This document shows, one piece after another, positions 1 through 64,000 of a DNA stretch of 64,000 nt; the stretch's first letter is position 1; every line of letters begins with the position of its first letter. Source of the DNA: Vulcanimicrobiota bacterium (GTDB lineage Bacteria > Vulcanimicrobiota > Vulcanimicrobiia > Vulcanimicrobiales > Vulcanimicrobiaceae); contig OY970223.1 in the NCBI GenBank assembly GCA_963714015.1, forward strand, positions 704,001-768,000, in the 5' to 3' direction. The position numbers and the translations under genes were made by a program. The notes under the pieces are model-generated. The model did no database searches. It worked only from the letters and a program-made list of their open reading frames with translations, and was not told the origin of the DNA.

Positions 1-1666
1 GGCGGAAGCTGCGGGATCTCTACGCCGGGCATTACAACCGGCGCCGGCTGATCGAGCCGCATGTTTTGAACGGAGGCCCAGAACGCGCTATTGCCGTGCG
101 GGCGGTCCAGACTGAACCCGGCTACCAGCGATCCGCCGTCCGGCCGCGCGAACCGCAATCGGGCCCAAAGTTGCCCGCCCGTACTGATCGATCGCATAGA
201 ATCCGCTGGCGTTCTCAACTCCGCGCATCGAGAGCAGGTATCCCGCGCGCGTTTACTTTCAAATCGACGCCGTTCAGCAGCACTTCGGTGAGAATTGGCT
301 GCGGCGCAAGCATCGCGCTCAAGTAAGGAATCTGCGTGGACGAGCCTATTGCGTGCAGCGCGAGCACGCTGTTTACCGTCTTGCCCAGCGCGAGATTCCC
401 TTCGACGTGCATTTTGATGCCGCTGTAGTACGCATGGAACGGAAGCACGACCAGATTGCTGCGATAGAGCGCTACGTCGCCGTGCGGGTCGTCGATCGGT
501 ACCCGCTGATAATAAAACCGCTTTCCGCTGAAGCCGATGAGCAGGATCGGATTGCTCAGGTCACCTTCGATGAGCGCGTGAATGCGCACTGCGCCGAAGA
601 TCGGAAGTCCGTTGGCGAAGTGCGCCACTTCCTTCAGATAGCGCAGATCGCCGCGGCCATCGACGCCGAGACGGAACTGAGGGTCTTTGAAATTGAATAT
701 GCCGCCGGAGAACACGATTGGTATGTGGCCAACCTGCGCGGTCATGTGTGAGGCGGCGAAGCCCGAGCCGAAGACTTCGATCGGTCCTTCAATGTTCCGG
801 ATCGGCGCATCCAGGCTGCTGACAATCATGGTTCCGTCGCTCAGCCTTCCGCTGCCTGACAGATCGTAATTCGCCGGCAGCGGCCCGTGACCGCCGCGCC
901 GCAGCTCCGGCGCGAATGCCCACGCCTGCATGTCGAAACTGTGAACGGTCCCGCTCAGGATGTGCGCCGCCGGGGAATTTATGAAATAATTGCCGATGGT
1001 TGAAATCGGAATCGCCCGTACGGTGATATGGTGAAACGCATAACCGGCTTCGTAGTCAATAGTTCCGGCTAACCGAAAGGGCTGCGGTCCCCTGTCCTCC
1101 AGCTGACCTTTGACGAGATACTTCGTTCGTGTGGCGGTATCGATCGAAACGCCGGCGTCGATGGCGTCAATCCGTTGAGAGCGGCTTCCTTTGTAGAAGC
1201 GGTATTGGTCGATCAGCGCCACGGACGCGTCGCGAATTCGAATGGTAAATGCCAGCGGTACGCCGTTCGCGCGGGCGGGGCCCCGGGTTCCGCCGCTGAC
1301 GGCGCGCGGCACCGCGATATTGTACGAGCCGTCGCGATGATGAATGATGGTGATCTGCGGACGATCGATCGCAATGGCGCTCAGCCCGAAACGATGCTTG
1401 CTCCCCGGCAGCAAATCTCGCAGATCGTAATAGACGTCGATGCGCCGCGCCCGCAGTACGGGCTCTCCGCCGCGTGTGATGCGAACGTCCGTCAGGGCGC
1501 CGTGACGGCTCTCCAGACGGAAGTCCGTGCTGCTGATGTCGTAACCCATCGCGAGGCCGGCCATGGAGACGGCAAACCGCGCCGCGCCGTTGTGAAAAAT
1601 GGCGAGCGCGACGATGGCGGTAACAATCAGAGCCGCAGCCGCGGCGAGCAGCCGTTTGCGCAACAA
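1..1666 (-). CDS. AsmA/TamB-like envelope protein, N-terminal part; apparent frameshift near 240; runs off the window
   Basis: ORF 215..1666 has an N-terminal hydrophobic anchor followed by beta-strand-rich sequence (IAIDRPQITIIHHRDGSYNI). GGAGG lies just upstream of the TTG start. An alternative frame stays open to the window edge. Family assigned by resemblance only. Confidence 0.6.
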
Positions 1667-1743
1667 GACCTCCGCGCTGGCTTATACCCCACGGCCCTCG
1701 TGTCATCCTGACCGTTCGCGAGCGTCTGCGCTTCGCGCGCAGA

Positions 1744-3639
1744 TTAGAGGTCTAAGTTCTTGACGGATTTGGCGTACTCGAAAATGTACTGCTTGCGCGG
1801 TTCGACTTTGTCACCCATCAGGTCCGTGAAGATCTGCTCCGCCTCGACGGCGTCTTCGACGGTGATGCGTTTGAGCCGGCGGTTCCCGACCTCCATCGTC
1901 GTATCGGCCAGCTGCTCGGCGTCCATCTCGCCCAGGCCCTTGTACTGCTGGACGACGTAGTCTTTACCGTCTTCCCCGATGATGGACTTGAGCTCCGGCT
2001 CGCTGAACGCGTACCACTGCTTTTTTCCCTTGCGCACGCCGTAAAGCGGCGGCTGAGCGATGTAGACGTAGCCTTCTTCGACCAGCGGTTTCATCTGCCG
2101 GTAGAAGAACGTCAGCAGGAGCGTGCGGATGTGCGAACCGTCCACGTCGGCGTCGGTCATAATGATGATCTTGTGATAGCGCAGCTTGCCGGCGTCGAAC
2201 TCGTCGCCGAAACCGGTCCCCAGCGCCGTGATCATCGTGCGAATCTCTTCGTTCGAGAGAACCTTGTCCAGGCGAGCCTTTTCGACGTTGAGAATCTTGC
2301 CGCGCAGCGGCAGGATCGCTTGAGTATTCGGATCGCGCCCGCCTTTCGCGGTGCCGCCGGCCGAGTCGCCCTCGACCAAGAAGATCTCGCTCTCCGCGGG
2401 ATTATTGTTCTTGCAGTCGACCAGTTTGCCGGGCAGACCCGAGCCTTCGAGCGCGTTTTTGCGGCGCGACAGGTCGCGCGCCTTTTTCGCGGCCTCGCGC
2501 GCGCGCTGCGCCTGCATGCACTTGTCGATGATCGTGCGTGCCGATTTCGGCGTCTCTTCGAAGAAAAAGTCCAGGCGCTCGTTGACCAGCGTGTAGACGA
2601 TGTTGCGCACGCTGGCGTTGCCGAGCTTCGTTTTCGTTTGACCTTCGAACTGCGGCTCCGCCAGCTTCACCGAAACGACCGCCGTGAGTCCTTCCATGCA
2701 ATCGTCGGTAGAGAGATTGCTGTCGGATTCCTTGAGCATGCCGCGTTTCTTCGCGTAGCTATTGACCGAATTGCTGATCGCCGTGCGAAAACCGGTGAGG
2801 TGCATGCCGCCCTCGATCGTATTGATGTTATTTGCATACGACGAGATGATCTCGGTGTAGGTGTCGGTCCATTGCATCGCAACTTCGACGTCGACGCCGT
2901 CGCGTTCGTTGTGCGTCGAGATGATGGGATGCAGCGGGTCCTTCTTCTCGTTCAGCCATTCAACGAAGGAGACGATGCCGCCGTCGAACTTGAACGTGCG
3001 CTCGCGCACTTGCTCTCCCCGCTCGTCACGCAGATCGATCGCAAGCCCGCGATTGAGGAACGCTAATTCGCGCAGCCGCTTGGCCAGCACGTCCCAGTGA
3101 AACTCCGTGACCTCGAACATCTCGCGATCGGGAAGAAACCACTGCAGCGTTCCCGTGCCCTCCGCCGCGCCAAGCTTCTTGAGTTTCTGCACCGTCAGCC
3201 CGCGCTCGAACTTCATCTCCCACAACTTGCCGTCACGTTTGACGCGCGTGGTCATCTGCTCGGAGAGCGCGTTGACGACGGAGATGCCCACACCGTGCAG
3301 GCCGCCCGAAACCTTATAGCCGCCTTTGCCGAACTTGCCGCCCGCATGGAGGATCGTCATGATCACTTCGACTGCCGGCATCTTTTCTTCGGCGTGGATG
3401 TCGATTGGAATGCCGCGGCCGTCGTCCTCGACGGAGCACGATCCGTCCTTGTACAGAACGACTTTGATGTTCTTGGCGTAGCCGGCCAACGCTTCGTCGA
3501 CCGCGTTGTCGACGGCTTCGTACACGAGCTGATGCAGCCCCCGCTCCGCAGTGTTGCCGATGTACATGCCGGGGCGTTTGCGAACCGCTTCGAGACCCTT
3601 GAGGACCTCGATTTGCTCCGCGCCGTAGTTGTTACTCAC
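1744..3639 (-). CDS. gyrB: DNA gyrase subunit B
   Basis: Motifs VRKRPGMYIG, EAVDNAVDE, SGGLHGVG, EGDSAGG, PLRGKILN, MTDADVDG and YKGLGEM; canonical position downstream of recF. Confidence 0.95.
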   Translation of the reverse strand: MSNNYGAEQIEVLKGLEAVRKRPGMYIGNTAERGLHQLVYEAVDNAVDEALAGYAKNIKVVLYKDGSCSVEDDGRGIPIDIHAEEKMPAVEVIMTILHAGGKFGKGGYKVSGGLHGVGISVVNALSEQMTTRVKRDGKLWEMKFERGLTVQKLKKLGAAEGTGTLQWFLPDREMFEVTEFHWDVLAKRLRELAFLNRGLAIDLRDERGEQVRERTFKFDGGIVSFVEWLNEKKDPLHPIISTHNERDGVDVEVAMQWTDTYTEIISSYANNINTIEGGMHLTGFRTAISNSVNSYAKKRGMLKESDSNLSTDDCMEGLTAVVSVKLAEPQFEGQTKTKLGNASVRNIVYTLVNERLDFFFEETPKSARTIIDKCMQAQRAREAAKKARDLSRRKNALEGSGLPGKLVDCKNNNPAESEIFLVEGDSAGGTAKGGRDPNTQAILPLRGKILNVEKARLDKVLSNEEIRTMITALGTGFGDEFDAGKLRYHKIIIMTDADVDGSHIRTLLLTFFYRQMKPLVEEGYVYIAQPPLYGVRKGKKQWYAFSEPELKSIIGEDGKDYVVQQYKGLGEMDAEQLADTTMEVGNRRLKRITVEDAVEAEQIFTDLMGDKVEPRKQYIFEYAKSVKNLDL

Positions 3640-4025
3640 TCTGAAAGGCGCTCCGCCCTAGGCTGCGCGCCCCCCGCGCAAAAGCGCGGGGCCCCCAAGA
3701 CAGTGGGGCGCGCATGATTCGTTTTACTCCAGAGACTCCCCGTGGGCGCCCCTATCGACGGTTTGCTTTTTGAAAGGCGCTCCGCCCTAGGCTGCGCGCC
3801 CCCCGCGCAAAAGCGCGGGGCCCCCATGACCGTGGGGCGCGCATGATTCGTTTTAGTCCAGAGACTCCCCGTGGGCGCCCCTATCGACGTTTTGCTTTTT
3901 GAAAGACGCTCCGCCCTAGGCTGCGCGCCCCCCGCGCAAAAGCGCGGGGCCCCCATGACCGTGGGGCGCGCATGATTCGTTCTTATCGAGAGCCTCCCCG
4001 TGGGCGCCCCAATCGACGTTTTCAT
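3636..4025 (-). CDS. Putative 129-aa ORF made of three 43-aa repeats, coupled to gyrB
   Basis: ATG lies 6 nt after the upstream gene's TAA and the frame is open through all three units. Its TGA overlaps the gyrB GTG (GTGA). Translation is unproven. Confidence 0.4.
   Translation of the reverse strand: MKTSIGAPTGRLSIRTNHARPTVMGAPRFCAGGAQPRAERLSKSKTSIGAPTGSLWTKTNHARPTVMGAPRFCAGGAQPRAERLSKSKPSIGAPTGSLWSKTNHARPTVLGAPRFCAGGAQPRAERLSE
3642..4025. repeat. Three tandem 129-bp palindrome-rich repeat units
   Basis: Near-identical units start at 3642, 3771 and 3900 (tgaaaggcgctccgccctagg...). Each contains the hairpin CCCCGCGC-AAAA-GCGCGGGG. Confidence 0.97.
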
Positions 4026-4031
4026 TGAATG

Positions 4032-4851
4032 TTATTTCCCGTAGAAGATGTCGTGGAGTTCGTCGCCCAGCAGATCGCGCACGACCGCCGGAACGATCCG
4101 CTCCGGATCCAATTCACTCTTGAGCAGCACGTACGAACTGGCAATCAATCGATCGCGAGACGTCAGCGCTTTTCCGCCCGTTCGACGCACTCGTTCGAGC
4201 GCATCGTGCCAGCGGCGCAGCAGACGCTGCCGTATCGCTTGATATTCGCGCTGCGTCAAATCCTCGACCAGCGGTGCTATGCCGGCGTATCCGAGCCACG
4301 GCACTTCAAAAAGCAGGCGAGCTACGGATGCATCCCGTTCTTGCGATTTTGCATTTGCGCAAGGCACGCAAAACGGCCCGGATTCCGGAACATTCCGGGC
4401 ACCGCACCGCATGCATTGTTTCCACCCCGCGACGGTTTTCGCCCGCTTGAACGCCTCCACGTCCTCCCGAAAACGTTCGAACGCGGCTTTGAGCGTTTCG
4501 ACCGGTTCGCGCTTGTCGCGACGGACGCGGCGCGCAGGTCGCGAGGGTCCGAAATTGGGAGCAGTCTGCTGCAAGCGGCCTACCCGGAAGCGGAGGCGCT
4601 CGAGCTCGACGCCGGCGTGGACGCGCAAGGCGTCCAATATCCGGTCGCTCAAGAAGGAGAGCTGCTGACTCCACGCGCCGGACCGCGTGAGCACGAGCAG
4701 TGAACCATGAGCTATTTCTTGCGGGCGGCTGTTTGCGGCGACGTCGTCGCCGACGACGCTGCTCCATGCGGCCCTTATGTACAACAGCGGATCGGCGCTC
4801 AAAGGCTGCAGTTGGTTCCCAGTCGGAGAGCGCCGCACCGAGCCGCTTCAA
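4032..4851 (-). CDS. dciA: DUF721/DciA-family protein with Zn ribbon; apparent frameshift near 4800
   Basis: Lies between recF and gyrB. AAWSSVVGDDVAANSRP...LLVLTRSGAWSQQLSFL resembles DUF721; two CxxC motifs (CMRC, CVPC); the TTG start overlaps the recF stop. Confidence 0.7.
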
Positions 4852-5948
4852 CGCGAGGTCACCATGGCGTCTCGAATTTCGTAAATCTGCGACGCACCCA
4901 AGCCTTGCGGCAGATGCGTGGCGGTGATGAAAGCCTGCTCAAAGCCCCCCACGCCGCTCAAAAACGTCCCGGCACGCTCCGTATCGAGTTCGGAGAGAAC
5001 GTCGTCCAGGAGCAACAGCGGCGCCTCCGCAGAGCGTTCCTGCATAACGCGGTATTCGGCAACCTTGACTGCCAGTACCGCCGTGCGCTGCTGGCCTTGC
5101 GAACCATACGCGGAAAGCGACCGCCCGTCCAGCAAAAGGTCGAGATCGTCGCGATGAGGCCCGGCCAAGGTGACGCCGCGGGTACGTTCCTGGGCGGCAA
5201 CTCCGGCTAATTGGCTTTCGAATGCCGCTTCGACGGCATCTCGCGTGGGGGTTTCGAAGCGGACGCTGGGCGCGTACCGGATCTCCAGATGCTCGCTGCC
5301 GCCCGTCCACTGCGCGTGCGCGTGAGAGGCCGTCTCGGCGAGGGCGTCCACGAACCCATTGCGCGCCAGCATGATCGCTGCACCGGCCTGCACGAGCGTT
5401 TCGTTATAGATCGCCAGCAGTTCCGGATCGGGCTCCGCCGGTGCGCGCAGAAGCGCCGCCTTTTGCGAGAGCACTTTCTGATAGCGCGCGAGCTCGTGGT
5501 AGTACGTCTTCTGCTCCTGCGCAAGTGCCGTGTTGAGAAGCGAGCGCCGCAGTGCCGGCGGTCCGGTTACCAGCTGCAGGTCTGCGGGGACGAACGTCAC
5601 TACGCGCAGACTGCCCAGAAAACTCGCGTACCTGACGCTGCGGCCGTTGACGGCGTACATCTTGCGCATGCCGCGCGCCGTCGACGTCACCGTGCATCCC
5701 AGCCGCACGGTGCCGGCGCGTACGAGCGTCTCTCCCGAGATCGCGGCAATTTCCAAGCCCTCCCGAATCAAATCCCGCTCGCGCGAAGTGCGAAAAGACT
5801 TCCCCGTACCGAGCATCGCAATCGCTTCCAGCAGATTGCTCTTGCCTTGGGCGTTCGCCCCGACGAACACGTTCAGTCCCGGCGCCGGCTCGAGTTCCAG
5901 ATGCGCGTAATTTCGGACATTGGAGAGACGCAGCGCGGTTAAGCGTAT
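4848..5948 (-). CDS. recF: DNA replication/repair protein RecF
   Basis: Motifs GANAQGKSNLLEAI, GPHRDDL, GSQGQQR and LLLDDVLSELD. The homologous N-terminus (RLTALRLSNVRNY) extends upstream to an ATA codon at 5948. Confidence 0.95.
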   Translation of the reverse strand: MRLTALRLSNVRNYAHLELEPAPGLNVFVGANAQGKSNLLEAIAMLGTGKSFRTSRERDLIREGLEIAAISGETLVRAGTVRLGCTVTSTARGMRKMYAVNGRSVRYASFLGSLRVVTFVPADLQLVTGPPALRRSLLNTALAQEQKTYYHELARYQKVLSQKAALLRAPAEPDPELLAIYNETLVQAGAAIMLARNGFVDALAETASHAHAQWTGGSEHLEIRYAPSVRFETPTRDAVEAAFESQLAGVAAQERTRGVTLAGPHRDDLDLLLDGRSLSAYGSQGQQRTAVLAVKVAEYRVMQERSAEAPLLLLDDVLSELDTERAGTFLSGVGGFEQAFITATHLPQGLGASQIYEIRDAMVTSR

Positions 5949-5964
5949 GGCGCGGCCGTTTCAG

Positions 5965-7080
5965 TTATTGCCGAAGCGGCATCAACACGTAGAGTTGCTG
6001 CGCGCCTTCCGGCGGTTCGACGGGACGAATCGCCGCCGGCGAAAGCGGCCCCAGGAACTCCAGAACGGTCTGCGGCGAGTCGATATGATTCAAAATTTCG
6101 ACCAGATAGCGCGCATTGAACGCGATCGTGAGATCTTCGCCTTGCTGCTCGACTTCGAGCTCTTCATAGGCGTTGCCCGAGACGTCGGAACTGGCGGTAA
6201 CGATCAGCGTTTGGTTGGCAACGGCCAACTTCACCATGCTCGCTCTATCGCCGGCGACGAGTTCGGCTCGGCGCAGGCTGCTGATTAGGGCCGCGGTATT
6301 CGCCGTTATCGAGCGGTCGAATTTGGCCGGAATCACTTGTCCGTAATTGGGATATTGGCCGTCGACCAAACGTACGACGATCGAGGTGTCCCCCGCCGCA
6401 AAAGCGAGCTGATTGCTCTGCGCGCCGAGCGCCGTAACCTCGACGGCGTCGGCACTGCCGACGTTTCGTGCGGCTTCTGCAAGCGCGCGCGACGGCACGA
6501 TGTATTTTTCGCTGCCCGAGATACCGCTCTCGAGCGCCGTTTGATACCGGGCCAGACGGTAGCCGTCGGTCGCGACCATCGTCAGAGAATCGCCCTCGAG
6601 TTCGAGCAGCGTACCCATGAGGACCGCGCCCCGTGCTTCTTCACTCGAGGCGGCAAAGATCGTTGCATTGACGCCGTCGCGGAAGCGTTTGGCCCCAAGC
6701 GTGAAGTTTTGTCCGCGCTGCGCGCTGGGCAGCGGCGGGTACTCGTCGGCCGGCAGTGCATGAAAATCGTAGTTGCTGCGCTGCACCTTGATGCTGGCCC
6801 GGGTCGGCGTGCCGGTAAGTTCGAGCGTGCCGGGCTGCAAGTTACCCAGATAACTGCTGAAGAGTTTTGCGGGCACCGTGACGCTGCCGCTCTCGGTCAC
6901 TTCGGCCGGGAAGGCGTGCTGCAGCGTGAGTTCCAGATCGGTTGCGCGCACCGCAATCCGGCCCTCTTCGGCGGTCAACAGCACGTTCGAGAGAATCGGA
7001 ACGGTCGTGTGCGCGTTGACGACTTTGCTGGCCGCTCCGACGGCGCCGGCGATGTCCTTGGTGTTACAGGTAAACTTCAC
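5965..7080 (-). CDS. dnaN: DNA polymerase III beta clamp
   Basis: Motifs PILSNVLL, ATDLEL, VATDGYRLA, GQYPNY and C-terminal YVLMPLR; directly downstream of dnaA. Confidence 0.97.
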   Translation of the reverse strand: MKFTCNTKDIAGAVGAASKVVNAHTTVPILSNVLLTAEEGRIAVRATDLELTLQHAFPAEVTESGSVTVPAKLFSSYLGNLQPGTLELTGTPTRASIKVQRSNYDFHALPADEYPPLPSAQRGQNFTLGAKRFRDGVNATIFAASSEEARGAVLMGTLLELEGDSLTMVATDGYRLARYQTALESGISGSEKYIVPSRALAEAARNVGSADAVEVTALGAQSNQLAFAAGDTSIVVRLVDGQYPNYGQVIPAKFDRSITANTAALISSLRRAELVAGDRASMVKLAVANQTLIVTASSDVSGNAYEELEVEQQGEDLTIAFNARYLVEILNHIDSPQTVLEFLGPLSPAAIRPVEPPEGAQQLYVLMPLRQ

Positions 7081-7325
7081 GGTTGTCCACTTCGTCTTTC
7101 GTGCGGCGTAACTCTAAAGTAAATAAGACCTAACCGTACCAGTAGTAAGGCGGTGTATTCTGCGAACAACCGCAGATCCGCTTGCCGTTACGCGGTTTTT
7201 CGGCCCGAACAAGTTGTGCAGTACCCTTGGACGGCCTTGCACATCTCCACTCCGGCGCGCTCCCAGGCAGTTATCCACGCGCGCGCAGGCGCCCTGTGAA
7301 GCGAAGCGTGCATATTATGGATAAC
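7081..7325. promoter_or_regulatory. oriC segment between dnaA and dnaN: DnaA boxes and AT-rich unwinding region
   Basis: DnaA-box-like 9-mers TTGTCCACT (7083), TTATCCACG (7271) and TATGGATAA (7316). An AT-rich tract spans ~7108-7150; the minus strand reads GCC-TTACTACTGGTA, resembling DnaA-trios. Confidence 0.7.
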
Positions 7326-7335
7326 GCGCAGCGGC

Positions 7336-7367
7336 AAAAACGAAACGGCCCGGGGAGCCCGGACCGT
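7336..7367 (-). terminator. Possible intrinsic terminator after dnaA
   Basis: GC-rich stem ACGG(T)CCGG-loop-CCGG(G)CCGT followed by TTCGTTTTT on the minus strand. Confidence 0.45.
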
Positions 7368-7396
7368 CCATCGAGATCTGCCGCCGCGCGGCCCGA

Positions 7397-8768
7397 TCAA
7401 TCGTTTTGGCAGAGTGCCACCAATTGGCGAATGCGGTTGCGGTAGGCCTCGTCGCGCTGCATCTGCTCTTTAACCTTATCCCGCGCGTACATGACCGTCG
7501 TATGGTCCTTCTTGTTGAATTCGCGCGCGATGTGCGGCAGCGAGCAGTCCGTGAGTTCCGTACAGACGTACATCGCAATCTGCCGCGGAGCGGCAACGCG
7601 CTGGTCGCGGCGATGGTTGTCCATCTCTTTGACGGTTAGACCATGCGCTTTGGCGACTTTTTCTTTGATGGCGGTGATCGTCACGCGGCGCAGCGGAGCT
7701 TGCGCGACCGCGTTCTTGAGAACTTCGGCGGCCAAATCGACCGTAATCGAGGACTTCGTGAGCGAGGAGAACGCCACAACGCGAATGAGCGCGCCTTCGA
7801 GTTCGCGGATGTTCGAGGGAATGACTTTCGCGATGAACGACGTCACCTCGTCGGGCACGGGAATTTTTTCGCTTTCCGCCTTCTTGCGCAGAATCGCTTC
7901 ACGCGTCTCGAGATCCGGCGGCTGAATGTCGGTGAGGAGTCCCCATTCGAATCGGGAGCGCAGCCGGTTCTCGAGCGTTTGAATCTCTTTGGGCGGACGA
8001 TCGCTTGAAATTACGAGTTGCCTCCCGGATTCGTGCAGCGCGTTGAACGTATGGAAGAACTCCTCTTGCGTACCTTCTTTGCCTTCCAGAAACTGAATGT
8101 CGTCGATCAGCAGCACGTCCACTAGACGGTACTTGTTGCGAAACTCGACCGTCTTGTTGTTTTGCACCGCAATGATGAATTCGTTCGTGAATTTTTCGCT
8201 GGAGACGTACACGACGTTCGCGTCGGGATTATCCTGGAGAACGCGATGGCCGATTGCATGCATCAAATGCGTTTTGCCCAGCCCCACGCCGCCGTAGAGG
8301 AACAGCGGATTGTATGCCCGCGCGGGGGCCGCTGCTACGGCTTGCGCCGCCGCATGTGCGAACCGGTTTGAGTTGCCGATGACGAACTCTTCGAACGTAT
8401 AGCGCGAATTGAGGTTTCCGGGCCGGAATTCCGCGGGCCGCAGGGTTCCGTTCGCCGCAGTTCCGGGGCCGGCTCCGGGAGGAGCCCCCTCGCTCGCATC
8501 CGGCACAACCGTAATCTGCAACTGCATGCCCGGTCCGAATACCTCCGAGAGGACCTCAGCTGATCTGGCCCTTCAGGCGATTTTCAACCCAGTCCCGAGC
8601 GAAATTGTTCTGAACCGCGACGAGCAGCTCGTTGCCGGTTAGCGAGACCAGGCGGAGCGGCTTGATCCACATCTCGAAAATCGGCTTGGAAAATTTCCGT
8701 TCCAGCGCCGTCAGAGCGGATTGCCAGAGTTCATTCGAGATGTCCGGGTTGCCAACCACAAGTGCCAT
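7397..8768 (-). CDS. dnaA: Chromosomal replication initiator DnaA; apparent frameshift near 8560
   Basis: Domain I (LWQSAL...FEMWIKPL...NNFARDWV) is in ORF 8556..8768. The AAA+ region ([35 protein letters not shown]) and domain IV (KDHTTVMYA) are in ORF 7397..8527. Confidence 0.97.
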
Positions 8769-8899
8769 CTGTCATTCCGTTCCTTGTTAGTGCGTAGAAG
8801 CTTCGAACCAATCCCCGACATAAGTCGGCGGACCCGAGCGGAGCGTTGGAGGCCCAAAGGTTGGCGTAATCAGGCGCCTATCCTGCGGAGTTGAAATCA

Positions 8900-9140
8900 C
8901 TTTTTTATCCACTTATCCACAGGTGCAAAACCCCTGATTTTATAGGCAAAAAGCGACGTTTCGACCCAGTTTGCGACGACTCTTGACAAGCGCTGTTTTG
9001 CCCGAAAAATCGAGCTTTTTCCGGTACATGCCGCCTACGCCGCGGAGAGGATTTCCACAGGGTTGTCCACACGTGTGGAGAGCGGTGGAGCGGGCGGTCC
9101 GGTAGCGGACAATCAGCATTCAGGTGCTCGTGTGGACGAG
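8900..9140. promoter_or_regulatory. DnaA-box cluster upstream of dnaA (oriC / dnaA autoregulation)
   Basis: TTATCCACT (8905), perfect TTATCCACA (8913-8921), ATTTCCACA (9051), TTGTCCACA (9063), TGTGGAGAG (9074) and TGTGGACGA (9131). Confidence 0.85.
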
Positions 9141-9146
9141 AGCCGC

Positions 9147-9177
9147 TTGACGGCGCAAGCCTGGCAGGTCCTATACT
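9147..9177 (+). promoter_or_regulatory. Putative sigma70 promoter of the rpmH operon
   Basis: TTGACG (9147-9152) and TATACT (9172-9177); the 19-nt spacer is longer than optimal. Confidence 0.5.
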
Positions 9178-9237
9178 AGGTGGCTGTGCCCTGCCGCCGA
9201 GCCCGGCGGCGATTTTTTCCTAGGAGAAGCGATCACC

Positions 9238-9372
9238 ATGAAGCGGACTTACCAGCCGCACAATCGGCGCCGCAAGCGCGTCCACGGCTTCCTGGAGCGG
9301 ATGCAGACCAAGAACGGGCGGCGCGTCATCAATGCCCGCCGCAAGAAAGGCCGCAAGCGCCTGACCGTCTGA
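9238..9372 (+). CDS. rpmH: 50S ribosomal protein L34
   Basis: Read manually: [49 protein letters not shown] upstream. Confidence 0.97.
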
Positions 9373-9692
9373 TGCGCCGCTTCGCCAGCTTGCGCCGGAC
9401 GGGTGACTTCACTCGCCTGCGCCAGCGCGGCCGGCGCACAGCCACAGCCAATCTGACCATCTTTCGTGCGGACGCCCCCCCCGCGGACAACCGTCCGCTG
9501 GTCGGAATTACGGTTTCCAAGAGCGTAGGAACCGCCGTAGTGCGCAATTTGCTCCGTCGCCGCATCGCGGCAGCCATTCACGAACTGCTTCCCGCGCAGG
9601 TCCGCCTGCGTCTGCTGGTCGTCGCGCGCCCTTCGGCCGCGGCACTTTCGTATTCCGCCCTGCGGGACGAAGTGGCCGGAGTGCTTCGCTGA
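9372..9692 (+). CDS. rnpA: Ribonuclease P protein component
   Basis: [21 protein letters not shown] (RNR-type motif); TGATG overlap with rpmH. Confidence 0.93.
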
Positions 9693-9916
9693 TGCGCACG
9701 CTCGCCGTCGGGGTCCTCAAGGGCTATAAGCGCTTCGTCTCCCCGCTGCTTCCGCCGGCGTGCCGGTTCTATCCCACGTGCTCGGAGTACGCTGCGACCG
9801 CTATCGCGAAACACGGGCTCGTGCGCGGCGGTATCCTGGCCGCAAAACGCCTCTCCAAATGTCACCCGCTCAACCCCGGCGGATTCGATCCCGTTCCGGG
9901 GATGCCGGAAAGGTAA
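9692..9916 (+). CDS. yidD: Membrane protein insertion efficiency factor
   Basis: Motifs [10 protein letters not shown] and [13 protein letters not shown]. Confidence 0.95.
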
Positions 9917-9925
9917 CGCTTCCAC

Positions 9926-10786
9926 TTGCACGTTTTCCTGGCCGCCTCGTGGCTCGATCCCATCGTTCACGCCGTCGCCTTCGTCGTCGACCACATCAAT
10001 GTGGTGGTGCACAATCGCGGGTGGAGTTTGGTGCTCTTCGCGTTCGGCCTGAAGTTGCTGTTCTGGCCGCTCAACACGAAGCAGTTCGTCTCGATGGTGA
10101 AGATGCAGCAGCTCGCGCCGCAGTTGAAAAAGCTTCAGGAGAAATACTCCAAAAGCGATCCGCAGAAGCTGCAGCAAGAGACGATGCAGCTGTACAAAAA
10201 GAACGGCGCCAATCCGCTCGCCGGCTGCTGGCCGATGCTCGTGCAGTATCCGTTCATCATCAGCGTTTACTATGCCGTCATTCAAAACAAAGCGGCATAT
10301 GCCGGCGAGCACTGGCTCTGGATCGGATCGCAGTTCACGCAGAACATGCCGGTGTTGCCCCTTTGGAAAGCGCCGCTGCTGGCCTCGAGCTTGGCGTTGC
10401 CCGATTTGGTGTTGCTGATCGGATACATGATTTCGATGTACCTGTTCTCGCGTTACGCGACCATGCCGTCGACGGATCCGCAGCAGGCGCAAACACAGAA
10501 GATGATGGCCATTGTGTCCCCGCTGATGCTGGGCTACTTCGGATTTCAGTGGAAGTGGCCGTCCGCGATGGTCCTGTACTGGTTTTCGTACAACGTTTTC
10601 ACGATGGCGCAGCAATTCTATCTGCTGCGCAGGTTCCATCAGCCGCTTTCGGTGCTGGACAACGAGCACGCCATAACCGATATTCAGGAGCCGGCGCCGG
10701 CCAAAGCGATAGCGGGCAACGGCGCCCCCAGAACTTCTTCCGGACCGAAATCATCCGCAAAGAAAAAGAAAGGCGCAAAGCGATAA
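9926..10786 (+). CDS. yidC: Membrane protein insertase YidC, short form
   Basis: Motifs KMQQLAPQLKKLQEKY, NPLAGCWPMLVQ and PSAMVLYW; operon context. Confidence 0.93.
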   Translation: MHVFLAASWLDPIVHAVAFVVDHINVVVHNRGWSLVLFAFGLKLLFWPLNTKQFVSMVKMQQLAPQLKKLQEKYSKSDPQKLQQETMQLYKKNGANPLAGCWPMLVQYPFIISVYYAVIQNKAAYAGEHWLWIGSQFTQNMPVLPLWKAPLLASSLALPDLVLLIGYMISMYLFSRYATMPSTDPQQAQTQKMMAIVSPLMLGYFGFQWKWPSAMVLYWFSYNVFTMAQQFYLLRRFHQPLSVLDNEHAITDIQEPAPAKAIAGNGAPRTSSGPKSSAKKKKGAKR

Positions 10787-10789
10787 CCG

Positions 10790-11440
10790 ATGTTCGAAGA
10801 CGACATTGAACCCGAAGACGAGCAGCCGGCCGACATCCGAGACCGGAACATTCCGGGACGCGGCGGCAGCGGCGGCCGCCGTCCGCCCGGCGGAGCACCT
10901 CGACGGGGCGCACCCGGCGGCGATCGCCGTAAAATGCAGAACGAAGGAGGTCACGCGCCCCGTGCTCCGCGGGTCAAGCAAGAGTTTCCGGAGGATGCCA
11001 AACCGGCGCGCGCGCTGCTCGAAGAGATTCTGTCGCGCATGGGCGTGCCGCATGCGGAGATCGATTACGTGCCGCGTCCCGAAGGCGAATATTTTGAGGT
11101 AACGGGACCGGACCTGGCGATGCTGATCGGCCGGCACGGCAACACGCTCGAGGCGCTGAATTTGGTTTTCAACAACATCCTCAACACCGGCGTGAAGTCG
11201 AACCGCCGTTACTACACGATCGATGCCGAAGGGTACCGCGCGCGTCGCGCGGACCAGCTCAAGAATTTGGCGCTGACCACGCTCGAGCGGTGCATCCGAG
11301 AAAAGAAGCCGCAGAAACTCGATCCGATGCTGCCCTCGGAACGCAAGATCGTGCATCTGGCGCTGGCCGAGAACCAGCACGTGCGAACGGAGTCCGAAGG
11401 AGTCGAGCCCGAACGCCGCGTGGTGGTATTTCCGAAGTAG
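10790..11440 (+). CDS. jag: Jag/KhpB/EloR RNA-binding protein (KH + R3H)
   Basis: KH motif LIGRHGNTLEAL; R3H region PMLPSERKIVHLAL...TESEGVEPERRVVV. Confidence 0.9.
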   Translation: MFEDDIEPEDEQPADIRDRNIPGRGGSGGRRPPGGAPRRGAPGGDRRKMQNEGGHAPRAPRVKQEFPEDAKPARALLEEILSRMGVPHAEIDYVPRPEGEYFEVTGPDLAMLIGRHGNTLEALNLVFNNILNTGVKSNRRYYTIDAEGYRARRADQLKNLALTTLERCIREKKPQKLDPMLPSERKIVHLALAENQHVRTESEGVEPERRVVVFPK

Positions 11441-12777
11441 AGACAATCGCCGCGATCGCGACGCCGCCGGGCAAGGGCGCAATCGCGATCGTGCGCGTCT
11501 CCGGTTCGCAGGCGCAGCATCTTGCCCGGCGCGTGTTTCGTTCGAAAAGAACGCTGCAATCGCGAATGGCGACGTACGGCACCGTCGTTGACGAGGCCGG
11601 TGCGGCGATAGACCGGGGACTCGCTCTGCTTTCCATTGGGCCGCACAGTTACACGGGCGAGGACATGCTGGAATTGCACGTCCACGGTTCGCCGGTGGTC
11701 GCGCGAGAAGTCATGCGTACGTTGATCGCATGCGGCGCGCGCGCCGCGCAGCCCGGCGAATTCACGCGACGCGCGTTCTTGAACGGCAAACTCGATCTGC
11801 ACGCCGCCTCTGCCGTTGCCGATCTGATCGAAGCGGAGACCCGATCCGCAGCCCGCGCCGCGATTGCGAATTTGGCGGGCGGTCTTGCCGCCGAAGTGCG
11901 GCGGATTCGCGCCGAGTTGCTGCAGATTTTGGAAGAGCTTGCCGGCTCGATCGATTTTCCCGACGAGGTTCCCGAACCGGATCGCCTGCACGTTCGAGAG
12001 CGCGTCGACCACGTGGAGACGCAGTTGCGAAAACTGCTGCGCGAAGGCGAAGCGGGCAGACTCGTTCGCGAAGGCGTCAGCGTCGCGATCGTCGGTCCGC
12101 CCAACGCCGGAAAGTCCTCGTTACTCAATGCGCTGCTCGGCGAAGAGCGCGCTCTCGTTTCGGAGATCGCCGGCACGACGCGGGATACGATCGAAGAGTC
12201 GATCGTAATTCAAGGCGTTCAGGTGCGGCTAATCGACACCGCCGGTATTCGCGCGCACGCCGATCGGCTCGAATCTGCCGGTATCGAACGCACCCGGCGC
12301 GCATTGCAAAGCGCGCGCTTGGCGCTGATTGTAATCGACGGATCGCATCCGCTCGGGCGTGCAGCGAGGAGTCTGCTCGACGAGACGGCCGGACGCTCCC
12401 GCATCGTATTCTTCAATAAAGCCGATCTGGGCGAGGGCGGCATCGTTCCGATTGCGCCGGGGGCTACGGTGCTCGGCAGCGCCTACGACCATGCGACGCT
12501 GGAGTCGCTGCGGACGGCCATCGCGCGCGAGGTCTGGAACGGCGAGGAGCCGGACTTGGAGCGCCCGCACTTGGCGTCCGCCGCGGAGTTTGATGCCGCT
12601 GCGCAAGCCCTCGCCGCGCTGGAATCGGCGCAGACCACACTTCGGGCCGGCGATCCCGTCGATCTGATTGCCGGCGAGCTTCAGCGTGCTCATGCGGAAC
12701 TGGGCCACATTACCGGCGATGCGGCCGGTGAGGAGTTGCTCGCGTCCATTTTCGCCCGCTTCTGCATCGGCAAATAG
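11428..12777 (+). CDS. mnmE: tRNA modification GTPase MnmE (start uncertain)
   Basis: Motifs TIAAIATPPG, SYTGED, GEFTRRAFLNGK, GPPNAGKSS, DTAG and C-terminal FCIGK. Confidence 0.95.
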   Translation: MSEVETIAAIATPPGKGAIAIVRVSGSQAQHLARRVFRSKRTLQSRMATYGTVVDEAGAAIDRGLALLSIGPHSYTGEDMLELHVHGSPVVAREVMRTLIACGARAAQPGEFTRRAFLNGKLDLHAASAVADLIEAETRSAARAAIANLAGGLAAEVRRIRAELLQILEELAGSIDFPDEVPEPDRLHVRERVDHVETQLRKLLREGEAGRLVREGVSVAIVGPPNAGKSSLLNALLGEERALVSEIAGTTRDTIEESIVIQGVQVRLIDTAGIRAHADRLESAGIERTRRALQSARLALIVIDGSHPLGRAARSLLDETAGRSRIVFFNKADLGEGGIVPIAPGATVLGSAYDHATLESLRTAIAREVWNGEEPDLERPHLASAAEFDAAAQALAALESAQTTLRAGDPVDLIAGELQRAHAELGHITGDAAGEELLASIFARFCIGK

Positions 12778-12821
12778 CCGGGGCGCTCCGCGTCTGCGCC
12801 GGACTGTCGCGTTGCGCGGCC

Positions 12822-12830
12822 TGGTAGAAT
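12822..12830 (+). promoter_or_regulatory. Extended -10 promoter candidate for mnmG (near-leaderless)
   Basis: TGG-TAGAAT ends 8 nt before the ATG; no SD. Confidence 0.5.
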
Positions 12831-12838
12831 AGAGCGTC

Positions 12839-14701
12839 ATGCGCGCTTCACCTCGGGCGGACGACGCCGGCGTCATCGTTGTGGGCGGAGGGCACGCCGG
12901 AGTGGAGGCGGCCCTGGCCTGCGCGCGTCTCGGAATTGCGACCATGCTCGTGACCGGCGATCCCGAAAAGATCTGTACGCTGCCCTGCAATCCGTCCATC
13001 GGCGGCAGCGCCAAAGGCCAGCTCGTGCGGGAAATCGATGCGCTCGGCGGCGAGATGGCGCGCATCATCGACAAGTGTTCGGTGCATTCGCGTTTTTTGA
13101 ACGAATCCAAAGGACCGGCGGTGCGCGCACTGCGGGCGCTGGCCGACAAGCCTCGGTACGCGCGTTTGGCGATCGAAGCGCTGCGCTCCGAGCCGAACCT
13201 GCAGATCGCTCGGGGTTTGGTTGAGGCGCTGATCGTTTCCGCCGGAGAGATTCGCGGCGTGATTTGCGCGGGCGGCGCGCGTTACTATGCACGCCGAGTC
13301 GTTCTTGCCACGGGGACGTTTTTGGGAGGCAAGACCTTTCGCGGTGACGTCGTGCAAGCGGAAGGACGTTTTGGCGAAGCCCCCGCAGCGGGACTTTCGC
13401 AATCGCTGCGGTCGCTCGGGTTTCCGACGAAACGTTTGAAGACGGGAACGCCGCCGCGCATCGATCGCGCGCACCTGAACGTCGGTTCGATGCAAGAGCA
13501 ATCGCCGAGCGCGGTGCCGCTTCCATTTTCGTACGACTCCGAACTGCGGTTTGCCGGACCGCAGCTTCCATGCTACGTAACCGAAACGAACGCGCGAACG
13601 CATGCGCTGGTGCGCGAGAATCTGCATCGCTCGCCGCTGTACGGACTCGATTTGATCGAAGGAATCGGACCGCGCTATTGTCCGTCGATCGAAGACAAGG
13701 TCGTGAAATTCGCGCACAATCCGACGCATCAATTGTTCGTCGAACCCGAAGGTTGGGACGAACCCACGTGGTACGTCGGCGGTTTTTCGACCTCACTGCC
13801 CGCCGAAGTGCAGATTGAAATGCTGCACACGCTGCCCGGTTTGGAGGATGCGGTCATGCTCCGCGCGGGCTACGCCGTGGAGTACGACATGGTTCCGCCG
13901 ACGGAATTGCGCGATACGCTCGAGACGCATCGCATTGCTGGTTTATACCATTGCGGTCAGATCAACGGAACGTCGGGATACGAAGAGGCGGCGGCGCAAG
14001 GACTGATCGCCGGAATAAACGCGGCGCGCGGCGCGAAGGGTTTGGAGCCTATACGTTTGGCGCGATCGCAAGCATATATCGGCGTGCTCATCGACGACCT
14101 GGTCACCAAGGGCGTCGACGAACCGTACCGCATGCTGACATCACGCGCCGAACATCGCATCGTGCTGCGTCACGACAACGCGGACACGCGTCTGACTCCC
14201 GTTGGACGAGAGGCCGGCCTGATCGATGACGTTCAGTGGGAGCGCTTTAAGGAGCGGCGCGAGTCAATCGCACGAGGATCGGCTGACGCGAAGTCCACGC
14301 GCATCGGCGTTCGAGAATTTGCGGGGGAATTCTTCGAAGGTGACGCCACCGCGGCCGATGCGCTGCGGCGGCCGGCTTTGGATTTTGAGGCCGTTGCACC
14401 GCTCCTCGCGCCGATATCACGCGAGATTGGCGAGCGCATCGCCATCGAAATCAAGTTTGAAGGCTACGTTCGCAGGCAGGAGATTGCGATCGAGAAGGCG
14501 GCCAAGAACGAGCACGTGGAGATTCCGGAGCAGCTTTCATACGAAAGCATCGCGGCGCTCTCGCGGGAGGCCCGAGAGAAGCTCGGCCGGCAACGACCGC
14601 GCACACTCGGCGCGGCGAGCCGCATTCCGGGCGTTACGCCGTCCGACGTCGCCGTGCTGTCGCTCTACGTAAAGCGTCCGGCCGTGACCGCTTCGGGCTA
14701 G
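12839..14701 (+). CDS. mnmG: tRNA uridine-5-carboxymethylaminomethyl modification enzyme MnmG
   Basis: Motifs [36 protein letters not shown] and [16 protein letters not shown]. Confidence 0.97.
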
Positions 14702-15381
14702 TGAAAGAGGCGTCCGCCCTTCGGGACCTTCTGATCGCAGGCGGAGTCGGTGAAGCGCAGGCTTCACGTTTGGCCGACTATGGCGGGCTTCTGCTCGAGG
14801 CGAACCGCCGCTTTAACCTGAGCGGCGCGGATACCCCGGCCGAATTGGCCCCGCATATTCTGGACAGTCTGACCTTGGCGCCTTATGTGTCGGGCACGTT
14901 GGCCGACGTCGGTTCGGGAGGCGGGCTGCCGGCGATACCGCTCGCCATCGCGACGGCGATACCGGTAACGATGATTGAGTCCACTGCCAAGAAGGCGGCT
15001 TTCCTGCGGCACGTTCTCTCGGAATTGGAATTATCGGGCCGCGTCGTCCCGCAGCGCGCGGAACAGTCCGGACGGGACCCGGCCATGCGTGAGGCATTCG
15101 ATTGCGCGACGGCACGCGCCGTTTCGAGCGCACCGGCGGTTCTCGAGCTCGCGGCGCCGTTCTTGCGAATCGGCGGGCGAGCGCTGTTGCAGCGCGGCGC
15201 CATGGACGGCCGCGAGCGCAACGCAGTCGTCGATGCTGCCCCGATGCTCGGCCTCGAATTCAATCAGGAAGTGCCGCTGGGCGGCGATCGGCGAATTCTG
15301 GTGCTGACGAAGGTGCACTCGACGCCCGAACGCTTCCCGCGCCGCAACGGAATCCCCGAAAAGCGGCCGCTCTGTCTTTGA
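14701..15381 (+). CDS. rsmG: 16S rRNA m7G527 methyltransferase
   Basis: Motifs HILDSL, DVGSGGGLPAIPLAI and TARAV; follows mnmG. Confidence 0.93.
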   Translation: MKEASALRDLLIAGGVGEAQASRLADYGGLLLEANRRFNLSGADTPAELAPHILDSLTLAPYVSGTLADVGSGGGLPAIPLAIATAIPVTMIESTAKKAAFLRHVLSELELSGRVVPQRAEQSGRDPAMREAFDCATARAVSSAPAVLELAAPFLRIGGRALLQRGAMDGRERNAVVDAAPMLGLEFNQEVPLGGDRRILVLTKVHSTPERFPRRNGIPEKRPLCL

Positions 15382-15401
15382 CCGCGGGGGGTTCGCGCTG
15401 A

Positions 15402-15417
15402 CGTTCCACGTGAAACA
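15402..15417. promoter_or_regulatory. parS centromere-like site
   Basis: CGTTCCACGTGAAACA matches 14/16 positions of the widespread consensus TGTTTCACGTGAAACA; intergenic and 2 kb from parAB. Confidence 0.85.
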
Positions 15418-15501
15418 ATTAGGCGTGCCTAATTGCGAAAATCGCCGGAGAAGAACATTCCGGAACTCTCAGAGTACTACAGTCCGGGAGGTAACTCGCG
15501 A

Positions 15502-15735
15502 GTGGCAATTTGGTTCCTGCCCGTCATCCTACTCGGCCTCGTCGTCGCCGGTATACTGGCAGCAAGCAGGCCCCGGCTAAGAGATCCCCGGTTGGAGCGG
15601 ACCTGGTCGGATGATGACCCGGCTCCCTATGACGCTCCGGCCGGCAGTGAAGAGTTTCAGGAGCGACCGCATTCAATGCCCATAAACCCGGCATACGAGC
15701 GGATGCTCGACGAGGATCGACCCGCGGACTACTAG
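15502..15735 (+). CDS. Small single-pass membrane protein, hypothetical
   Basis: GGAGG SD before GTG; MAIWFLPVILLGLVVAGILAA transmembrane segment followed by an acidic tail. Confidence 0.6.
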   Translation: MAIWFLPVILLGLVVAGILAASRPRLRDPRLERTWSDDDPAPYDAPAGSEEFQERPHSMPINPAYERMLDEDRPADY

Positions 15736-15815
15736 CCGGCCGACGCTTTTGGAAAGCGCGAATGGCGGAACGGTCATAGCGTTCCGGTTTACGCAGGGGT
15801 ACGTTGGAAGGAACG

Positions 15816-15908
15816 ATGCAGGAATCGATTCGGCACTTCCTATTCTCGGCCGTTGCGCTCGGGGCGCTGGCGGCGGTCACGATCTTTCAACTCTACGGTA
15901 ACCACTAA
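15816..15908 (+). CDS. Putative 30-aa hydrophobic peptide
   Basis: Read manually: MQESIRHFLFSAVALGALAAVTIFQLYGNH; GGAAGGA upstream. Confidence 0.5.
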   Translation: MQESIRHFLFSAVALGALAAVTIFQLYGNH

Positions 15909-15965
15909 ATCACTTTCAGTGGTGGCGCGAGGCGGCCTTTGCGCGCCGCGCGAACCGCGCTGACG

Positions 15966-17343
15966 ATGTACGAGCCGCTCCCCGCCGATGCAGCGCTCGC
16001 CGCCGTGCTGCCGGAAGGTGCGCTCTTTGCGGTCGGCGGCCGAGTACGCGACGAACTTCGCCGCGAGCTGCATGACGAGCGAATCGCCCTCAAGGACCTG
16101 GATTACGTCGTGACGGGGCTGTCCGCCGGCGCGCTGGAGCAGCGGCTGCGCAAGGCCGGCAAGGTCGATCTCGTCGGCGCGTCCTTCGCGGTCTTCAAAG
16201 TGACTCTGGACGGCCGCACTATCGACGTGGCGCTTCCCCGGCGCGAACGATCGATCGGTTCGGGGCATCGCGATTTCGAGGTGGACAGCGGGCCCGAAAT
16301 CCCGCTCGAAGACGACCTTGCGCGGCGTGATTTCCGGATGAACATGATCGCGCGCGCGCTCCCTTCAGGCGAGATCGTCGATCCCTACGGCGGCGCCGAA
16401 GACATTCGCGCGCGGCGGATCGACATTTTGGCGGACCGCACGTTCGATGAGGATCCGCTGCGCATGCTGCGGGCGGCACAGTTCGCCGCGCGCTTTGAAT
16501 ACGACGTAACGGCGCGCACGCGCACCGCGATGGAAGCAGCGGCGCATTTGACGCCGGCGATATCCCCGGAACGAATTGCCGAAGAGGCTCACGAAGCTGT
16601 TGGTGCAGGCGCGCAAACCCTCGATTGGCCTCAATTTATTGGCCGAGACGGGCGTTTTGGCGTACGTTTGGCCGGAGCTTACCGAAGGCGCCGGAGTTGA
16701 ACAGAACGAGTGGCATGCATATGACGTTTTTCGTCATAACCTCGAAACTGCCGATGCCGCCGCTCCGGGCGATCTGGTCTTGCGCTTGAGCGCGCTGCTG
16801 CACGACGTCGGCAAGCCTCGCACCAAAGAGGGTCCGCACTTCTACCGGCACGAGCAAGTAGGGGCCGACATGGCGGTTGCCATGCTTTCACGCCTTCGTT
16901 TTTCGAACGACGTCATCGACACGGTGGAACCGCTCGTGCGCCAGCATATGTACGTCGCCGATCCCGATCTGAGCGATGCCGCAATCCGCCGCTTCGCGCG
17001 CAGAATCGGTCTGGAAAGGCTGGATCGACAGTTTGCGCTGCGGGCGGCCGATATTGCCGGGAGCGGCTTGCCCAAGCGCGACGACTCCAACGAGCGCTTT
17101 CAGTCTCGAGTGTATGCCGAGATTGCCCGGCGGCCGGCCTTTTCGATCAAAGACTTGGAGATCGGCGGCGAGGACGTCATCGAAACGATGATTCGCGCCG
17201 GTTTGGCGAGGCCCGGATTCGCCGGCGACGAACGTGTCGGAGAAGCGCTGCGCCATTTGTTCGAGCAGGTCACCGAACAGCCGGAGCGCAACAAGCGGGA
17301 CACGCTAAGAGCGCTGCTGGAGCAGTATTTCGGGGGTTCCTAA
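15966..17343 (+). CDS. cca: CCA tRNA nucleotidyltransferase with HD domain; apparent frameshift near 16585
   Basis: Motifs VGGRVRD, DLD, DLARRDF and EDPLRMLRA; the second frame has HAYDVFRH and LLHDVGKP. Confidence 0.88.
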
Positions 17344-17345
17344 CA

Positions 17346-18140
17346 CTGTCGCGAATCATCGCGCTCGTCAATCAAAAAGGCGGAGTCGGCAAGAGCACCA
17401 CTACGGTGAATTTGGGCGCCGCGCTGGCAGTTCTCGGCAAGAACGTTCTGGTCGTCGATCTCGATCCGCAAGGCAATACGTCTACCGGACTGGGCATCAA
17501 CAAATCCGAGCTCAAGCGCGACGTTTACGACCTGCTGATGCATCATGCCTCGATCGACGAAGTGCTTCGTCCCACCGAAATCGACAATCTCCATATCATT
17601 CCCGCGACGATCAATCTTGCAGGCGCGGAGATCGAATTGGTGTCGGCCCTCTCGCGCGAAAACCGCTTAAAAGGCGTGCTGGCGACGATCGCGGACAACT
17701 ATGATTTCGTGCTGATCGATTGCCCTCCGTCGCTGGGATTACTTACAATCAACGCGCTGACCGCAGCGCACGATGTGATCATTCCGGTGCAGGCCGAGTA
17801 CTACGCGCTCGAAGGACTCTCGCAACTCACCAACGTCGTGCGGCGCGTTCAGGACGCGCTCAATCCAAAGCTTCACGTCAGCGGCGTGCTGGTAACGATG
17901 TTCGACGGCCGAACCAAGCTCGCCATGGAAGTGCTGGACGAACTAAACGCGTACTTTCCGCGCCAGATGTTCAAGACGCAGATTCCACGCAACGTGCGCC
18001 TCTCGGAGGCTCCCTCGTTCGGCAAACCCGTGATCCTCTTCGACCTCAAATCCCGGGGCGCTCAAGCCTACATGTCTCTGGCTAAGGAGATGCTCGAAGC
18101 TTACGGCGCAGTGCGCGAGCCGCGCGCCTTCGCGCAGTGA
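17346..18140 (+). CDS. parA: Chromosome partitioning ATPase ParA/Soj
   Basis: The deviant Walker A (NQKGGVGKST) lies upstream of the called ORF, in frame from CTG 17346; also DLDPQGN, IDCPPSLG and PRNVRLSEAPS. Confidence 0.95.
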   Translation: MSRIIALVNQKGGVGKSTTTVNLGAALAVLGKNVLVVDLDPQGNTSTGLGINKSELKRDVYDLLMHHASIDEVLRPTEIDNLHIIPATINLAGAEIELVSALSRENRLKGVLATIADNYDFVLIDCPPSLGLLTINALTAAHDVIIPVQAEYYALEGLSQLTNVVRRVQDALNPKLHVSGVLVTMFDGRTKLAMEVLDELNAYFPRQMFKTQIPRNVRLSEAPSFGKPVILFDLKSRGAQAYMSLAKEMLEAYGAVREPRAFAQ

Positions 18141-19013
18141 GCAGCCCGCCGAAACGTGGTCTGGGACGTGGGCTGGGAGCGCTGCTCGGCGAGGGTCCCG
18201 TGCCCACCGCGCCCCGTCCGCCGGCGGAAGACGCCGTCCGCCAAATCGGCGTCGATCGCATCCGCCCCAATCCCAACCAACCGCGCAAGATCTTCAATGC
18301 CCAAGCGCTCGACGAACTGAAAGCCTCCATTTCCGAGCACGGAGTGCTCGTTCCGATCCTCGTGCGTGAACTGGCCGAAGGTTACGAACTGATTGCCGGG
18401 GAGCGCCGCTGGCGGGCGTGCGCCGCTCTGCAGCGCGCGGCGATTCCGGCGATCGTGCGCCCCAGCACGGACCGCGAAAGTTTGGAAGTCGCAATCATCG
18501 AGAATCTGCAGCGCGAAAACCTGAATCCGCTCGAAGAGGCCGCCGGCATCGCGCAGCTCATTGAAGCACATGCATTCACGCAGGAGGAGGTTGCCCAACG
18601 GCTGGGCCGCAGCCGCCCCTCGGTAAGCAATTCCCTTCGGTTGCTCTCGTTGCCGGAAGCCATTAAGGCCCTCGTCGCGGCCGGTCAGCTCAGCGGCGCG
18701 CACGCGCGCACACTGCTCGCCGCTCCCGAAAACGCACGATTGGAGCTTGCAAAGCGCATTGCCGCCGAAGGCCTCTCCGTTCGGGCACTCGAGAAGATCG
18801 TCGAGGCGCTCTCGGCGCCGCATCCGTTGCGCAAGAACGTCGTAAAGGCACCCGCACTTTCGGCCGAAGACCGCGACTTTGAAGGCCGCATGCGGATCAA
18901 GTACGGCGCCCACGTTTCGCTGCGGCGCAGCGGGGCCGCAGGCAGCATCGAGATCAAATATTCGAGCGAATCGGATTTGATACGCATCGCCGAGTCTGCT
19001 GTTGGGAGAATAA
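18137..19013 (+). CDS. parB: Chromosome partitioning protein ParB/Spo0J
   Basis: Motifs GLGRGLGALL, NPNQPRK, LIAGERRWRA, ENLQRENL and HTH region. The likely true end is ...LLGE-TAA at 19013 after an apparent indel near 18995. Confidence 0.93.
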
Positions 19014-19015
19014 TC

Positions 19016-19189
19016 CTGGTCCCGCTGCAACGCGTCCTCGCACTGCTGATGGCGGGCGTCTTCATCTTCGCGTTCCTGGTGCCGCTGGCGCTGGCGCGTC
19101 ACGCGTATCCTCTGATCGTCGCCCTCGTTGCGTTCTTCATCGTGTATTTGGCCGTGAATGCTTGGATATGGAAACGGATGCGATCGTAG
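19016..19189 (+). CDS. Small two-TM membrane protein (start uncertain)
   Basis: Two hydrophobic helices (VLALLMAGVFIFAFLVPLAL; LIVALVAFFIVYLAVNAWIW) appended to ParB in the ORF track. Confidence 0.55.
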   Translation: MVPLQRVLALLMAGVFIFAFLVPLALARHAYPLIVALVAFFIVYLAVNAWIWKRMRS

Positions 19190-19797
19190 CGCGCCTCACC
19201 GGAATCTATGCAATCCTCAACGAGGGGCCGGCCGATCCGGTCGCGCTGGGCGCACAAGTGCTTGCAGGCGGCGTGCGGATTCTGCAATATCGCGCAAAGA
19301 GCGGGTTGGTTCCGAATCACGCACGCGCGCTTCGGCGCCTCACGCGCGAACACCACGCCCTCTTGATCCTGAACGACGACTGGCGCGCCGTCGAACCGTT
19401 CGAGGCGGATGGGGTTCACATCGGACCGGAAGATGCCGCGCCCGAGCAGCTCGCGGACATCCGCGCGGCAATGGACGGCCGAATCTTGGGCATTTCATGC
19501 GGCACCGCGCAAGAGGCCAATGCGGCCCAGTGGGCCGGCGCAGACTACATCGGCGCGGGGTGCGTCTTTGCGACGCAATCGAAGGCCGACGCAGGCGAAC
19601 CGATCGGCATTCCCGGGCTGCGGCGAATTGCGGAAGCGACACCTTTGCCGGTCGCTGCCATCGGTGGTATAACGGCGGAAAATTTGTGGGAGGTTCGACG
19701 TACGGGCGTCGCGATGGCGGCGGTAATCTCCGCGATCTCCGCTGGTGCCGATCCGCTTGCCGCCGCGTCCGCGCTGGTTTGGGCTTGGAACGAATAA
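19168..19797 (+). CDS. thiE: Thiamine phosphate synthase
   Basis: Motifs LQYRAK, LILNDD, ADGVHIG, GADYIGAG, FATQSK and VAAIGGI. Confidence 0.92.
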   Translation: METDAIVARLTGIYAILNEGPADPVALGAQVLAGGVRILQYRAKSGLVPNHARALRRLTREHHALLILNDDWRAVEPFEADGVHIGPEDAAPEQLADIRAAMDGRILGISCGTAQEANAAQWAGADYIGAGCVFATQSKADAGEPIGIPGLRRIAEATPLPVAAIGGITAENLWEVRRTGVAMAAVISAISAGADPLAAASALVWAWNE

Positions 19798-20557
19798 CTC
19801 TGCCGCTCCTCGTCTCGATCGGCACGACGCACCCCTGGAATATCGCCGGCGTCGGGCTAGATGCGCACGTCGCCGCGGAGTACGGCGTTTCTCATGCTTC
19901 GGCGATCGTCGCGGTGAGCGCGCAAGACGCCGGCGGAGTGCACGCGCTGCAGGCGATCGACGTCGACGTCGTGCGCGCGCAGCTGAGAACGCTGCCTGAG
20001 GGAATCGGTGCGTTCTGCATCGGCGCGCTCGTATCGAGTGAAATCGTGCGTACCGTGGTAAGCTATCTGCGCAGCGCCGAGGGCGTTCCGATCGTGGTCG
20101 ATCCGGTGTTCGTCGCATCGCTGGGCGGATCGCTCGCGCGCGATGCAGATCTTCCGGCGACGCTGCGCGACGAATTGATTGCGCTCGGCGTAATCGTCAC
20201 GCCGAATCTGCACGAAGCGCAGACTGCTTTTGGGAACGCACGTGCGCAACGACCGCGAAATGCTCGACGCCGCTCGGCAGTTGGTTCAGCGCAGGCGCGC
20301 GCGCAGCGATCGTGACCGGCGGTCATCTGCCGGCCGATCCCGTCGACATTCTGTTCGGCGATGCACGGGAAGCGCGCTTCGGGGGACCACGTTTGCCGGG
20401 TTCGATGCGCGGAACCGGCTCGACGTTTGCCGCTGCGCTATCCTGCGAATTGCTTCGCGATAACGACGTGCATCGTGCGGCCGCCGCAGCACATGCGTAC
20501 GTACGCGAGAAAATCGCGAAAGGGACGACGCGCGGCGGCTTGCAGGTCGCCTTCTAA
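19785..20557 (+). CDS. thiD: ThiD-like hydroxymethylpyrimidine(-phosphate) kinase; apparent frameshifts near 20225 and 20300
   Basis: Motifs IVVDPVFVASLG, VTPNLHEA, TGGH and RGTGSTFAAAL; adjacent to thiE. Confidence 0.75.
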
Positions 20558-20582
20558 AACGCGTGCAAACGGGAGCGTTCTC

Positions 20583-21581
20583 ATGATGACCGCCAAACCC
20601 CGAGTCATGTCGGGCATGCGCCCGACCGGGCAGCTGCACATCGGCCATTATTTCGGCGTGCTCAAGCAGTGGGTCGACTACTGCAACACTGCGGACGCTT
20701 TTTTCGAGATCGCCGATCTGCATGCGTATACGACGGGGTTTGCAAATCCGCAAGTGATTCGCAGCGCGCGCAACGAGATGGTCGTCGACTGGCTGGCCGC
20801 CGGGGTCGATCCGCAGCGGTCGACGTTCTTTCTGCAGTCCGGCATTCCGGAAATCTCGGAGCTGCAAGTGTTGCTGGGCATGATCTCTCCGGTCTCGTGG
20901 CTCGAGCGCGTGCCGACGTACAAGGGCCAGATCGAAGCGCTCGGCCAGGAGATCGCGACGTACGGATTTCTGGGTTATCCGCTGCTGCAGCTCTGCGATA
21001 TCGCGGCCTTCCGCGGGCAAGAGGTTCCCGTCGGCCGCGATCAAGTGGCGCATCTGGAGTTTGGGCGCGAGGTGGTGCGCCGCTTCAATTACCTCTACGG
21101 CGAAGGCGAGCAGGTGCTGACGGAACCGAAGGCCATGGTCCTGGAGGACGCCGCCGAAGTGCCGGGCACGGACGGACGCAAGATGAGCAAGTCTTACGAC
21201 AACACGATACTGCTCGCCGACGACGAGGCGGCGACGACCCAAAAGATTCGCTCGATGATTACCGATCCGCAGAAGATCCGGCGCAACGATCCCGGCCATC
21301 CGGAGATCTGTTCCATCTTCGCGCTTTGGAAGCTGGTCAAGCCGCAGCACGTTCCGCTGGTCGACCGCGATTGCCGATCCGGCGCCCTGGGTTGCGTCCA
21401 GGACAAAGGCGATCTTGCTGAAGCGCTCAATGCCTATCTTCGTCCGATTCGGGAACGCCGCGCCCAGATCGCGGCGGACGTCGCGCAAGTTGAAGCCATT
21501 GTTGCGGAGGGCACCGCTCGGGCACGTGAAGCGGCGATAGAAACGATGGCCGACGTTCGGCGGGCTATGCGGTTGATATGA
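20583..21581 (+). CDS. trpS: Tryptophan--tRNA ligase
   Basis: Motifs SGMRPTGQLHIGH, ADLHA, YPLLQ, VPVGRDQ and KMSKS. Confidence 0.96.
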   Translation: MMTAKPRVMSGMRPTGQLHIGHYFGVLKQWVDYCNTADAFFEIADLHAYTTGFANPQVIRSARNEMVVDWLAAGVDPQRSTFFLQSGIPEISELQVLLGMISPVSWLERVPTYKGQIEALGQEIATYGFLGYPLLQLCDIAAFRGQEVPVGRDQVAHLEFGREVVRRFNYLYGEGEQVLTEPKAMVLEDAAEVPGTDGRKMSKSYDNTILLADDEAATTQKIRSMITDPQKIRRNDPGHPEICSIFALWKLVKPQHVPLVDRDCRSGALGCVQDKGDLAEALNAYLRPIRERRAQIAADVAQVEAIVAEGTARAREAAIETMADVRRAMRLI

Positions 21582-22450
21582 ACGATCGCGTCGCTGCACT
21601 CGAGCAGCTGGTGGAACTGGCGCGCGGTCTTGCGCGCGACGACTTTGCGGTCGGCCAGATGTGCCGCCGGGTTTACGACTACACGCGCTCGCTGCTCGAC
21701 GTCCGCGTATTTCACGTCTCGATAGCGGCCGAAGATGGAACGCTGCAGCCCGAATACCATGTCGTGGACGGGAATGAAACCTACGCCGAACACACGCCGG
21801 CACGGGAAGAGATGACCGCCTTTCCCCTGCGGCACGGCGATCGCGAGGTGGGGGTCGTGCTGCTGCAGGCGGATGCGGAGAAGGTGTACGAGGCTGCGAC
21901 CGACCTGGAGGCTGCAATGGACTTCTTCGCGCTGGCCATTGCGAGCGTACATCGCCTGCGCGCGACCGAACGGCGCATCGATCGCGACAGTTTGACTAAT
22001 CTCTACAATCGAAACTACGGCGTGCGCCGTTTGCAGGAAGAACTCCAGCGGGCGGCTCGCGCCGGCACGCAAGTCTGCACGCTGATCGTAGACGTCGACG
22101 GCGTCGACGAGCTCAATACCAAGTATGGCCACCAAACGGGTGACAGCGCAATCCGTACCGCCGGCGATGCGCTCAAGTCGATCTGCCGCCACTCGGACGT
22201 ATTGTGCCGTTACGCCGGCGATCGATTCTTGTTGATCTACTCCGATTTCGCGGGCGACGATCCGTCGCCCGTGGCAAAGCGCGTACGCACGCAAATCGAA
22301 ATGCGGGTATTGCCCGTACCCGGAGGAGCCATCGGCTTAAAAGCGTCGATCGGCGCCGTCATCGGCGCGGACGGTATCGACGCAAACGCGCTGATTCAGC
22401 AGACCGAACGCGACCTACTTCGAGAGAAAACCGAACGCCGCCGCCGCTAG
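21578..22450 (+). CDS. GAF-like plus degenerate GGDEF domain protein
   Basis: DSLTNLYNR, DVD...LNTKYGHQTGD, RYAGDRF in place of RxGG[DE]EF, and ASIG. Confidence 0.85.
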   Translation: MNDRVAALEQLVELARGLARDDFAVGQMCRRVYDYTRSLLDVRVFHVSIAAEDGTLQPEYHVVDGNETYAEHTPAREEMTAFPLRHGDREVGVVLLQADAEKVYEAATDLEAAMDFFALAIASVHRLRATERRIDRDSLTNLYNRNYGVRRLQEELQRAARAGTQVCTLIVDVDGVDELNTKYGHQTGDSAIRTAGDALKSICRHSDVLCRYAGDRFLLIYSDFAGDDPSPVAKRVRTQIEMRVLPVPGGAIGLKASIGAVIGADGIDANALIQQTERDLLREKTERRRR

Positions 22451-22947
22451 GGGTGCCTTACCGGCGCTGCGTGCACCACCGCCGGTGCATAATGCAGCAT
22501 CATCCGCGGCATGGGCCGTACGGCCGGCTCGATCCGGCGGACCGGCATAGGAACCGGGCGCGTCACCGGTGCGGACCGGTGCGTGCTGAGGTCTTGAATC
22601 GGCGGCTGCGCTTCGTTCCAGTCCGGAACGCACTTGCCGCCGGGGCCGCGAGTCTGCGGGACGCTCACGAACACCGTATTCGCTCCGAAGTTCTGCGAGC
22701 CGACAAGCATCGGGTAAGGCCGGCACTCGTCCGGGAGTAAGCCGTTTGCCAGCTGATGGCAAATGCACCCCATCTGCGCGGCCGCCTCGTTTGTCTGCAA
22801 TGCGCACTGTCCTGGTTGCAGGCCAAGCGTTTCCACAGGCGCCGATGCGTAACGCTGAAAGCCGTAGGTCAGGCTGGGGCAGCCGGTGGCCGCCGCGCAC
22901 GTCCCGGCGGCGGCGAGAAAGGCTAACACGGTCAAGAGCACGCGCAT
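22447..22947 (-). CDS. Secreted cysteine-rich hypothetical protein
   Basis: AGGAGG SD; signal peptide MRVLLTVLAFLAAAGTCAA; six Cys in the mature part; Pro-rich tail. Confidence 0.65.
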   Translation of the reverse strand: MRVLLTVLAFLAAAGTCAAATGCPSLTYGFQRYASAPVETLGLQPGQCALQTNEAAAQMGCICHQLANGLLPDECRPYPMLVGSQNFGANTVFVSVPQTRGPGGKCVPDWNEAQPPIQDLSTHRSAPVTRPVPMPVRRIEPAVRPMPRMMLHYAPAVVHAAPVRHP

Positions 22948-23009
22948 GGACGGACCCCTCCTACAGCCATTTAACCTTGCGCGCCCCACCTTAAGCAACC
23001 CTGTGCGGT

Positions 23010-24200
23010 CTAAGCGCTGAACCGGGGGATGTATTTCTGCAACTGCGCGGTCGCGTAGTCGATGTCTTCGAGCGAGGCCGCGTACGAGAAGCGCAGGTAG
23101 CCTTTTCCGGCAGCGCCGAAAGCGGAGCCGCCTAGACACGCCACGCCGCCTTCCTGCAGCAAGAACGCCGCGAGCCCCTTGTCGTCCGACGTTACCTTCG
23201 AGACGTTGGGGAAGGCATAGAACGCGCCTTCCGGCATCGTGCACGAGACGTTCGGAATCGCGTTCAGCCCGTTGACGAGATGGTCGCGGCGTTGACGGAA
23301 CGTTTCGTTCATCTTGCGCACCGGTTCGTCGGGCCCCAGAAGCGCGGCGATTCCGGCATGCTGTACGAAGACGGGCGTGCACGAGAACGTGTTGTTGTTG
23401 AACAAGGTGACGATTTTGGCGATCGGCGCCGCCATGATCGCGTAACCCAGGCGCCAGCCCGTCATCGCGTACGCTTTCGAAAAGCCGTCGACGATGATGG
23501 TGCGCTCGCGCATCCCCGGAATCGTGACGATGGACGCAAACTCGTTCTCGTAAAAATTGCGGCTGTAGATCTCGTCCGCGATCACCAGGAAATCGTGTTT
23601 CTGCGCGAGGGCTGCGATGCGCTCCAAATCGCCGCGGGTCAAGACGCCGCCGGTTGGATTGTGCGGCGAGTTGATCATGATCGCTCGAGTCTTATCGGAA
23701 ACGCGGCGCTCGAGTTCGTCCAGATCCATTCGCCAGTTGCGTGACTCGTGCAGCGGAATGGGCGTAACCTTCGCGCCCAGGTAACTCGAGCACGACGCGT
23801 ATGCCGGATACGCCGGGTCGAAGTAGATGAACTCGTCGCCGGGGTTGAGGATCGCGCTCAAAATGTTCCAAATGATCGGCTTCGCTCCGGGTGACACCAC
23901 GACGTTCTCGGCGGCGAATGGCTCGACGCCGCGAAATTTCGCCGCGTAATCGGCGATCACGTCGCGCAGTTCCAGTATGCCGGCGGACGGAGAGTAATGC
24001 GTGTTGTTTTCGCGGATCGATTTGATGCCCGCTTCCTTGATATGATCCGGCGTGTCGAAATCCGGTTCGCCGATCTCCATGTGCACGACGCGTTTACCTT
24101 GCGCTTGCAGCGCGCGTGCGCGAGCAAGAACTTCAAACGCGCTTTCGGATCCGAGGCGCGAGACGGCATCGGCAATGCGATCGACATTGGTTGCGAGCAT
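23010..24200 (-). CDS. PLP-dependent aminotransferase class I/II
   Basis: Motifs IGEPDF, NSPHNPTG, ADEIY and GFSKAYAMTGWRLG. Confidence 0.93.
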   Translation of the reverse strand: MLATNVDRIADAVSRLGSESAFEVLARARALQAQGKRVVHMEIGEPDFDTPDHIKEAGIKSIRENNTHYSPSAGILELRDVIADYAAKFRGVEPFAAENVVVSPGAKPIIWNILSAILNPGDEFIYFDPAYPAYASCSSYLGAKVTPIPLHESRNWRMDLDELERRVSDKTRAIMINSPHNPTGGVLTRGDLERIAALAQKHDFLVIADEIYSRNFYENEFASIVTIPGMRERTIIVDGFSKAYAMTGWRLGYAIMAAPIAKIVTLFNNNTFSCTPVFVQHAGIAALLGPDEPVRKMNETFRQRRDHLVNGLNAIPNVSCTMPEGAFYAFPNVSKVTSDDKGLAAFLLQEGGVACLGGSAFGAAGKGYLRFSYAASLEDIDYATAQLQKYIPRFSA

Positions 24201-24277
24201 CGAGTGTTAAACCTTTCGCGGTGTCAGAATTGTGTCAAGGGGCCGCTAAGCCCGTGGCGAAGTGTGCCCCGACAATC

Positions 24278-27200
24278 ATGCGCACCCTTACGGACGTTTT
24301 TACGCCGGGAGCACCGACAATACCCGAGGGACTTCGGACCCTCATCGTTTCGCCCGAACGCGAGTTGGAACCTGGAATGACGGTGCGTGCGACCTTCACG
24401 TTCCGAAACCAAGGCGGCGCAACCGCGACGGGCGTGCGGGTAAAGTTCAATCTTCCCGAAGGTTTGGTTTATCTCGTCGGCAGCGGCCAGTGCGACGGCA
24501 CGGCGCTCGATGACGAACAAGGTAACTCGCCGCTGCTTGCGCGGGCCGGCGCCGACATCGGCGACGTTGCGGCCGGTGAAGAGCGGCGCATCGACATCGC
24601 ATATAGCGTCGCAGGCGCGATCGAAAATGGTTCGACCGCGGAACTTCAAGCCGCCCTCGCTGCCTTCGAGCTTCCGCCGGCCGGCTCGAACATCGTACGC
24701 CTGGTTGCTCGCAGCCGTCCCGCGCTGGAAAACGCGCTCACCAACATCGCGATCGAATCGCGCTCGAACGAGCCGCGCCCCGGCGCTGATGCGACGGTCA
24801 CGCTGCGTATCCACAATGCCGGCGAGTCCAGCGCCCACGACGTCGTGGTCGTTGCGCCGATTCCGGAAAATACGGAATACGTTCCGAACTCGCTGCGGCT
24901 GAACGGCCGCGAGTTCGAACGCGAACTGCCTGCGCCGTTCGATCGCGTGCACGCGCCCGTCGTCATGCCGGCGCTGCCGGCCAGCGCAACGGTCACGCTG
25001 CAGTATCGCGTGCGCATCGAGGACCCGCTCCCTGATGGAACGCCCATCGTGGTCCGCGCTCAGATCGCTTCGCAAGAGACGGCGGCATTCGAGCTGAAGC
25101 CTTCGGCACTAACAATCCGGGCTCGCGCGGATTTCGAAGGTGAGCGCACTGCGCTGGAGATCGAACCGGCCAAAGAGGTCGCACCCGGATCGCACGTCGT
25201 CGTGCGCCTGCGCGCATACAACGCCGGAACGACCGCTGCGCAGAATGCGATCGCGACTTTGTCGTTTCCCGAAGGGCTGATTCCCGTACGCGGTGCGACG
25301 CGCATCGACGGCGCGCCGGTGCGCGAACGCAAGAAAGATCCGACGACCTTCGATCTCGGTGCCATTCCGGCACGCGGCGCCGCCGAGCTCGTTGCCGAGG
25401 CAACCGTTGCATCGCCCATGCCCGCAACTGCGCTTACTATCGGAGCGGTGCTGCGCTGGGACGGCGCGAGCGGCTCCGAGCAACCCGCGCAGCGCCACTT
25501 CGAGCAAACGGTCTCGGTGGATGCGCGTCCGTATTTGAACCCGCGTCGCAACAGCGTCGAGCGCAGCGGCAACGCAGTCGTGCATCCCGCCGACGAGTGC
25601 GAGGCCGTCGTCACCATCGTCAACGACGGAAGCGCTGCGGCGACCGATGCCGTGCTGCATCTGTCGATCGATCCCGGACTGGACGATCTGCGCGTGCTGG
25701 ACAAAAACGCGCGGCTGCCGGTAGACAACAACTCCGTGGAACTGGGCGACGTCGAACCTTACGGTGCACGCCGTCTGACGATACGCGCTACCGTTCGCAC
25801 GCCGTATCCCGATCGCAGCGATCTGCGGCTGGGCGCCGCGCTTCACACGCAGGAGCTCGGCGAGTCGCCGATCGGGCAGGTCGATTGGCGGGTCGACTCG
25901 CATCCGGCATTTTCCGGTCAGAGCTCGGGATTAACGCTCGTTCAAGACGACGTATTCCGCCCCAATCAGCTCGTCGACGTGTACGTGAGGCTGCGCAACG
26001 AAGGCACGGACACCGCACAGAACGTACGGCTGCGCTTGTACATCTCACCCGAGGCGCGGCTCGAAACGGTCGAAGGCGCCACTCGCGAGCGATCGACGCT
26101 GCTTTTCGGCGAGATCGGTCCCGGCGCGAGCGCCGAAGCGCGGCTCGGCGTTCGGCTGCTGCGCAGTTTGGCCAAGGCGCATCCGGTGACGATCGACTCG
26201 GTGATCAGCGCCGACGCGATGCTGCCCGTGCAGCTTTCCGCGGCGACGATCGTCACCGCAGCCGAACCAAACTTCAGCATCGGAACGCTGCGCACGCTGC
26301 CCGAAGAAATCGCCGACGCGGGCGACGAGATAGAATTCGTCCTGCACGTGCGTAACAGCGGCGACGGCCCCGCGCGCCGCGTGCGCATCGGCGTGCCGGT
26401 ACTCGACTCGCTGATCTACGTTCCCAACAGTTGCACGGTGAACGATCTGCCGGTTCGCGACGTCGGCGCGCAGTCGCCGCTCTCGAGCGAGCGCGGCCTC
26501 ATCATGACGGACGTCGATCCCGGAATCGAGGCGACCATTCGCTGGCGGGAGGTCGTGCACAACGGTTTGGCATCGGGTGAAAGCATCGTGCGGACCGCAT
26601 TCGTCGCGTACGACGGCGACCGCGTGGACGAGATCGCCGCACCCGAGCTGAAAGTGCGCTGCGCGCCGGCGTTCGCGAATACGATTTCGGGGTTGCCTTT
26701 CGGCGTTGACGGCATGCTGGGACCGGCATTCGGGTCATCAGCGCGCGCTGACCGGCAGCGACGACCGTTTCCTGGAGTTACCGCCGGCAACGCCGGTGAC
26801 GCGCGGCGAGATCGCGTCGTCCGCCGTACTCTCGCTGGCGCCGAGTTCGAACGGCAACGGACACGCGCACGAACCGAACGAACGCGGATGGATACAACCG
26901 GCCGACGGCGTGACGGTCGTCGCCGTATTCGATCGCGATCGTCTGGATCGCGCGCTGCGGTTTTTGGGTGAAGCGCGTTTCGGCGGTTTGGTTTCGCACC
27001 TGTTTGCGGTCCGCGCGTTCTTTCCCGATACGGCGGGCGCGCAGGATCAGCAGACGCTGCGCGAGGTGCGGGAAACGCTGCGCGAAACGCTGGACCGGCT
27101 CTTCATCAAACTGCGTTTGCCGGGATACACCATTGCGCCGCGCGATTTGGAGAATGCGGCGGCGCGCGCGGCGCTGCAGTCGCTCGTCGCTTCACTGCAG

Positions 27201-27518
27201 CCTTCGGATGAGCTCGCGGATCCGGCCGGAAGCATCGTTTTGCGGGGGAACTTCGACGTGCGCGAGATGCGAGCGCTCGGCGAGCGTTTGGACTCCGCCG
27301 CACTTGCAACGGCATTGCCCTGGGCCATTCTGGCGCGCTTCATTCCGGGCGAAGGCGATGCGCTGCAGAATTACCGCGACATGCTGATCGCTTCGCTTGA
27401 CGATCTTGCAGGCGTCGACGAAGGATCTTTCGTCGACGCGCTTCAGCGACGGCCGTATCCCGTGTTGGACGCGGCGCTCGACGTCGTGCGGGCGCAGTTC
27501 GCAAATCTGCGTACGTGA
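24278..27518 (+). CDS. Large protein with six DUF11-like Ig repeats and a helical C-terminal domain (paralog A); apparent frameshift near 26740
   Basis: Six repeats of type PG.......NxG...A.NV.....P....Y..GS (e.g. PGADATVTLRIHNAGESSAHDVVVVAPIPENTEYVPNSLRLNG); continues in ORF 26706..27518; no signal peptide. Confidence 0.75.
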
Positions 27519-27919
27519 CGCCCGTCTACGTCGTTCTTGCGGCGATCTTTCTTGCCGGCGTACTGATAGGACTGTATGCCTGGATGGCGCCACGGCGCGT
27601 CGCAATCGAGCCCGAACCGCCCCCCTCCGCCCAGCCGTTCAAACCCAATCTTAGCTGGACGACCGAAGCGGGCGACGAGTTCGCGGGCTTAACGGAATCT
27701 GCACGCTGCGATTTGATCTTCGCGGTCGCGGATCTTCGCGACGAGCGTTCCGAACAGTTGCTCGTGCACGCGCTGGACGATCCATCCGACGCCGTGGCTC
27801 TCGCTGCGGCTCACGCGCTCGCGCGGCGCGGCGAAACAGCAGCCGTTAACGACTATGCCGAGCGTCATCCGGGGGAACGGGCGGATCGCATCGTCGCCAC
27901 GCTGGCTTTACTGGATTAG
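27515..27919 (+). CDS. Small membrane-anchored HEAT-repeat-like protein (paralog a)
   Basis: N-terminal TM; LLVHALDDPSDAVALAAAHAL resembles HEAT/PBS-lyase repeats; GTGA overlap with the upstream gene. Confidence 0.7.
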   Translation: MTPVYVVLAAIFLAGVLIGLYAWMAPRRVAIEPEPPPSAQPFKPNLSWTTEAGDEFAGLTESARCDLIFAVADLRDERSEQLLVHALDDPSDAVALAAAHALARRGETAAVNDYAERHPGERADRIVATLALLD

Positions 27920-27968
27920 AACAAGGAAGCGCAGGTTGAGTCCGAGCGCGTAGGGAAGTCCAATCTCC

Positions 27969-30900
27969 GTGGCCGCACCCGACCGCCCGACGACCAGCTC
28001 GCTGACCGGCGTCTTCGCTGCAGGCTCTCCACCGCTTATGGAGAGTCTGCGCACGCTTGTGGTCACGCCGCGGCGCGCCGTAACGCCGGGCGAGACGATA
28101 CGCGTAGAGTTCGCCTTCTCGAATCTCGGCGGCGCCACCGCGACGAACGTGCGCGTTCGTTTTGCCGTGCCGTCCGGCGTCTCGCACGTTGAAGGCAGCG
28201 ACACCGTCGACGATGCTCCGCTGCAGATCGAGAGATTCGATGCGATAGAAGGTGCACTGCTCGGCGATCTGGCTCCGAATGCTCAGCGGCGCGTCGCTTG
28301 CAGCTTCCGCGTGAACGATCGCGTCGAAGACGCCTCGGAGCTCCTTTTTCAAGCGGCGCTCGCAACGGATCAAACGCCGGTCGTTGCCTCGAACGCGGAA
28401 CGGCTTCTCGTTCGCAGTCAGCCGCAGTCTGCAGAACGCCTCGACACTGGTCACGCTCAGCGCTCCCGAAGATCTGCGGCCGGGCAGTGTCGTCACGGTT
28501 CGCGCAACGATTGCCAACACCGGAGCTTCGAGCGCGCACGACGGTTCGCGTCTTCCTGCCGCTTCCGCCGCACACGCAATACGTACCGCGTACCGCGCGC
28601 ATCGCCGGGACGAGTACTGCTCAACGTCGAAGACGAACCGTTCGATTATGCGTCGAGCGACGATTGCCGCCGAGCAGCTCGCACCCGGACAGAGCGTCGT
28701 CGTCGAATATCAAGCGGCAATCGACTCGCCGCTGGCCGACGGTACGCGGATTCGGGTCTTCGGCGCGGTCTCGTCGCGTGAAGTGGGCGAGTTCGACATT
28801 GGTTCCCCCGACGTCGCGGTCTTCTCGCCGCCGGACTTTACGAACGACGATACGACGCTGACCGTCTTTTGTGACGACGTCGTCTCGCCGGGTACGCGCG
28901 TGCCCATGGTCGTGCGCGTGCTCAACTCGGGAACCGGCGATGCGCAGAACGTTTCAATCACGTTCGATCTGCCGCCCGGTTTGGCGTATACGGCCGGCTC
29001 TGCGCACTTAGACGGTCAGAGCGTCAGCGACGAGGGATTTGCGGGCGCAACGTTTTCGCTTGGTACCGTTCCGTCGGCGAGAGTCGCGGACGTCGGCATT
29101 TCAGCGATCGTCACGCAACAGCAAACGGACCTGCCGATCGTCGCGACGCTGCAGTGGAAAGGCGGCCTCCGGCGCTTCTCGCGCACACTGCAAGTCCGGG
29201 TAAGCTCGCGTTTTACTCGCGCCCGCAATTTCATCGAAGCCGACCGCGGCGTTGCCGCGGCGCGTGAAGACATCACGTTCACCGTTCACGTTTTCAACGA
29301 CGGAACCGCGCCGGAAACCGATGCCCGTCTGCGCATCATTCCGGGAGCGTTCTTGGAAGACGTGCGCGTCGCCGAGTCGGCTGACGAACCCCTTCCCTAC
29401 GATCAGCCTTTCGCGCTGGGCATCGTGCAGCCGCATGGGGAGCGCACGTTCGTCGTACGGACGCGCGTCGCGTCGCCTGTTCCCGATCGTTCGCATTTGA
29501 CGTTGGGTGCGGTGCTCGAGTTCGCAAGCGGCACCTACGATTTGGGTAGTGCGACGGTCATCGTGCGCTCGCGGCCGCAAGTAACCTCGCAGAGTTGCAT
29601 GTGGGAGCGTGACGAGCGGGAGCCGATTCGTCCCGGCCAGACCCACGAAGTCGTCATCCGGTTTACGAACGAAGGCGCGGACATGCTGCGGGATGCCCGC
29701 ATGGATTTGATGCTGCCCGCCGAGCTCGCACTCGACCGCGCACAGAACGCGCGGCGGGAAGGCACGGCGTCGCTGTTCTTCGGGGACGTTGCGGCGGAGA
29801 CCACGCACGAAGCGCGCGTTGCGGTGAGGTTGGTCCGGCCGCCCAAGCGCGATCGAACGCTGATCGTGGAGGGGACGCTTTCCGGCAAGGGGATCAGCCC
29901 CGTTCAATTCGATCGTTTGGAGATACCGACGTTCGCGCAGCCGCAGTTCGCTGCCGATGCGCAGTCTGCGCTCGAATCCGTCCGAGAACGTCAATGCCGG
30001 GGAACGCGTTGCGTACGAGTTGGTTCTTCGAAATAGCGGTGACGGCCCCGCGGAAAACCTCTCGCTGCGCGCCGTGCCGTCGAATCTGGCCGTGTATATT
30101 CCGGGCAGCACCGCGCTCAACGGCATGATGATTCCGGACGACCTCGGTGCATCGCAACTCTGGTCGCAGCGCGGTCTGCAGCTCACCGACGTGAATCCCG
30201 GAATCGACCTGCGGGTGCGCTGGGAGATGCTCGTGATCTCGCCGCTTGGGGCCGGGACGGCGATCGAGACGCGAGTCATCGCCGAGTGGGACGGAATGCA
30301 GTCGATGGCGCTTGCGGCGCCGTCGCTAATCGTGGAATCGGCGCCCTCGCTCGCTGCGGGTGCCGCCGGTACGCCGATCTCGGTCGCGCAGCTCAGCGCG
30401 CCCTTCGAGGTGCCGTCCCCCGAAGCGATCGTTCCGCTCAAAGAAGCCGAACTGCCTGCGCCCCCCGCCGTCACTCAAGCCGCCGCCGTTCAAGAAGAAC
30501 GGCTGGTCGAGCCCGAAGCCGGAACCGCCGGTTCGGCCGGCGCCCCGTGCTGAACCGCCGGTTGTGCGCGCACCGGTCCTCTACGCCGACTTCATCGAAA
30601 ATCCACTGAGCCAAACGATTCGCGCGTTGGAGAAGAACGCAGGCGGCGGTTTGATTCCGCACGTCTTTGCGATTCGCGCGCTCTCCCCGAACGCAATTGC
30701 CGGCGCGCGGCCGGAGCTGGCGCAAAACGTCGAAAATGCCGCCGTCGCCATGCGCGCGCCGCTCGATCGCTTCTTCGTGCGTCTGCGTACCCCGGGCGTT
30801 ACGGTCACGGCAAAAGATTTGGAAGATCGCGAGAGCCGCTTCGCACTCCGCACCCTCGTCGACGCCGTCTTGGAAGCTTCGCCCGCGCCCCCGCCGCCGC

Positions 30901-31240
30901 GCCCTTCAGGCATCGTGCGTCTAAGCGGAAGCGTCAATCTGGAAGCCGTTCGCGCGCGCCGGGATGAGTTGGAGCGCTCGCCGCTGGGCTCGGTCGCCCC
31001 ATGGATCGTGAATGCCGGTTTGCTGGGGTCGCGGATCGAGTACGATGACGGCGGGCGCAGCGAGGTACTCGGCCAATACCGCGACGAGCTGATCAAAGTC
31101 TTCAGCGTTCTGGAGACGCTGCCGATGCCGGAGTTTCATCGCGTCCTGGGTTCGAGCGTGAATCGCATGCTCGACGATGCGCTGTCCGTAGTGCTCGAAG
31201 CACTGCGAACGGCGGCTCACCTTGCAGTTACCGAGTACGC
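27969..31240 (+). CDS. Large six-repeat DUF11-like protein (paralog B); about five apparent frameshifts, end approximate
   Basis: ORFs 27969, 28384, 29957 and 30360 align colinearly with paralog A (ESLRTLVVTP vs EGLRTLIVSP; LDRFFVRLRTPG vs LDRLFIKLRLPG). Confidence 0.7.
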
Positions 31241-31543
31241 TGGGATTTCGTCATCGCGGCGGGCTTTGTCGCCGGCCTGCTGCTTTTCGTCTTCAGTTCG
31301 GTGCTGATGCGCGCATCCAATCGGCGGGACAAACTTGGCGCGGCGAACGTTTCGTGGCCCGAGCTGGTCGACGACGACATTCAAGAGACCGATGCCGGCG
31401 TGCGTCTGGAGATGGTGGAACGGCTCGCCATGGTTCCGGGCGCCTGGAGCCGCGGCGTTTTGGAGCAAGCCCAACGCGAAGAGCGCGAAGCCGGCGTGCG
31501 ATCGGCGATCGACCGTGCGCTCGCGGCTTTGAATAACGGCTAA
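31241..31543 (+). CDS. Small membrane-anchored HEAT-like protein (paralog b; start unresolved)
   Basis: In-frame TM WDFVIAAGFVAGLLLFVFSSVLM, then NVSWPE...VRLEMVERLA...EEREAGVRSAIDRAL, parallel to NLSWTT...ARCDLIFAVA of paralog a. Confidence 0.55.
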   Translation, partial: WDFVIAAGFVAGLLLFVFSSVLMRASNRRDKLGAANVSWPELVDDDIQETDAGVRLEMVERLAMVPGAWSRGVLEQAQREEREAGVRSAIDRALAALNNG

Positions 31544-33397
31544 GGCTTCTTGTTGAAGTACTTGACCAGAATGTCGCGCGCGATCGGCGCCGCAACTTGC
31601 GAGCCGTAGCCGCCGGATCGATCGACGAATACGGCCATGGCCATCTTTGCGTGATTGGCCGGCGCGTAAGCAACGAACCAGGTCGTGTTCGGGCCGCTGC
31701 CGCCGGCCGTTTCGGCCGTCCCCGTCTTGCCGCCGTAAGGCAAACCGTCGATCGCCAAACCATACGCGGTGCCCCACGGCTCCGTCACTTGGTCCATCCC
31801 TTCGCGCACCGCTTTGAGCGCTTCTTGCGTCACCGGAACCCGGCGAACGATTTGCGGCGGAAAGGTTTTGACGACGTGTCCGCGCGGGTCACGCACTTCC
31901 GCGACGATTTGCGGTTTGTAGAGCGTGCCGCCGTTGATTACGGCCGACTCGACGTTGGCCATCTGCAGCGGCGTAGCTTGCAGCGCGCCTTGCCCGATCG
32001 CCAGACTGCAAACGTCCGAAGGCTCCAGCGGAACCCCGGCGACTTTCATCATCCATGCGTTCGTCGGATAGTTCCCTTCGAATTCGCCCGGAAGGTCGAT
32101 GCCCGTCTTGTGCCCGATGCCGAATTGATCGGCGAAGTAGCGCAGGCGCTCGTTGCGCAGCCGCCAGCCCATTTGATAGAAATAGCCGTCCGAAGAGGCG
32201 GCGAGCGCGTGGACGAATTGCGTGTTGCCCAATCCGCCGGCCGCGATGTCTTCGAATTCCGCGCCGTAACAATCCCACGCGCCGCTGTCGTAGACCGTTT
32301 CGTTCACGCGCACGACACCGGCGGTGATCGCCGCGGACCCGGTGATCATCTTGAACGTGGAGCCCGTGGGCGTGGCTGCTTGGATGGCGCGATTGAAGAG
32401 CGGCTGCGAGGAATCCAGTAGATAGTAGGCGACCTTCTTGTTGTCATCCGAGGCAAAGGCGTTCGGATCGTAGTTGGGGTAGCTCGCCATCGCGCGCACT
32501 TTACCGTTCCACGGATCCAGGATTACGACGGCGCCGCTGACTTTACGCTTTCCGCCGGTCCACGATCGAATGCCGTTTGCGAGTGCTTGCTCGGTAATCG
32601 ACTGCAGCCGCCAGTCGATGTTCAGCACCAAACTGTCGCCCGGCACGGGTTGCTTAGCCGGCAGTTTGATGCTCGGAACGACTTGGCTTTGCGCGTCCAC
32701 GACGATTCGCTGGCCGCCGGGCTGACCGCGCAAATACTTGTCGTATTCGTATTCGATGCCGTCTTTGCCGATGACGTCGTTCATCGAGTAGCCCTGCGTG
32801 CGCAGCTTTGCGTATTCGTCCGGCGTGATCTGTCCGACGTAACCGAAGATTGCCGAACCCCAGCCGCCGATAGGGATAATTGCGCACGGCCTGAGCTTCT
32901 ACGTCGACGCCCGGAAGGTCGTCCAGGATCTCGGAGAGGCGGCTCACCTGCGCAACCGTGAGATCGTTCGCGAGGATGACCGGACCGTATGGTTCGTATA
33001 CGCTGACTTCGTCGAAATTACGATAATTCACGCCGTGATGGTGCAGCAGGCGGTAACGTAATTTATTTGCCGGAACGCCGATCGTTTGCGCGATCGTGTT
33101 CAACTCCGCGTCGATGTCTTTGACTTCCGAGGGAATGAGCGCAACGAAGAACGACGGGCGGCTGCGCACGACCACTTTGCCCGTTCGGTCGTAGATGAGT
33201 CCGCGCGGGGCGTCGACCGGAATCAGGCGAACTTGATTTGCTTGCGCCGCCGCCCGGTATTGTTCGCCGCTGAGCAATTGAATCTGCACGAGGCGGAAGA
33301 CGAGCGCGATAATCGCGCAGACCGTAAAGAACGCGAAAAAGCCGACGCGCCACGGCGTGTACTCCCACCGCGGTTTCTTGCGCTGGTAACGCGTCAT
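31540..33397 (-). CDS. mrdA: Penicillin-binding protein 2; apparent frameshift near 32860
   Basis: N-terminal TM; motifs APRGLIYDR, RNYP, GKDGIE, GSTFK (SxxK), SSD and GKTG; downstream of mreCD. Confidence 0.93.
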
Positions 33398-33963
33398 CGA
33401 TTCCGGCGCTCTTCCAGACGGCGCACGATTGTCAGGGCTGCGGCGGCAAAAACTGCGTTGAAGAGCGCTTCCCACAGAGCCTCGTGCAGATGCAGCCGCG
33501 CGTACCCCGGCGGATAGCCCTGGAGCGCCATGACGATCCAAAAGATCATCCGCCGCAGCAGCGTCGCGCAAGCCACGACGCCCGTAACGACGGGAATCGA
33601 GTCTGCGAAGAACCAGCGGGTCATTCCGCACACGGCCAGAGCAGTTAGGGTCGTCGAAATCGTCCAGCCGGCACCCGTTTGGGCACTTAGAGCGTCTTCG
33701 CACAAGCCCGCAAGCAATCCAAAGATCGCCGCGCTGCGAATGTCGCTGTGCAGCGCGTACCACACGACGACGATCAGAACGACGCTCAGTTCGGCGCCGC
33801 GCATCTTGAAGTACGGCAGCACTTCGACCTGCGCGAGCAACGCTGCAACGAGGAAGAGCGCGGCGGCCCACCATACCGGCGCAGCGATCGGCGTCTCGGA
33901 CGGCGGCCCGGTGCGCGTATTGATGCGTACGCCGGTAGGTTCGTTACTTCGGAAGGACGACAA
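33394..33963 (-). CDS. mreD: Rod shape-determining protein MreD (start uncertain)
   Basis: Multi-TM protein with FGLLAGLCED, located between mreC and mrdA. Confidence 0.85.
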   Translation of the reverse strand: MSSFRSNEPTGVRINTRTGPPSETPIAAPVWWAAALFLVAALLAQVEVLPYFKMRGAELSVVLIVVVWYALHSDIRSAAIFGLLAGLCEDALSAQTGAGWTISTTLTALAVCGMTRWFFADSIPVVTGVVACATLLRRMIFWIVMALQGYPPGYARLHLHEALWEALFNAVFAAAALTIVRRLEERRNR

Positions 33964-34750
33964 CGCGATCGAGGCGGGAAAAGTCCACCGCCGGTTTGAG
34001 CACGGCCGTTTGATAAAGGCTGGCGTCGCTGCGTTCGATTGCCGTGACCGTTCCGATCAGCGCTCCGGAATGGAACGATCGCGCTTCGCCGGTGACGACC
34101 CGGTAACCGATGCGCAACGGCGCATCTTGCGAAACGTAATCCAGGCGGATGCTCGTCTGATTGCCCTTGGCCACCCCCCAATAGCGTCCGCGCTGGACGA
34201 TCGCGGGAATGGTCGTGGTGAAGTCCGTTACGAGGGCGACCTTCGCGGTGAACGGACCCGCCTCGACGACGCGCCCGACCACGCCGCCCGCGGCCAGCAC
34301 GCCGTCGTCGCGGGTGACGCCCGAGCGTGTGCCTTTGTCGATAGTGACGCTTTGAACATCGCCCTCCGGCGGAAAGCCGATGACGCGCGCCTCAATCGAC
34401 CGCGGATATTCGGCAAGCTGCGGCGCGATTGCCCCATCCTGCTGGTAGGCCGCAACCAGCTCGTGCAGGCGCGCATTCTCTTGCTCCAGCTGCAGATTAC
34501 GGGACCACAATGCGGCGTTGGATCTTTTAAGCGAGGGGAGGCTCGCAAGCCCTTGAACGCCGCCGCGCACCGCGTCAACGGCGATCGAGAGCGCTTCTTC
34601 GACTCCCAAGCCGGCGGTCGTCACGGCCGAGGAGACGGGGCTCGAGGTGCCCGACCTGGCGGCGCTGACCTGCATCAAGGCAACGAGCGCCGTAACGATG
34701 ATCACTGCGATCACCGCGAAAAGTCGCCGTTCGTCCCGGTACGTGAAAAT
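33944..34750 (-). CDS. mreC: Rod shape-determining protein MreC (start ATT 34750 or GTG 34714)
   Basis: TM, coiled coil (LEQENARL), ARVIG, TIDKG, GVVGRV and VLKPAVDFSRL. Confidence 0.92.
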   Translation of the reverse strand: MFTYRDERRLFAVIAVIIVTALVALMQVSAARSGTSSPVSSAVTTAGLGVEEALSIAVDAVRGGVQGLASLPSLKRSNAALWSRNLQLEQENARLHELVAAYQQDGAIAPQLAEYPRSIEARVIGFPPEGDVQSVTIDKGTRSGVTRDDGVLAAGGVVGRVVEAGPFTAKVALVTDFTTTIPAIVQRGRYWGVAKGNQTSIRLDYVSQDAPLRIGYRVVTGEARSFHSGALIGTVTAIERSDASLYQTAVLKPAVDFSRLDRVVVLPK

Positions 34751-34765
34751 AGTTCTTGCCGTCGA

Positions 34766-35384
34766 TTAGTACGAGTTGCCGTCGTACTTCGTTATCGGCA
34801 ATGAAAATCCCAACCGGCGGAGCGTCCGGACAAACCGGGAGAGCGGGAAGCCCATAATCGTGTAAAAGTCGCCGTCCACGCGCTCGACGAGCGTGGCTCC
34901 GTAGCCCTGAATTCCGTAGGCGCCGGCTTTGTCCATCGGTTCGCCGCTTTGCACGTATGCATCGATCTCCGCTTGCTCCAATTCGTAAAACGTGACCGAC
35001 GTCGTCTCACAGTGCTCGATGAATCTCTCGCGTGTCCGGCAGCGCGAGCGCAAACGCCGTATGCACCAAATGCGAGCGTCCGGAGAGATCGTGCAGCATG
35101 CGGGCCGCGTCTTGCGCATCGGCCGGCTTATTATAAGCCGTGCCGTCTACGTCGACGACCGTATCCGCCGCAACGACGATCTCCCGGCCGGCGAGCCGGC
35201 CGCGCACGTCCCGGCATTTATGCACTGCGTGCAGCATGGCGAGTTGCTTCGGAGTGAGATCGGGATGCTCCGGCTCGGCGTACGCACTTACTGCGACGCG
35301 CACGTCCAGGTGCAGAGACCGAAGCAGCTCCAAGCGGCGCGGCGACGCGGACGCGAGCACGATGTTATTGATAGCGACGCCCAT
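34766..35384 (-). CDS. maf: Maf-family nucleotide pyrophosphatase; apparent frameshift near 35040
   Basis: Motifs [21 protein letters not shown] and [13 protein letters not shown]. Confidence 0.92.
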
Positions 35385-35775
35385 CGGCCTCGATATATCC
35401 GGCGAGATGACGTCCCGCCGGATCGTGATGCGTCCAATGAATGACGAGATCGTCGCATTCCAGCTGCCCCAGCAGCGAAATGCGCTCGCCGCGGTGCAGC
35501 GGGATTACGCCGCCGATCGACGCGTTGTCTTCGACCAGTATCGTTTGGCCTTGGGCACTAAACGTGAAACCTTCGTGCGCTCCGCTTTGCGACTCGCGAA
35601 CTCCCAAAACGCTGCGCACGACCGCTGACGGTACGTAGACCTCAACGTGACGGGCCGCACTCGGATTGCCGGCACAGTACGTTATCCCGCTTGACAGCGT
35701 CGTCGATCCGTTACCGCAGCCTGCGATTGCGAAGAGCGACAACGCAGCGGCCGCACTACCTTTGAACTTCGACAC
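35365..35775 (-). CDS. Putative lipoprotein, DUF3465-like
   Basis: Lipobox IAGC; C-terminal VIHWTHHDP..RH..GYI resembles the HWTH motif of DUF3465. Confidence 0.65.
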   Translation of the reverse strand: MSKFKGSAAAALSLFAIAGCGNGSTTLSSGITYCAGNPSAARHVEVYVPSAVVRSVLGVRESQSGAHEGFTFSAQGQTILVEDNASIGGVIPLHRGERISLLGQLECDDLVIHWTHHDPAGRHLAGYIEADGRRYQ

Positions 35776-36367
35776 CGTACAGACGCTGAGCGGCGATGTA
35801 ATTCCAAACGGGATCGGGCACCAGATAGCGCACGGACTTGCCTTGCGCGAGCAGCGTCCGCACGAGCGTTGCGCTCTCCGGCATCTCAGGCAGATTCAGT
35901 GTCTTTACTCGCGTCCGCAACGCGGGCGGAACCGCCGCCAGAACGCGCGCGACTGCTTCCGCGCTGATACCCGCGCGAGGCGCGATGACGAAGGATTCCA
36001 ACGATTCCAGAACTTGCTCGAATCGGACCCAAGCGTTGCTTGCCAGCGAATCGGCGCCGGTGATGAACGTCAGCGTGGAACCGGGATATCGCGCGTGAAG
36101 TTTCGGCAGCAAATCGGCGGTAAAACCGCTGGACTGGGGACGCAGGTCCGTATCGTCGATTCCGAAGTGCGCGTTGGAATCGATTGCGCCCAGAATCATC
36201 GCGCAGCGATGTTCGGGCAAGGCTTCCGGTTTGCTGCGATAATGCACGTTGTTGGTCGGAACGAACAGTACGCGGTCCAGTCCCTCCATCAGACGAGCCG
36301 ATTCGGCCACGAAGAGATGCACGTTATGAATCGGATCGAACGTGCCGCCGAAAATACCTAGCCGCAT
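35756..36367 (-). CDS. nadD: Nicotinate-nucleotide adenylyltransferase
   Basis: Motifs GIFGGTFDPIHNVH, FITGADS, SATLVR and YLVPDPV; follows obgE. Confidence 0.92.
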   Translation of the reverse strand: MRLGIFGGTFDPIHNVHLFVAESARLMEGLDRVLFVPTNNVHYRSKPEALPEHRCAMILGAIDSNAHFGIDDTDLRPQSSGFTADLLPKLHARYPGSTLTFITGADSLASNAWVRFEQVLESLESFVIAPRAGISAEAVARVLAAVPPALRTRVKTLNLPEMPESATLVRTLLAQGKSVRYLVPDPVWNYIAAQRLYGVEVQR

Positions 36368-36378
36368 GCGATCACCGG

Positions 36379-37641
36379 TTAACTATACTCAAATTCATAA
36401 GGACCGATGCGCACCGTGTCGCCTTCGCGTGCGCCCATTTCGCGCAGTTTCTTATCGACGCCCATCTTTGCCAGAATCTGCTCGAAACGCGCAAGTCCTT
36501 CATCGGAGTCGAAATTCGTCATCGCGGCCAAACGTTCGACGCGTTCGCCGGCGATCACGAATGCTTCGTCCTGCTTGCTGATCGTGAACGGTTCGCTGGG
36601 GCGCAGATGGATCCGAGCGGGTTCGGCCGCGGCGATCTCGGGAACCGGCGTTTCTTGGATCGTGCGCCAAGCGGCATAGACGAGATCCTGAACTCCCTCG
36701 CCCGTTGCCGAACTGATGCCGCGAAGTTCAGGGAACTCTTCGCGCAATTCGTTCAATCGATCGCGCGCTTGCGGAAGATCCAATTTCGAAACGGCGAGCA
36801 TCACCGGCTTGCGCGTGAGCTCCTCGTTCCATGCAGCCAGCTCGTTCTCGATGATCGCCTTGTCGTGGAGAATCTCGGTGGTGCTCTTAGCGCCGTCGAG
36901 CAGGTGAATCAGCACGCGCGTTCGCTCCACGTGGCGCAGAAATTGATCGCCGAGGCCGGCCCCAAGGTGAGCGCCTTCGATGAGCCCGGGGACGTCGACC
37001 ATCACGAACGACTCCTCCTCGGAGACGCGTACAACGCCAAGCTGCGGCTCGAGCGTCGTGAACGGATAGTCGGCAATTTTGGGACGTGCGGCCGAAACGA
37101 CGGAGAGCAGCGTCGATTTGCCTGCATTCGGCAAGCCGATGATGCCGCAGTCGGCAAGCAGCCGCAACTCCAAGCGCAGTGACGCGCGCTCGCCCGGCTC
37201 TCCTTTTTCCGCGAACCGCGGCGCTTGCCGCGTGCTCGTCGCAAAATGCTGATTGCCCAGGCCGCCCCGGCCGCCTTTGGCGACCAAGAGGCGCTCGCCG
37301 GCCGTGCGCAGGTCGGAGAGAAAGGCCTCGGGCTGATCCTCGAGCGTGCGGTACACCAGTGTTCCCACGGGCACAAAGACGATCAGGTCTTCACCGCTGC
37401 GTCCCGACTTGTTCGACGTACCGCCGGCTTTGCCGGGCGGCGCCGCGAATTGGCGTTTGTAGCGAAACTCGACGAGCGTCGAGAGCTCGGGCGATGCCTC
37501 GAGATAGACGGAACCGCCGTGGCCGCCGTCGCCCCCCGCCGGGCCGCCCTTGGGAATGTACTTTTCGCGGCGCCATGCGACGATGCCGTCGCCACCGTTG
37601 CCGGCTGCGATCGTAATGGTTGCTTCGTCTATGAATTGCAC
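36379..37641 (-). CDS. obgE: GTPase ObgE/CgtA
   Basis: FIDEA, Gly-rich Obg fold, GLPNAGKST, YPFTT, DVPGLIEGA and a C-terminal OCT domain. Confidence 0.97.
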   Translation of the reverse strand: MQFIDEATITIAAGNGGDGIVAWRREKYIPKGGPAGGDGGHGGSVYLEASPELSTLVEFRYKRQFAAPPGKAGGTSNKSGRSGEDLIVFVPVGTLVYRTLEDQPEAFLSDLRTAGERLLVAKGGRGGLGNQHFATSTRQAPRFAEKGEPGERASLRLELRLLADCGIIGLPNAGKSTLLSVVSAARPKIADYPFTTLEPQLGVVRVSEEESFVMVDVPGLIEGAHLGAGLGDQFLRHVERTRVLIHLLDGAKSTTEILHDKAIIENELAAWNEELTRKPVMLAVSKLDLPQARDRLNELREEFPELRGISSATGEGVQDLVYAAWRTIQETPVPEIAAAEPARIHLRPSEPFTISKQDEAFVIAGERVERLAAMTNFDSDEGLARFEQILAKMGVDKKLREMGAREGDTVRIGPYEFEYS

Positions 37642-37660
37642 GCCGGAGTTCTTTTCCTTG

Positions 37661-37690
37661 AAAATGCAAAGAGGACCCTGAGGTCCTCTT
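37661..37690 (-). terminator. Intrinsic terminator-like hairpin between rpmA and obgE
   Basis: Minus strand AAGAGGACC-TCAG-GGTCCTCTT followed by TGCATTTT. Confidence 0.6.
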
Positions 37691-37711
37691 CTAAATCCGG
37701 CCGGCGCGCTC

Positions 37712-37993
37712 TTAGGCAGCCGACGCGCGAACGTGCACGTGCTTGCGGTTGCGGTGCGTCGCGAACTCAACGGTTCCGTCGCTCAGTGCAAAGAGCGTAT
37801 GATCTTTGCCGATCCCGACGTTCTGGCCGGGATAAAACCGCGTACCGCGCTGACGAATGAGGATATTGCCCGCCAGAACGCTCTGGCCGCCGAACTTCTT
37901 GACGCCCAGGCGCTGGGCGTTCGAATCACGGCCGTTACGCGTGGAACCGGCGCCCTTCTTGGACGCAAAGAGCTGAAGATCAAAACGGAACAT
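37712..37993 (-). CDS. rpmA: 50S ribosomal protein L27 with N-terminal extension
   Basis: [42 protein letters not shown]. Confidence 0.97.
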
Positions 37994-38002
37994 AGCCGCA
38001 AT

Positions 38003-38031
38003 ACCATACCAGAGGGCCGCCCGTGCGTCAA
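38003..38031 (-). promoter_or_regulatory. sigma70 promoter of rpmA-obgE (near-leaderless)
   Basis: TTGACG, 17-nt spacer, TATGGT with TG extension, ending 9 nt before the ATG; no SD. Confidence 0.7.
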
Positions 38032-38783
38032 ATTCGACCGGCGGTGCCGGAGGCGATGCCGGCCCGGCGCAGCGCCTGCGTGAATTGGCTCAGATCCCAA
38101 TCTCCGCGGACCCGGACTCGGGTGAGTTCTCGCATGTCTCCGGCATGGATGACGTATCGGCGATCCGTGGTGACCGCCATGGGAACGCCGGCCTTCTCCA
38201 CCAGATACAGCGTCTCCAGATTGAAGCGGCCGGAAGGGTAGGCGTAGGAATCGACCGGCACCTTCAGGCGCGAGCGAAGCAACGCCACGGAATCGTCGAT
38301 TTGGGCCGCCTGCATCGCGCCGGGCATCTGCGAAAGGTCGTCATGATCCATGCCGTGGGCTGCGATGTCCATGCCGCCGGAAGCCATCGCGCGCAGCTGA
38401 GGCCAAGTGAGGTGCAGGGGGCGCCCGATCGTATGTCCGACGATATAGAAGGTCGCGCTTGCTCCGTTTTTGCGAAGGATAGGGAGCGCATAGCGATACT
38501 GGTCCCGATAGCCGTCGTCGAACGTCACGACGACCGTGCGGCCGGTCTCGCGCCCTGCGAGGAGGCGCCGGTACAGTTGCTCCATGCTGATAACGGAAAG
38601 CCCCAGCGAACGCAGGTACGCGATTTGCTGCTCGAAAGCGCGCGGCGAGACCGTGAGGGTGCGTCCGACCGCATCGCCCGGACGGTCCACGTCGACGCGG
38701 TGATACATCAGAATTGGGGGCGGAGCAAACGCCCCCGGGAGGGGCTTTGCGAGCAGCGCGGCCAGCACTGTTGCGTGCAGCAT
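38028..38783 (-). CDS. Polysaccharide deacetylase (CE4/NodB, IcaB/PgaB-like)
   Basis: Motifs PILMYH, VTFDDG, HGMDH and YAYPSG. Confidence 0.88.
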
Positions 38784-38839
38784 CGCCTCAAGTGTTCGCA
38801 AGAGGGACCCGAGGGGACCCGCCGTAACCAAGGGACGTT

Positions 38840-40084
38840 TTGAACAAGCGACGTGTCGTCGTCACCGGGCTGGGAGCGGTGACGCCCTTGGGAAATACCA
38901 AGGACGAATTCTGGCGCCGGCTCATCTCCGGCGAGAGCGGAGTCGGGCCGATCACCACCTTCGACAGCAGTGACTTCGCCACTCGGTTCGCCGCGGAGGT
39001 GAAGGACTTCGACGCTGAGGCGTTGCTCGGCAAGCGCGAATCCCGCCGTATGGACCGCTACTCGCATTTGGCGCTGGCTGCAGCCAAGGAAGCGATCGAG
39101 GATGCGAACTTGCCTCTTGACGAGCCGGGATTGCTGGAAACCTCCGGCGCGATCATCGCGACTGGCATCGGCGGCATCTTGACCTTCTGGAGCAGTGCCG
39201 AAAAAGCCAAGCGCGACGGCACTTGGTCGAAAGTCACGCCGTTCTTCATTCCGATGCTGATGGCCAATGCGGCCTCGGCGCAGATCTCGATGCAGTTCGG
39301 TTTTCGGGGACCGCTGTTCGCTGTTTCGAGCGCGTGCGCGAGCGGAAACGACGCCATCGTCACGGCGTACAAATATGTCGCTGATGGAGAGGCGCCCCTG
39401 ATGATCGCGGGCGGAAGCGAGGCAACGATTTCGCCGCTGGCCGTCGGCGGGTTCTGCTCGATGAAAGCGCTGTCGACGCGCAACGACGATCCGCAGCGCG
39501 CGAGCCGCCCTTTCGACAAGGAACGCGACGGTTTCGTGCTGGGCGAGGGCGCAGGTATTTTAATACTCGAGGACTACGAACATGCCAAGGCGCGCGGCGC
39601 GCACGTCTATTGCGAGATGTACGGCTACGGTCAGTCTGCCGACGCCTATAATCTGGTCGCGCCGGATCCGGAGAGCAAAGGCGTGGAGCTCGCGCTGCAG
39701 CGCGCAATCAAGCACGCGAACGTGAAGCCCTCCGAAATCCATTACATCAACGCCCACGGAACCTCGACGCCGCAAGGCGACGTGGCCGAGTCACAGGCAA
39801 TCGAACGCATTTTCGGCGCGGGCACGAGCGTTGCCGTGAGCTCGACCAAGTCGATGCACGGCCACGCCCTGGGTGCCGCCGGCGGCATTGAAGGCGTAGC
39901 GACCGTGCTTGCGGTCGAGACCGACACGATGCCGCCCACGATCAACTACGAAGTGCCCGATCCGGACTGCATGCTGGACTACGTCCCCAACGTCGCGCGA
40001 AAGGCACCCGTCGACGTCGCGCTTTCGAACTCGTTTGGATTCGGCGGCCACAATAGCGTCCTGGTCTTCGGCAAAGTACGATAA
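38840..40084 (+). CDS. fabF: Beta-ketoacyl-ACP synthase II
   Basis: Motifs RRVVVTGLG, SACASG, NAHGTST, GHALGAAG and SNSFGFGGHN. Confidence 0.96.
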   Translation: MNKRRVVVTGLGAVTPLGNTKDEFWRRLISGESGVGPITTFDSSDFATRFAAEVKDFDAEALLGKRESRRMDRYSHLALAAAKEAIEDANLPLDEPGLLETSGAIIATGIGGILTFWSSAEKAKRDGTWSKVTPFFIPMLMANAASAQISMQFGFRGPLFAVSSACASGNDAIVTAYKYVADGEAPLMIAGGSEATISPLAVGGFCSMKALSTRNDDPQRASRPFDKERDGFVLGEGAGILILEDYEHAKARGAHVYCEMYGYGQSADAYNLVAPDPESKGVELALQRAIKHANVKPSEIHYINAHGTSTPQGDVAESQAIERIFGAGTSVAVSSTKSMHGHALGAAGGIEGVATVLAVETDTMPPTINYEVPDPDCMLDYVPNVARKAPVDVALSNSFGFGGHNSVLVFGKVR

Positions 40085-40087
40085 ATC

Positions 40088-40786
40088 GTGGCCGGCGAGA
40101 ACCGTCGGCGCCGTTTGCGCGCCCTGCTCGATCGCGCCGGAGTTTCCGGCGGCGCGTTGGAGCGTATCGATGCTGCGTTCATACACGAAAGCGCCGCCAA
40201 AGAAGAGCTGCTCGACTCGAACGAGCGGCTGGAGTTCTTGGGCGACGCCGTCCTGGGGCTGGTCGTAGCCGGCTGGCTCTATAAGATGTATGCGGACGAT
40301 CGCGAGGGCGCGCTCGCAAAACGGAAAGCGGCAATGGTCGCCGATGCAGCGATTGCAAAGACCGCCAAGTCGCTTGGCTTTGCCGAGATGCTGCGGGTCG
40401 GAGCGGGCGAACGCGCGCACGGCGGCGCGCAGCGGAGTTCGATTCTGGCCGATGCATTCGAAGCTTTCGTTGCGACGCTCTATCTGGAGCACGGATTCGA
40501 GGTTGCCCAGCGGTTTATCGTCGACGAGCACATCGCCACGTTCGATCACGAACTCGCCGCAATGGCCGATGCCAAGACGCGATTGCAGGAGCTCACCCAG
40601 GCGCACCTCGCCTGCACGCCGGTCTATTCCGAGAAGGCCGAGGGACCCGCGCACGAACGCGTGTTCACTTCGCAGGTCAGCGTCAATGAGGAGACCCTCG
40701 GAACGGGCACCGGCCCGTCGAAGAAGGCGGCTCAACAGAACGCCGCTGCCCAAGCGCTTAGGATCTTACAGGCACGACTTCAATGA
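40088..40786 (+). CDS. rnc: Ribonuclease III
   Basis: Motifs NERLEFLGDAVL and ADAFEA; dsRBD (KTRLQE...GPSKKAAQQNAA). Confidence 0.96.
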   Translation: MAGENRRRRLRALLDRAGVSGGALERIDAAFIHESAAKEELLDSNERLEFLGDAVLGLVVAGWLYKMYADDREGALAKRKAAMVADAAIAKTAKSLGFAEMLRVGAGERAHGGAQRSSILADAFEAFVATLYLEHGFEVAQRFIVDEHIATFDHELAAMADAKTRLQELTQAHLACTPVYSEKAEGPAHERVFTSQVSVNEETLGTGTGPSKKAAQQNAAAQALRILQARLQ

Positions 40787-40848
40787 ACTTTATGGAATCT
40801 CACCGGCGCTACGATGACCGGCCCGAAGCGGAGTCCCTTTCAAAGTGA
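40783..40848 (+). repeat. Short member of the intergenic element family; 21-aa mini-ORF bridging rnc and smc
   Basis: ATG overlaps the rnc stop; MNFMESHRRYDDRPEAESLSK; TGA overlaps the smc GTG. The 3' end GCGGAGTCCCTTTCAAAGTG resembles the gyrB element end GCGGAGCGCCTTTCAGAGTG. Confidence 0.55.
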
Positions 40849-43800
40849 ACCTCAAACAGATCAAGACGTTCGGATTCAAGACGTTTGCCGAACCCACGAC
40901 ACTGACGTTCGGAAACGGCATTACGGCTATCGTCGGCCCGAACGGGTCGGGCAAATCCAATCTCATCGACGCGTTCCGGTGGGTGCTCGGCGAGCAGAGC
41001 AGCAAGAGCTTGCGGTCGGGAAAGATGGAAGACGTCATCTTTGCGGGCAACGAGAAGCGCAAGCCGCTCGGTCTGGCCGAGGTCTCCATCCTTTTCGACA
41101 ACGGCGATCGCCGGCTGCCGATCGATTTTACGGAAGTCGAGATCACTCGCCGCGCGTATCGCGCCGGCGAGATCGAGTACTACATCAATCGCAATCAATG
41201 CCGCTTGCGCGATATCATGGATCTGCTGATGGGCACCGGCCTGGGCCCCGGCTCCTATTCGATCGTTTCGCAAGGGCAGATCGACGCCATTCTGACGAGC
41301 AAACCGGCGGATCGCCGGGCGCTGTTCGAAGAGACGGCCGGGATCAACAAATTTCTTGCGCGTAAGAACGAGTCGATGCGCCGCCTGGAGCAGACGGAGC
41401 AGAACGCGATCCGCATCAACGATCTCATTTCCGAACTGGAGCGCCGCGTTCCGGAACTCGACACGCAAGTCCGCCGGGCAAAGCGCTACCGGAAAGTCAG
41501 CGCGCGAGTGCGCGATTTGGAGATTCTCTCGTACCTGCGGGCGAGCGCCTCACGTCGCGCCGAACGGGAGACGCTGCGCGAACAGCTCGAACGCAACGAA
41601 GAGCTGCGATCTGCGGCCGCGGCCAAAGCGGCCTCCCTCGGCGCGCAGCTCGCGCAGAGCCGCACGACCGTCTATAAACACGAACTTGCGCTCGAAGAGC
41701 AACGCACGCAAAGCCAAAACCTGCGTTCCGATTTAGCGCGTTTGGAAGCGGACTACGCTGCAGCGCTCGCGCGGCGGGAAACGTTGGAGGCGCAGAGCAC
41801 GCAGACGTCGGAAGACGCCGCGCGCGTTCAGCACGAGCGCGAGACGCTTCAGACCGCGATCGCCGATCTCCAGAATCGGATTTCGCCGCTGCAAGCCGAA
41901 CTCGAAACGGCGCGCGATGCCGAATTGCAGACGCAAACCGCTCTCTCGCAAACGCGTGCCCAGCTCGATGAAATCTTCACGAAGCTCCGGGAGGTCGAAG
42001 CCGCCGCATCCGACCGCGCCGCGCGCAAGGCGGAGCGGCGCGTACAGAGTGAGAACGCCCGGGCGGAATCGGAGCGCCTGGAGCGCGAAGCCGCGGCTGC
42101 CCGCGCTTCGGCCGAGCAGTTGGAGATATCTGCCGGCTCCGCGATGCATCGCTACGGCGAGCAGCAGCAACAGCTGGCGCACCTGGAGTCGCAGCTGCTC
42201 GACGCGCGCGGGCGCGTCGAGGATGCCGAACGCGCCGTCACGCAAGCGCAGGGCGACGTCCTTCGCGCCACGACGGCACACCGCGAGTATTCGAGCGAAG
42301 TAGCCGCGGCCCAGTCGCGCCTGCACACGATCGAAGAGCTGGAGAACGCGCTCGAAGGCCACGTGCCCGGGACGCGCGCCGTCGTCGAAGCTTGGCAGCG
42401 CGGCGAACTTCGCGGCATCGAAGGCATTATTTCGAACTTGATTACCACCGACGAGCCGTACGCGCGCGCGATGGACATCGCTTTCGGCGCCCGTCTCTCG
42501 AACATCGTGACGCGTACTTCCGAAGACGCCGAGCGCGGAATCGACTACCTCAACGCAAAAGAACTGGGGCGCGCGACGTTCTTGCCGCTGGATACGCTGC
42601 AGAACCGTACCGGTAAAGAGCTGAACGGCGAGCTGCGCGGCGTGCGCGGCGTTATCGGTTATGCGCATACCCTCGTGCGCACGGATCCCCAGTATGAAAG
42701 CATCGTGCGGTTCCTCGTCGGCAACGTGCTGGTGGTCGACACGCTCCAGACCGGGATTTTTTTGGTGCGCAACCGCGGGCTGCGCGAAACCATCGTCACC
42801 CTTTCCGGCGAGCAGATTGCGGGCGGCGGAGCGATCACCGGAGGCCGCTATCAGCGCGAGAAGTCCATTCTTTCGCGGCGCGTGCAGGCGCAGACGCTGC
42901 GCGAGCAGCTGGTCGAGATGCAGTCGCGATTGGGCGAACTGGAGTCCGCGGTGCAACAAGCGGCGCGTTACGGCGAAGCTTCGATCGGCGTGCGCGAGCA
43001 AGCACAAGCGGCATTGCGGCGAGCGGAGATTGGCGCCACCGAGGTTCGCGGCGAGATGGCGAGCGTTTCCGCCGAGATCGAGCGCGTCGACCGCGAGCTC
43101 GGCGCTGCACGCCTGCGCGCGGAGGAATTGCGCGCGCAAGCTGCTGCCGCGCGGGAGCGGGAACGCAGTTTCGAAGGCGCTCCCACCGAAGATGCGCGCA
43201 GCGATGAAGAACGCCGGCGGCTCGAGTCGGAACTCGGGCTGGCTCGGGAACGGATTGCGCAAGCCGAATCCGCGCAGGCCGGTACGAGCGCGCGCGCCGG
43301 AGATCTTCGGGAGCGTTTTGCCGCCCTCACTGCGGAGCGGGACGGTGCCAAGGCGCGCCTGGGCATCATCGACCAAGACAGCCGGCGGGCGCGAATTGCA
43401 CGTGAAGCGATGGAAAGCGAGATCGCGCAGCTTACGGCGCAGACCTCGGAATCGGCGCGCAAAGTGGAAGCGCTACGCGCGGACGTCTTTGCCGCAGATG
43501 GGCGGTTCGATGCCGCGCGCCGCGAGCGCGAGGTCCTGAGCGATCGCGTTACGCGTCTCGAGGCGGATGTGCGTACCGCGGAGATCGAGGAGCGCGAGGC
43601 GCAGGCGGGCGGCGAGCGCCATCGCACGCGGCTCGCCGAGATCGAAGCCGAGCTCGGCATGCTGGTCTCACAGTTCGCGCAGAATCCCGCGGCCGACGAC
43701 GAATGCCGCGACGTCGAAGATCGCTACCGCGACGAACCGGACGCCGTAGCCGAGGATCTCCCACGGCTGCGCGAAGAGCTCGCTCGTCTCTCCGCCAACG

Positions 43801-44417
43801 TGAATTTGAACGCCGAAGCGGATCGAGAAGACCTCGCGCAGCGCGAACAGTTCCTGCGCGCGCAGCTCGACGACCTTTCAAAAGCGCGCGAGACGCTGCT
43901 TGCCTCGATTCGCGAGATCGAACAGCAGACGCAAGCGCGCTTCAACCAGACGTTCGATCAAGTCGCCGAGGCCTTCACGCAGATGTACGCCAAGCTCTTT
44001 CCCGGCGGACAAGCAAAAATGTGGCAGACCAATCCCGAGAGTCTCTCGGAGACCGGAATCGAGATCTCCGTTCAGCCTCCGGGTAAGAAGCTGATGCCGC
44101 TCCCGAGCTTGTCCGGCGGCGAACGAGCGATGACCGCAGCCGCGCTGATCTTCGCGCTCATCAAAGTGCGTCCGTCGCCGTTCTATTTGCTCGACGAAGT
44201 CGATGCCGCGCTCGACGACGCGAACGTCGAACGCTTCTCGAGTATGGTGCGAGAGCTCGCCACCGACTCGCAGATGATCATCGTAACGCACAATAAGCAG
44301 ACGATGGAGCTCGCCGATCGCATGTACGGCGTGACGATGGGCGAAGCAGGGATCAGCTCGCTGATCTCGGCCGAGCTTGGCGCTCGCGAACGGGAACCGG
44401 AGCCCGCGATTGCCTGA
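40845..44417 (+). CDS. smc: Chromosome segregation protein SMC
   Basis: GFKTF, GPNGSGKSN, long coiled coils, hinge GRATFLPL, LSGGE and LLDEVDAALD. Confidence 0.97.
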   Translation: MNLKQIKTFGFKTFAEPTTLTFGNGITAIVGPNGSGKSNLIDAFRWVLGEQSSKSLRSGKMEDVIFAGNEKRKPLGLAEVSILFDNGDRRLPIDFTEVEITRRAYRAGEIEYYINRNQCRLRDIMDLLMGTGLGPGSYSIVSQGQIDAILTSKPADRRALFEETAGINKFLARKNESMRRLEQTEQNAIRINDLISELERRVPELDTQVRRAKRYRKVSARVRDLEILSYLRASASRRAERETLREQLERNEELRSAAAAKAASLGAQLAQSRTTVYKHELALEEQRTQSQNLRSDLARLEADYAAALARRETLEAQSTQTSEDAARVQHERETLQTAIADLQNRISPLQAELETARDAELQTQTALSQTRAQLDEIFTKLREVEAAASDRAARKAERRVQSENARAESERLEREAAAARASAEQLEISAGSAMHRYGEQQQQLAHLESQLLDARGRVEDAERAVTQAQGDVLRATTAHREYSSEVAAAQSRLHTIEELENALEGHVPGTRAVVEAWQRGELRGIEGIISNLITTDEPYARAMDIAFGARLSNIVTRTSEDAERGIDYLNAKELGRATFLPLDTLQNRTGKELNGELRGVRGVIGYAHTLVRTDPQYESIVRFLVGNVLVVDTLQTGIFLVRNRGLRETIVTLSGEQIAGGGAITGGRYQREKSILSRRVQAQTLREQLVEMQSRLGELESAVQQAARYGEASIGVREQAQAALRRAEIGATEVRGEMASVSAEIERVDRELGAARLRAEELRAQAAAARERERSFEGAPTEDARSDEERRRLESELGLARERIAQAESAQAGTSARAGDLRERFAALTAERDGAKARLGIIDQDSRRARIAREAMESEIAQLTAQTSESARKVEALRADVFAADGRFDAARREREVLSDRVTRLEADVRTAEIEEREAQAGGERHRTRLAEIEAELGMLVSQFAQNPAADDECRDVEDRYRDEPDAVAEDLPRLREELARLSANVNLNAEADREDLAQREQFLRAQLDDLSKARETLLASIREIEQQTQARFNQTFDQVAEAFTQMYAKLFPGGQAKMWQTNPESLSETGIEISVQPPGKKLMPLPSLSGGERAMTAAALIFALIKVRPSPFYLLDEVDAALDDANVERFSSMVRELATDSQMIIVTHNKQTMELADRMYGVTMGEAGISSLISAELGAREREPEPAIA

Positions 44418-45973
44418 AGCGGCGCTGCTCTCGCTTTCGGATAAGACGGGCGCAGCCGAAGTCGGCAAGGCACTCGCGGACCGCGGCGTCGGCATCTTCG
44501 CGACCGGCGGCACCCGATCGTTTTTGGCCCAGCACGGCATCGCCGCGCGGGACGTCGAGGAGTTGACCGGCTTTCCGCCGCTGTTCGACGGCCGTGTCAA
44601 GACGCTGCATCCGAAGGTCTTCGGCGCGATTTTATACGATCGCGCAAAATCCGCACACCGCGAACAAGCGCGCGTGTACAACATCCACGACATTCGCTAT
44701 TTGATCGTGAACCTGTATCCGTTCGAAGCTACGGCGGCGCGCGAGGGAACCACCATTGCCGAAGCGATCGAGCAGATCGACATCGGCGGCGTTTCGCTGC
44801 TGCGTGCCGCGGCGAAAAATTTCGCCCACCTTACGGTGCTCAGTCATTCCTCGCAGTACGCGGCGTTTTTGAAAGCATTGCCGCAGGGCGGCCCGGACGA
44901 AGCCTGCCCGTCGCCGCCTGGCAGTCGCGGCGTTCGAACGCACCGCCGAATACGACGCCGCCATCGCGCATTATCTCGCCACGAAAGGCACCGTGCTGCC
45001 GAGCGAACTTCCGGGCGCGCTAACGCTGACGCTGCCGCTCGGCCAGCCGTTGCGATACGGCGAGAATCCGCAGATGCGCGCAGCGTTTTACTTGGACGGC
45101 TCGCGCCGTCTTCCGGAGCAACTGCACGGCAAAGAGCTTTCGTACAATAATCTGCTCGATCTGGACGCTACGCTGCGCCTGCTTTCCCGCGCTCCGCTGG
45201 GTGCGCAAATTGGATCGGAGCCGGAACGGTTCGTGCGCGCGGCAATCGTCAAACACACCGTTCCGTGCGGCGTTGCGCAGCGTTCCAGCGCTACGAAGGC
45301 CCTGCGCGACGCGCTCGACGCCGATCCGGTTTCCGCATATGGCGGAATCATTGCGGTCGACGCGCCGGTCGATGCGCAGAGCGCGCAGGCCCTCTCCTCG
45401 TTTTTTTTGGAGATCGTCGCGGCGCCGCAGTTCGATGCCGAAGCACTTGAAATTCTGAAAAAAAAGAAGAACCTGCGGATCATGCGTTACGCGCCTTCGC
45501 TGCCTGACGAACTGCAGCGCGAATTGCAGCTGCGCAGCGCGCTTGGCGGCGTGCTCGCGGAGGAAGAGAACGCCGGCCACAAACCGGAGACTTGGCGCGT
45601 GGTCAGCAAACGTCAGCCGCAGGCGCAGGAATGGCACGATCTCGCATTTGCCTGGGACGTCGTCCGGCACGTCAAGAGCAACGGCGTCGTCATAGCCAAG
45701 GCCGGAGCGACGAGGGGGATCTGCGCGGGTCAGACCAACCGCGTGAGCGCCGTGAAAATTGCCGGCGTGCGGGCGGGCGAGAACGCCAAAGGGGCGGCCT
45801 GCGCGAGCGACGGCTACTTTCCGTTTCCGGACGGGCTCGAGGAGGCGGCCCGCGCCGGGTGCACCGCCGTAATTGCGCCGGAGGGCTCGGTTCGCGACGC
45901 GCTGGTCGTCGAGGCGGCCGATCGCCTTGGAGTGGCGCTCGTCTTCTCGACCCGCCGGTACTTTTTGCACTGA
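44410..45973 (+). CDS. purH: Bifunctional AICAR transformylase/IMP cyclohydrolase; apparent frameshift near 44900
   Basis: Motifs ALLSLSDKTG, GRVKTLHP, IDIGG, RAAAKN, LRYGENP, LSYNN, VKSN and ASDGYFPF. Confidence 0.94.
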
Positions 45974-45996
45974 CGCCGGCGCTGTATAGTAGGCGC

Positions 45997-46398
45997 ATGA
46001 CGCGCTACCTCCACACGTCGATCTTCGTGAACGACATGCAGCAGTCGATAGACTTCTATACCCGGAAGCTCGGCCTCAAATTGCTCGACGGGCCGCATCA
46101 CTATCCGGGCAATGCGGACATGGCCTTCGTCGGAAACGACTGGAACGCGTACATCGAACTGGTGTACGACCTCGAGGATCATCCGCCGTACGAGCTGGGC
46201 AACCGCTACGAGCATTTGGCGATCGAGGCGAGCGGTGAGCTGGAGCAGTTGATCTCCGATCTGCGCGAGCAGGGCGTGAAGATTCTGAAAGACGTAAAAC
46301 GTTCGCCGGGCGGTACGCGCGCAATCGCCTTCGTCGAAGATCCCAACGGAATTCCGGTGGAGATTCTCGAACCTCGGACGGCGCAAGTACTTTCCTGA
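45997..46398 (+). CDS. VOC/glyoxalase family protein (lactoylglutathione lyase-like)
   Basis: YLHTSIFVNDMQQSIDFY, IELVY, HLAI and FVEDPNGIPVE; TATAGT 6 nt before the ATG suggests a leaderless transcript. Confidence 0.88.
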   Translation: MTRYLHTSIFVNDMQQSIDFYTRKLGLKLLDGPHHYPGNADMAFVGNDWNAYIELVYDLEDHPPYELGNRYEHLAIEASGELEQLISDLREQGVKILKDVKRSPGGTRAIAFVEDPNGIPVEILEPRTAQVLS

Positions 46399-46414
46399 AG
46401 ACGTAGTTCGAGCG

Positions 46415-46939
46415 ATGAAGAGTTTGCTGCAGGCAGCGGTTTTAAGCATTGTAATGACGCAAAGTTTCGGCGACCGGGTTGCGCAGATCACGCAGCGCAT
46501 CACGAGCGCCCAGGCGGCGCACACGGTCTCTTCCGCGCAGCAGGCGCTCTTTCAAGCCGAACTTGCGGCGGCGAACACCGCAAACCAACACAACGACGCG
46601 CGGGCAAATGCCATGCTCGACGACGTCGAGCGGCAGCTCACGCCGATCGATCACGTCCTTACGCGCGCCAATGACGGCGGCGCGCTGGTGGTTCATCAAG
46701 GCGACCAAGTCGTCGTCGCGTTCCACGATCCGTACACGTACGATATTCATTTGTCCAAAACGGGCATCATCGCAATCAAGCCCGGCATCATGTGGATACG
46801 CGGCGTGCAAGGCATTTACGTCGCCAAGACGGCCGGAGTCGTCCGGATGACGATGAATCCTCGTCCGGGCGTTACACCCTCGCCGCCGCCCTCGCTGCAA
46901 AACACGCTGGTCTTTACGATCGTGGTTTTGCCGTCCTAA
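46415..46939 (+). CDS. Hypothetical exported protein
   Basis: Signal-like N-terminus, helical segment, then a beta-rich C-terminal domain; fills the intergenic gap. Confidence 0.55.
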   Translation: MKSLLQAAVLSIVMTQSFGDRVAQITQRITSAQAAHTVSSAQQALFQAELAAANTANQHNDARANAMLDDVERQLTPIDHVLTRANDGGALVVHQGDQVVVAFHDPYTYDIHLSKTGIIAIKPGIMWIRGVQGIYVAKTAGVVRMTMNPRPGVTPSPPPSLQNTLVFTIVVLPS

Positions 46940-48012
46940 CGATAGACGAACGGATCCGTGGGAGGCGCGATTGGCTGCAAAAGTTCCGCTTTCAGTTCAA
47001 GGCCATCCCGGGAATCCACTAGTGTTCCGCGCGCGTGGACCCAGCCGGCCAGCCAATGCGGCGCATCGGCAATGCGCACGGCGATTGGTGCGGCGTCGGC
47101 ACGGCAGCACGTAATCGCATAACGCACGAGCGACGTTTCGTTCGCAGATCGCGTGACTGAACCGGTAAAGTCCAGCCGCTCACCTGGGAAAGCCCCGGCC
47201 AGCGTCGTTTCGCTCGCGTAATACTGCGGCGGCGGAACGGAAAGTACCGAGCCGGCCAGCATGATCGCCGGCGCGATGCGCGCCGGCCAGCAGCTTTCCC
47301 GGCGGTGAACGTGCGCAAGCCAAAGCGATACGCCCGCGCACGGCCAAAGCGCAGCGGCGATACGCGGATGGACCAGGCCGGCGCCGCCGCGGCCGGCCGC
47401 CAAAGCGCAAGCTGCGGTTAGCAGCAGATAGCCGAGCACGTCGTGCGAAACATGGACGCGGCGCGTGCCGAACCACGTTCGAACATCCACTATTCCGGCC
47501 GCGCACAAGAACCCGGCGGCCGACACGGGAAGCGTAACGCGCAGCGACGCCGCAAAAGCCGCCGCGCTGATGCCGCAAGGCGACATCAAGATCGCGCAGA
47601 GAGCACCGGCGCCGAATGCAATCGGGGGTGAAGGACGCAAACCCAAAACGACCGGCGCAAAAAGTGAAACGCACGCCCCGATCGCCGCAGCCGGAGCGAT
47701 CCCCAGCAACTGCGAGAGCGCGCCGTCGCCGCGAGCGTCGTTGCAGGCGTGCGGAAGTAAGCGCGCGATCAATGTGCCTGCTGCAAGCCGCGCCGCGGCG
47801 ACGAACGGCCCGAAGATCGCGCAGACCGCGGCGGCAGCGGGCAAAGAACGCGCGGAAGGTCCCGTCCCGCACCCGCATCCGAGATACGGAACCATCCACC
47901 CGCTGCGCCGCAGCGGCGTTCCGGCGAGAACCGCAGCGGCAAGAACGAACGGGGCGCTTTCGAGCAATGTCGCTGCACACGTCACGAGCAACGCCGTCGC
48001 CATGCTGCTCAT
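46936..48012 (-). CDS. Membrane protein: permease-like N-terminus fused to a DUF1980/TIGR03943-like C-terminus
   Basis: LLESAPFVL, GCGCG and SPCG in a multi-TM region; C-terminal LVRYAITCCRADA...WVHARG...PTDPFVY. Confidence 0.65.
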   Translation of the reverse strand: MSSMATALLVTCAATLLESAPFVLAAAVLAGTPLRRSGWMVPYLGCGCGTGPSARSLPAAAAVCAIFGPFVAAARLAAGTLIARLLPHACNDARGDGALSQLLGIAPAAAIGACVSLFAPVVLGLRPSPPIAFGAGALCAILMSPCGISAAAFAASLRVTLPVSAAGFLCAAGIVDVRTWFGTRRVHVSHDVLGYLLLTAACALAAGRGGAGLVHPRIAAALWPCAGVSLWLAHVHRRESCWPARIAPAIMLAGSVLSVPPPQYYASETTLAGAFPGERLDFTGSVTRSANETSLVRYAITCCRADAAPIAVRIADAPHWLAGWVHARGTLVDSRDGLELKAELLQPIAPPTDPFVYR

Positions 48013-48057
48013 TCACGCAAAGGGTCGCGGTCGTCTAGTGGGAAGTTGCCCTAACCC

Positions 48058-49327
48058 ATGGCCCAGAACATCACCGCACCGCGGGGAACGCAGGATTTCA
48101 TCCCGCCGCAGACCTCGCGATGGCAAGAGCTCGAATCGCGGATTCACATGCTCGCCCGGCGCTACGGATACGGCGAGCTGCGCACGCCGATCTTCGAGGC
48201 GACGGAGCTCTTCGTGCGCGGCGTGGGCGAGGCCACGGACATCGTCGACAAAGAGATGTACACGTTCGTCGACAAGGGCGATCGCAGCATGACGCTGCGG
48301 CCCGAATTCACCGCGCCTATCGTTCGCGCGGCGATCGAACACAATCTCTTCGCGCAAGGCCCGCAGCGGCTGTATTACCTGGGACCGATTTTCCGCTACG
48401 AGCGTCCGCAGAAAGGACGCTACCGCCAAGCGCATCAGTTCGGCATCGAATGTTCCGGGTTCGCGGGTCCCGAGGCCGACGTTGAAGTGATGGCGCTCGC
48501 GATGCATCTCTTCAGGACGTATGGTCTGAACGTGGTACTGCGTTTGAACTCGATCGGCGACGAGCAATGCCGCCCGCGCTACCGCGAGGCACTGCTGGCG
48601 CATTTCAGGCCGCATCTCGAACAGCTCAGCGCGGAGTCGCAGCGCCGTTTGGAGCGCAACCCGCTGCGTCTGCTGGACAGCAAGTCCCCCGAGGATCAGC
48701 CGTTTCTGGACTCCGCTCCGAAATTCCAGGAGTATCTTTGCGATGCGTGCCGCGTCCACTTTGACGGCGTAAAACGGTATCTGGAGCACATTGCCGTTCC
48801 GTACGCCGTCGACGCGCGTATCGTTCGCGGACTGGATTACTACACGCGCACGGTCTTCGAATTTACTTCGGATGCGCTCGGCGCGCAAAGCACGGTCTGC
48901 GCGGGCGGCAGGTACGACAAACTGATCGAGTCACTGGGCGGCCCCGACGTTCCGTCGGTCGGCTTCGCGCTTGGGATGGAGCGTTTGCTGCTTACGATCG
49001 ATGCAGTGGATCCGCTCGCGGAATCGGTGCGCGGCGGCGTGCAAGTCGTTGCGCTCGGCGAACAGGCGCGCGAAGTCCTGGTGACGCTCACCGCGCTGCT
49101 GCGCTACTCCCTTACCGTGCCGGTGTTCATGGACTACGACGATCGCAAACTGCTGGCGCCAGTTGAAGACCGCAGACCGCAACAACGCGCGCTACGCGCT
49201 GATCGTCGGCAGCGACGAAGTAGCGGCCGGCGAAGCGATTCTGCGCGATCTGAGCGAGCGCTCGGACCGCCGCGTCCCGCTCGGAAAAGACTTGGTGCCG
49301 TCTTTAGTGGAACTACTGCAAACATGA
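48058..49327 (+). CDS. hisS: Histidine--tRNA ligase; apparent frameshift near 49157
   Basis: Motifs PRGTQD, LRPEFTA, FRYERPQKGRYR, VRGLDYY and GGRYD. The shifted frame gives the anticodon-domain end QLKTADRNNARYALIVG...LLQT-TGA. Confidence 0.95.
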
Positions 49328-49462
49328 ACGTGCGTGGTACCCGTCCCCAGGGAGCCTTCGAATTGCGGCCCGTTTCACGGGCCCCGCGGTCATGGGGGAC
49401 CCGCGCTCAGATGGGTGCGCGGCTCGGAACGGAGCGCCTTTCAAAACGGAGCGCCTTGCAGA
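49324..49462 (+). repeat. Diverged single copy of the 129-bp element between hisS and accB
   Basis: Shares GCCCC(G/A)CGGTCATGGGGG(A/C)CCCGCGCT and CGGAGCGCCTTTCAAAA with the reverse complement of the 3642-4025 units. Confidence 0.75.
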
Positions 49463-49922
49463 ATGGCGGCTGACTCGCCGGAGACCGAAACGCTCAAGAG
49501 CCTGCTCGAGATCATGCACGAGCACGACCTCGACGCGCTCAAAGTCAAGGTCGGCGACAAGATTTTCGAACTGGTGCGTCGCGAAGGCGCCGTCGCCATC
49601 GTGCCGGGCCATGCCCCCGCTGCAGCGGGCGCAGCGCTAACGTCTTCAACGTCCCCCGGGGCGTCGGCGGCGGCTCCGCCCAACGTCAAGAAAGTCACTG
49701 CTCCGCTGGTAGGCGTGTTCTACGCCGCCCCGTCTCCGGACGCCGAGCCGTTCGTAAAGGCCGGCGATCGCGTGGAAGCCGGCCAGGTGCTCTGCATTCT
49801 GGAAGCGATGAAGCTGTTCAACGAGATCACGAGCGACTACGCGGGCGTCGTTGCGCGAATCATTCCGGAGAACGGAGAGCTGCGTCTCGCTCGGTCAGGA
49901 GATGTTTTGGATAGAACCGTAG
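49463..49922 (+). CDS. accB: Acetyl-CoA carboxylase biotin carboxyl carrier protein; apparent frameshift near 49880
   Basis: Motifs APLVGVFY and EAMKLFNEI (biotinyl-lysine); the shifted frame ends [15 protein letters not shown]. Confidence 0.92.
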
Positions 49923-50500
49923 ACGTCAAAGGAGAGCGGGGTTTCGACGAGCTGCTTGCGGATCGCCGCGGAATCTACGATGCGCCGCACTACCGCGGAC
50001 AGTGCGAAGCGATAGCGGACGCGATGGTGAAAGCACTGCGGCGCGGCAACAAGATGTTATGGATGGGCAACGGCGGAAGCGCGGCCGAGGCCCAGCACAT
50101 GGCCGCCGAGCTCAGCGGGCGCTTTCTGCGCGAACGCCCAGGATTGTACAGCGAAGCACTCTCGGTCAACACGTCGACGCTGACCGCAATCGGCAACGAT
50201 TACGGCTACGACCAGGTGTTCCGCCGCCAGATCGAAGCGTTCGTGCAGCCGGGTGACGTCGTGGTTGCAATGACGACAAGCGGAAGCTCAAAGAACATCG
50301 TGCTGGCCCTCGAGGAAGCGCGTAAACGCGAGGCCGTAACCGTGGCGTTCACCGGAAACGGCGGCGGCCCGGTCGCGCAGATCGCCGATCTCACGCTGCT
50401 CGGTCCGCACGGCTACTCGGCGATCGTTCAAGAAGTGCATCAAACGATGGCGCACATCATCTGCGATCTCGTGGAGCAGCGGATCCTGTTCGAAACCTGA
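49907..50500 (+). CDS. gmhA: Phosphoheptose isomerase
   Basis: Motifs [30 protein letters not shown] and VQEVH. Confidence 0.92.
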
Positions 50501-50538
50501 GTGTCGTTTGCGACGAAGCCTTACGGCGCGGCACTAGC

Positions 50539-51526
50539 ATGACAATGCAAACGCTGGCGCCTCCCGATGCCCGATCGCTCTTCGAACGCATGCGCCAGCG
50601 GCGCGTGCTCGTCGTCGGCGACGCAATGGTCGACGAGTGGATCTGGGGAACCGTGACCCGCATTTCGCCGGAGGCACCGGTTCCGGTGGTTGCGGTCAAC
50701 GATCATTCCTTCACCCTGGGGGGCGCCGGAAACGTCGCGAGCAATCTTCGCGCGCTCGATGCGGAGGTACGCTTTGCGGCCGCCATCGGCAAAGACGCTT
50801 TTGCGCACTACGTCGCGGACATTCTCGCGCGCAACAGGCATCTCCGGGGAGGGGCTGATCACCATCGAGGACCGTCCGACGACGCGAAAGACGCGCGTCG
50901 TCGCGCATAACCAGCAAGTGGTCCGAGCGGATTGGGAGTCGACGAAGCCGCTCTCCGAGTCGGACCGCGACCGGCTCGCGGGCGTCGTGCGGAAGCTCGC
51001 CAAAGACGTCGACGCGGTCGTGCTGAGCGACTATGCAAAGGGTCTTTTCTCGCGAGAGATCGTGGAAGCGGCACTGGGGTGCGCGACTGTAGTCGCCGAT
51101 CCGAAACCGCAAAACTTGAGCATCTTCAGCGGCGTGACATGCGTAGCGCCGAACGCTGCGGAGGCGGCGCAGGCGACGGGAATCGCCATCGAAGACGAGC
51201 GTTCGCTGGAAGCCGCCGGCGCGAAGCTGCTCGAACTGCTGCAGTGCCGATACGTCGTGATTACCCGCGGCGAACATGGAATGTCCCTTTTTGGGCGCGG
51301 CGGAGAGCATTTGCACGTTCCGTCGGTCGCTCGTACCGTTTTCGACGTCAGCGGCGCCGGCGACACCGTCGTGGCGGTACTCTCGCTCGCGCTCGCGGCC
51401 GGCGCGCCGATCGAACTTGCCATGCAGCTCGCAAACTTTGCAGCCGGCGCCGTAGTGGAAAAACTTGGAACCGCCACCGCTTCGGCGGACGAGATTCTGG
51501 CGCTCGTGGAACATGGACACGGCTGA
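50539..51526 (+). CDS. hldA: Heptose-7-phosphate kinase (HldA/RfaE1); apparent frameshift near 50830
   Basis: Motifs GDAMVDE, RISPEAPVPVV, GGAGNVA, LSDYAKG and DVSGAGDTV. Confidence 0.9.
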
Positions 51527-51999
51527 AGCCGTCGCATGGCGGGAAGCGCTGCGCGCGCAAGGCAAGCGCGTGGTCTTTACCAACGGCGTCTTTGACGTGC
51601 TCCATGCGGGCCACGTCGCATATTTGGAATGGGCGCGCGCGCAAGGTGATGCGCTGATCGTCGGTTTGAATACGGACGAATCGGTCCGCCGCATCAAAGG
51701 CGAACGCCGTCCTATCGTGCCGTTTGCGGAGCGCGAGGCCGTGTTGCTGGGCCTGCGGAGCGTGGATGCAGTCGTCGGATTTGCGGAGCGAACGCCCGAA
51801 ATATTGCTCGATCGTCTGAAAATCGACGTGCACGTCAAAAGCGCGCAGTATCGGGAGGATGAACTGCCGGAGCGGGACGTCGTCCTCGCGCACGGCGGCG
51901 TCGTCAAACTCGCACCGCATCGCGCCGGAGCGAGCACGACGGACACGATACGCTCGAATCATTGCGCGCTACGCCTGCGACGGGCAATCCGAAGCGTAA
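51513..51999 (+). CDS. hldC: Heptose-1-phosphate adenylyltransferase (HldC/RfaE2); apparent frameshift near 51950
   Basis: Motifs VVFTNGVFDVLHAGH, VGLNTDESVRRIKG and STT. Confidence 0.9.
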
Positions 52000-52002
52000 C
52001 GC

Positions 52003-53220
52003 GTGCGTCTCGCTCTGACCTGCAACGGCCCCGGCGAGACGGCGGGCTGGCTGCGCCCGCTGCTGCGCGAAGTCTACGCGCAAGCTCCTGATACCGAGGT
52101 TCACGTCTTTTACGTGCCCGACGACTATGCCACAGGCAGCGAACCCGAAGTGGTGCGGACGCTTTTTCCGCGGGCGCACGTGTACGACCCGAAGACGTAC
52201 CTCAAGATTGCGCTCGGCGCAACGCCGCCCGATCTCCCTCAAAGTGCCGACGTCATTCTGTACTTAGGAGGCGATCTGATGCACGCGGCACGGTTGCAAA
52301 GACGCCTGCGCGGAGCGCTGGCGACGTACAAATTTTCTCGCGCGAAGTATGCCGCGCAAACTCTTCGCGCGTTCGCGGTCGATGATGCAAATGCGGACCG
52401 ATTGACCGAATCGGGCATTCCGCGCGATCGCATTACGATCGTCGGAAACCTTGCCATCGACGGTGCGCTGATCGAAGCGGCGGGCCCGGCCGATGGCAAC
52501 TCCCCGGTCGACGGGATACTGTTCATGCCGGGGTCCCGGCGGTACGAAGTCGAGCAGCTGATCCCGTTTTTCTTCACGTGCGCGCTCGCGATCCGGCGCG
52601 AGCGTCCATCGCTGCCGATTGCGTTCGGGATCTCGCCTTTCACCAAACTGAGCGCGGTAAGGTTCGCCGTTGAGCGAGGCGGCGATCGACGTTTCTTCGC
52701 CGAGCGCGGAACGCTGGTTCAGGACGGTGAGACGTCTTTTTTGGAGTCTGCCGCGCGCGGGGCGCGCTTCCCGTTATTGCGCAGCACGTTGAACGCGGCC
52801 CGAGCCGCGCGCCTCGTCGTTACCATTCCGGGGACGAAAGTCATCGAACTTGCCGCGCTGGGCAAGCCGGTCATCTCTTGCACGCCGGCCAATGCGCCGG
52901 AACTCGTCACCATCAACGGACCGCTGACCTATCTGGACCGCATTCCGCTCATCGGTCCCGCCGCGAAGCGCGCCGCCGTGCTCGCCTATTCTCGCCGGCA
53001 TACGTACCACACGCAGCCGAACATCGACGCGCAGCGGACTATCGTGCACGAATTACACGGCACGCTCACCCCTGGGCGTGTCGCGCGGGTCGCCTTGAAT
53101 CGCTACGACGACGCAGCCTGGCTTGCGGAGTGCGCGCAGGCGCTCGGTGCATTGTACCGAGAACACATCGGCGCCGCGCAGCGCCTGGCAAGCGCGCTTC
53201 TCACGTTAGGGAATCATTGA
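52003..53220 (+). CDS. Lipid-A-disaccharide synthase (LpxB)-related GT-B glycosyltransferase
   Basis: NGPGE, VGN, PGSR and PGT...ELAALGKP resemble LpxB motifs; LPS cluster context. Confidence 0.6.
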   Translation: MRLALTCNGPGETAGWLRPLLREVYAQAPDTEVHVFYVPDDYATGSEPEVVRTLFPRAHVYDPKTYLKIALGATPPDLPQSADVILYLGGDLMHAARLQRRLRGALATYKFSRAKYAAQTLRAFAVDDANADRLTESGIPRDRITIVGNLAIDGALIEAAGPADGNSPVDGILFMPGSRRYEVEQLIPFFFTCALAIRRERPSLPIAFGISPFTKLSAVRFAVERGGDRRFFAERGTLVQDGETSFLESAARGARFPLLRSTLNAARAARLVVTIPGTKVIELAALGKPVISCTPANAPELVTINGPLTYLDRIPLIGPAAKRAAVLAYSRRHTYHTQPNIDAQRTIVHELHGTLTPGRVARVALNRYDDAAWLAECAQALGALYREHIGAAQRLASALLTLGNH

Positions 53221-54095
53221 TGCGCCTCTCCGTCGTCATCGCCACCAAAGACCGCGCCGAATTTCTGGATCGAGCGCTCCAGTCGTTCGCGAAGCAAATC
53301 GGCGCGCCGTCGTTTGAGGTCGTTGTCGTCGACAACGGATCGACGGATGCGACGCCGCACGTGGTCGAACGCGCGAAAACTGCGCTTCCGTTCGAATTGA
53401 CCTACGTGTACGAAGAGCGGCCTAACCGCGGCGCCGCGCGCAACCGGGGGATTGCCGCTGCGCAAGGTCACTTAGTGTTGTTTTGCGACGACGACGTGTA
53501 CGCGCCCCCAGGATTTTTGGGCGCACACGACGCCGCGCACACGCTGAGCAACTTGGTCGTGAGCGGACCCATCATCAACGTGCCGAACTATCACGAACGG
53601 CCCAAACCCGCGCCCACGAATTTCTCTCGCGCATTCTTGTGCACGTGCAACGTCTCGGTGCCGCGCGTCGCGCTCGAAGCCGTGGGCGGTTTCGACGAAC
53701 AGTTTCATCTTTATGGCTGGGAGGATACCGAACTCGGCGTGCGGCTTCGGGAGCATGGGATGCGCGCGAAATTCGCCTGGGACGCGTACATCTGGCACAT
53801 CAAACCCGCGGAAAGCACCACGCTGGATTCCGAACTGCGCAAGGCAATGGAGAAAGCGCGCATGGCCGTGCGTTTCATCAAGAAAAATTCGAGCGCCCGG
53901 GTTCGCAGCGCGACCGGGGCGCATCGGGCGAATCTGCTCCGCGCGCCGCTGCTCGAACGGCTCGCGCCGTGGTTTGCCGGGATCGCGGTCGATGAACGGA
54001 CGCCCGGGGGAATTCGAGCGCTGGCGCGCGCCCAGCTGCTCGACGCGGTCTATACGGTCGAACTCTCGCGGGCACTCGAACGCGCGAATAAATGA
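53220..54095 (+). CDS. Glycosyltransferase family 2
   Basis: Motifs LSVVIAT, VDNGSTD, ARNRG, FCDDD and GFDEQF...WEDTELG. Confidence 0.9.
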   Translation: MRLSVVIATKDRAEFLDRALQSFAKQIGAPSFEVVVVDNGSTDATPHVVERAKTALPFELTYVYEERPNRGAARNRGIAAAQGHLVLFCDDDVYAPPGFLGAHDAAHTLSNLVVSGPIINVPNYHERPKPAPTNFSRAFLCTCNVSVPRVALEAVGGFDEQFHLYGWEDTELGVRLREHGMRAKFAWDAYIWHIKPAESTTLDSELRKAMEKARMAVRFIKKNSSARVRSATGAHRANLLRAPLLERLAPWFAGIAVDERTPGGIRALARAQLLDAVYTVELSRALERANK

Positions 54096-55111
54096 CTTCC
54101 AAAGCCCTCGTTTACTGCGCGGGGGGCGGCATCGGCGACTCGCTCATGGCTTCGATCGTGGCTCGCGCATTGCACCGGCGGTTCCAAAGCGTCACGGCGC
54201 TCACGCTTGCCGGTCATCGCGATGCACTGCAGCGGGTTCCGGATTTTGACGAGGTCCTCGTCGATGACGGCGGCGATCCAAAGGAGCTGGGACGCAATCT
54301 GCAGCGCCGCGGGTTCGACGCGGCAGTTCTGACGTGGGCGACGGCGCGGACGGCGCGCGTTCTCAATCTGGCCCAGATTCCGGTCCGCGTCGGGCAAGCC
54401 CGGCGCATGTACTCCAGGCAATTCACCCACCGCGTCATCGTGCGCAGCGAGCTCGGCGACGTCACTTCGCATTGGTCCCAAATTCTGCTGGACTACGCGC
54501 GCGCGCTGGACTGCGACACCGGCCGAACCGCGCCGAATTTCCAGCCGACGGACGCAGACCGGCAGGAAGCGCTGGCGGCGCTGAACGATCTGCAGCTCGG
54601 CGACGGCGCATTTGCTATCGTCCATAGCACCAATGCCGTTGCACCGGTGCGGGGCATTTGGCCGGTCGCGGGGTGGGCAGCACTGAGCCGATCGATCCGG
54701 GAGCGCTTCGGCGTGCCGGTTTTACTTAGCGGGTCGAACGCGGACCGCGGCATCGTCGAGCGCATCGCTGCCCAGAGCGGCGGCATTCCGATTGCCGGCA
54801 CGATCTCGATCGGCGCCTTTGGCGCGCTCGCCCAGCGTGCACGGCATTTTGCCGGAATAACGACCGGGACGATGCACGTTGCCGCGGCGGTCGGGTGTCC
54901 CACCGTCGGCATATTTCCATTTCAGACCGACGTGCCCGAGCGCTGGGCCCCGCTCGGACCGCGTACCGCAATCGTGCGCGCGAGCTATCCGTGCCGTCCG
55001 GGAGAACGCAAGGAGACCTGTCCCGACTACGCCTGCATCGCCAACCTCGACGTGCCGCGGATCGTTGCGGCATGTGAAGCAGTTCTGGCGGCGAACCCCC
55101 CCGCGCCATGA
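54092..55111 (+). CDS. Glycosyltransferase family 9 (heptosyltransferase-like)
   Basis: Motifs GIGDSLM, TGTMHVAAAVGCPTVGIF and RWAP. Confidence 0.85.
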   Translation: MTSKALVYCAGGGIGDSLMASIVARALHRRFQSVTALTLAGHRDALQRVPDFDEVLVDDGGDPKELGRNLQRRGFDAAVLTWATARTARVLNLAQIPVRVGQARRMYSRQFTHRVIVRSELGDVTSHWSQILLDYARALDCDTGRTAPNFQPTDADRQEALAALNDLQLGDGAFAIVHSTNAVAPVRGIWPVAGWAALSRSIRERFGVPVLLSGSNADRGIVERIAAQSGGIPIAGTISIGAFGALAQRARHFAGITTGTMHVAAAVGCPTVGIFPFQTDVPERWAPLGPRTAIVRASYPCRPGERKETCPDYACIANLDVPRIVAACEAVLAANPPAP

Positions 55112-56013
55112 GGGCGACCATTCAGCTGTGCACGTACAACCGGGCGGCACTGCTGGAACGCGTGCTGGACGCATGTTTCGAACAGACTGCGGGAAGCGGC
55201 GATTACGAAGTCGTCCTGGTCGACGACGGATCGACCGACGGCCGCACCGAACACGTCATCGCGCAAGCTCGAGCGCGCGCGACCTGCGCGTTCACTGCGC
55301 TTACCCAGCCGAATTCCGGCCTGGCGGCGGGACGCAATCGCGGCATCGCGCATGCGCGCGGCGAGCGGATCATCTTCATCGACGACGACGTGCTCCCGTT
55401 GCCGAACTTCGTGGAACAACACCTTCGTTCGCACGCAGCCGCGCCGCTTGCGATCGTGCGCGGGGGCGCCATCAACGTCGAGGACATCGACGATCTTCCG
55501 CCGCCGATCTGGTCGATCAAAAACTATAGCGGCAACTATTTTTGGACCACGAACGTCTCGGTCCCGCTCAAGACGATCCGCGCCGCCGGCGGCTTCAACG
55601 AGGCGTTCGCGGAGTACGGCTGGGAAGACATCGACGTCGGTCTGCGGCTGCGCTTTGCGGGCGTCAAAGCCGTATTCAACAAGAACGCCCTGGTTTTTCA
55701 CTACAAACCTCGGCCCACCGCGGCGAACGTGGAGAAGATGGTGCGCCAAGCGCGCGCCCAGGCTCGCACGGCAGTGCAGCTCGGGCGGCTGCATCCCCAC
55801 TGGCGCACGTATCTGGCAACCGGCGATAACGCTCCGGCACGACTGCTCCACAAATGGATGCGCGGCATCGACATGGCGCGCCGCTACCGCACGGTACTGG
55901 GCGATCTTTCAACCGATCGCGCGCTGAGCGACAAAGAACTGCGCGCGGCGCAGCGTCTGGTTCGTGAGGCGTATTTCGAGGAGTTGGAACGGGCCCGCGC
56001 GAGCGGCGCTTGA
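55108..56013 (+). CDS. Glycosyltransferase family 2
   Basis: Motifs TYNR, VDDGSTD, FIDDD and GWEDIDVG. Confidence 0.9.
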   Translation: MRATIQLCTYNRAALLERVLDACFEQTAGSGDYEVVLVDDGSTDGRTEHVIAQARARATCAFTALTQPNSGLAAGRNRGIAHARGERIIFIDDDVLPLPNFVEQHLRSHAAAPLAIVRGGAINVEDIDDLPPPIWSIKNYSGNYFWTTNVSVPLKTIRAAGGFNEAFAEYGWEDIDVGLRLRFAGVKAVFNKNALVFHYKPRPTAANVEKMVRQARAQARTAVQLGRLHPHWRTYLATGDNAPARLLHKWMRGIDMARRYRTVLGDLSTDRALSDKELRAAQRLVREAYFEELERARASGA

Positions 56014-57000
56014 TGCGCATCCTCATCTCGCGCACCGATCGCATCGGCGATCTGGTTCTCTCGACGCCTGCAATCGCAACGATCCGCAACTCTTTTCCCT
56101 ACGCGCACATCGTGATGGTTTGCAGTCCCTATAACCGCGTCGTCATGGAGCGAAACTCGGATGTGGATGAAAACGTATTGCTCGACGGAGGCCTCACTCC
56201 GGCCGCCTTCGGATCGCGGTACCGAGGCAATCTCGACCTCGCGTTTGCTTTAGCTCCGCGCCTCACCGACATTGCGCTCGTCGGCGCGACCCGCGCGCCG
56301 GTGCGGGTCGGATATACCTACGTTCGACGGCTCGTCGCCCGCATGACGGCGCGTTTTTTTCTCAATCGCGTGATGCTCTCCGAAGCGGACCCGGAATTGA
56401 GCGAGCGCAATCCGCACCGGCAAGTGCGTCACGAGGTCAATCAGTCTGCTGGATTTGGTGGAACTGGGCGGCGCCACCCGGCGCGTCCACGACCTGCGGT
56501 TGAATCTGACCGACGAAGATCGGAATGCTATTGCTTATCTCCCCGCCTCGCCGATCGTGCTGCACTTGGGACTGCGCTGGTTCGTCGACGGCAGCACGCT
56601 CGAATCGACGATCGCGCTCATCCGCGAGATGCACCGGTTTGCTCTCCCGCTGGTGGTTACATATGCGCCGGAATGCGAACGCTACGTGCAAGCGATTGCC
56701 GCGTCGCGCAGCGCGGAGGTGCTGCTGGGCGGGCTGCCGTTTTATCGTTGGGCCGCAGTCTTCGAGCGCGCCCGCGCAATCGTGACCGTCGATACGGGTG
56801 CGACCCATGTCGCAAGCGCGGTTCGCAGGCCAACAGTCGTGGTCTTCGAACATCGCTACTTCCGGCTGAACTCGCAGGAATGGGCGCCCTACGGCGTACC
56901 GAGCGTGCTGGTTCGAAAGCCGGCCGACGAATCGCCGGAGTCGCTGGCGCAGCTTCCGCCGAGAGATTCTGGACGCCGTCGCTCATCTATTGGAAAATGA
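56013..57000 (+). CDS. Glycosyltransferase family 9; apparent frameshifts near 56445 and 56955
   Basis: RILISRTDRIGDLVLSTP in the first frame; DTGATHVASAV..PTVVVF..EWAP in the second frame. Confidence 0.82.
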
Positions 57001-57893
57001 CTGAACTCTCCGTCGTAATTCCGACATACAACCGGATCGATACCCTGCGCTCCGTCATTCCGTCGCTGCTCCGGCAGACGCTGGAGAATTCCGCATACGA
57101 GATACTCGTCTGCGACTCTAATTCAAACGACGGCACCCGCGAGTATTTGGCCGAAGTGAGCGCGCAGCATCCGAACGTGCGCCACTTGCCGGGCGCATAC
57201 AACGGCCGCGCCATGGCGCGCAACGCCGGTATTGCACAAGCCTGCGGCACAGTGGTGCTTTTCAACGACTCGGATATCATCGCCGACGAGCATTTGCTGC
57301 AAGCTCATCTACAGCACCACCAGGCGCGCAGCGGGATCGCGGTCGTCGGCTGGGAAGTGCAAGTCCGCTCGATTGCGGACTATGAATACAAGCGCGCGCA
57401 TCCCGCAGAGCGCGGGACGCTGCATCCCGCTTCGCGCAAACGCCTGAGTTGGCTCTATTTTCTCACCGGCAACGCGTCGGCCCGGCGTGAGGATCTGCTT
57501 CGCGTCGGCTGCTTCGACGAGAGTTTTACCGGTTACGGGCACGAGGACTTGGAACTGGGATACCGTCTGCAAAAGGCGGGGATCGCGATTCTCTACGAGC
57601 CCCGCGCCGTCAACTATCATTGTCAGGACGTTCCGCACGAGGATCAGGTAGAGAAGATGAAACTCGCAGGGCGTTCGACGGTGCGCTTCTACCGCAAGCA
57701 TCCGGAGTTTTCGGTGATGGCCAATTTAGGAATGACGCCGGTCTCACTGGGACTTCACTCGGCGCTTAGCAGAGCGCCGTGGGTGCTGGGGTATTTCGAT
57801 CGCCGTTCCGCTCGCTCGAAATTCGCGCGAGATCTGTTGCAGCAATACTATTACGTCTCCGGAATCAAGAACGCATTGAACGAGCAACGATGA
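56997..57893 (+). CDS. Glycosyltransferase family 2
   Basis: Motifs [27 protein letters not shown] and GHEDLELG. Confidence 0.9.
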
Positions 57894-57904
57894 GTGAAGG
57901 TGCA

Positions 57905-59658
57905 ATGAAACGAACGTGCGGCGCTCTGCGCGCGCAAGACGTGGACTCGGCTGTGGAACTGAACGGCTGGGTGAATCGGCGGCGCGATCACGGCGGCCTG
58001 ATCTTCATCGATTTGCGCGACCGTGACGGCATTACGCAGATCGTCTTCGATCCGCAGCAGCCCTCGTTCAAAGAAGCCGAGCATCTGCGGCATGAGGACG
58101 TCATCCGTGTGAACGGCCGGGTGCGCCGGCGTCCCGCAGGCACCGAGAACTCCAAGCTCTCCACCGGCGAGATCGAGGTGGGCATCGACGATCTCGAAGT
58201 GCTGAATCGTTCGCTTGTGCCGCCGTTCCCCGTCAACACCGACGACGACGTCGACGAGAATCTTCGGCTCGAGTTCCGGTACCTGGATCTGCGGCGGCCT
58301 CGTCTGCAGCGCAATATCGCCGTCCGCCATCGGATCGTCAAAGCGATGCGCGATTTTTTCGACGAGCGCGGATTCTTGGAGATTGAAACGCCGATGCTCA
58401 TCAAGTCGACGCCGGAAGGGGCGCGTGATTACCTGGTTCCGAGCCGCGTCCATCATGGATCGTTCTACGCGCTGCCGCAGTCGCCGCAAATCCTCAAGCA
58501 GATTCTGATGATTGCCGGATTCGGGCGTTACATGCAGATTGCGCGCTGCATGCGCGACGAGGATCAGCGAGCGGACCGGCAGGCTCGAGTTTACGCAGAT
58601 CGACGTCGAGCTCTCGTTTACGACCCAGGACGAGGTGCTCGAAATCATGGAGTCGTGCATCCATTACGTTTGGAAGCGCGTCCTGGACTTCGATCTTCCC
58701 GCCTTCCCGCGGTATTCGCATGCCGACGTGTTGAGCCGCTACGGCAGCGACAAACCGGATCTGCGCTTCGGGCTCGGAGCTGCGCGAGGTCAACGACGTC
58801 TTCGCCGGCACCGAATTCGGCGTATTCAAGTCGGTGATCGATTCCGGCGGCGCAATCGTCGGTTTGCGCTATCCCGCCGGCGCCGCGCTTTCCCGGCGCG
58901 ACTTTGACGCGCTCACCGAGTTGGCGAAACAAAACGGCGCTAAAGGGATGGTTTGGATCGCGCTCGGCTCTGACGGAGTCAAGAGTTCGGCCGCAAAGTT
59001 CATCGATGCGGGCGCCGCCGCGAAGCTGGCCGAACGTTTAGAGGCCGAAACCGGCGATGCGCTGCTCCTTTTTGCCGATGCGCGCGACGCAGCTTTGGCC
59101 GCCGCCGGTAAAATGCGGATCGAGGTGGGCGAGCGCTGCAGTTTGCGGGACCCGGGCAAATTCGCCTTTGCGTGGGTTACTGATTTTCCGTTGTTCGAAC
59201 GCGACGAAGTGACGGGCGAACCTGCGCCGGCTCATCACCCTTTTACCGCGCCTTCGGAAGGGCAATGGGACCTTATCGAAACGGAACCGCTGCAGATGCG
59301 TGCGCAGCATTACGACATGGTGCTCAACGGGTTCGAGCTGGGCAGCGGATCGATCCGTATCCACAAGCCGGAGTTCCAGCGCAAGATCTTCACGATGCTC
59401 GGTATGACGGCGCAGGAGATTGACGACCGCTTCGGATTTTTTATCCGCGCTCTCGACTACGGTGCGCCGCCGCACGGCGGCATGGCGCTGGGCATCGATC
59501 GCATCGCCATGCTGGCCGTCGGGGAAACCGGTATTCGCGACGTGATCGCATTCCCGAAGAACCAGATGGCGCGCGACGTGATGATGAACGCTCCCTCGCC
59601 CGTGGATCCCCGCCTCGTGCGCGATTTGGGCCTGAATATCACGGCGCCAGGCACCTGA
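57905..59658 (+). CDS. aspS: Aspartate--tRNA ligase, likely non-discriminating; apparent frameshifts near 58575 and 58780
   Basis: Motifs [51 protein letters not shown] and PPHGG. Confidence 0.95.
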
Positions 59659-59684
59659 CGACGCCGCCGCAAACATCTCGAGGA

Positions 59685-62600
59685 ATGCATCTGCGTTGCA
59701 TTTTAGGATGCCTGGTATTGTTCGCCGCATCGTTCGCGCTTGCGAACACGCAGGACGAACCCGGCGCACTCGTCGATCCGTTCGTCGGCACGTCGGGCAC
59801 GAAGATCGGCGGTCCCATCGATACGTTCCCCGGCGCGGACGCGCCTTTCGGAATGGTTCAGTTCAGTCCGGATACGCCGACGCAGCCCGCCGGCGGCGGC
59901 TACGACTACAAAGACTCGTCCATTACCTGGTTCAGTCTCGATCATTTGAGCGGTCCCGGATGCGGCGTCTTCGGCGACTTCGGCGTGCTGCCGGTCGTCG
60001 GCGCGCAAGCCGATCCGGCCCACGTCAAGCAGCCGTTTTCGCATTCGGACGAGAGCGCATCGCCGGGATACTACGCGGTGACGCTGGGCCGCGAACGCAT
60101 TCGCACGGAACTGACGGCCGGTTTGCGCAGCGGCATCGCGCGCTTTACTTTTCCTCCGTCCAAAGATGCGGAAATCCTGATCAACGCCGCGACCAGTGAG
60201 GCGGGCACCAACGACTCGGCGATCCGCATCGTTTCACCGACGCAAGTTGAGGGGTGGGTTACGAGCGGCCAGTTTTGCGGAATGCCGAACGTCTACACGG
60301 TCTACTTCGCCGCGCAATTCGATCGCCCGATGAGCCGGTCAGGCGTTTGGGGCGGCGGACACGGAACGCAGGACGGGGCATGGGGGCGCTTCGATGCGAC
60401 GTCCCGGAATACGCTCGTTGCGCGTTTCGCGCTTTCGTGGGTGAATCAAGCCGGCGCATGGGCGAATCTGCGCGCCGGAGTATCCGACTTCGATTCGCAG
60501 CGCCGGCAAACAGCGCAATCTTTGGAACGCGTACTTGGGGCGCGTGCGCATAACCGGAGGAACCGCCGCCGGCGAGCGCACGTTTTATACCGCGCTTTAT
60601 CATTCACTGCTGCATCCGAACGTTTTCAGCGACGCCGATGGCAAGTACCGGGGGTTCGACGACGCAGTGCACAGCGCGCGCCCGGGACATTTGGAGTATG
60701 CGAATTTCTCCGGCTGGGACATCTACCGCACCGAGATGCCGCTCGTGGCGCTGATTGCGCCGCGCGAGGCCGGCGACATGATGCAATCGCTCCTGGACGA
60801 GCAGCAGCAGGGCGGCTGGCTTCCCAAATGGCCGGTCGCGAACGCGTACAGCGGCGTGATGGGCGGCGATCCTGCGCAGACCATCTTGGCCGAATCCTAT
60901 GCATTCGGTGCGCGCGGCTTCGATCCGCACGCTGCGCTGCGCGCGATGATCAAGAATGCAACCGACGATTCCTCGCCGCCGGGCCAAGGCTGGTATCGTC
61001 CGCGCCCTGCCGCCGGCGAGTATACGTCGCGCGGTTACGTGGTCAATACGCATACGACCAACGTCTCGCCCGTTCCGAACGGCGCATCGTTGACGTTGGA
61101 GTACTCGGCGGCCGACTTTTCCGTGGCGCAGTTCGCCAAGTCGATCGGAAACATGTCCGTTTACCGCGCTTTCATGGCTCGATCGCAACGCTGGCGCGAC
61201 GTCTTCGACACGCAGCTCCGGATTAATGGCGCCGCGCGGCGTATCCGGCGCTTTCATGCACACGCCGATTACCTCGAACGGGCAAAGCGGATTTCAGGAA
61301 GGCAACACTTATCAGTACACGTGGATGGTGCCTCAGGATCTCTCGGGCCTAATCTATGGCCTCGGCGGACGCGATGCGGCGGTCGCCCGGCTCGACGCGT
61401 ATTTCACGCAGCTGAACGGCGGTGAAGACAAGCCGTATGCGTGGCTCGGCAACGAGCCGAGTTTGGGCGATCCTTGGGTGTATTGGAGCGCCGGAGCTCC
61501 TTCCAAGGGCGAGCGCGTTCTGCGCGACGCGCTCTCGACACTTTACGCAGACACCCCGGACGGCATCCCCGGAAACGACGACCTGGGAACGATGAGTGCG
61601 TGGTACGTCTGGTGCGCGATGGGACTGTACCCGCAAAATCCGTCGGTGCCGTTTTTCGATCTGGGCGCACCGATGTTTACCTCGATCCGCATTTCCGTTC
61701 CCGGAGGCGCGCAAATTGCGATCGACGCGCCCGCCGCCGGAGATCGCGGCGAGTACGTGCAAAGCGTCACCGTAAACCGCAAGCCGCAGTCCGCATCGTG
61801 GGTTCCGTTTGCATACAAGCGCGCGCTGCATATCGCATTCGCTTTAGGCGATTCCCCCACAGCTTGGGGCACCGCCGTCAAGGACGCGCCGCCGTCGTTC
61901 CCCGCGACGATGCCGCGCTTTCCGCCGTCGACCGGGGCGCAGTTCGCCTCGGGCGACCGCAGCATTGACCTCGTGCCGGGCGGTGACGGCAAGCTCGAAG
62001 TCACGCTTACGGATACCGACCGCGCGCATCCGTCCACCGTCTCGTGGCGCGCCGAGCTGCCGCGCGGGCTAACCGCTGCGCCCGCATCCGGTACCGCGCC
62101 GGCGAATTCGACGCTGCACATCGTGCTTCACGCAAGCTCGGATATTGCGCCGCACTACTATCCCGTGACGATCGCGGCTCACGCCTCCAACGGCGCGATC
62201 GTGGTTCCTTGGAGCGCCGTGGCGATGGCGGCGCCGCAGAGCACCGTGATCCCCCTCGCTTACGTCGCGAATTTCTCGGACAATACCGTCGATGCTTTCG
62301 ACCCGCAAACCGGGGCGATCGTTCGCACTATTGCGGTCGGCAGTAATCCCGGCGACGTCGCGCTCACGCCGGACGCTTTCCGGCTGCTCGTGCCGAATCA
62401 AGGCTCCAACGATCTTACGGTAATCGACACGGTGACCGGCAGAACCATCGCAACGATCAAGACCGGCAAGGTTCCCGCAAGCGTTCGCATCGCCCCTAAC
62501 GGCGCGACGGCATGGGTCACTGATTACGGCGACAACGCCGTTCAAGCAATCGATCTCAAGAAGATGCGCGCCGGCCCGCTGATTGCGGTGGGACGTAATC

Positions 62601-63127
62601 CCCAGCAGCTGGCGTTTTCTCCGGACGGATCGATGTTGTACGTGGTCGATCAGGGCGACAACGAAGTAACGCCGATCGACGTGCGCTCGCGCTCGCTGCT
62701 CGATCCGGTTGCGGTCGGCGCACGACCGCTTGGGATCGTCATCTCCAAGGACGGAAGCAAGGCCTACGTCAGCAATTCCGGCGATGCCACCGTAACGCCG
62801 ATCGACCTGCGCAGCCGGTCGCCGCAGACACCGATCTCCGTCGGAGTCGAACCTCAGGGCATGGCGCTCGACGCGACCGGTTCAAAACTTTACGTTGCAG
62901 ATTCGGGGTCCGATACGGTCAGCGTCGTGGACACCACGCGCGGCGTGAGAACGTCGGTCGTACGCGCGGGCCTGAATCCGCAGACCGTTTCCATTTCAGC
63001 GGACGGCGCGGACCTGTTCGTCACGGCGATGTCCGACAACGCTTGCGTAAAGATTTCGATCGCCGATCCCGCATCGCGAACGAGCATTCTTGTCGGAAAC
63101 GTACCATTAGCGCTCGCCCTCCCCTAA
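59685..63127 (+). CDS. Secreted GH92 alpha-mannosidase-like protein fused to an Ig-like domain and a YVTN beta-propeller; apparent frameshifts near 60530 and 61225
   Basis: GH92 motifs VDPFVGT, PGADAPFGMVQFSPDT, FYTALYH, WDIYR, EGNTYQYTW, GNEPS and GNDDLGTMSAW; about seven C-terminal YVxN..xNTVxxID repeats. Confidence 0.85.
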
Positions 63128-63159
63128 GATTCCTTGCGCGCTCAGGCGAAGTACCACGT

Positions 63160-63528
63160 ATGCGGATGATTCGATTTTTGGCGGCAGCGGCACTCGCGGC
63201 AAGTGCGGTGCTGTTGACGCCTGCGGCCGGGTATTCGCAACAAACCGGTTCCGGCCAGACCTGTGGTGAGAGCAACTTCACGTCCGACGGCGTGACGTGG
63301 CGCGTGATCTTTGCAAAGAACGGCGCCGTGCAGCAGTATCTGCTCGCGAGCAGCTCGCACAATCAAGAACACGATCATGATGCGCTGCTCGCCGCTCAAG
63401 CGAAGTATGGGCCCGAAGCTATCGACGCCCCGCCGGTCCGCATCATCAGCTTCAAGTCCGGTGACGGCGGAATGATGATTCCGGACAAAGCGGTCGACAG
63501 CTGCGGCCGGATCACCCACTTTCACTAG
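63160..63528 (+). CDS. Small exported protein, weakly TonB C-terminal-like
   Basis: Signal peptide; VIFAKNGAV...SSSHNQEHDHDAL echoes the TonB_C pattern; two Cys. Confidence 0.45.
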   Translation: MRMIRFLAAAALAASAVLLTPAAGYSQQTGSGQTCGESNFTSDGVTWRVIFAKNGAVQQYLLASSSHNQEHDHDALLAAQAKYGPEAIDAPPVRIISFKSGDGGMMIPDKAVDSCGRITHFH

Positions 63529-64000
63529 TCCGCGGGGTGTGAGGCGGACTTTTCCGAGCTAATTCGTTTGCGCGGGAAAAGATCGCGTCGAACATCGGTA
63601 CCGTCAGCTTGCCGGTATTCGTGTTCTGCCGGCTGGGATGAAACGAAGCGACGAGCGTGATGTTACGGTCGCCTTTGCGGGCACAAATTTCCACGCCGTG
63701 ACCAAACTGCGGCCGCTCCGGATCGATCGCAAAGCCGCTCGCCTTGAGCCCGTCGATTGCCGCTTTGGTTCCGATGGCCCCCAGGCCGACGATAACGCGA
63801 ACCCGATCGAGTACCCGGATCTCATCGACCAAATATTGAAAGCAGCGGCGCAGTTCTTCCGGAGTCGGTTTGTTTTGCGGCGGTGCACAACGCAGCGCCG
63901 CCGTGATAACGCAATCGCGCAGCTCGTAATCCGTCGTCGCGATGAACGGCGGAAGCGTGAGTGGACAGACCGGCGCGATGCAGCGCCGGGTATAAAAAGT
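63512..64000 (-). CDS. Uracil-DNA glycosylase, family 5 (UdgB)-like, C-terminal part; frameshifted and truncated by the window
   Basis: FLYPALH, ITAALRCAPPQNKPTPEE and FHPSRQNTNTGKLT..MFDAIF. Confidence 0.8.
   Translation of the reverse strand, partial: TFYTRRCIAPVCPLTLPPFIATTDYELRDCVITAALRCAPPQNKPTPEELRRCFQYLVDEIRVLDRVRVIVGLGAIGTKAAIDGLKASGFAIDPERPQFGHGVEICARKGDRNITLVASFHPSRQNTNTGKLTVPMFDAIFSRANELARKSPPHTPRTSESG

Follow-up and report, generated by a model that had tools for sequence, protein, structure and literature searches.

Insertion of mycobacterial MIRUs (Supply et al. 1997, as cited in PMC12548453 and PMC3184786) at start codons, with a coupled ORF, has already been described in the available part of PMC12548453, which also mentions synthetic bicistronic-design translation cassettes. 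Neisseria REP2 and the upstream repeats of Borrelia plasmids are described with a promoter and the ATG itself in the accessible portion of PMC3184786. For decades MIRUs have served as typing markers, and how they move and how they affect expression is still unclear. In a bicistronic design a short leader ORF holds the SD of the next gene and its stop overlaps the start, so that initiation is independent of the upstream context. Rickettsia palindromic elements (RPE) are repeats that are able to sit in frame within coding sequence.

In the window, the 64,000-nt stretch of DNA that was analysed, three sites have a common 3' module that consists of CG-N-AGCGCC, a U/A-rich 7-mer and the start codon. 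At the first site, on the minus strand, three tandem 129-nt units (3642..4022; TRF, nhmmer and covariance model) lie between a DciA-domain gene (4032..4838; Pfam PF05258, E 3.2e-14) and gyrB (1744..3639; NCBIfam TIGR01059, E 2.9e-284). TRF reported a period of 129 with 3.0 copies and 96% matches, and the covariance model matched at 3636-3751, 3765-3880 and 3894-4009. A stop-free ORF of 129 aa (3636..4025 in the ORF list and the sequence) runs through the whole array. Its ATG at 4025 is 6 nt past the dciA stop (4034-4032), its TGA overlaps the gyrB GTG (GTGA) and it has no Pfam match. The 3' terminal module of the gene-proximal unit (3640..3655, located by sequence and the 16-mer motif) carries an SD-like GGAG 11 nt ahead of the start codon (3637-3639). 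We found neither a sigma-70-like promoter nor a terminator within the array.

The other two sites are on the plus strand. The rnc-smc spacer has 58 nt (40787..40844) and keeps the 3' terminal module (40829-40844), which matches the family consensus 16-mer with two mismatches, as well as, judged by eye, a short stretch similar to the 5' leader. A 21-aa ORF (40783-40848) starts with an ATG at 40783 that overlaps the rnc stop (40784-40786), and its stop overlaps the smc start (GTGA). Neither the repeat-family HMM nor the covariance model matched this spacer, and in relatives the rnc coding sequence reaches the smc start with no comparable spacer (read by eye, with stops not mapped). What is left at rnc/smc is only a remnant with an internal deletion. 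Between hisS and a BCCP-domain gene there is a single diverged full-length copy (49339..49449; nhmmer E 4.8e-11, covariance model 58.5 bits). Ahead of the BCCP ATG at 49463 its 3' module is duplicated head to tail (49430..49462, seen in the sequence and with the 16-mer motif), giving two 16-mers 17 nt apart. The ATG of a 49-aa ORF (49324..49473) at 49324 overlaps the hisS TGA (49325-49327), and the ORF stops 8 nt after the BCCP gene start. This TGA ends the true HisRS C-terminal frame and agrees with the C-termini of relatives; the listed hisS ORF extending to 49473 is an artefact of a frameshift, caused by one additional C near 49159-49160.

The preliminary description had read these sites as one architecture in five points, and direct reading confirmed all five: an ATG that overlaps the upstream stop or lies 6 nt past it, a stop-free mini-ORF, a stop at or just after the downstream start, GGAG exactly 11 nt before that start and the ends TGAA...TTCA. 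Two of the points hold for the window and not for the family as a whole. The SD position reads GGAG in 12, GAAG in 4 and GCAG in 2 of 18 copies, so GGAG is not invariant; TGAA...TTCA is a trivial 4-mer, and since the 5' flanks differ between copies it does not characterise the family. The 16S rRNA 3' end carries the canonical CCUCC, and the GGAG spacing of 11 nt compares with a usual spacing of 4-8 nt in this genome, as estimated from rough gene calls. The association between the presence of GGAG and adjacency to a start was a trend only (Fisher p = 0.09). In three of four copies the U/A-rich spacer and the start codon were unpaired in the minimum-free-energy fold. As had been proposed, the GGAG and spacer carried by the element can serve the downstream gene.

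The three sites belong to a dispersed family, as the preliminary description had supposed. In this genome the HMM detected 38 copies at 22 loci and the covariance model gave 47 matches; nine of the 22 loci are arrays with 2-5 units. Each unit has a core of ~106 nt and a leader of 10-25 nt, and units are 106-132 nt long, GC-rich and often tandemly amplified. The HMM similarity spans 106 nt with best E-values of ~1e-24, and covariance-model scores exceed 100 bits. We encountered six matches to the 16-mer motif in the window, where 0.01 were expected, and none of 100 shuffles reached six. Outside the HMM and covariance-model copies of this genome, the 3' 16-mer has 13 additional short matches, at least five of them directly ahead of an ATG or GTG. 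Within the genomes sampled, the repeat is restricted to one taxonomic family of the Eremiobacterota (Vulcanimicrobiota), where 36 of 61 genomes contain it and 25 gave no match; there were no matches in 79 genomes from 20 other families of the same phylum. In a more sensitive scan of relatives 7 of 24 family genomes had no copies, and the number of copies per genome ranged from 0 to 44. Rfam 15 produced no match in the window at the gathering score and only noise at E <= 1. The sequence family is new, in agreement with the initial impression that it is not a described one. The principle is not new, as it is already reported for mycobacterial MIRUs in the available part of PMC12548453, and it is by description that the repeat is set apart from them.

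Most copies are found directly ahead of genes. For 59 of 82 arrays the 3' end is 2-8 nt before a same-strand start codon, which bears out the sense orientation read from the window, another 11 are sense-oriented at 9-25 nt from a start and ∼12 have no neighbouring sense start; among the latter are one antisense copy at lpxA in genome G009 and one between tRNA genes. The invariant AGCGCC stands 6-8 nt ahead of a qualifying start in 17 of this genome's 22 arrays and in 42 of 58 sampled from relatives, compared to 8,466 of 100,000 random positions that qualified with a wider 5-nt window. Matches to NCBIfam were obtained for 18 of the 22 downstream proteins, and the starts agree with the true N-termini of known proteins. 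The downstream genes are diverse housekeeping genes, gyrB, atpA, mreB, lpxA, nuoN, prfA and five ribosomal-protein genes among them. Their functions cover replication, the ribosome, ATP synthase, envelope, flagella, Fe-S assembly and purine synthesis with no common pathway or ligand. Upstream, 16 of 21 ORFs are co-directional and have Pfam matches, and most gene pairs are familiar (FabZ/lpxA, AtpH/atpA, NuoM/nuoN, L2/S19, S17/L14, S8/L6); five of the 22 loci fall within a ribosomal-protein cluster of ~10 kb. Contrary to the first reading, the repeats are not limited to operon junctions: one copy lies in a tRNA cluster and the prfA copy sits after a terminator-like hairpin. Copies inside arrays and the tRNA-cluster copy carry no ATG.

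The element folds into three helices. RNAalifold identified 20 pairs across 18 copies, nine of them with compensatory changes, and 96.7% of the cells were paired in 76 distinct sequences from other genomes. The covariation score was 0.321 compared to 0.091 for shuffled alignments (0 of 500 reached it), and it was no higher than 0.065 when the partners were slid. We counted 39 G-U and U-G pairs but only 9 A-C and C-A pairs, and folding of the sense strand is therefore favoured. The element also contains conserved unpaired sequence blocks. Across the eight usable junction pairs, copies at the same junction were 70-92% identical, whereas third codon positions of the flanking genes were only 54-67% identical.

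Comparison of the same junctions between genomes revealed that the element is missing from those of close relatives. Among 32 genomes, including both other species of the genus, only this genome and G023 have it at the gyrB junction. At the empty sites of the nearest genera the genes overlap or are separated by no more than ~10 nt; in more distant genera the spacer reaches ~90 nt. The hisS junction is occupied in 3 of 20 genomes, and the empty sites that were read show a TGATG or ATGA overlap in 5 of 6 cases and a longer spacer in G007. The six genomes compared at pknB include some with full arrays and some with clean empty sites, as well as one copy with an internal deletion and a remnant of 15 nt. 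The number of units varies between relatives at rpmJ, rplF and pknB, and four genera carry the element at the atpA junction. Relatives have 46 occupied junctions, of which 12 are occupied here too and 34 are empty here. From this pattern of presence and absence we infer mobility. Copies at different loci were in no case more than 88-90% identical, and hence there is no sign of recent transposition. The best-10-mer test for target-site duplication gave a null result (7.10 compared to 7.05 +/- 0.10) and the test anchored on the start codon was marginal (z = 2.2). Single cases at hisS and lpxA in G009 are suggestive of such a duplication.

Taken as a whole, the repeat is probably a MIRU-like lineage-specific intercistronic element whose 3' end serves as the translation-initiation region of the downstream gene. 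Copies would come and go just 5' of start codons; most of them would be in sense orientation, and most would lie in housekeeping operons. Transcribed within the mRNA, the element would fold into three self-contained helices and end in the fixed 3' module. This module is the putative initiation region, with an SD-like GGAG at long spacing and an unstructured A/U leader, and the hairpins may insulate it from the upstream sequence. If the module does drive initiation, insertion would be non-polar and could thus become fixed and constrained. In copies with a frame open by chance, ribosomes that come from the upstream gene or a short ORF could traverse the element and end translation on the start codon or beside it (NTGA). 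Such read-through would add termination-reinitiation coupling as an optional extra and not as the core mechanism. We counted against this explanation that no mobilising enzyme was found, that there is no sign of recent transposition, that the spacing of GGAG is long and its sequence varies, and that some arrays are not adjacent to a start.

A host RNA function accounts for the strong structural and sequence constraint, and for the G-U asymmetry, no less well than a selfish element does. A clearly less probable reading, which we nevertheless consider a real contender, is a cis-acting RNA module of the host, a conserved three-helix leader that precedes many genes related to growth and would set or co-regulate their translation. 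Either a protein or RNA specific to the lineage would bind it, or it would serve as a signal for processing and insulation; duplication or recombination would have spread it. The strong covariation, the tolerance of G-U on the sense strand only, the conservation above that of third codon positions and the conserved unpaired blocks are in its favour, as are the loci in the ribosomal-protein cluster, the targets atpA, prfA, gyrB and mreB, the atpA junction shared by four genera and the negative transposase search. However, occupancy is mostly unconserved (34 of 46 junctions empty here, gyrB empty in 30 of 32 genomes) and family genomes without a match are frequent in both scans (25 of 61 and 7 of 24). 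The downstream genes have no single common function, there is no Rfam match, and tandem amplification, remnants with internal deletions and an antisense copy are what one expects of repeats rather than regulators.

The mechanism in the preliminary description, read strictly, in which translation of the mini-ORF from the upstream stop to the downstream start keeps the essential gene expressed and openness is selected, appears doubtful. All three window sites fit it, and a continuous translated path exists at 13 of 21 loci (11 loci, the BCCP mini-ORF and the nuoM read-through). NTGA was found at the start codon in 34 of 53 copies compared to ~32% A at +4 genome-wide, the nuoM ORF reads through the element to the nuoN ATGA in two genera, and the available part of PMC12548453 offers the MIRU precedent. 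On the other hand, seven of 21 loci have no path, only two of nine multi-copy arrays are open throughout and array periods are multiples of three in just 8 of 16. The +1 frame is open in 64% and the +2 frame in 58% of the copies, against the ~50% that simple arithmetic predicts at 70% G+C. Furthermore, the compensatory stem changes alter the peptide, which has no Pfam match. The mini-ORF thus did not hold up as a defining or demonstrably selected feature. As open frames are no commoner than G+C predicts, translational coupling through it is possible but not demonstrated.

Equally tentative is the idea of a natural, portable and standardised translation-initiation cassette, a self-folding RNA insulator with a fixed SD and spacer that the lineage would have placed before dozens of housekeeping genes, which would form a translational regulon tied to growth. 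Its reader might be the ribosome itself or a factor specific to the lineage, and the mobile-repeat behaviour would be how the cassette spreads.

Very unlikely, by comparison, is a single-strand hairpin element of the REP/REPIN or IS200/IS605 type that is mobilised by a Y1 enzyme (RAYT/TnpA) and inserts beside a fixed tetranucleotide such as ATGA. Strand-specific folding and the frequency of ATGA in the 5' flank and of NTGA at the 3' end speak for it. Against it, the 5' ATGA is not universal, and three-helix units of 106-132 nt in direct tandem differ from the 20-40-nt palindromes in inverted pairs that such elements form. The preliminary description had suggested looking for a transposase or RAYT; the search for PF01797 (Y1 transposase, RAYT) gave no match here and one in 24 family genomes, in a genome that has no copies of the element, whereas the control detected it in 6 of 14 named genomes. 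With regard to the terminal inverted repeats of a MITE, the ends of the element, 5' GGCGCC...CGG and 3' CCGGAGCGCC, are imperfectly complementary, and the covarying 5' partner pairs internally instead. As for an autonomous relative with such ends, in this genome the longer 5'-end motif occurs nine times outside known copies, as four 30-nt sub-repeats at fliG and scattered singles, and no inverted pair among the nine encloses a gene. Chance likeness of ordinary ribosome-binding regions, favoured only by the shortness of the shared 16-mer at rnc/smc, is refuted by the excess of that motif in the window, the 106-nt similarity and the covariance-model scores.

The preferred reading, a MIRU-like repeat that provides the initiation region, can be compared with the described systems. 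A bicistronic design is an engineered device, whereas the leader ORF here is present in a subset of copies and its function is putative. Like an RPE, the element can lie in frame, as in two genera where it makes up the C-terminal tail of NuoM, but such in-frame coding insertion is exceptional here and most copies are intergenic. It has in common with REP/BIME and REPIN sequences that G+C-rich extragenic hairpins occur at many loci, are transcribed in operons and keep their structure through compensatory changes; it differs in having no RAYT, in its larger three-helix units and direct tandem arrays, and in lying at start codons and not at the 3' ends of genes. Neisseria REP2 and the Borrelia repeats resemble it in their location immediately upstream of genes, their RBS/start-codon context and their internal stem-loops, as far as the accessible portion of PMC3184786 describes them; here, however, the gyrB array has no sigma-70-like promoter and the ATG belongs to the gene.

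An independent family with a MIRU-like start-codon habit in essential operons of a distant phylum suggests that the strategy is convergent and general, and this phylum appears to be barely studied and known almost entirely from metagenome-assembled genomes. The family adds a well-defined RNA structure that shows covariation, and purifying selection that can be measured, neither of which is described for MIRUs in the available parts of PMC12548453 and PMC3184786, and with structure and constraint defined, specific mutational tests can be designed. There are consequences for annotation too: the repeats give rise to spurious ORFs, such as the 129-aa one at gyrB, extend C-termini, as in NuoM, and can mislead start-codon calling in these genomes. 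The likeness to MIRUs extends to short units, tandem arrays, tens of dispersed loci, an intercistronic position in operons, sense orientation, insertion at start codons, empty sites in related species, G+C-rich internal inverted repeats and the lack of a known transposase. Less clear-cut is an internal ORF that ends over the downstream start, which we observed at 13 of 21 loci, a share that does not stand out from the G+C expectation. In contrast, the host phylum is Eremiobacterota/Vulcanimicrobiota and not Actinomycetota, the units have 106-132 nt compared to ~40-100 nt, there is a three-helix structure with covariation and purifying selection, and the ORF is dispensable at a third of the loci. 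On this comparison, which is one of description and not of sequence, we file the repeat as an element that appears to work like a MIRU, and not as a member of that family.

On reading the sequence we found the architecture that the preliminary description had claimed for the three inserts at dciA/gyrB, rnc/smc and hisS/accB, namely a mini-ORF that joins the two genes and a GGAG placed 11 nt before the start codon. Upstream of gyrB three head-to-tail units of 129 nt occupy 3642–4022 on the minus strand (TRF, 96% matches), and a 129-aa ORF runs through this array (3636–4025, minus strand), starting 6 nt past the dciA stop and ending in the GTGA of gyrB. The 21-aa ORF at rnc/smc begins within the ATGA that contains the rnc stop and terminates within the smc GTGA, and the 49-aa ORF after hisS opens in an ATGA and extends 8 nt into the next gene. 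The GGAG, the 11 nt and the start codon were seen at all three sites, and the 16-mer that covers GGAG and spacer matched six times in the window at up to one mismatch compared to 0.01 expected. At the rnc/smc site a short stretch resembling the 5' leader survives along with the 3' module, and the middle is gone; the pknB upstream region of a related genome, G009, shows the same internally deleted architecture. Neither a sigma-70-like promoter nor an intrinsic terminator was detected in the gyrB array.

Our ORF listing had hisS open as far as 49473, which initially appeared to conflict with the stop assigned previously. We rejected the idea that hisS runs through the element, as relatives revealed a +1 frameshift in the gene: their HisRS C-termini and the translation of the other frame expose an extra C near 49159–49160, and thus the TGA is the true end of the hisS C-terminal frame, as first described. 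At 49150–49165 the relatives read Leu-Leu-Ala-Gln-Leu-Lys and the genome under study (G000) has one C more, which is either an assembly indel or the mark of a pseudogene. Scattered indel errors fit the completeness score of this single-contig genome (89.6%). The gene after hisS (49463–50500) is a 345-aa ORF with a BCCP domain (residues 10–139) and an SIS/phosphoheptose-isomerase-like domain (180–342), and may be either a genuine fusion or one more indel artefact.

The exact 16-mer occurs only seven times in the 3.56-Mb genome, a count that would suggest almost no family, so profile searches were needed. These recovered the further copies expected of a dispersed family: iterative nhmmer searching seeded with a single unit converged at 38 copies in 22 loci, and a covariance model built on 18 representative copies gave 47 matches. 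Outside the HMM copies there are 13 more 3' 16-mer matches with at most two mismatches, rnc/smc among them, and at least five of these directly precede ATG or GTG. Tandem runs of two to five units occur at nine loci. The five-unit array upstream of mreB (G000:C1:798976–799519; locus L004, 7476–8019) has four inner units without the 3' helix domain and a period of 108–110 nt, and an AGGAGA belonging to mreB itself lies 13 nt past the array. Upstream of fliG (locus L008, G000:C1:1950429–1950576) a full copy is preceded by four to five tandem 30-nt sub-repeats of the element's 5' end only.

The order at the 3' end is an invariant AGCGCC, a U/A-rich 7-mer (consensus TTTYAAA) and the start codon. 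The distance from AGCGCC to the start was 6–8 nt in 17 of the 22 arrays of G000 and, among the 58 arrays sampled across eleven relatives, in 42; in a control with a broader window and an equally lax ORF criterion, 8.5% of random positions qualified. The unpublished genomes G021 and G023 contribute one array each to this pooled count of relatives and likewise to the 82-array, 53-copy, 46-junction and GGAG/constraint counts below. We classified 82 arrays: 59 were sense-adjacent (a few of these calls are false, e.g. the lpxA copy of G009, which is antisense), 11 were sense at 9–25 nt, several of them with their own SD, six had no sense start, four were other and two truncated.

NCBIfam matched 18 of the 22 downstream proteins: gyrB, smc, atpA, mreB, lpxA, sufU, fliG, nuoN, prfA, purP, a PASTA kinase, a class-V aminotransferase, the BCCP-domain gene and the ribosomal proteins S19, L14, L5, L6 and L36. 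Upstream, 16 of 21 loci have a co-directional ORF with a Pfam match, including DciA, HisRS, AtpH, FabZ, SufS, L2, S17, S8, Map, PBP, L31 and NuoM. The siting at operon junctions proposed earlier does not extend to a copy in a tRNA cluster or to the prfA array, which lies 3' of a terminator-like hairpin downstream of rpmE. The tRNA copy (G000:C1:2740005–2740373; locus L012, 2006–2374) falls between genes of a cluster of four tRNAs and shares their orientation, with a partial inverted copy of its own 3' end just upstream. The ribosomal-protein cluster (~10 kb) accounts for five of the 22 loci compared to ~0.2 expected per gene start by our own arithmetic. This hot spot (L010, G000:C1:2277061–2287010) has copies before the S19, L14, L5, L6 and L36 genes, and G017, G001 and G007 likewise have several copies in the cluster.

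RNAalifold predicted three domains with 20 pairs, nine of them with compensatory changes: a long-range stem that closes off a variable region, a CCCC...GGGG hairpin whose apex varies and a GGCGC...GCGCC stem around a 3-bp mini-hairpin. Across 76 distinct sequences from other genomes, in an alignment fitted to the covariance model beforehand, 96.7% of the cells were paired, double changes numbered 165 compared to 40 in shuffles, and the covariation score was 0.321 compared to 0.091 in shuffles and at most 0.065 with the partners slid. The third helix is invariant in this set because the fetch pattern fixed it. G-U pairs outnumbered A-C pairs by 39 to 9, and therefore the sense (mRNA) strand is the folding strand. 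Single-sequence folding gave z-scores of −0.3 to −1.75, which are uninformative for RNA so rich in G+C. In three of four copies the spacer and start codon were unpaired in the minimum-free-energy fold. The element matched no Rfam family.

We compared elements at the same junction with the neighbouring coding sequence, and the elements are more strongly conserved than its third codon positions. Between G000 and G001 the elements were 81% and 92% identical, compared to 60–64% at third codon positions in rplB, rpsS and map and 84% in rpmJ (n = 38). At six further junctions (G007, G009, G015) the elements showed 70–84% and the third positions 54–67%; the fliG row was left out, as its codon phase was evidently wrong. 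When copies were ranked by identity of the variable region, those at the same junction were not consistently singled out; in the rows computed, rpmJ (G001), atpA (G007, G009), rplF and one fliG copy ranked 1–7, and the other fliG copy, rpmJ (G017), atpA (G015), the aminotransferase gene, nuoN and the BCCP gene ranked 10–66.

Matching contigs were labelled Eremiobacterota/Vulcanimicrobiota (Baltobacteraceae, Vulcanimicrobiaceae, Elarobacter, Lustribacter). The model matched 74 of the 80 loci kept from a pattern scan of contigs; the other six, labelled as other phyla or an unnamed bacterium, count as chance pattern matches. Five model-matching loci lie in MAGs whose labels, taken as given, place them in other phyla (Limnocylindria, Binatia, Acidimicrobiaceae). 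Of 61 genomes sampled from the family of G000 the model matched 36, and of 79 from 20 other families of the phylum none. Copy number ranged from 0 to 44 per genome; this tally and those for gyrB, smc and hisS include the unpublished G010, G021, G023, G046 and G047.

Junctions mostly do not keep their occupancy from genome to genome, and empty orthologous sites were present at gyrB, hisS, smc, pknB and lpxA. Among 32 genomes, both congeneric species included, the gyrB junction is occupied only in G000 (three units) and in the unpublished G023, on which the second copy (one unit) rests; where the element is absent the genes are separated by anything from an overlap to ~10 nt in the nearest genera and by up to ~90 nt more distantly. 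The hisS junction is occupied in 3 of 20 genomes (G000, G009, G013), and of the six empty sites read, five show a TGATG or ATGA overlap and G007 has a longer spacer. At smc the model matched none of 30 genomes, and read by eye the rnc coding sequence of relatives reaches the smc start with no comparable spacer. The pknB junction holds three units in G000, partial units in G013, the internally deleted copy in G009 and a 15-nt 3' remnant in G007, and is empty in the two congeners. At lpxA there is one sense copy in G000 and an antisense copy in G009; four other genomes are empty. Overall, 12 of 46 relative-occupied junctions with a G000 homologue, some of which may be paralogues, were also occupied in G000, and sharing falls with distance (G001 3/4, G007 2/4, G009 5/18, G015 1/11). 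Copies at different loci of one genome had a median identity of 64–77% and at most 88–90%, with no sign of a recent burst.

The transposase or RAYT sought as a partner did not emerge: no Y1/RAYT was found in G000 or in 23 of 24 family genomes, nor did we find paired element ends enclosing a gene in G000. Single cases of a start-region duplication at the 5' boundary (G009 hisS, 7/8; G009 lpxA, 9/12; atpA) are suggestive; for target-site duplication overall, a general 10-mer test was null and a start-anchored test marginal and not significant. In the G009 fabZ–lpxA junction (L297, 1972–2076) one flank of the antisense element is the near-copy of the lpxA start (9/12 bases), and on the opposite side that flank recurs as an 8-nt inverted repeat.

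Translational coupling through the mini-ORF, as proposed, may apply at part of the loci. A continuous path exists at 13 of 21 G000 loci: at 11 an ORF starts near the upstream stop and ends at most 8 nt from the downstream start, and the BCCP mini-ORF and the nuoM read-through complete the 13. Seven loci have no path and one belongs to neither class, and open frames are near chance. Of 53 full-length copies adjacent to a start, 37 close the gene's own frame within the element, 34 leave the +1 frame open and 31 the +2 frame; by our arithmetic, chance would leave a frame of 36 codons open in about half of cases at 70% G+C. Array periods are divisible by three in 8 of 16 cases, the peptides have no Pfam match, and the stem covariation alters them. 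Of the mini-ORF features, NTGA at the start codon alone exceeds background (34/53 compared to ~32% A at +4), from non-independent copies and a background of rough genome-wide gene calls. In G000 and G009, which represent two genera, nuoM reads through the element into the nuoN ATGA (L015, 1710–1822, and L019): about 40 element-encoded residues lengthen the NuoM ORF, which still ends in that ATGA.

GGAG, seen at all three sites of the window, is not fixed in the family: 12 of the 18 representatives have G at the variable position, 4 have A and 2 have C. Its spacing of 11 nt is longer than the usual 4–8 nt in G000, whose 16S rRNA has a canonical anti-SD, and copies without GGAG tend to lie farther from the start and to have an SD of their own (not significant, p = 0.09). 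The evidence favours the 3' module as a putative ready-made initiation region over mandatory coupling via a mini-ORF. Coupling was a reasonable idea and has a precedent in the MIRUs.

We conclude that the element is a real, new repeat restricted to one family. Listing-level literature searches on Eremiobacterota intergenic repeats and on intercistronic miniature inverted repeats carrying a start codon or RBS in bacteria returned no paper on it. Its behaviour is of a known type; its RNA structure is unusually clear and under constraint. In the parts of the literature consulted, Neisseria REP2 and Borrelia repeats carry promoter, RBS and ATG (PMC3184786), and the same 2011 review describes both empty and filled MIRU sites, internal inverted repeats rich in G+C, and ORFs that overlap the genes on either side. 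The internal ORF of a MIRU comes to be coupled with the gene at a −4 spacing, minimising the impact on expression (PMC12548453, citing Supply et al. 1997). We do not file the element as a MIRU, because the host phylum differs, the comparison is by description and the internal ORF, present at 13 of 21 loci, may reflect G+C content alone. Judged from these descriptions it works like a MIRU, which is the closest known system.
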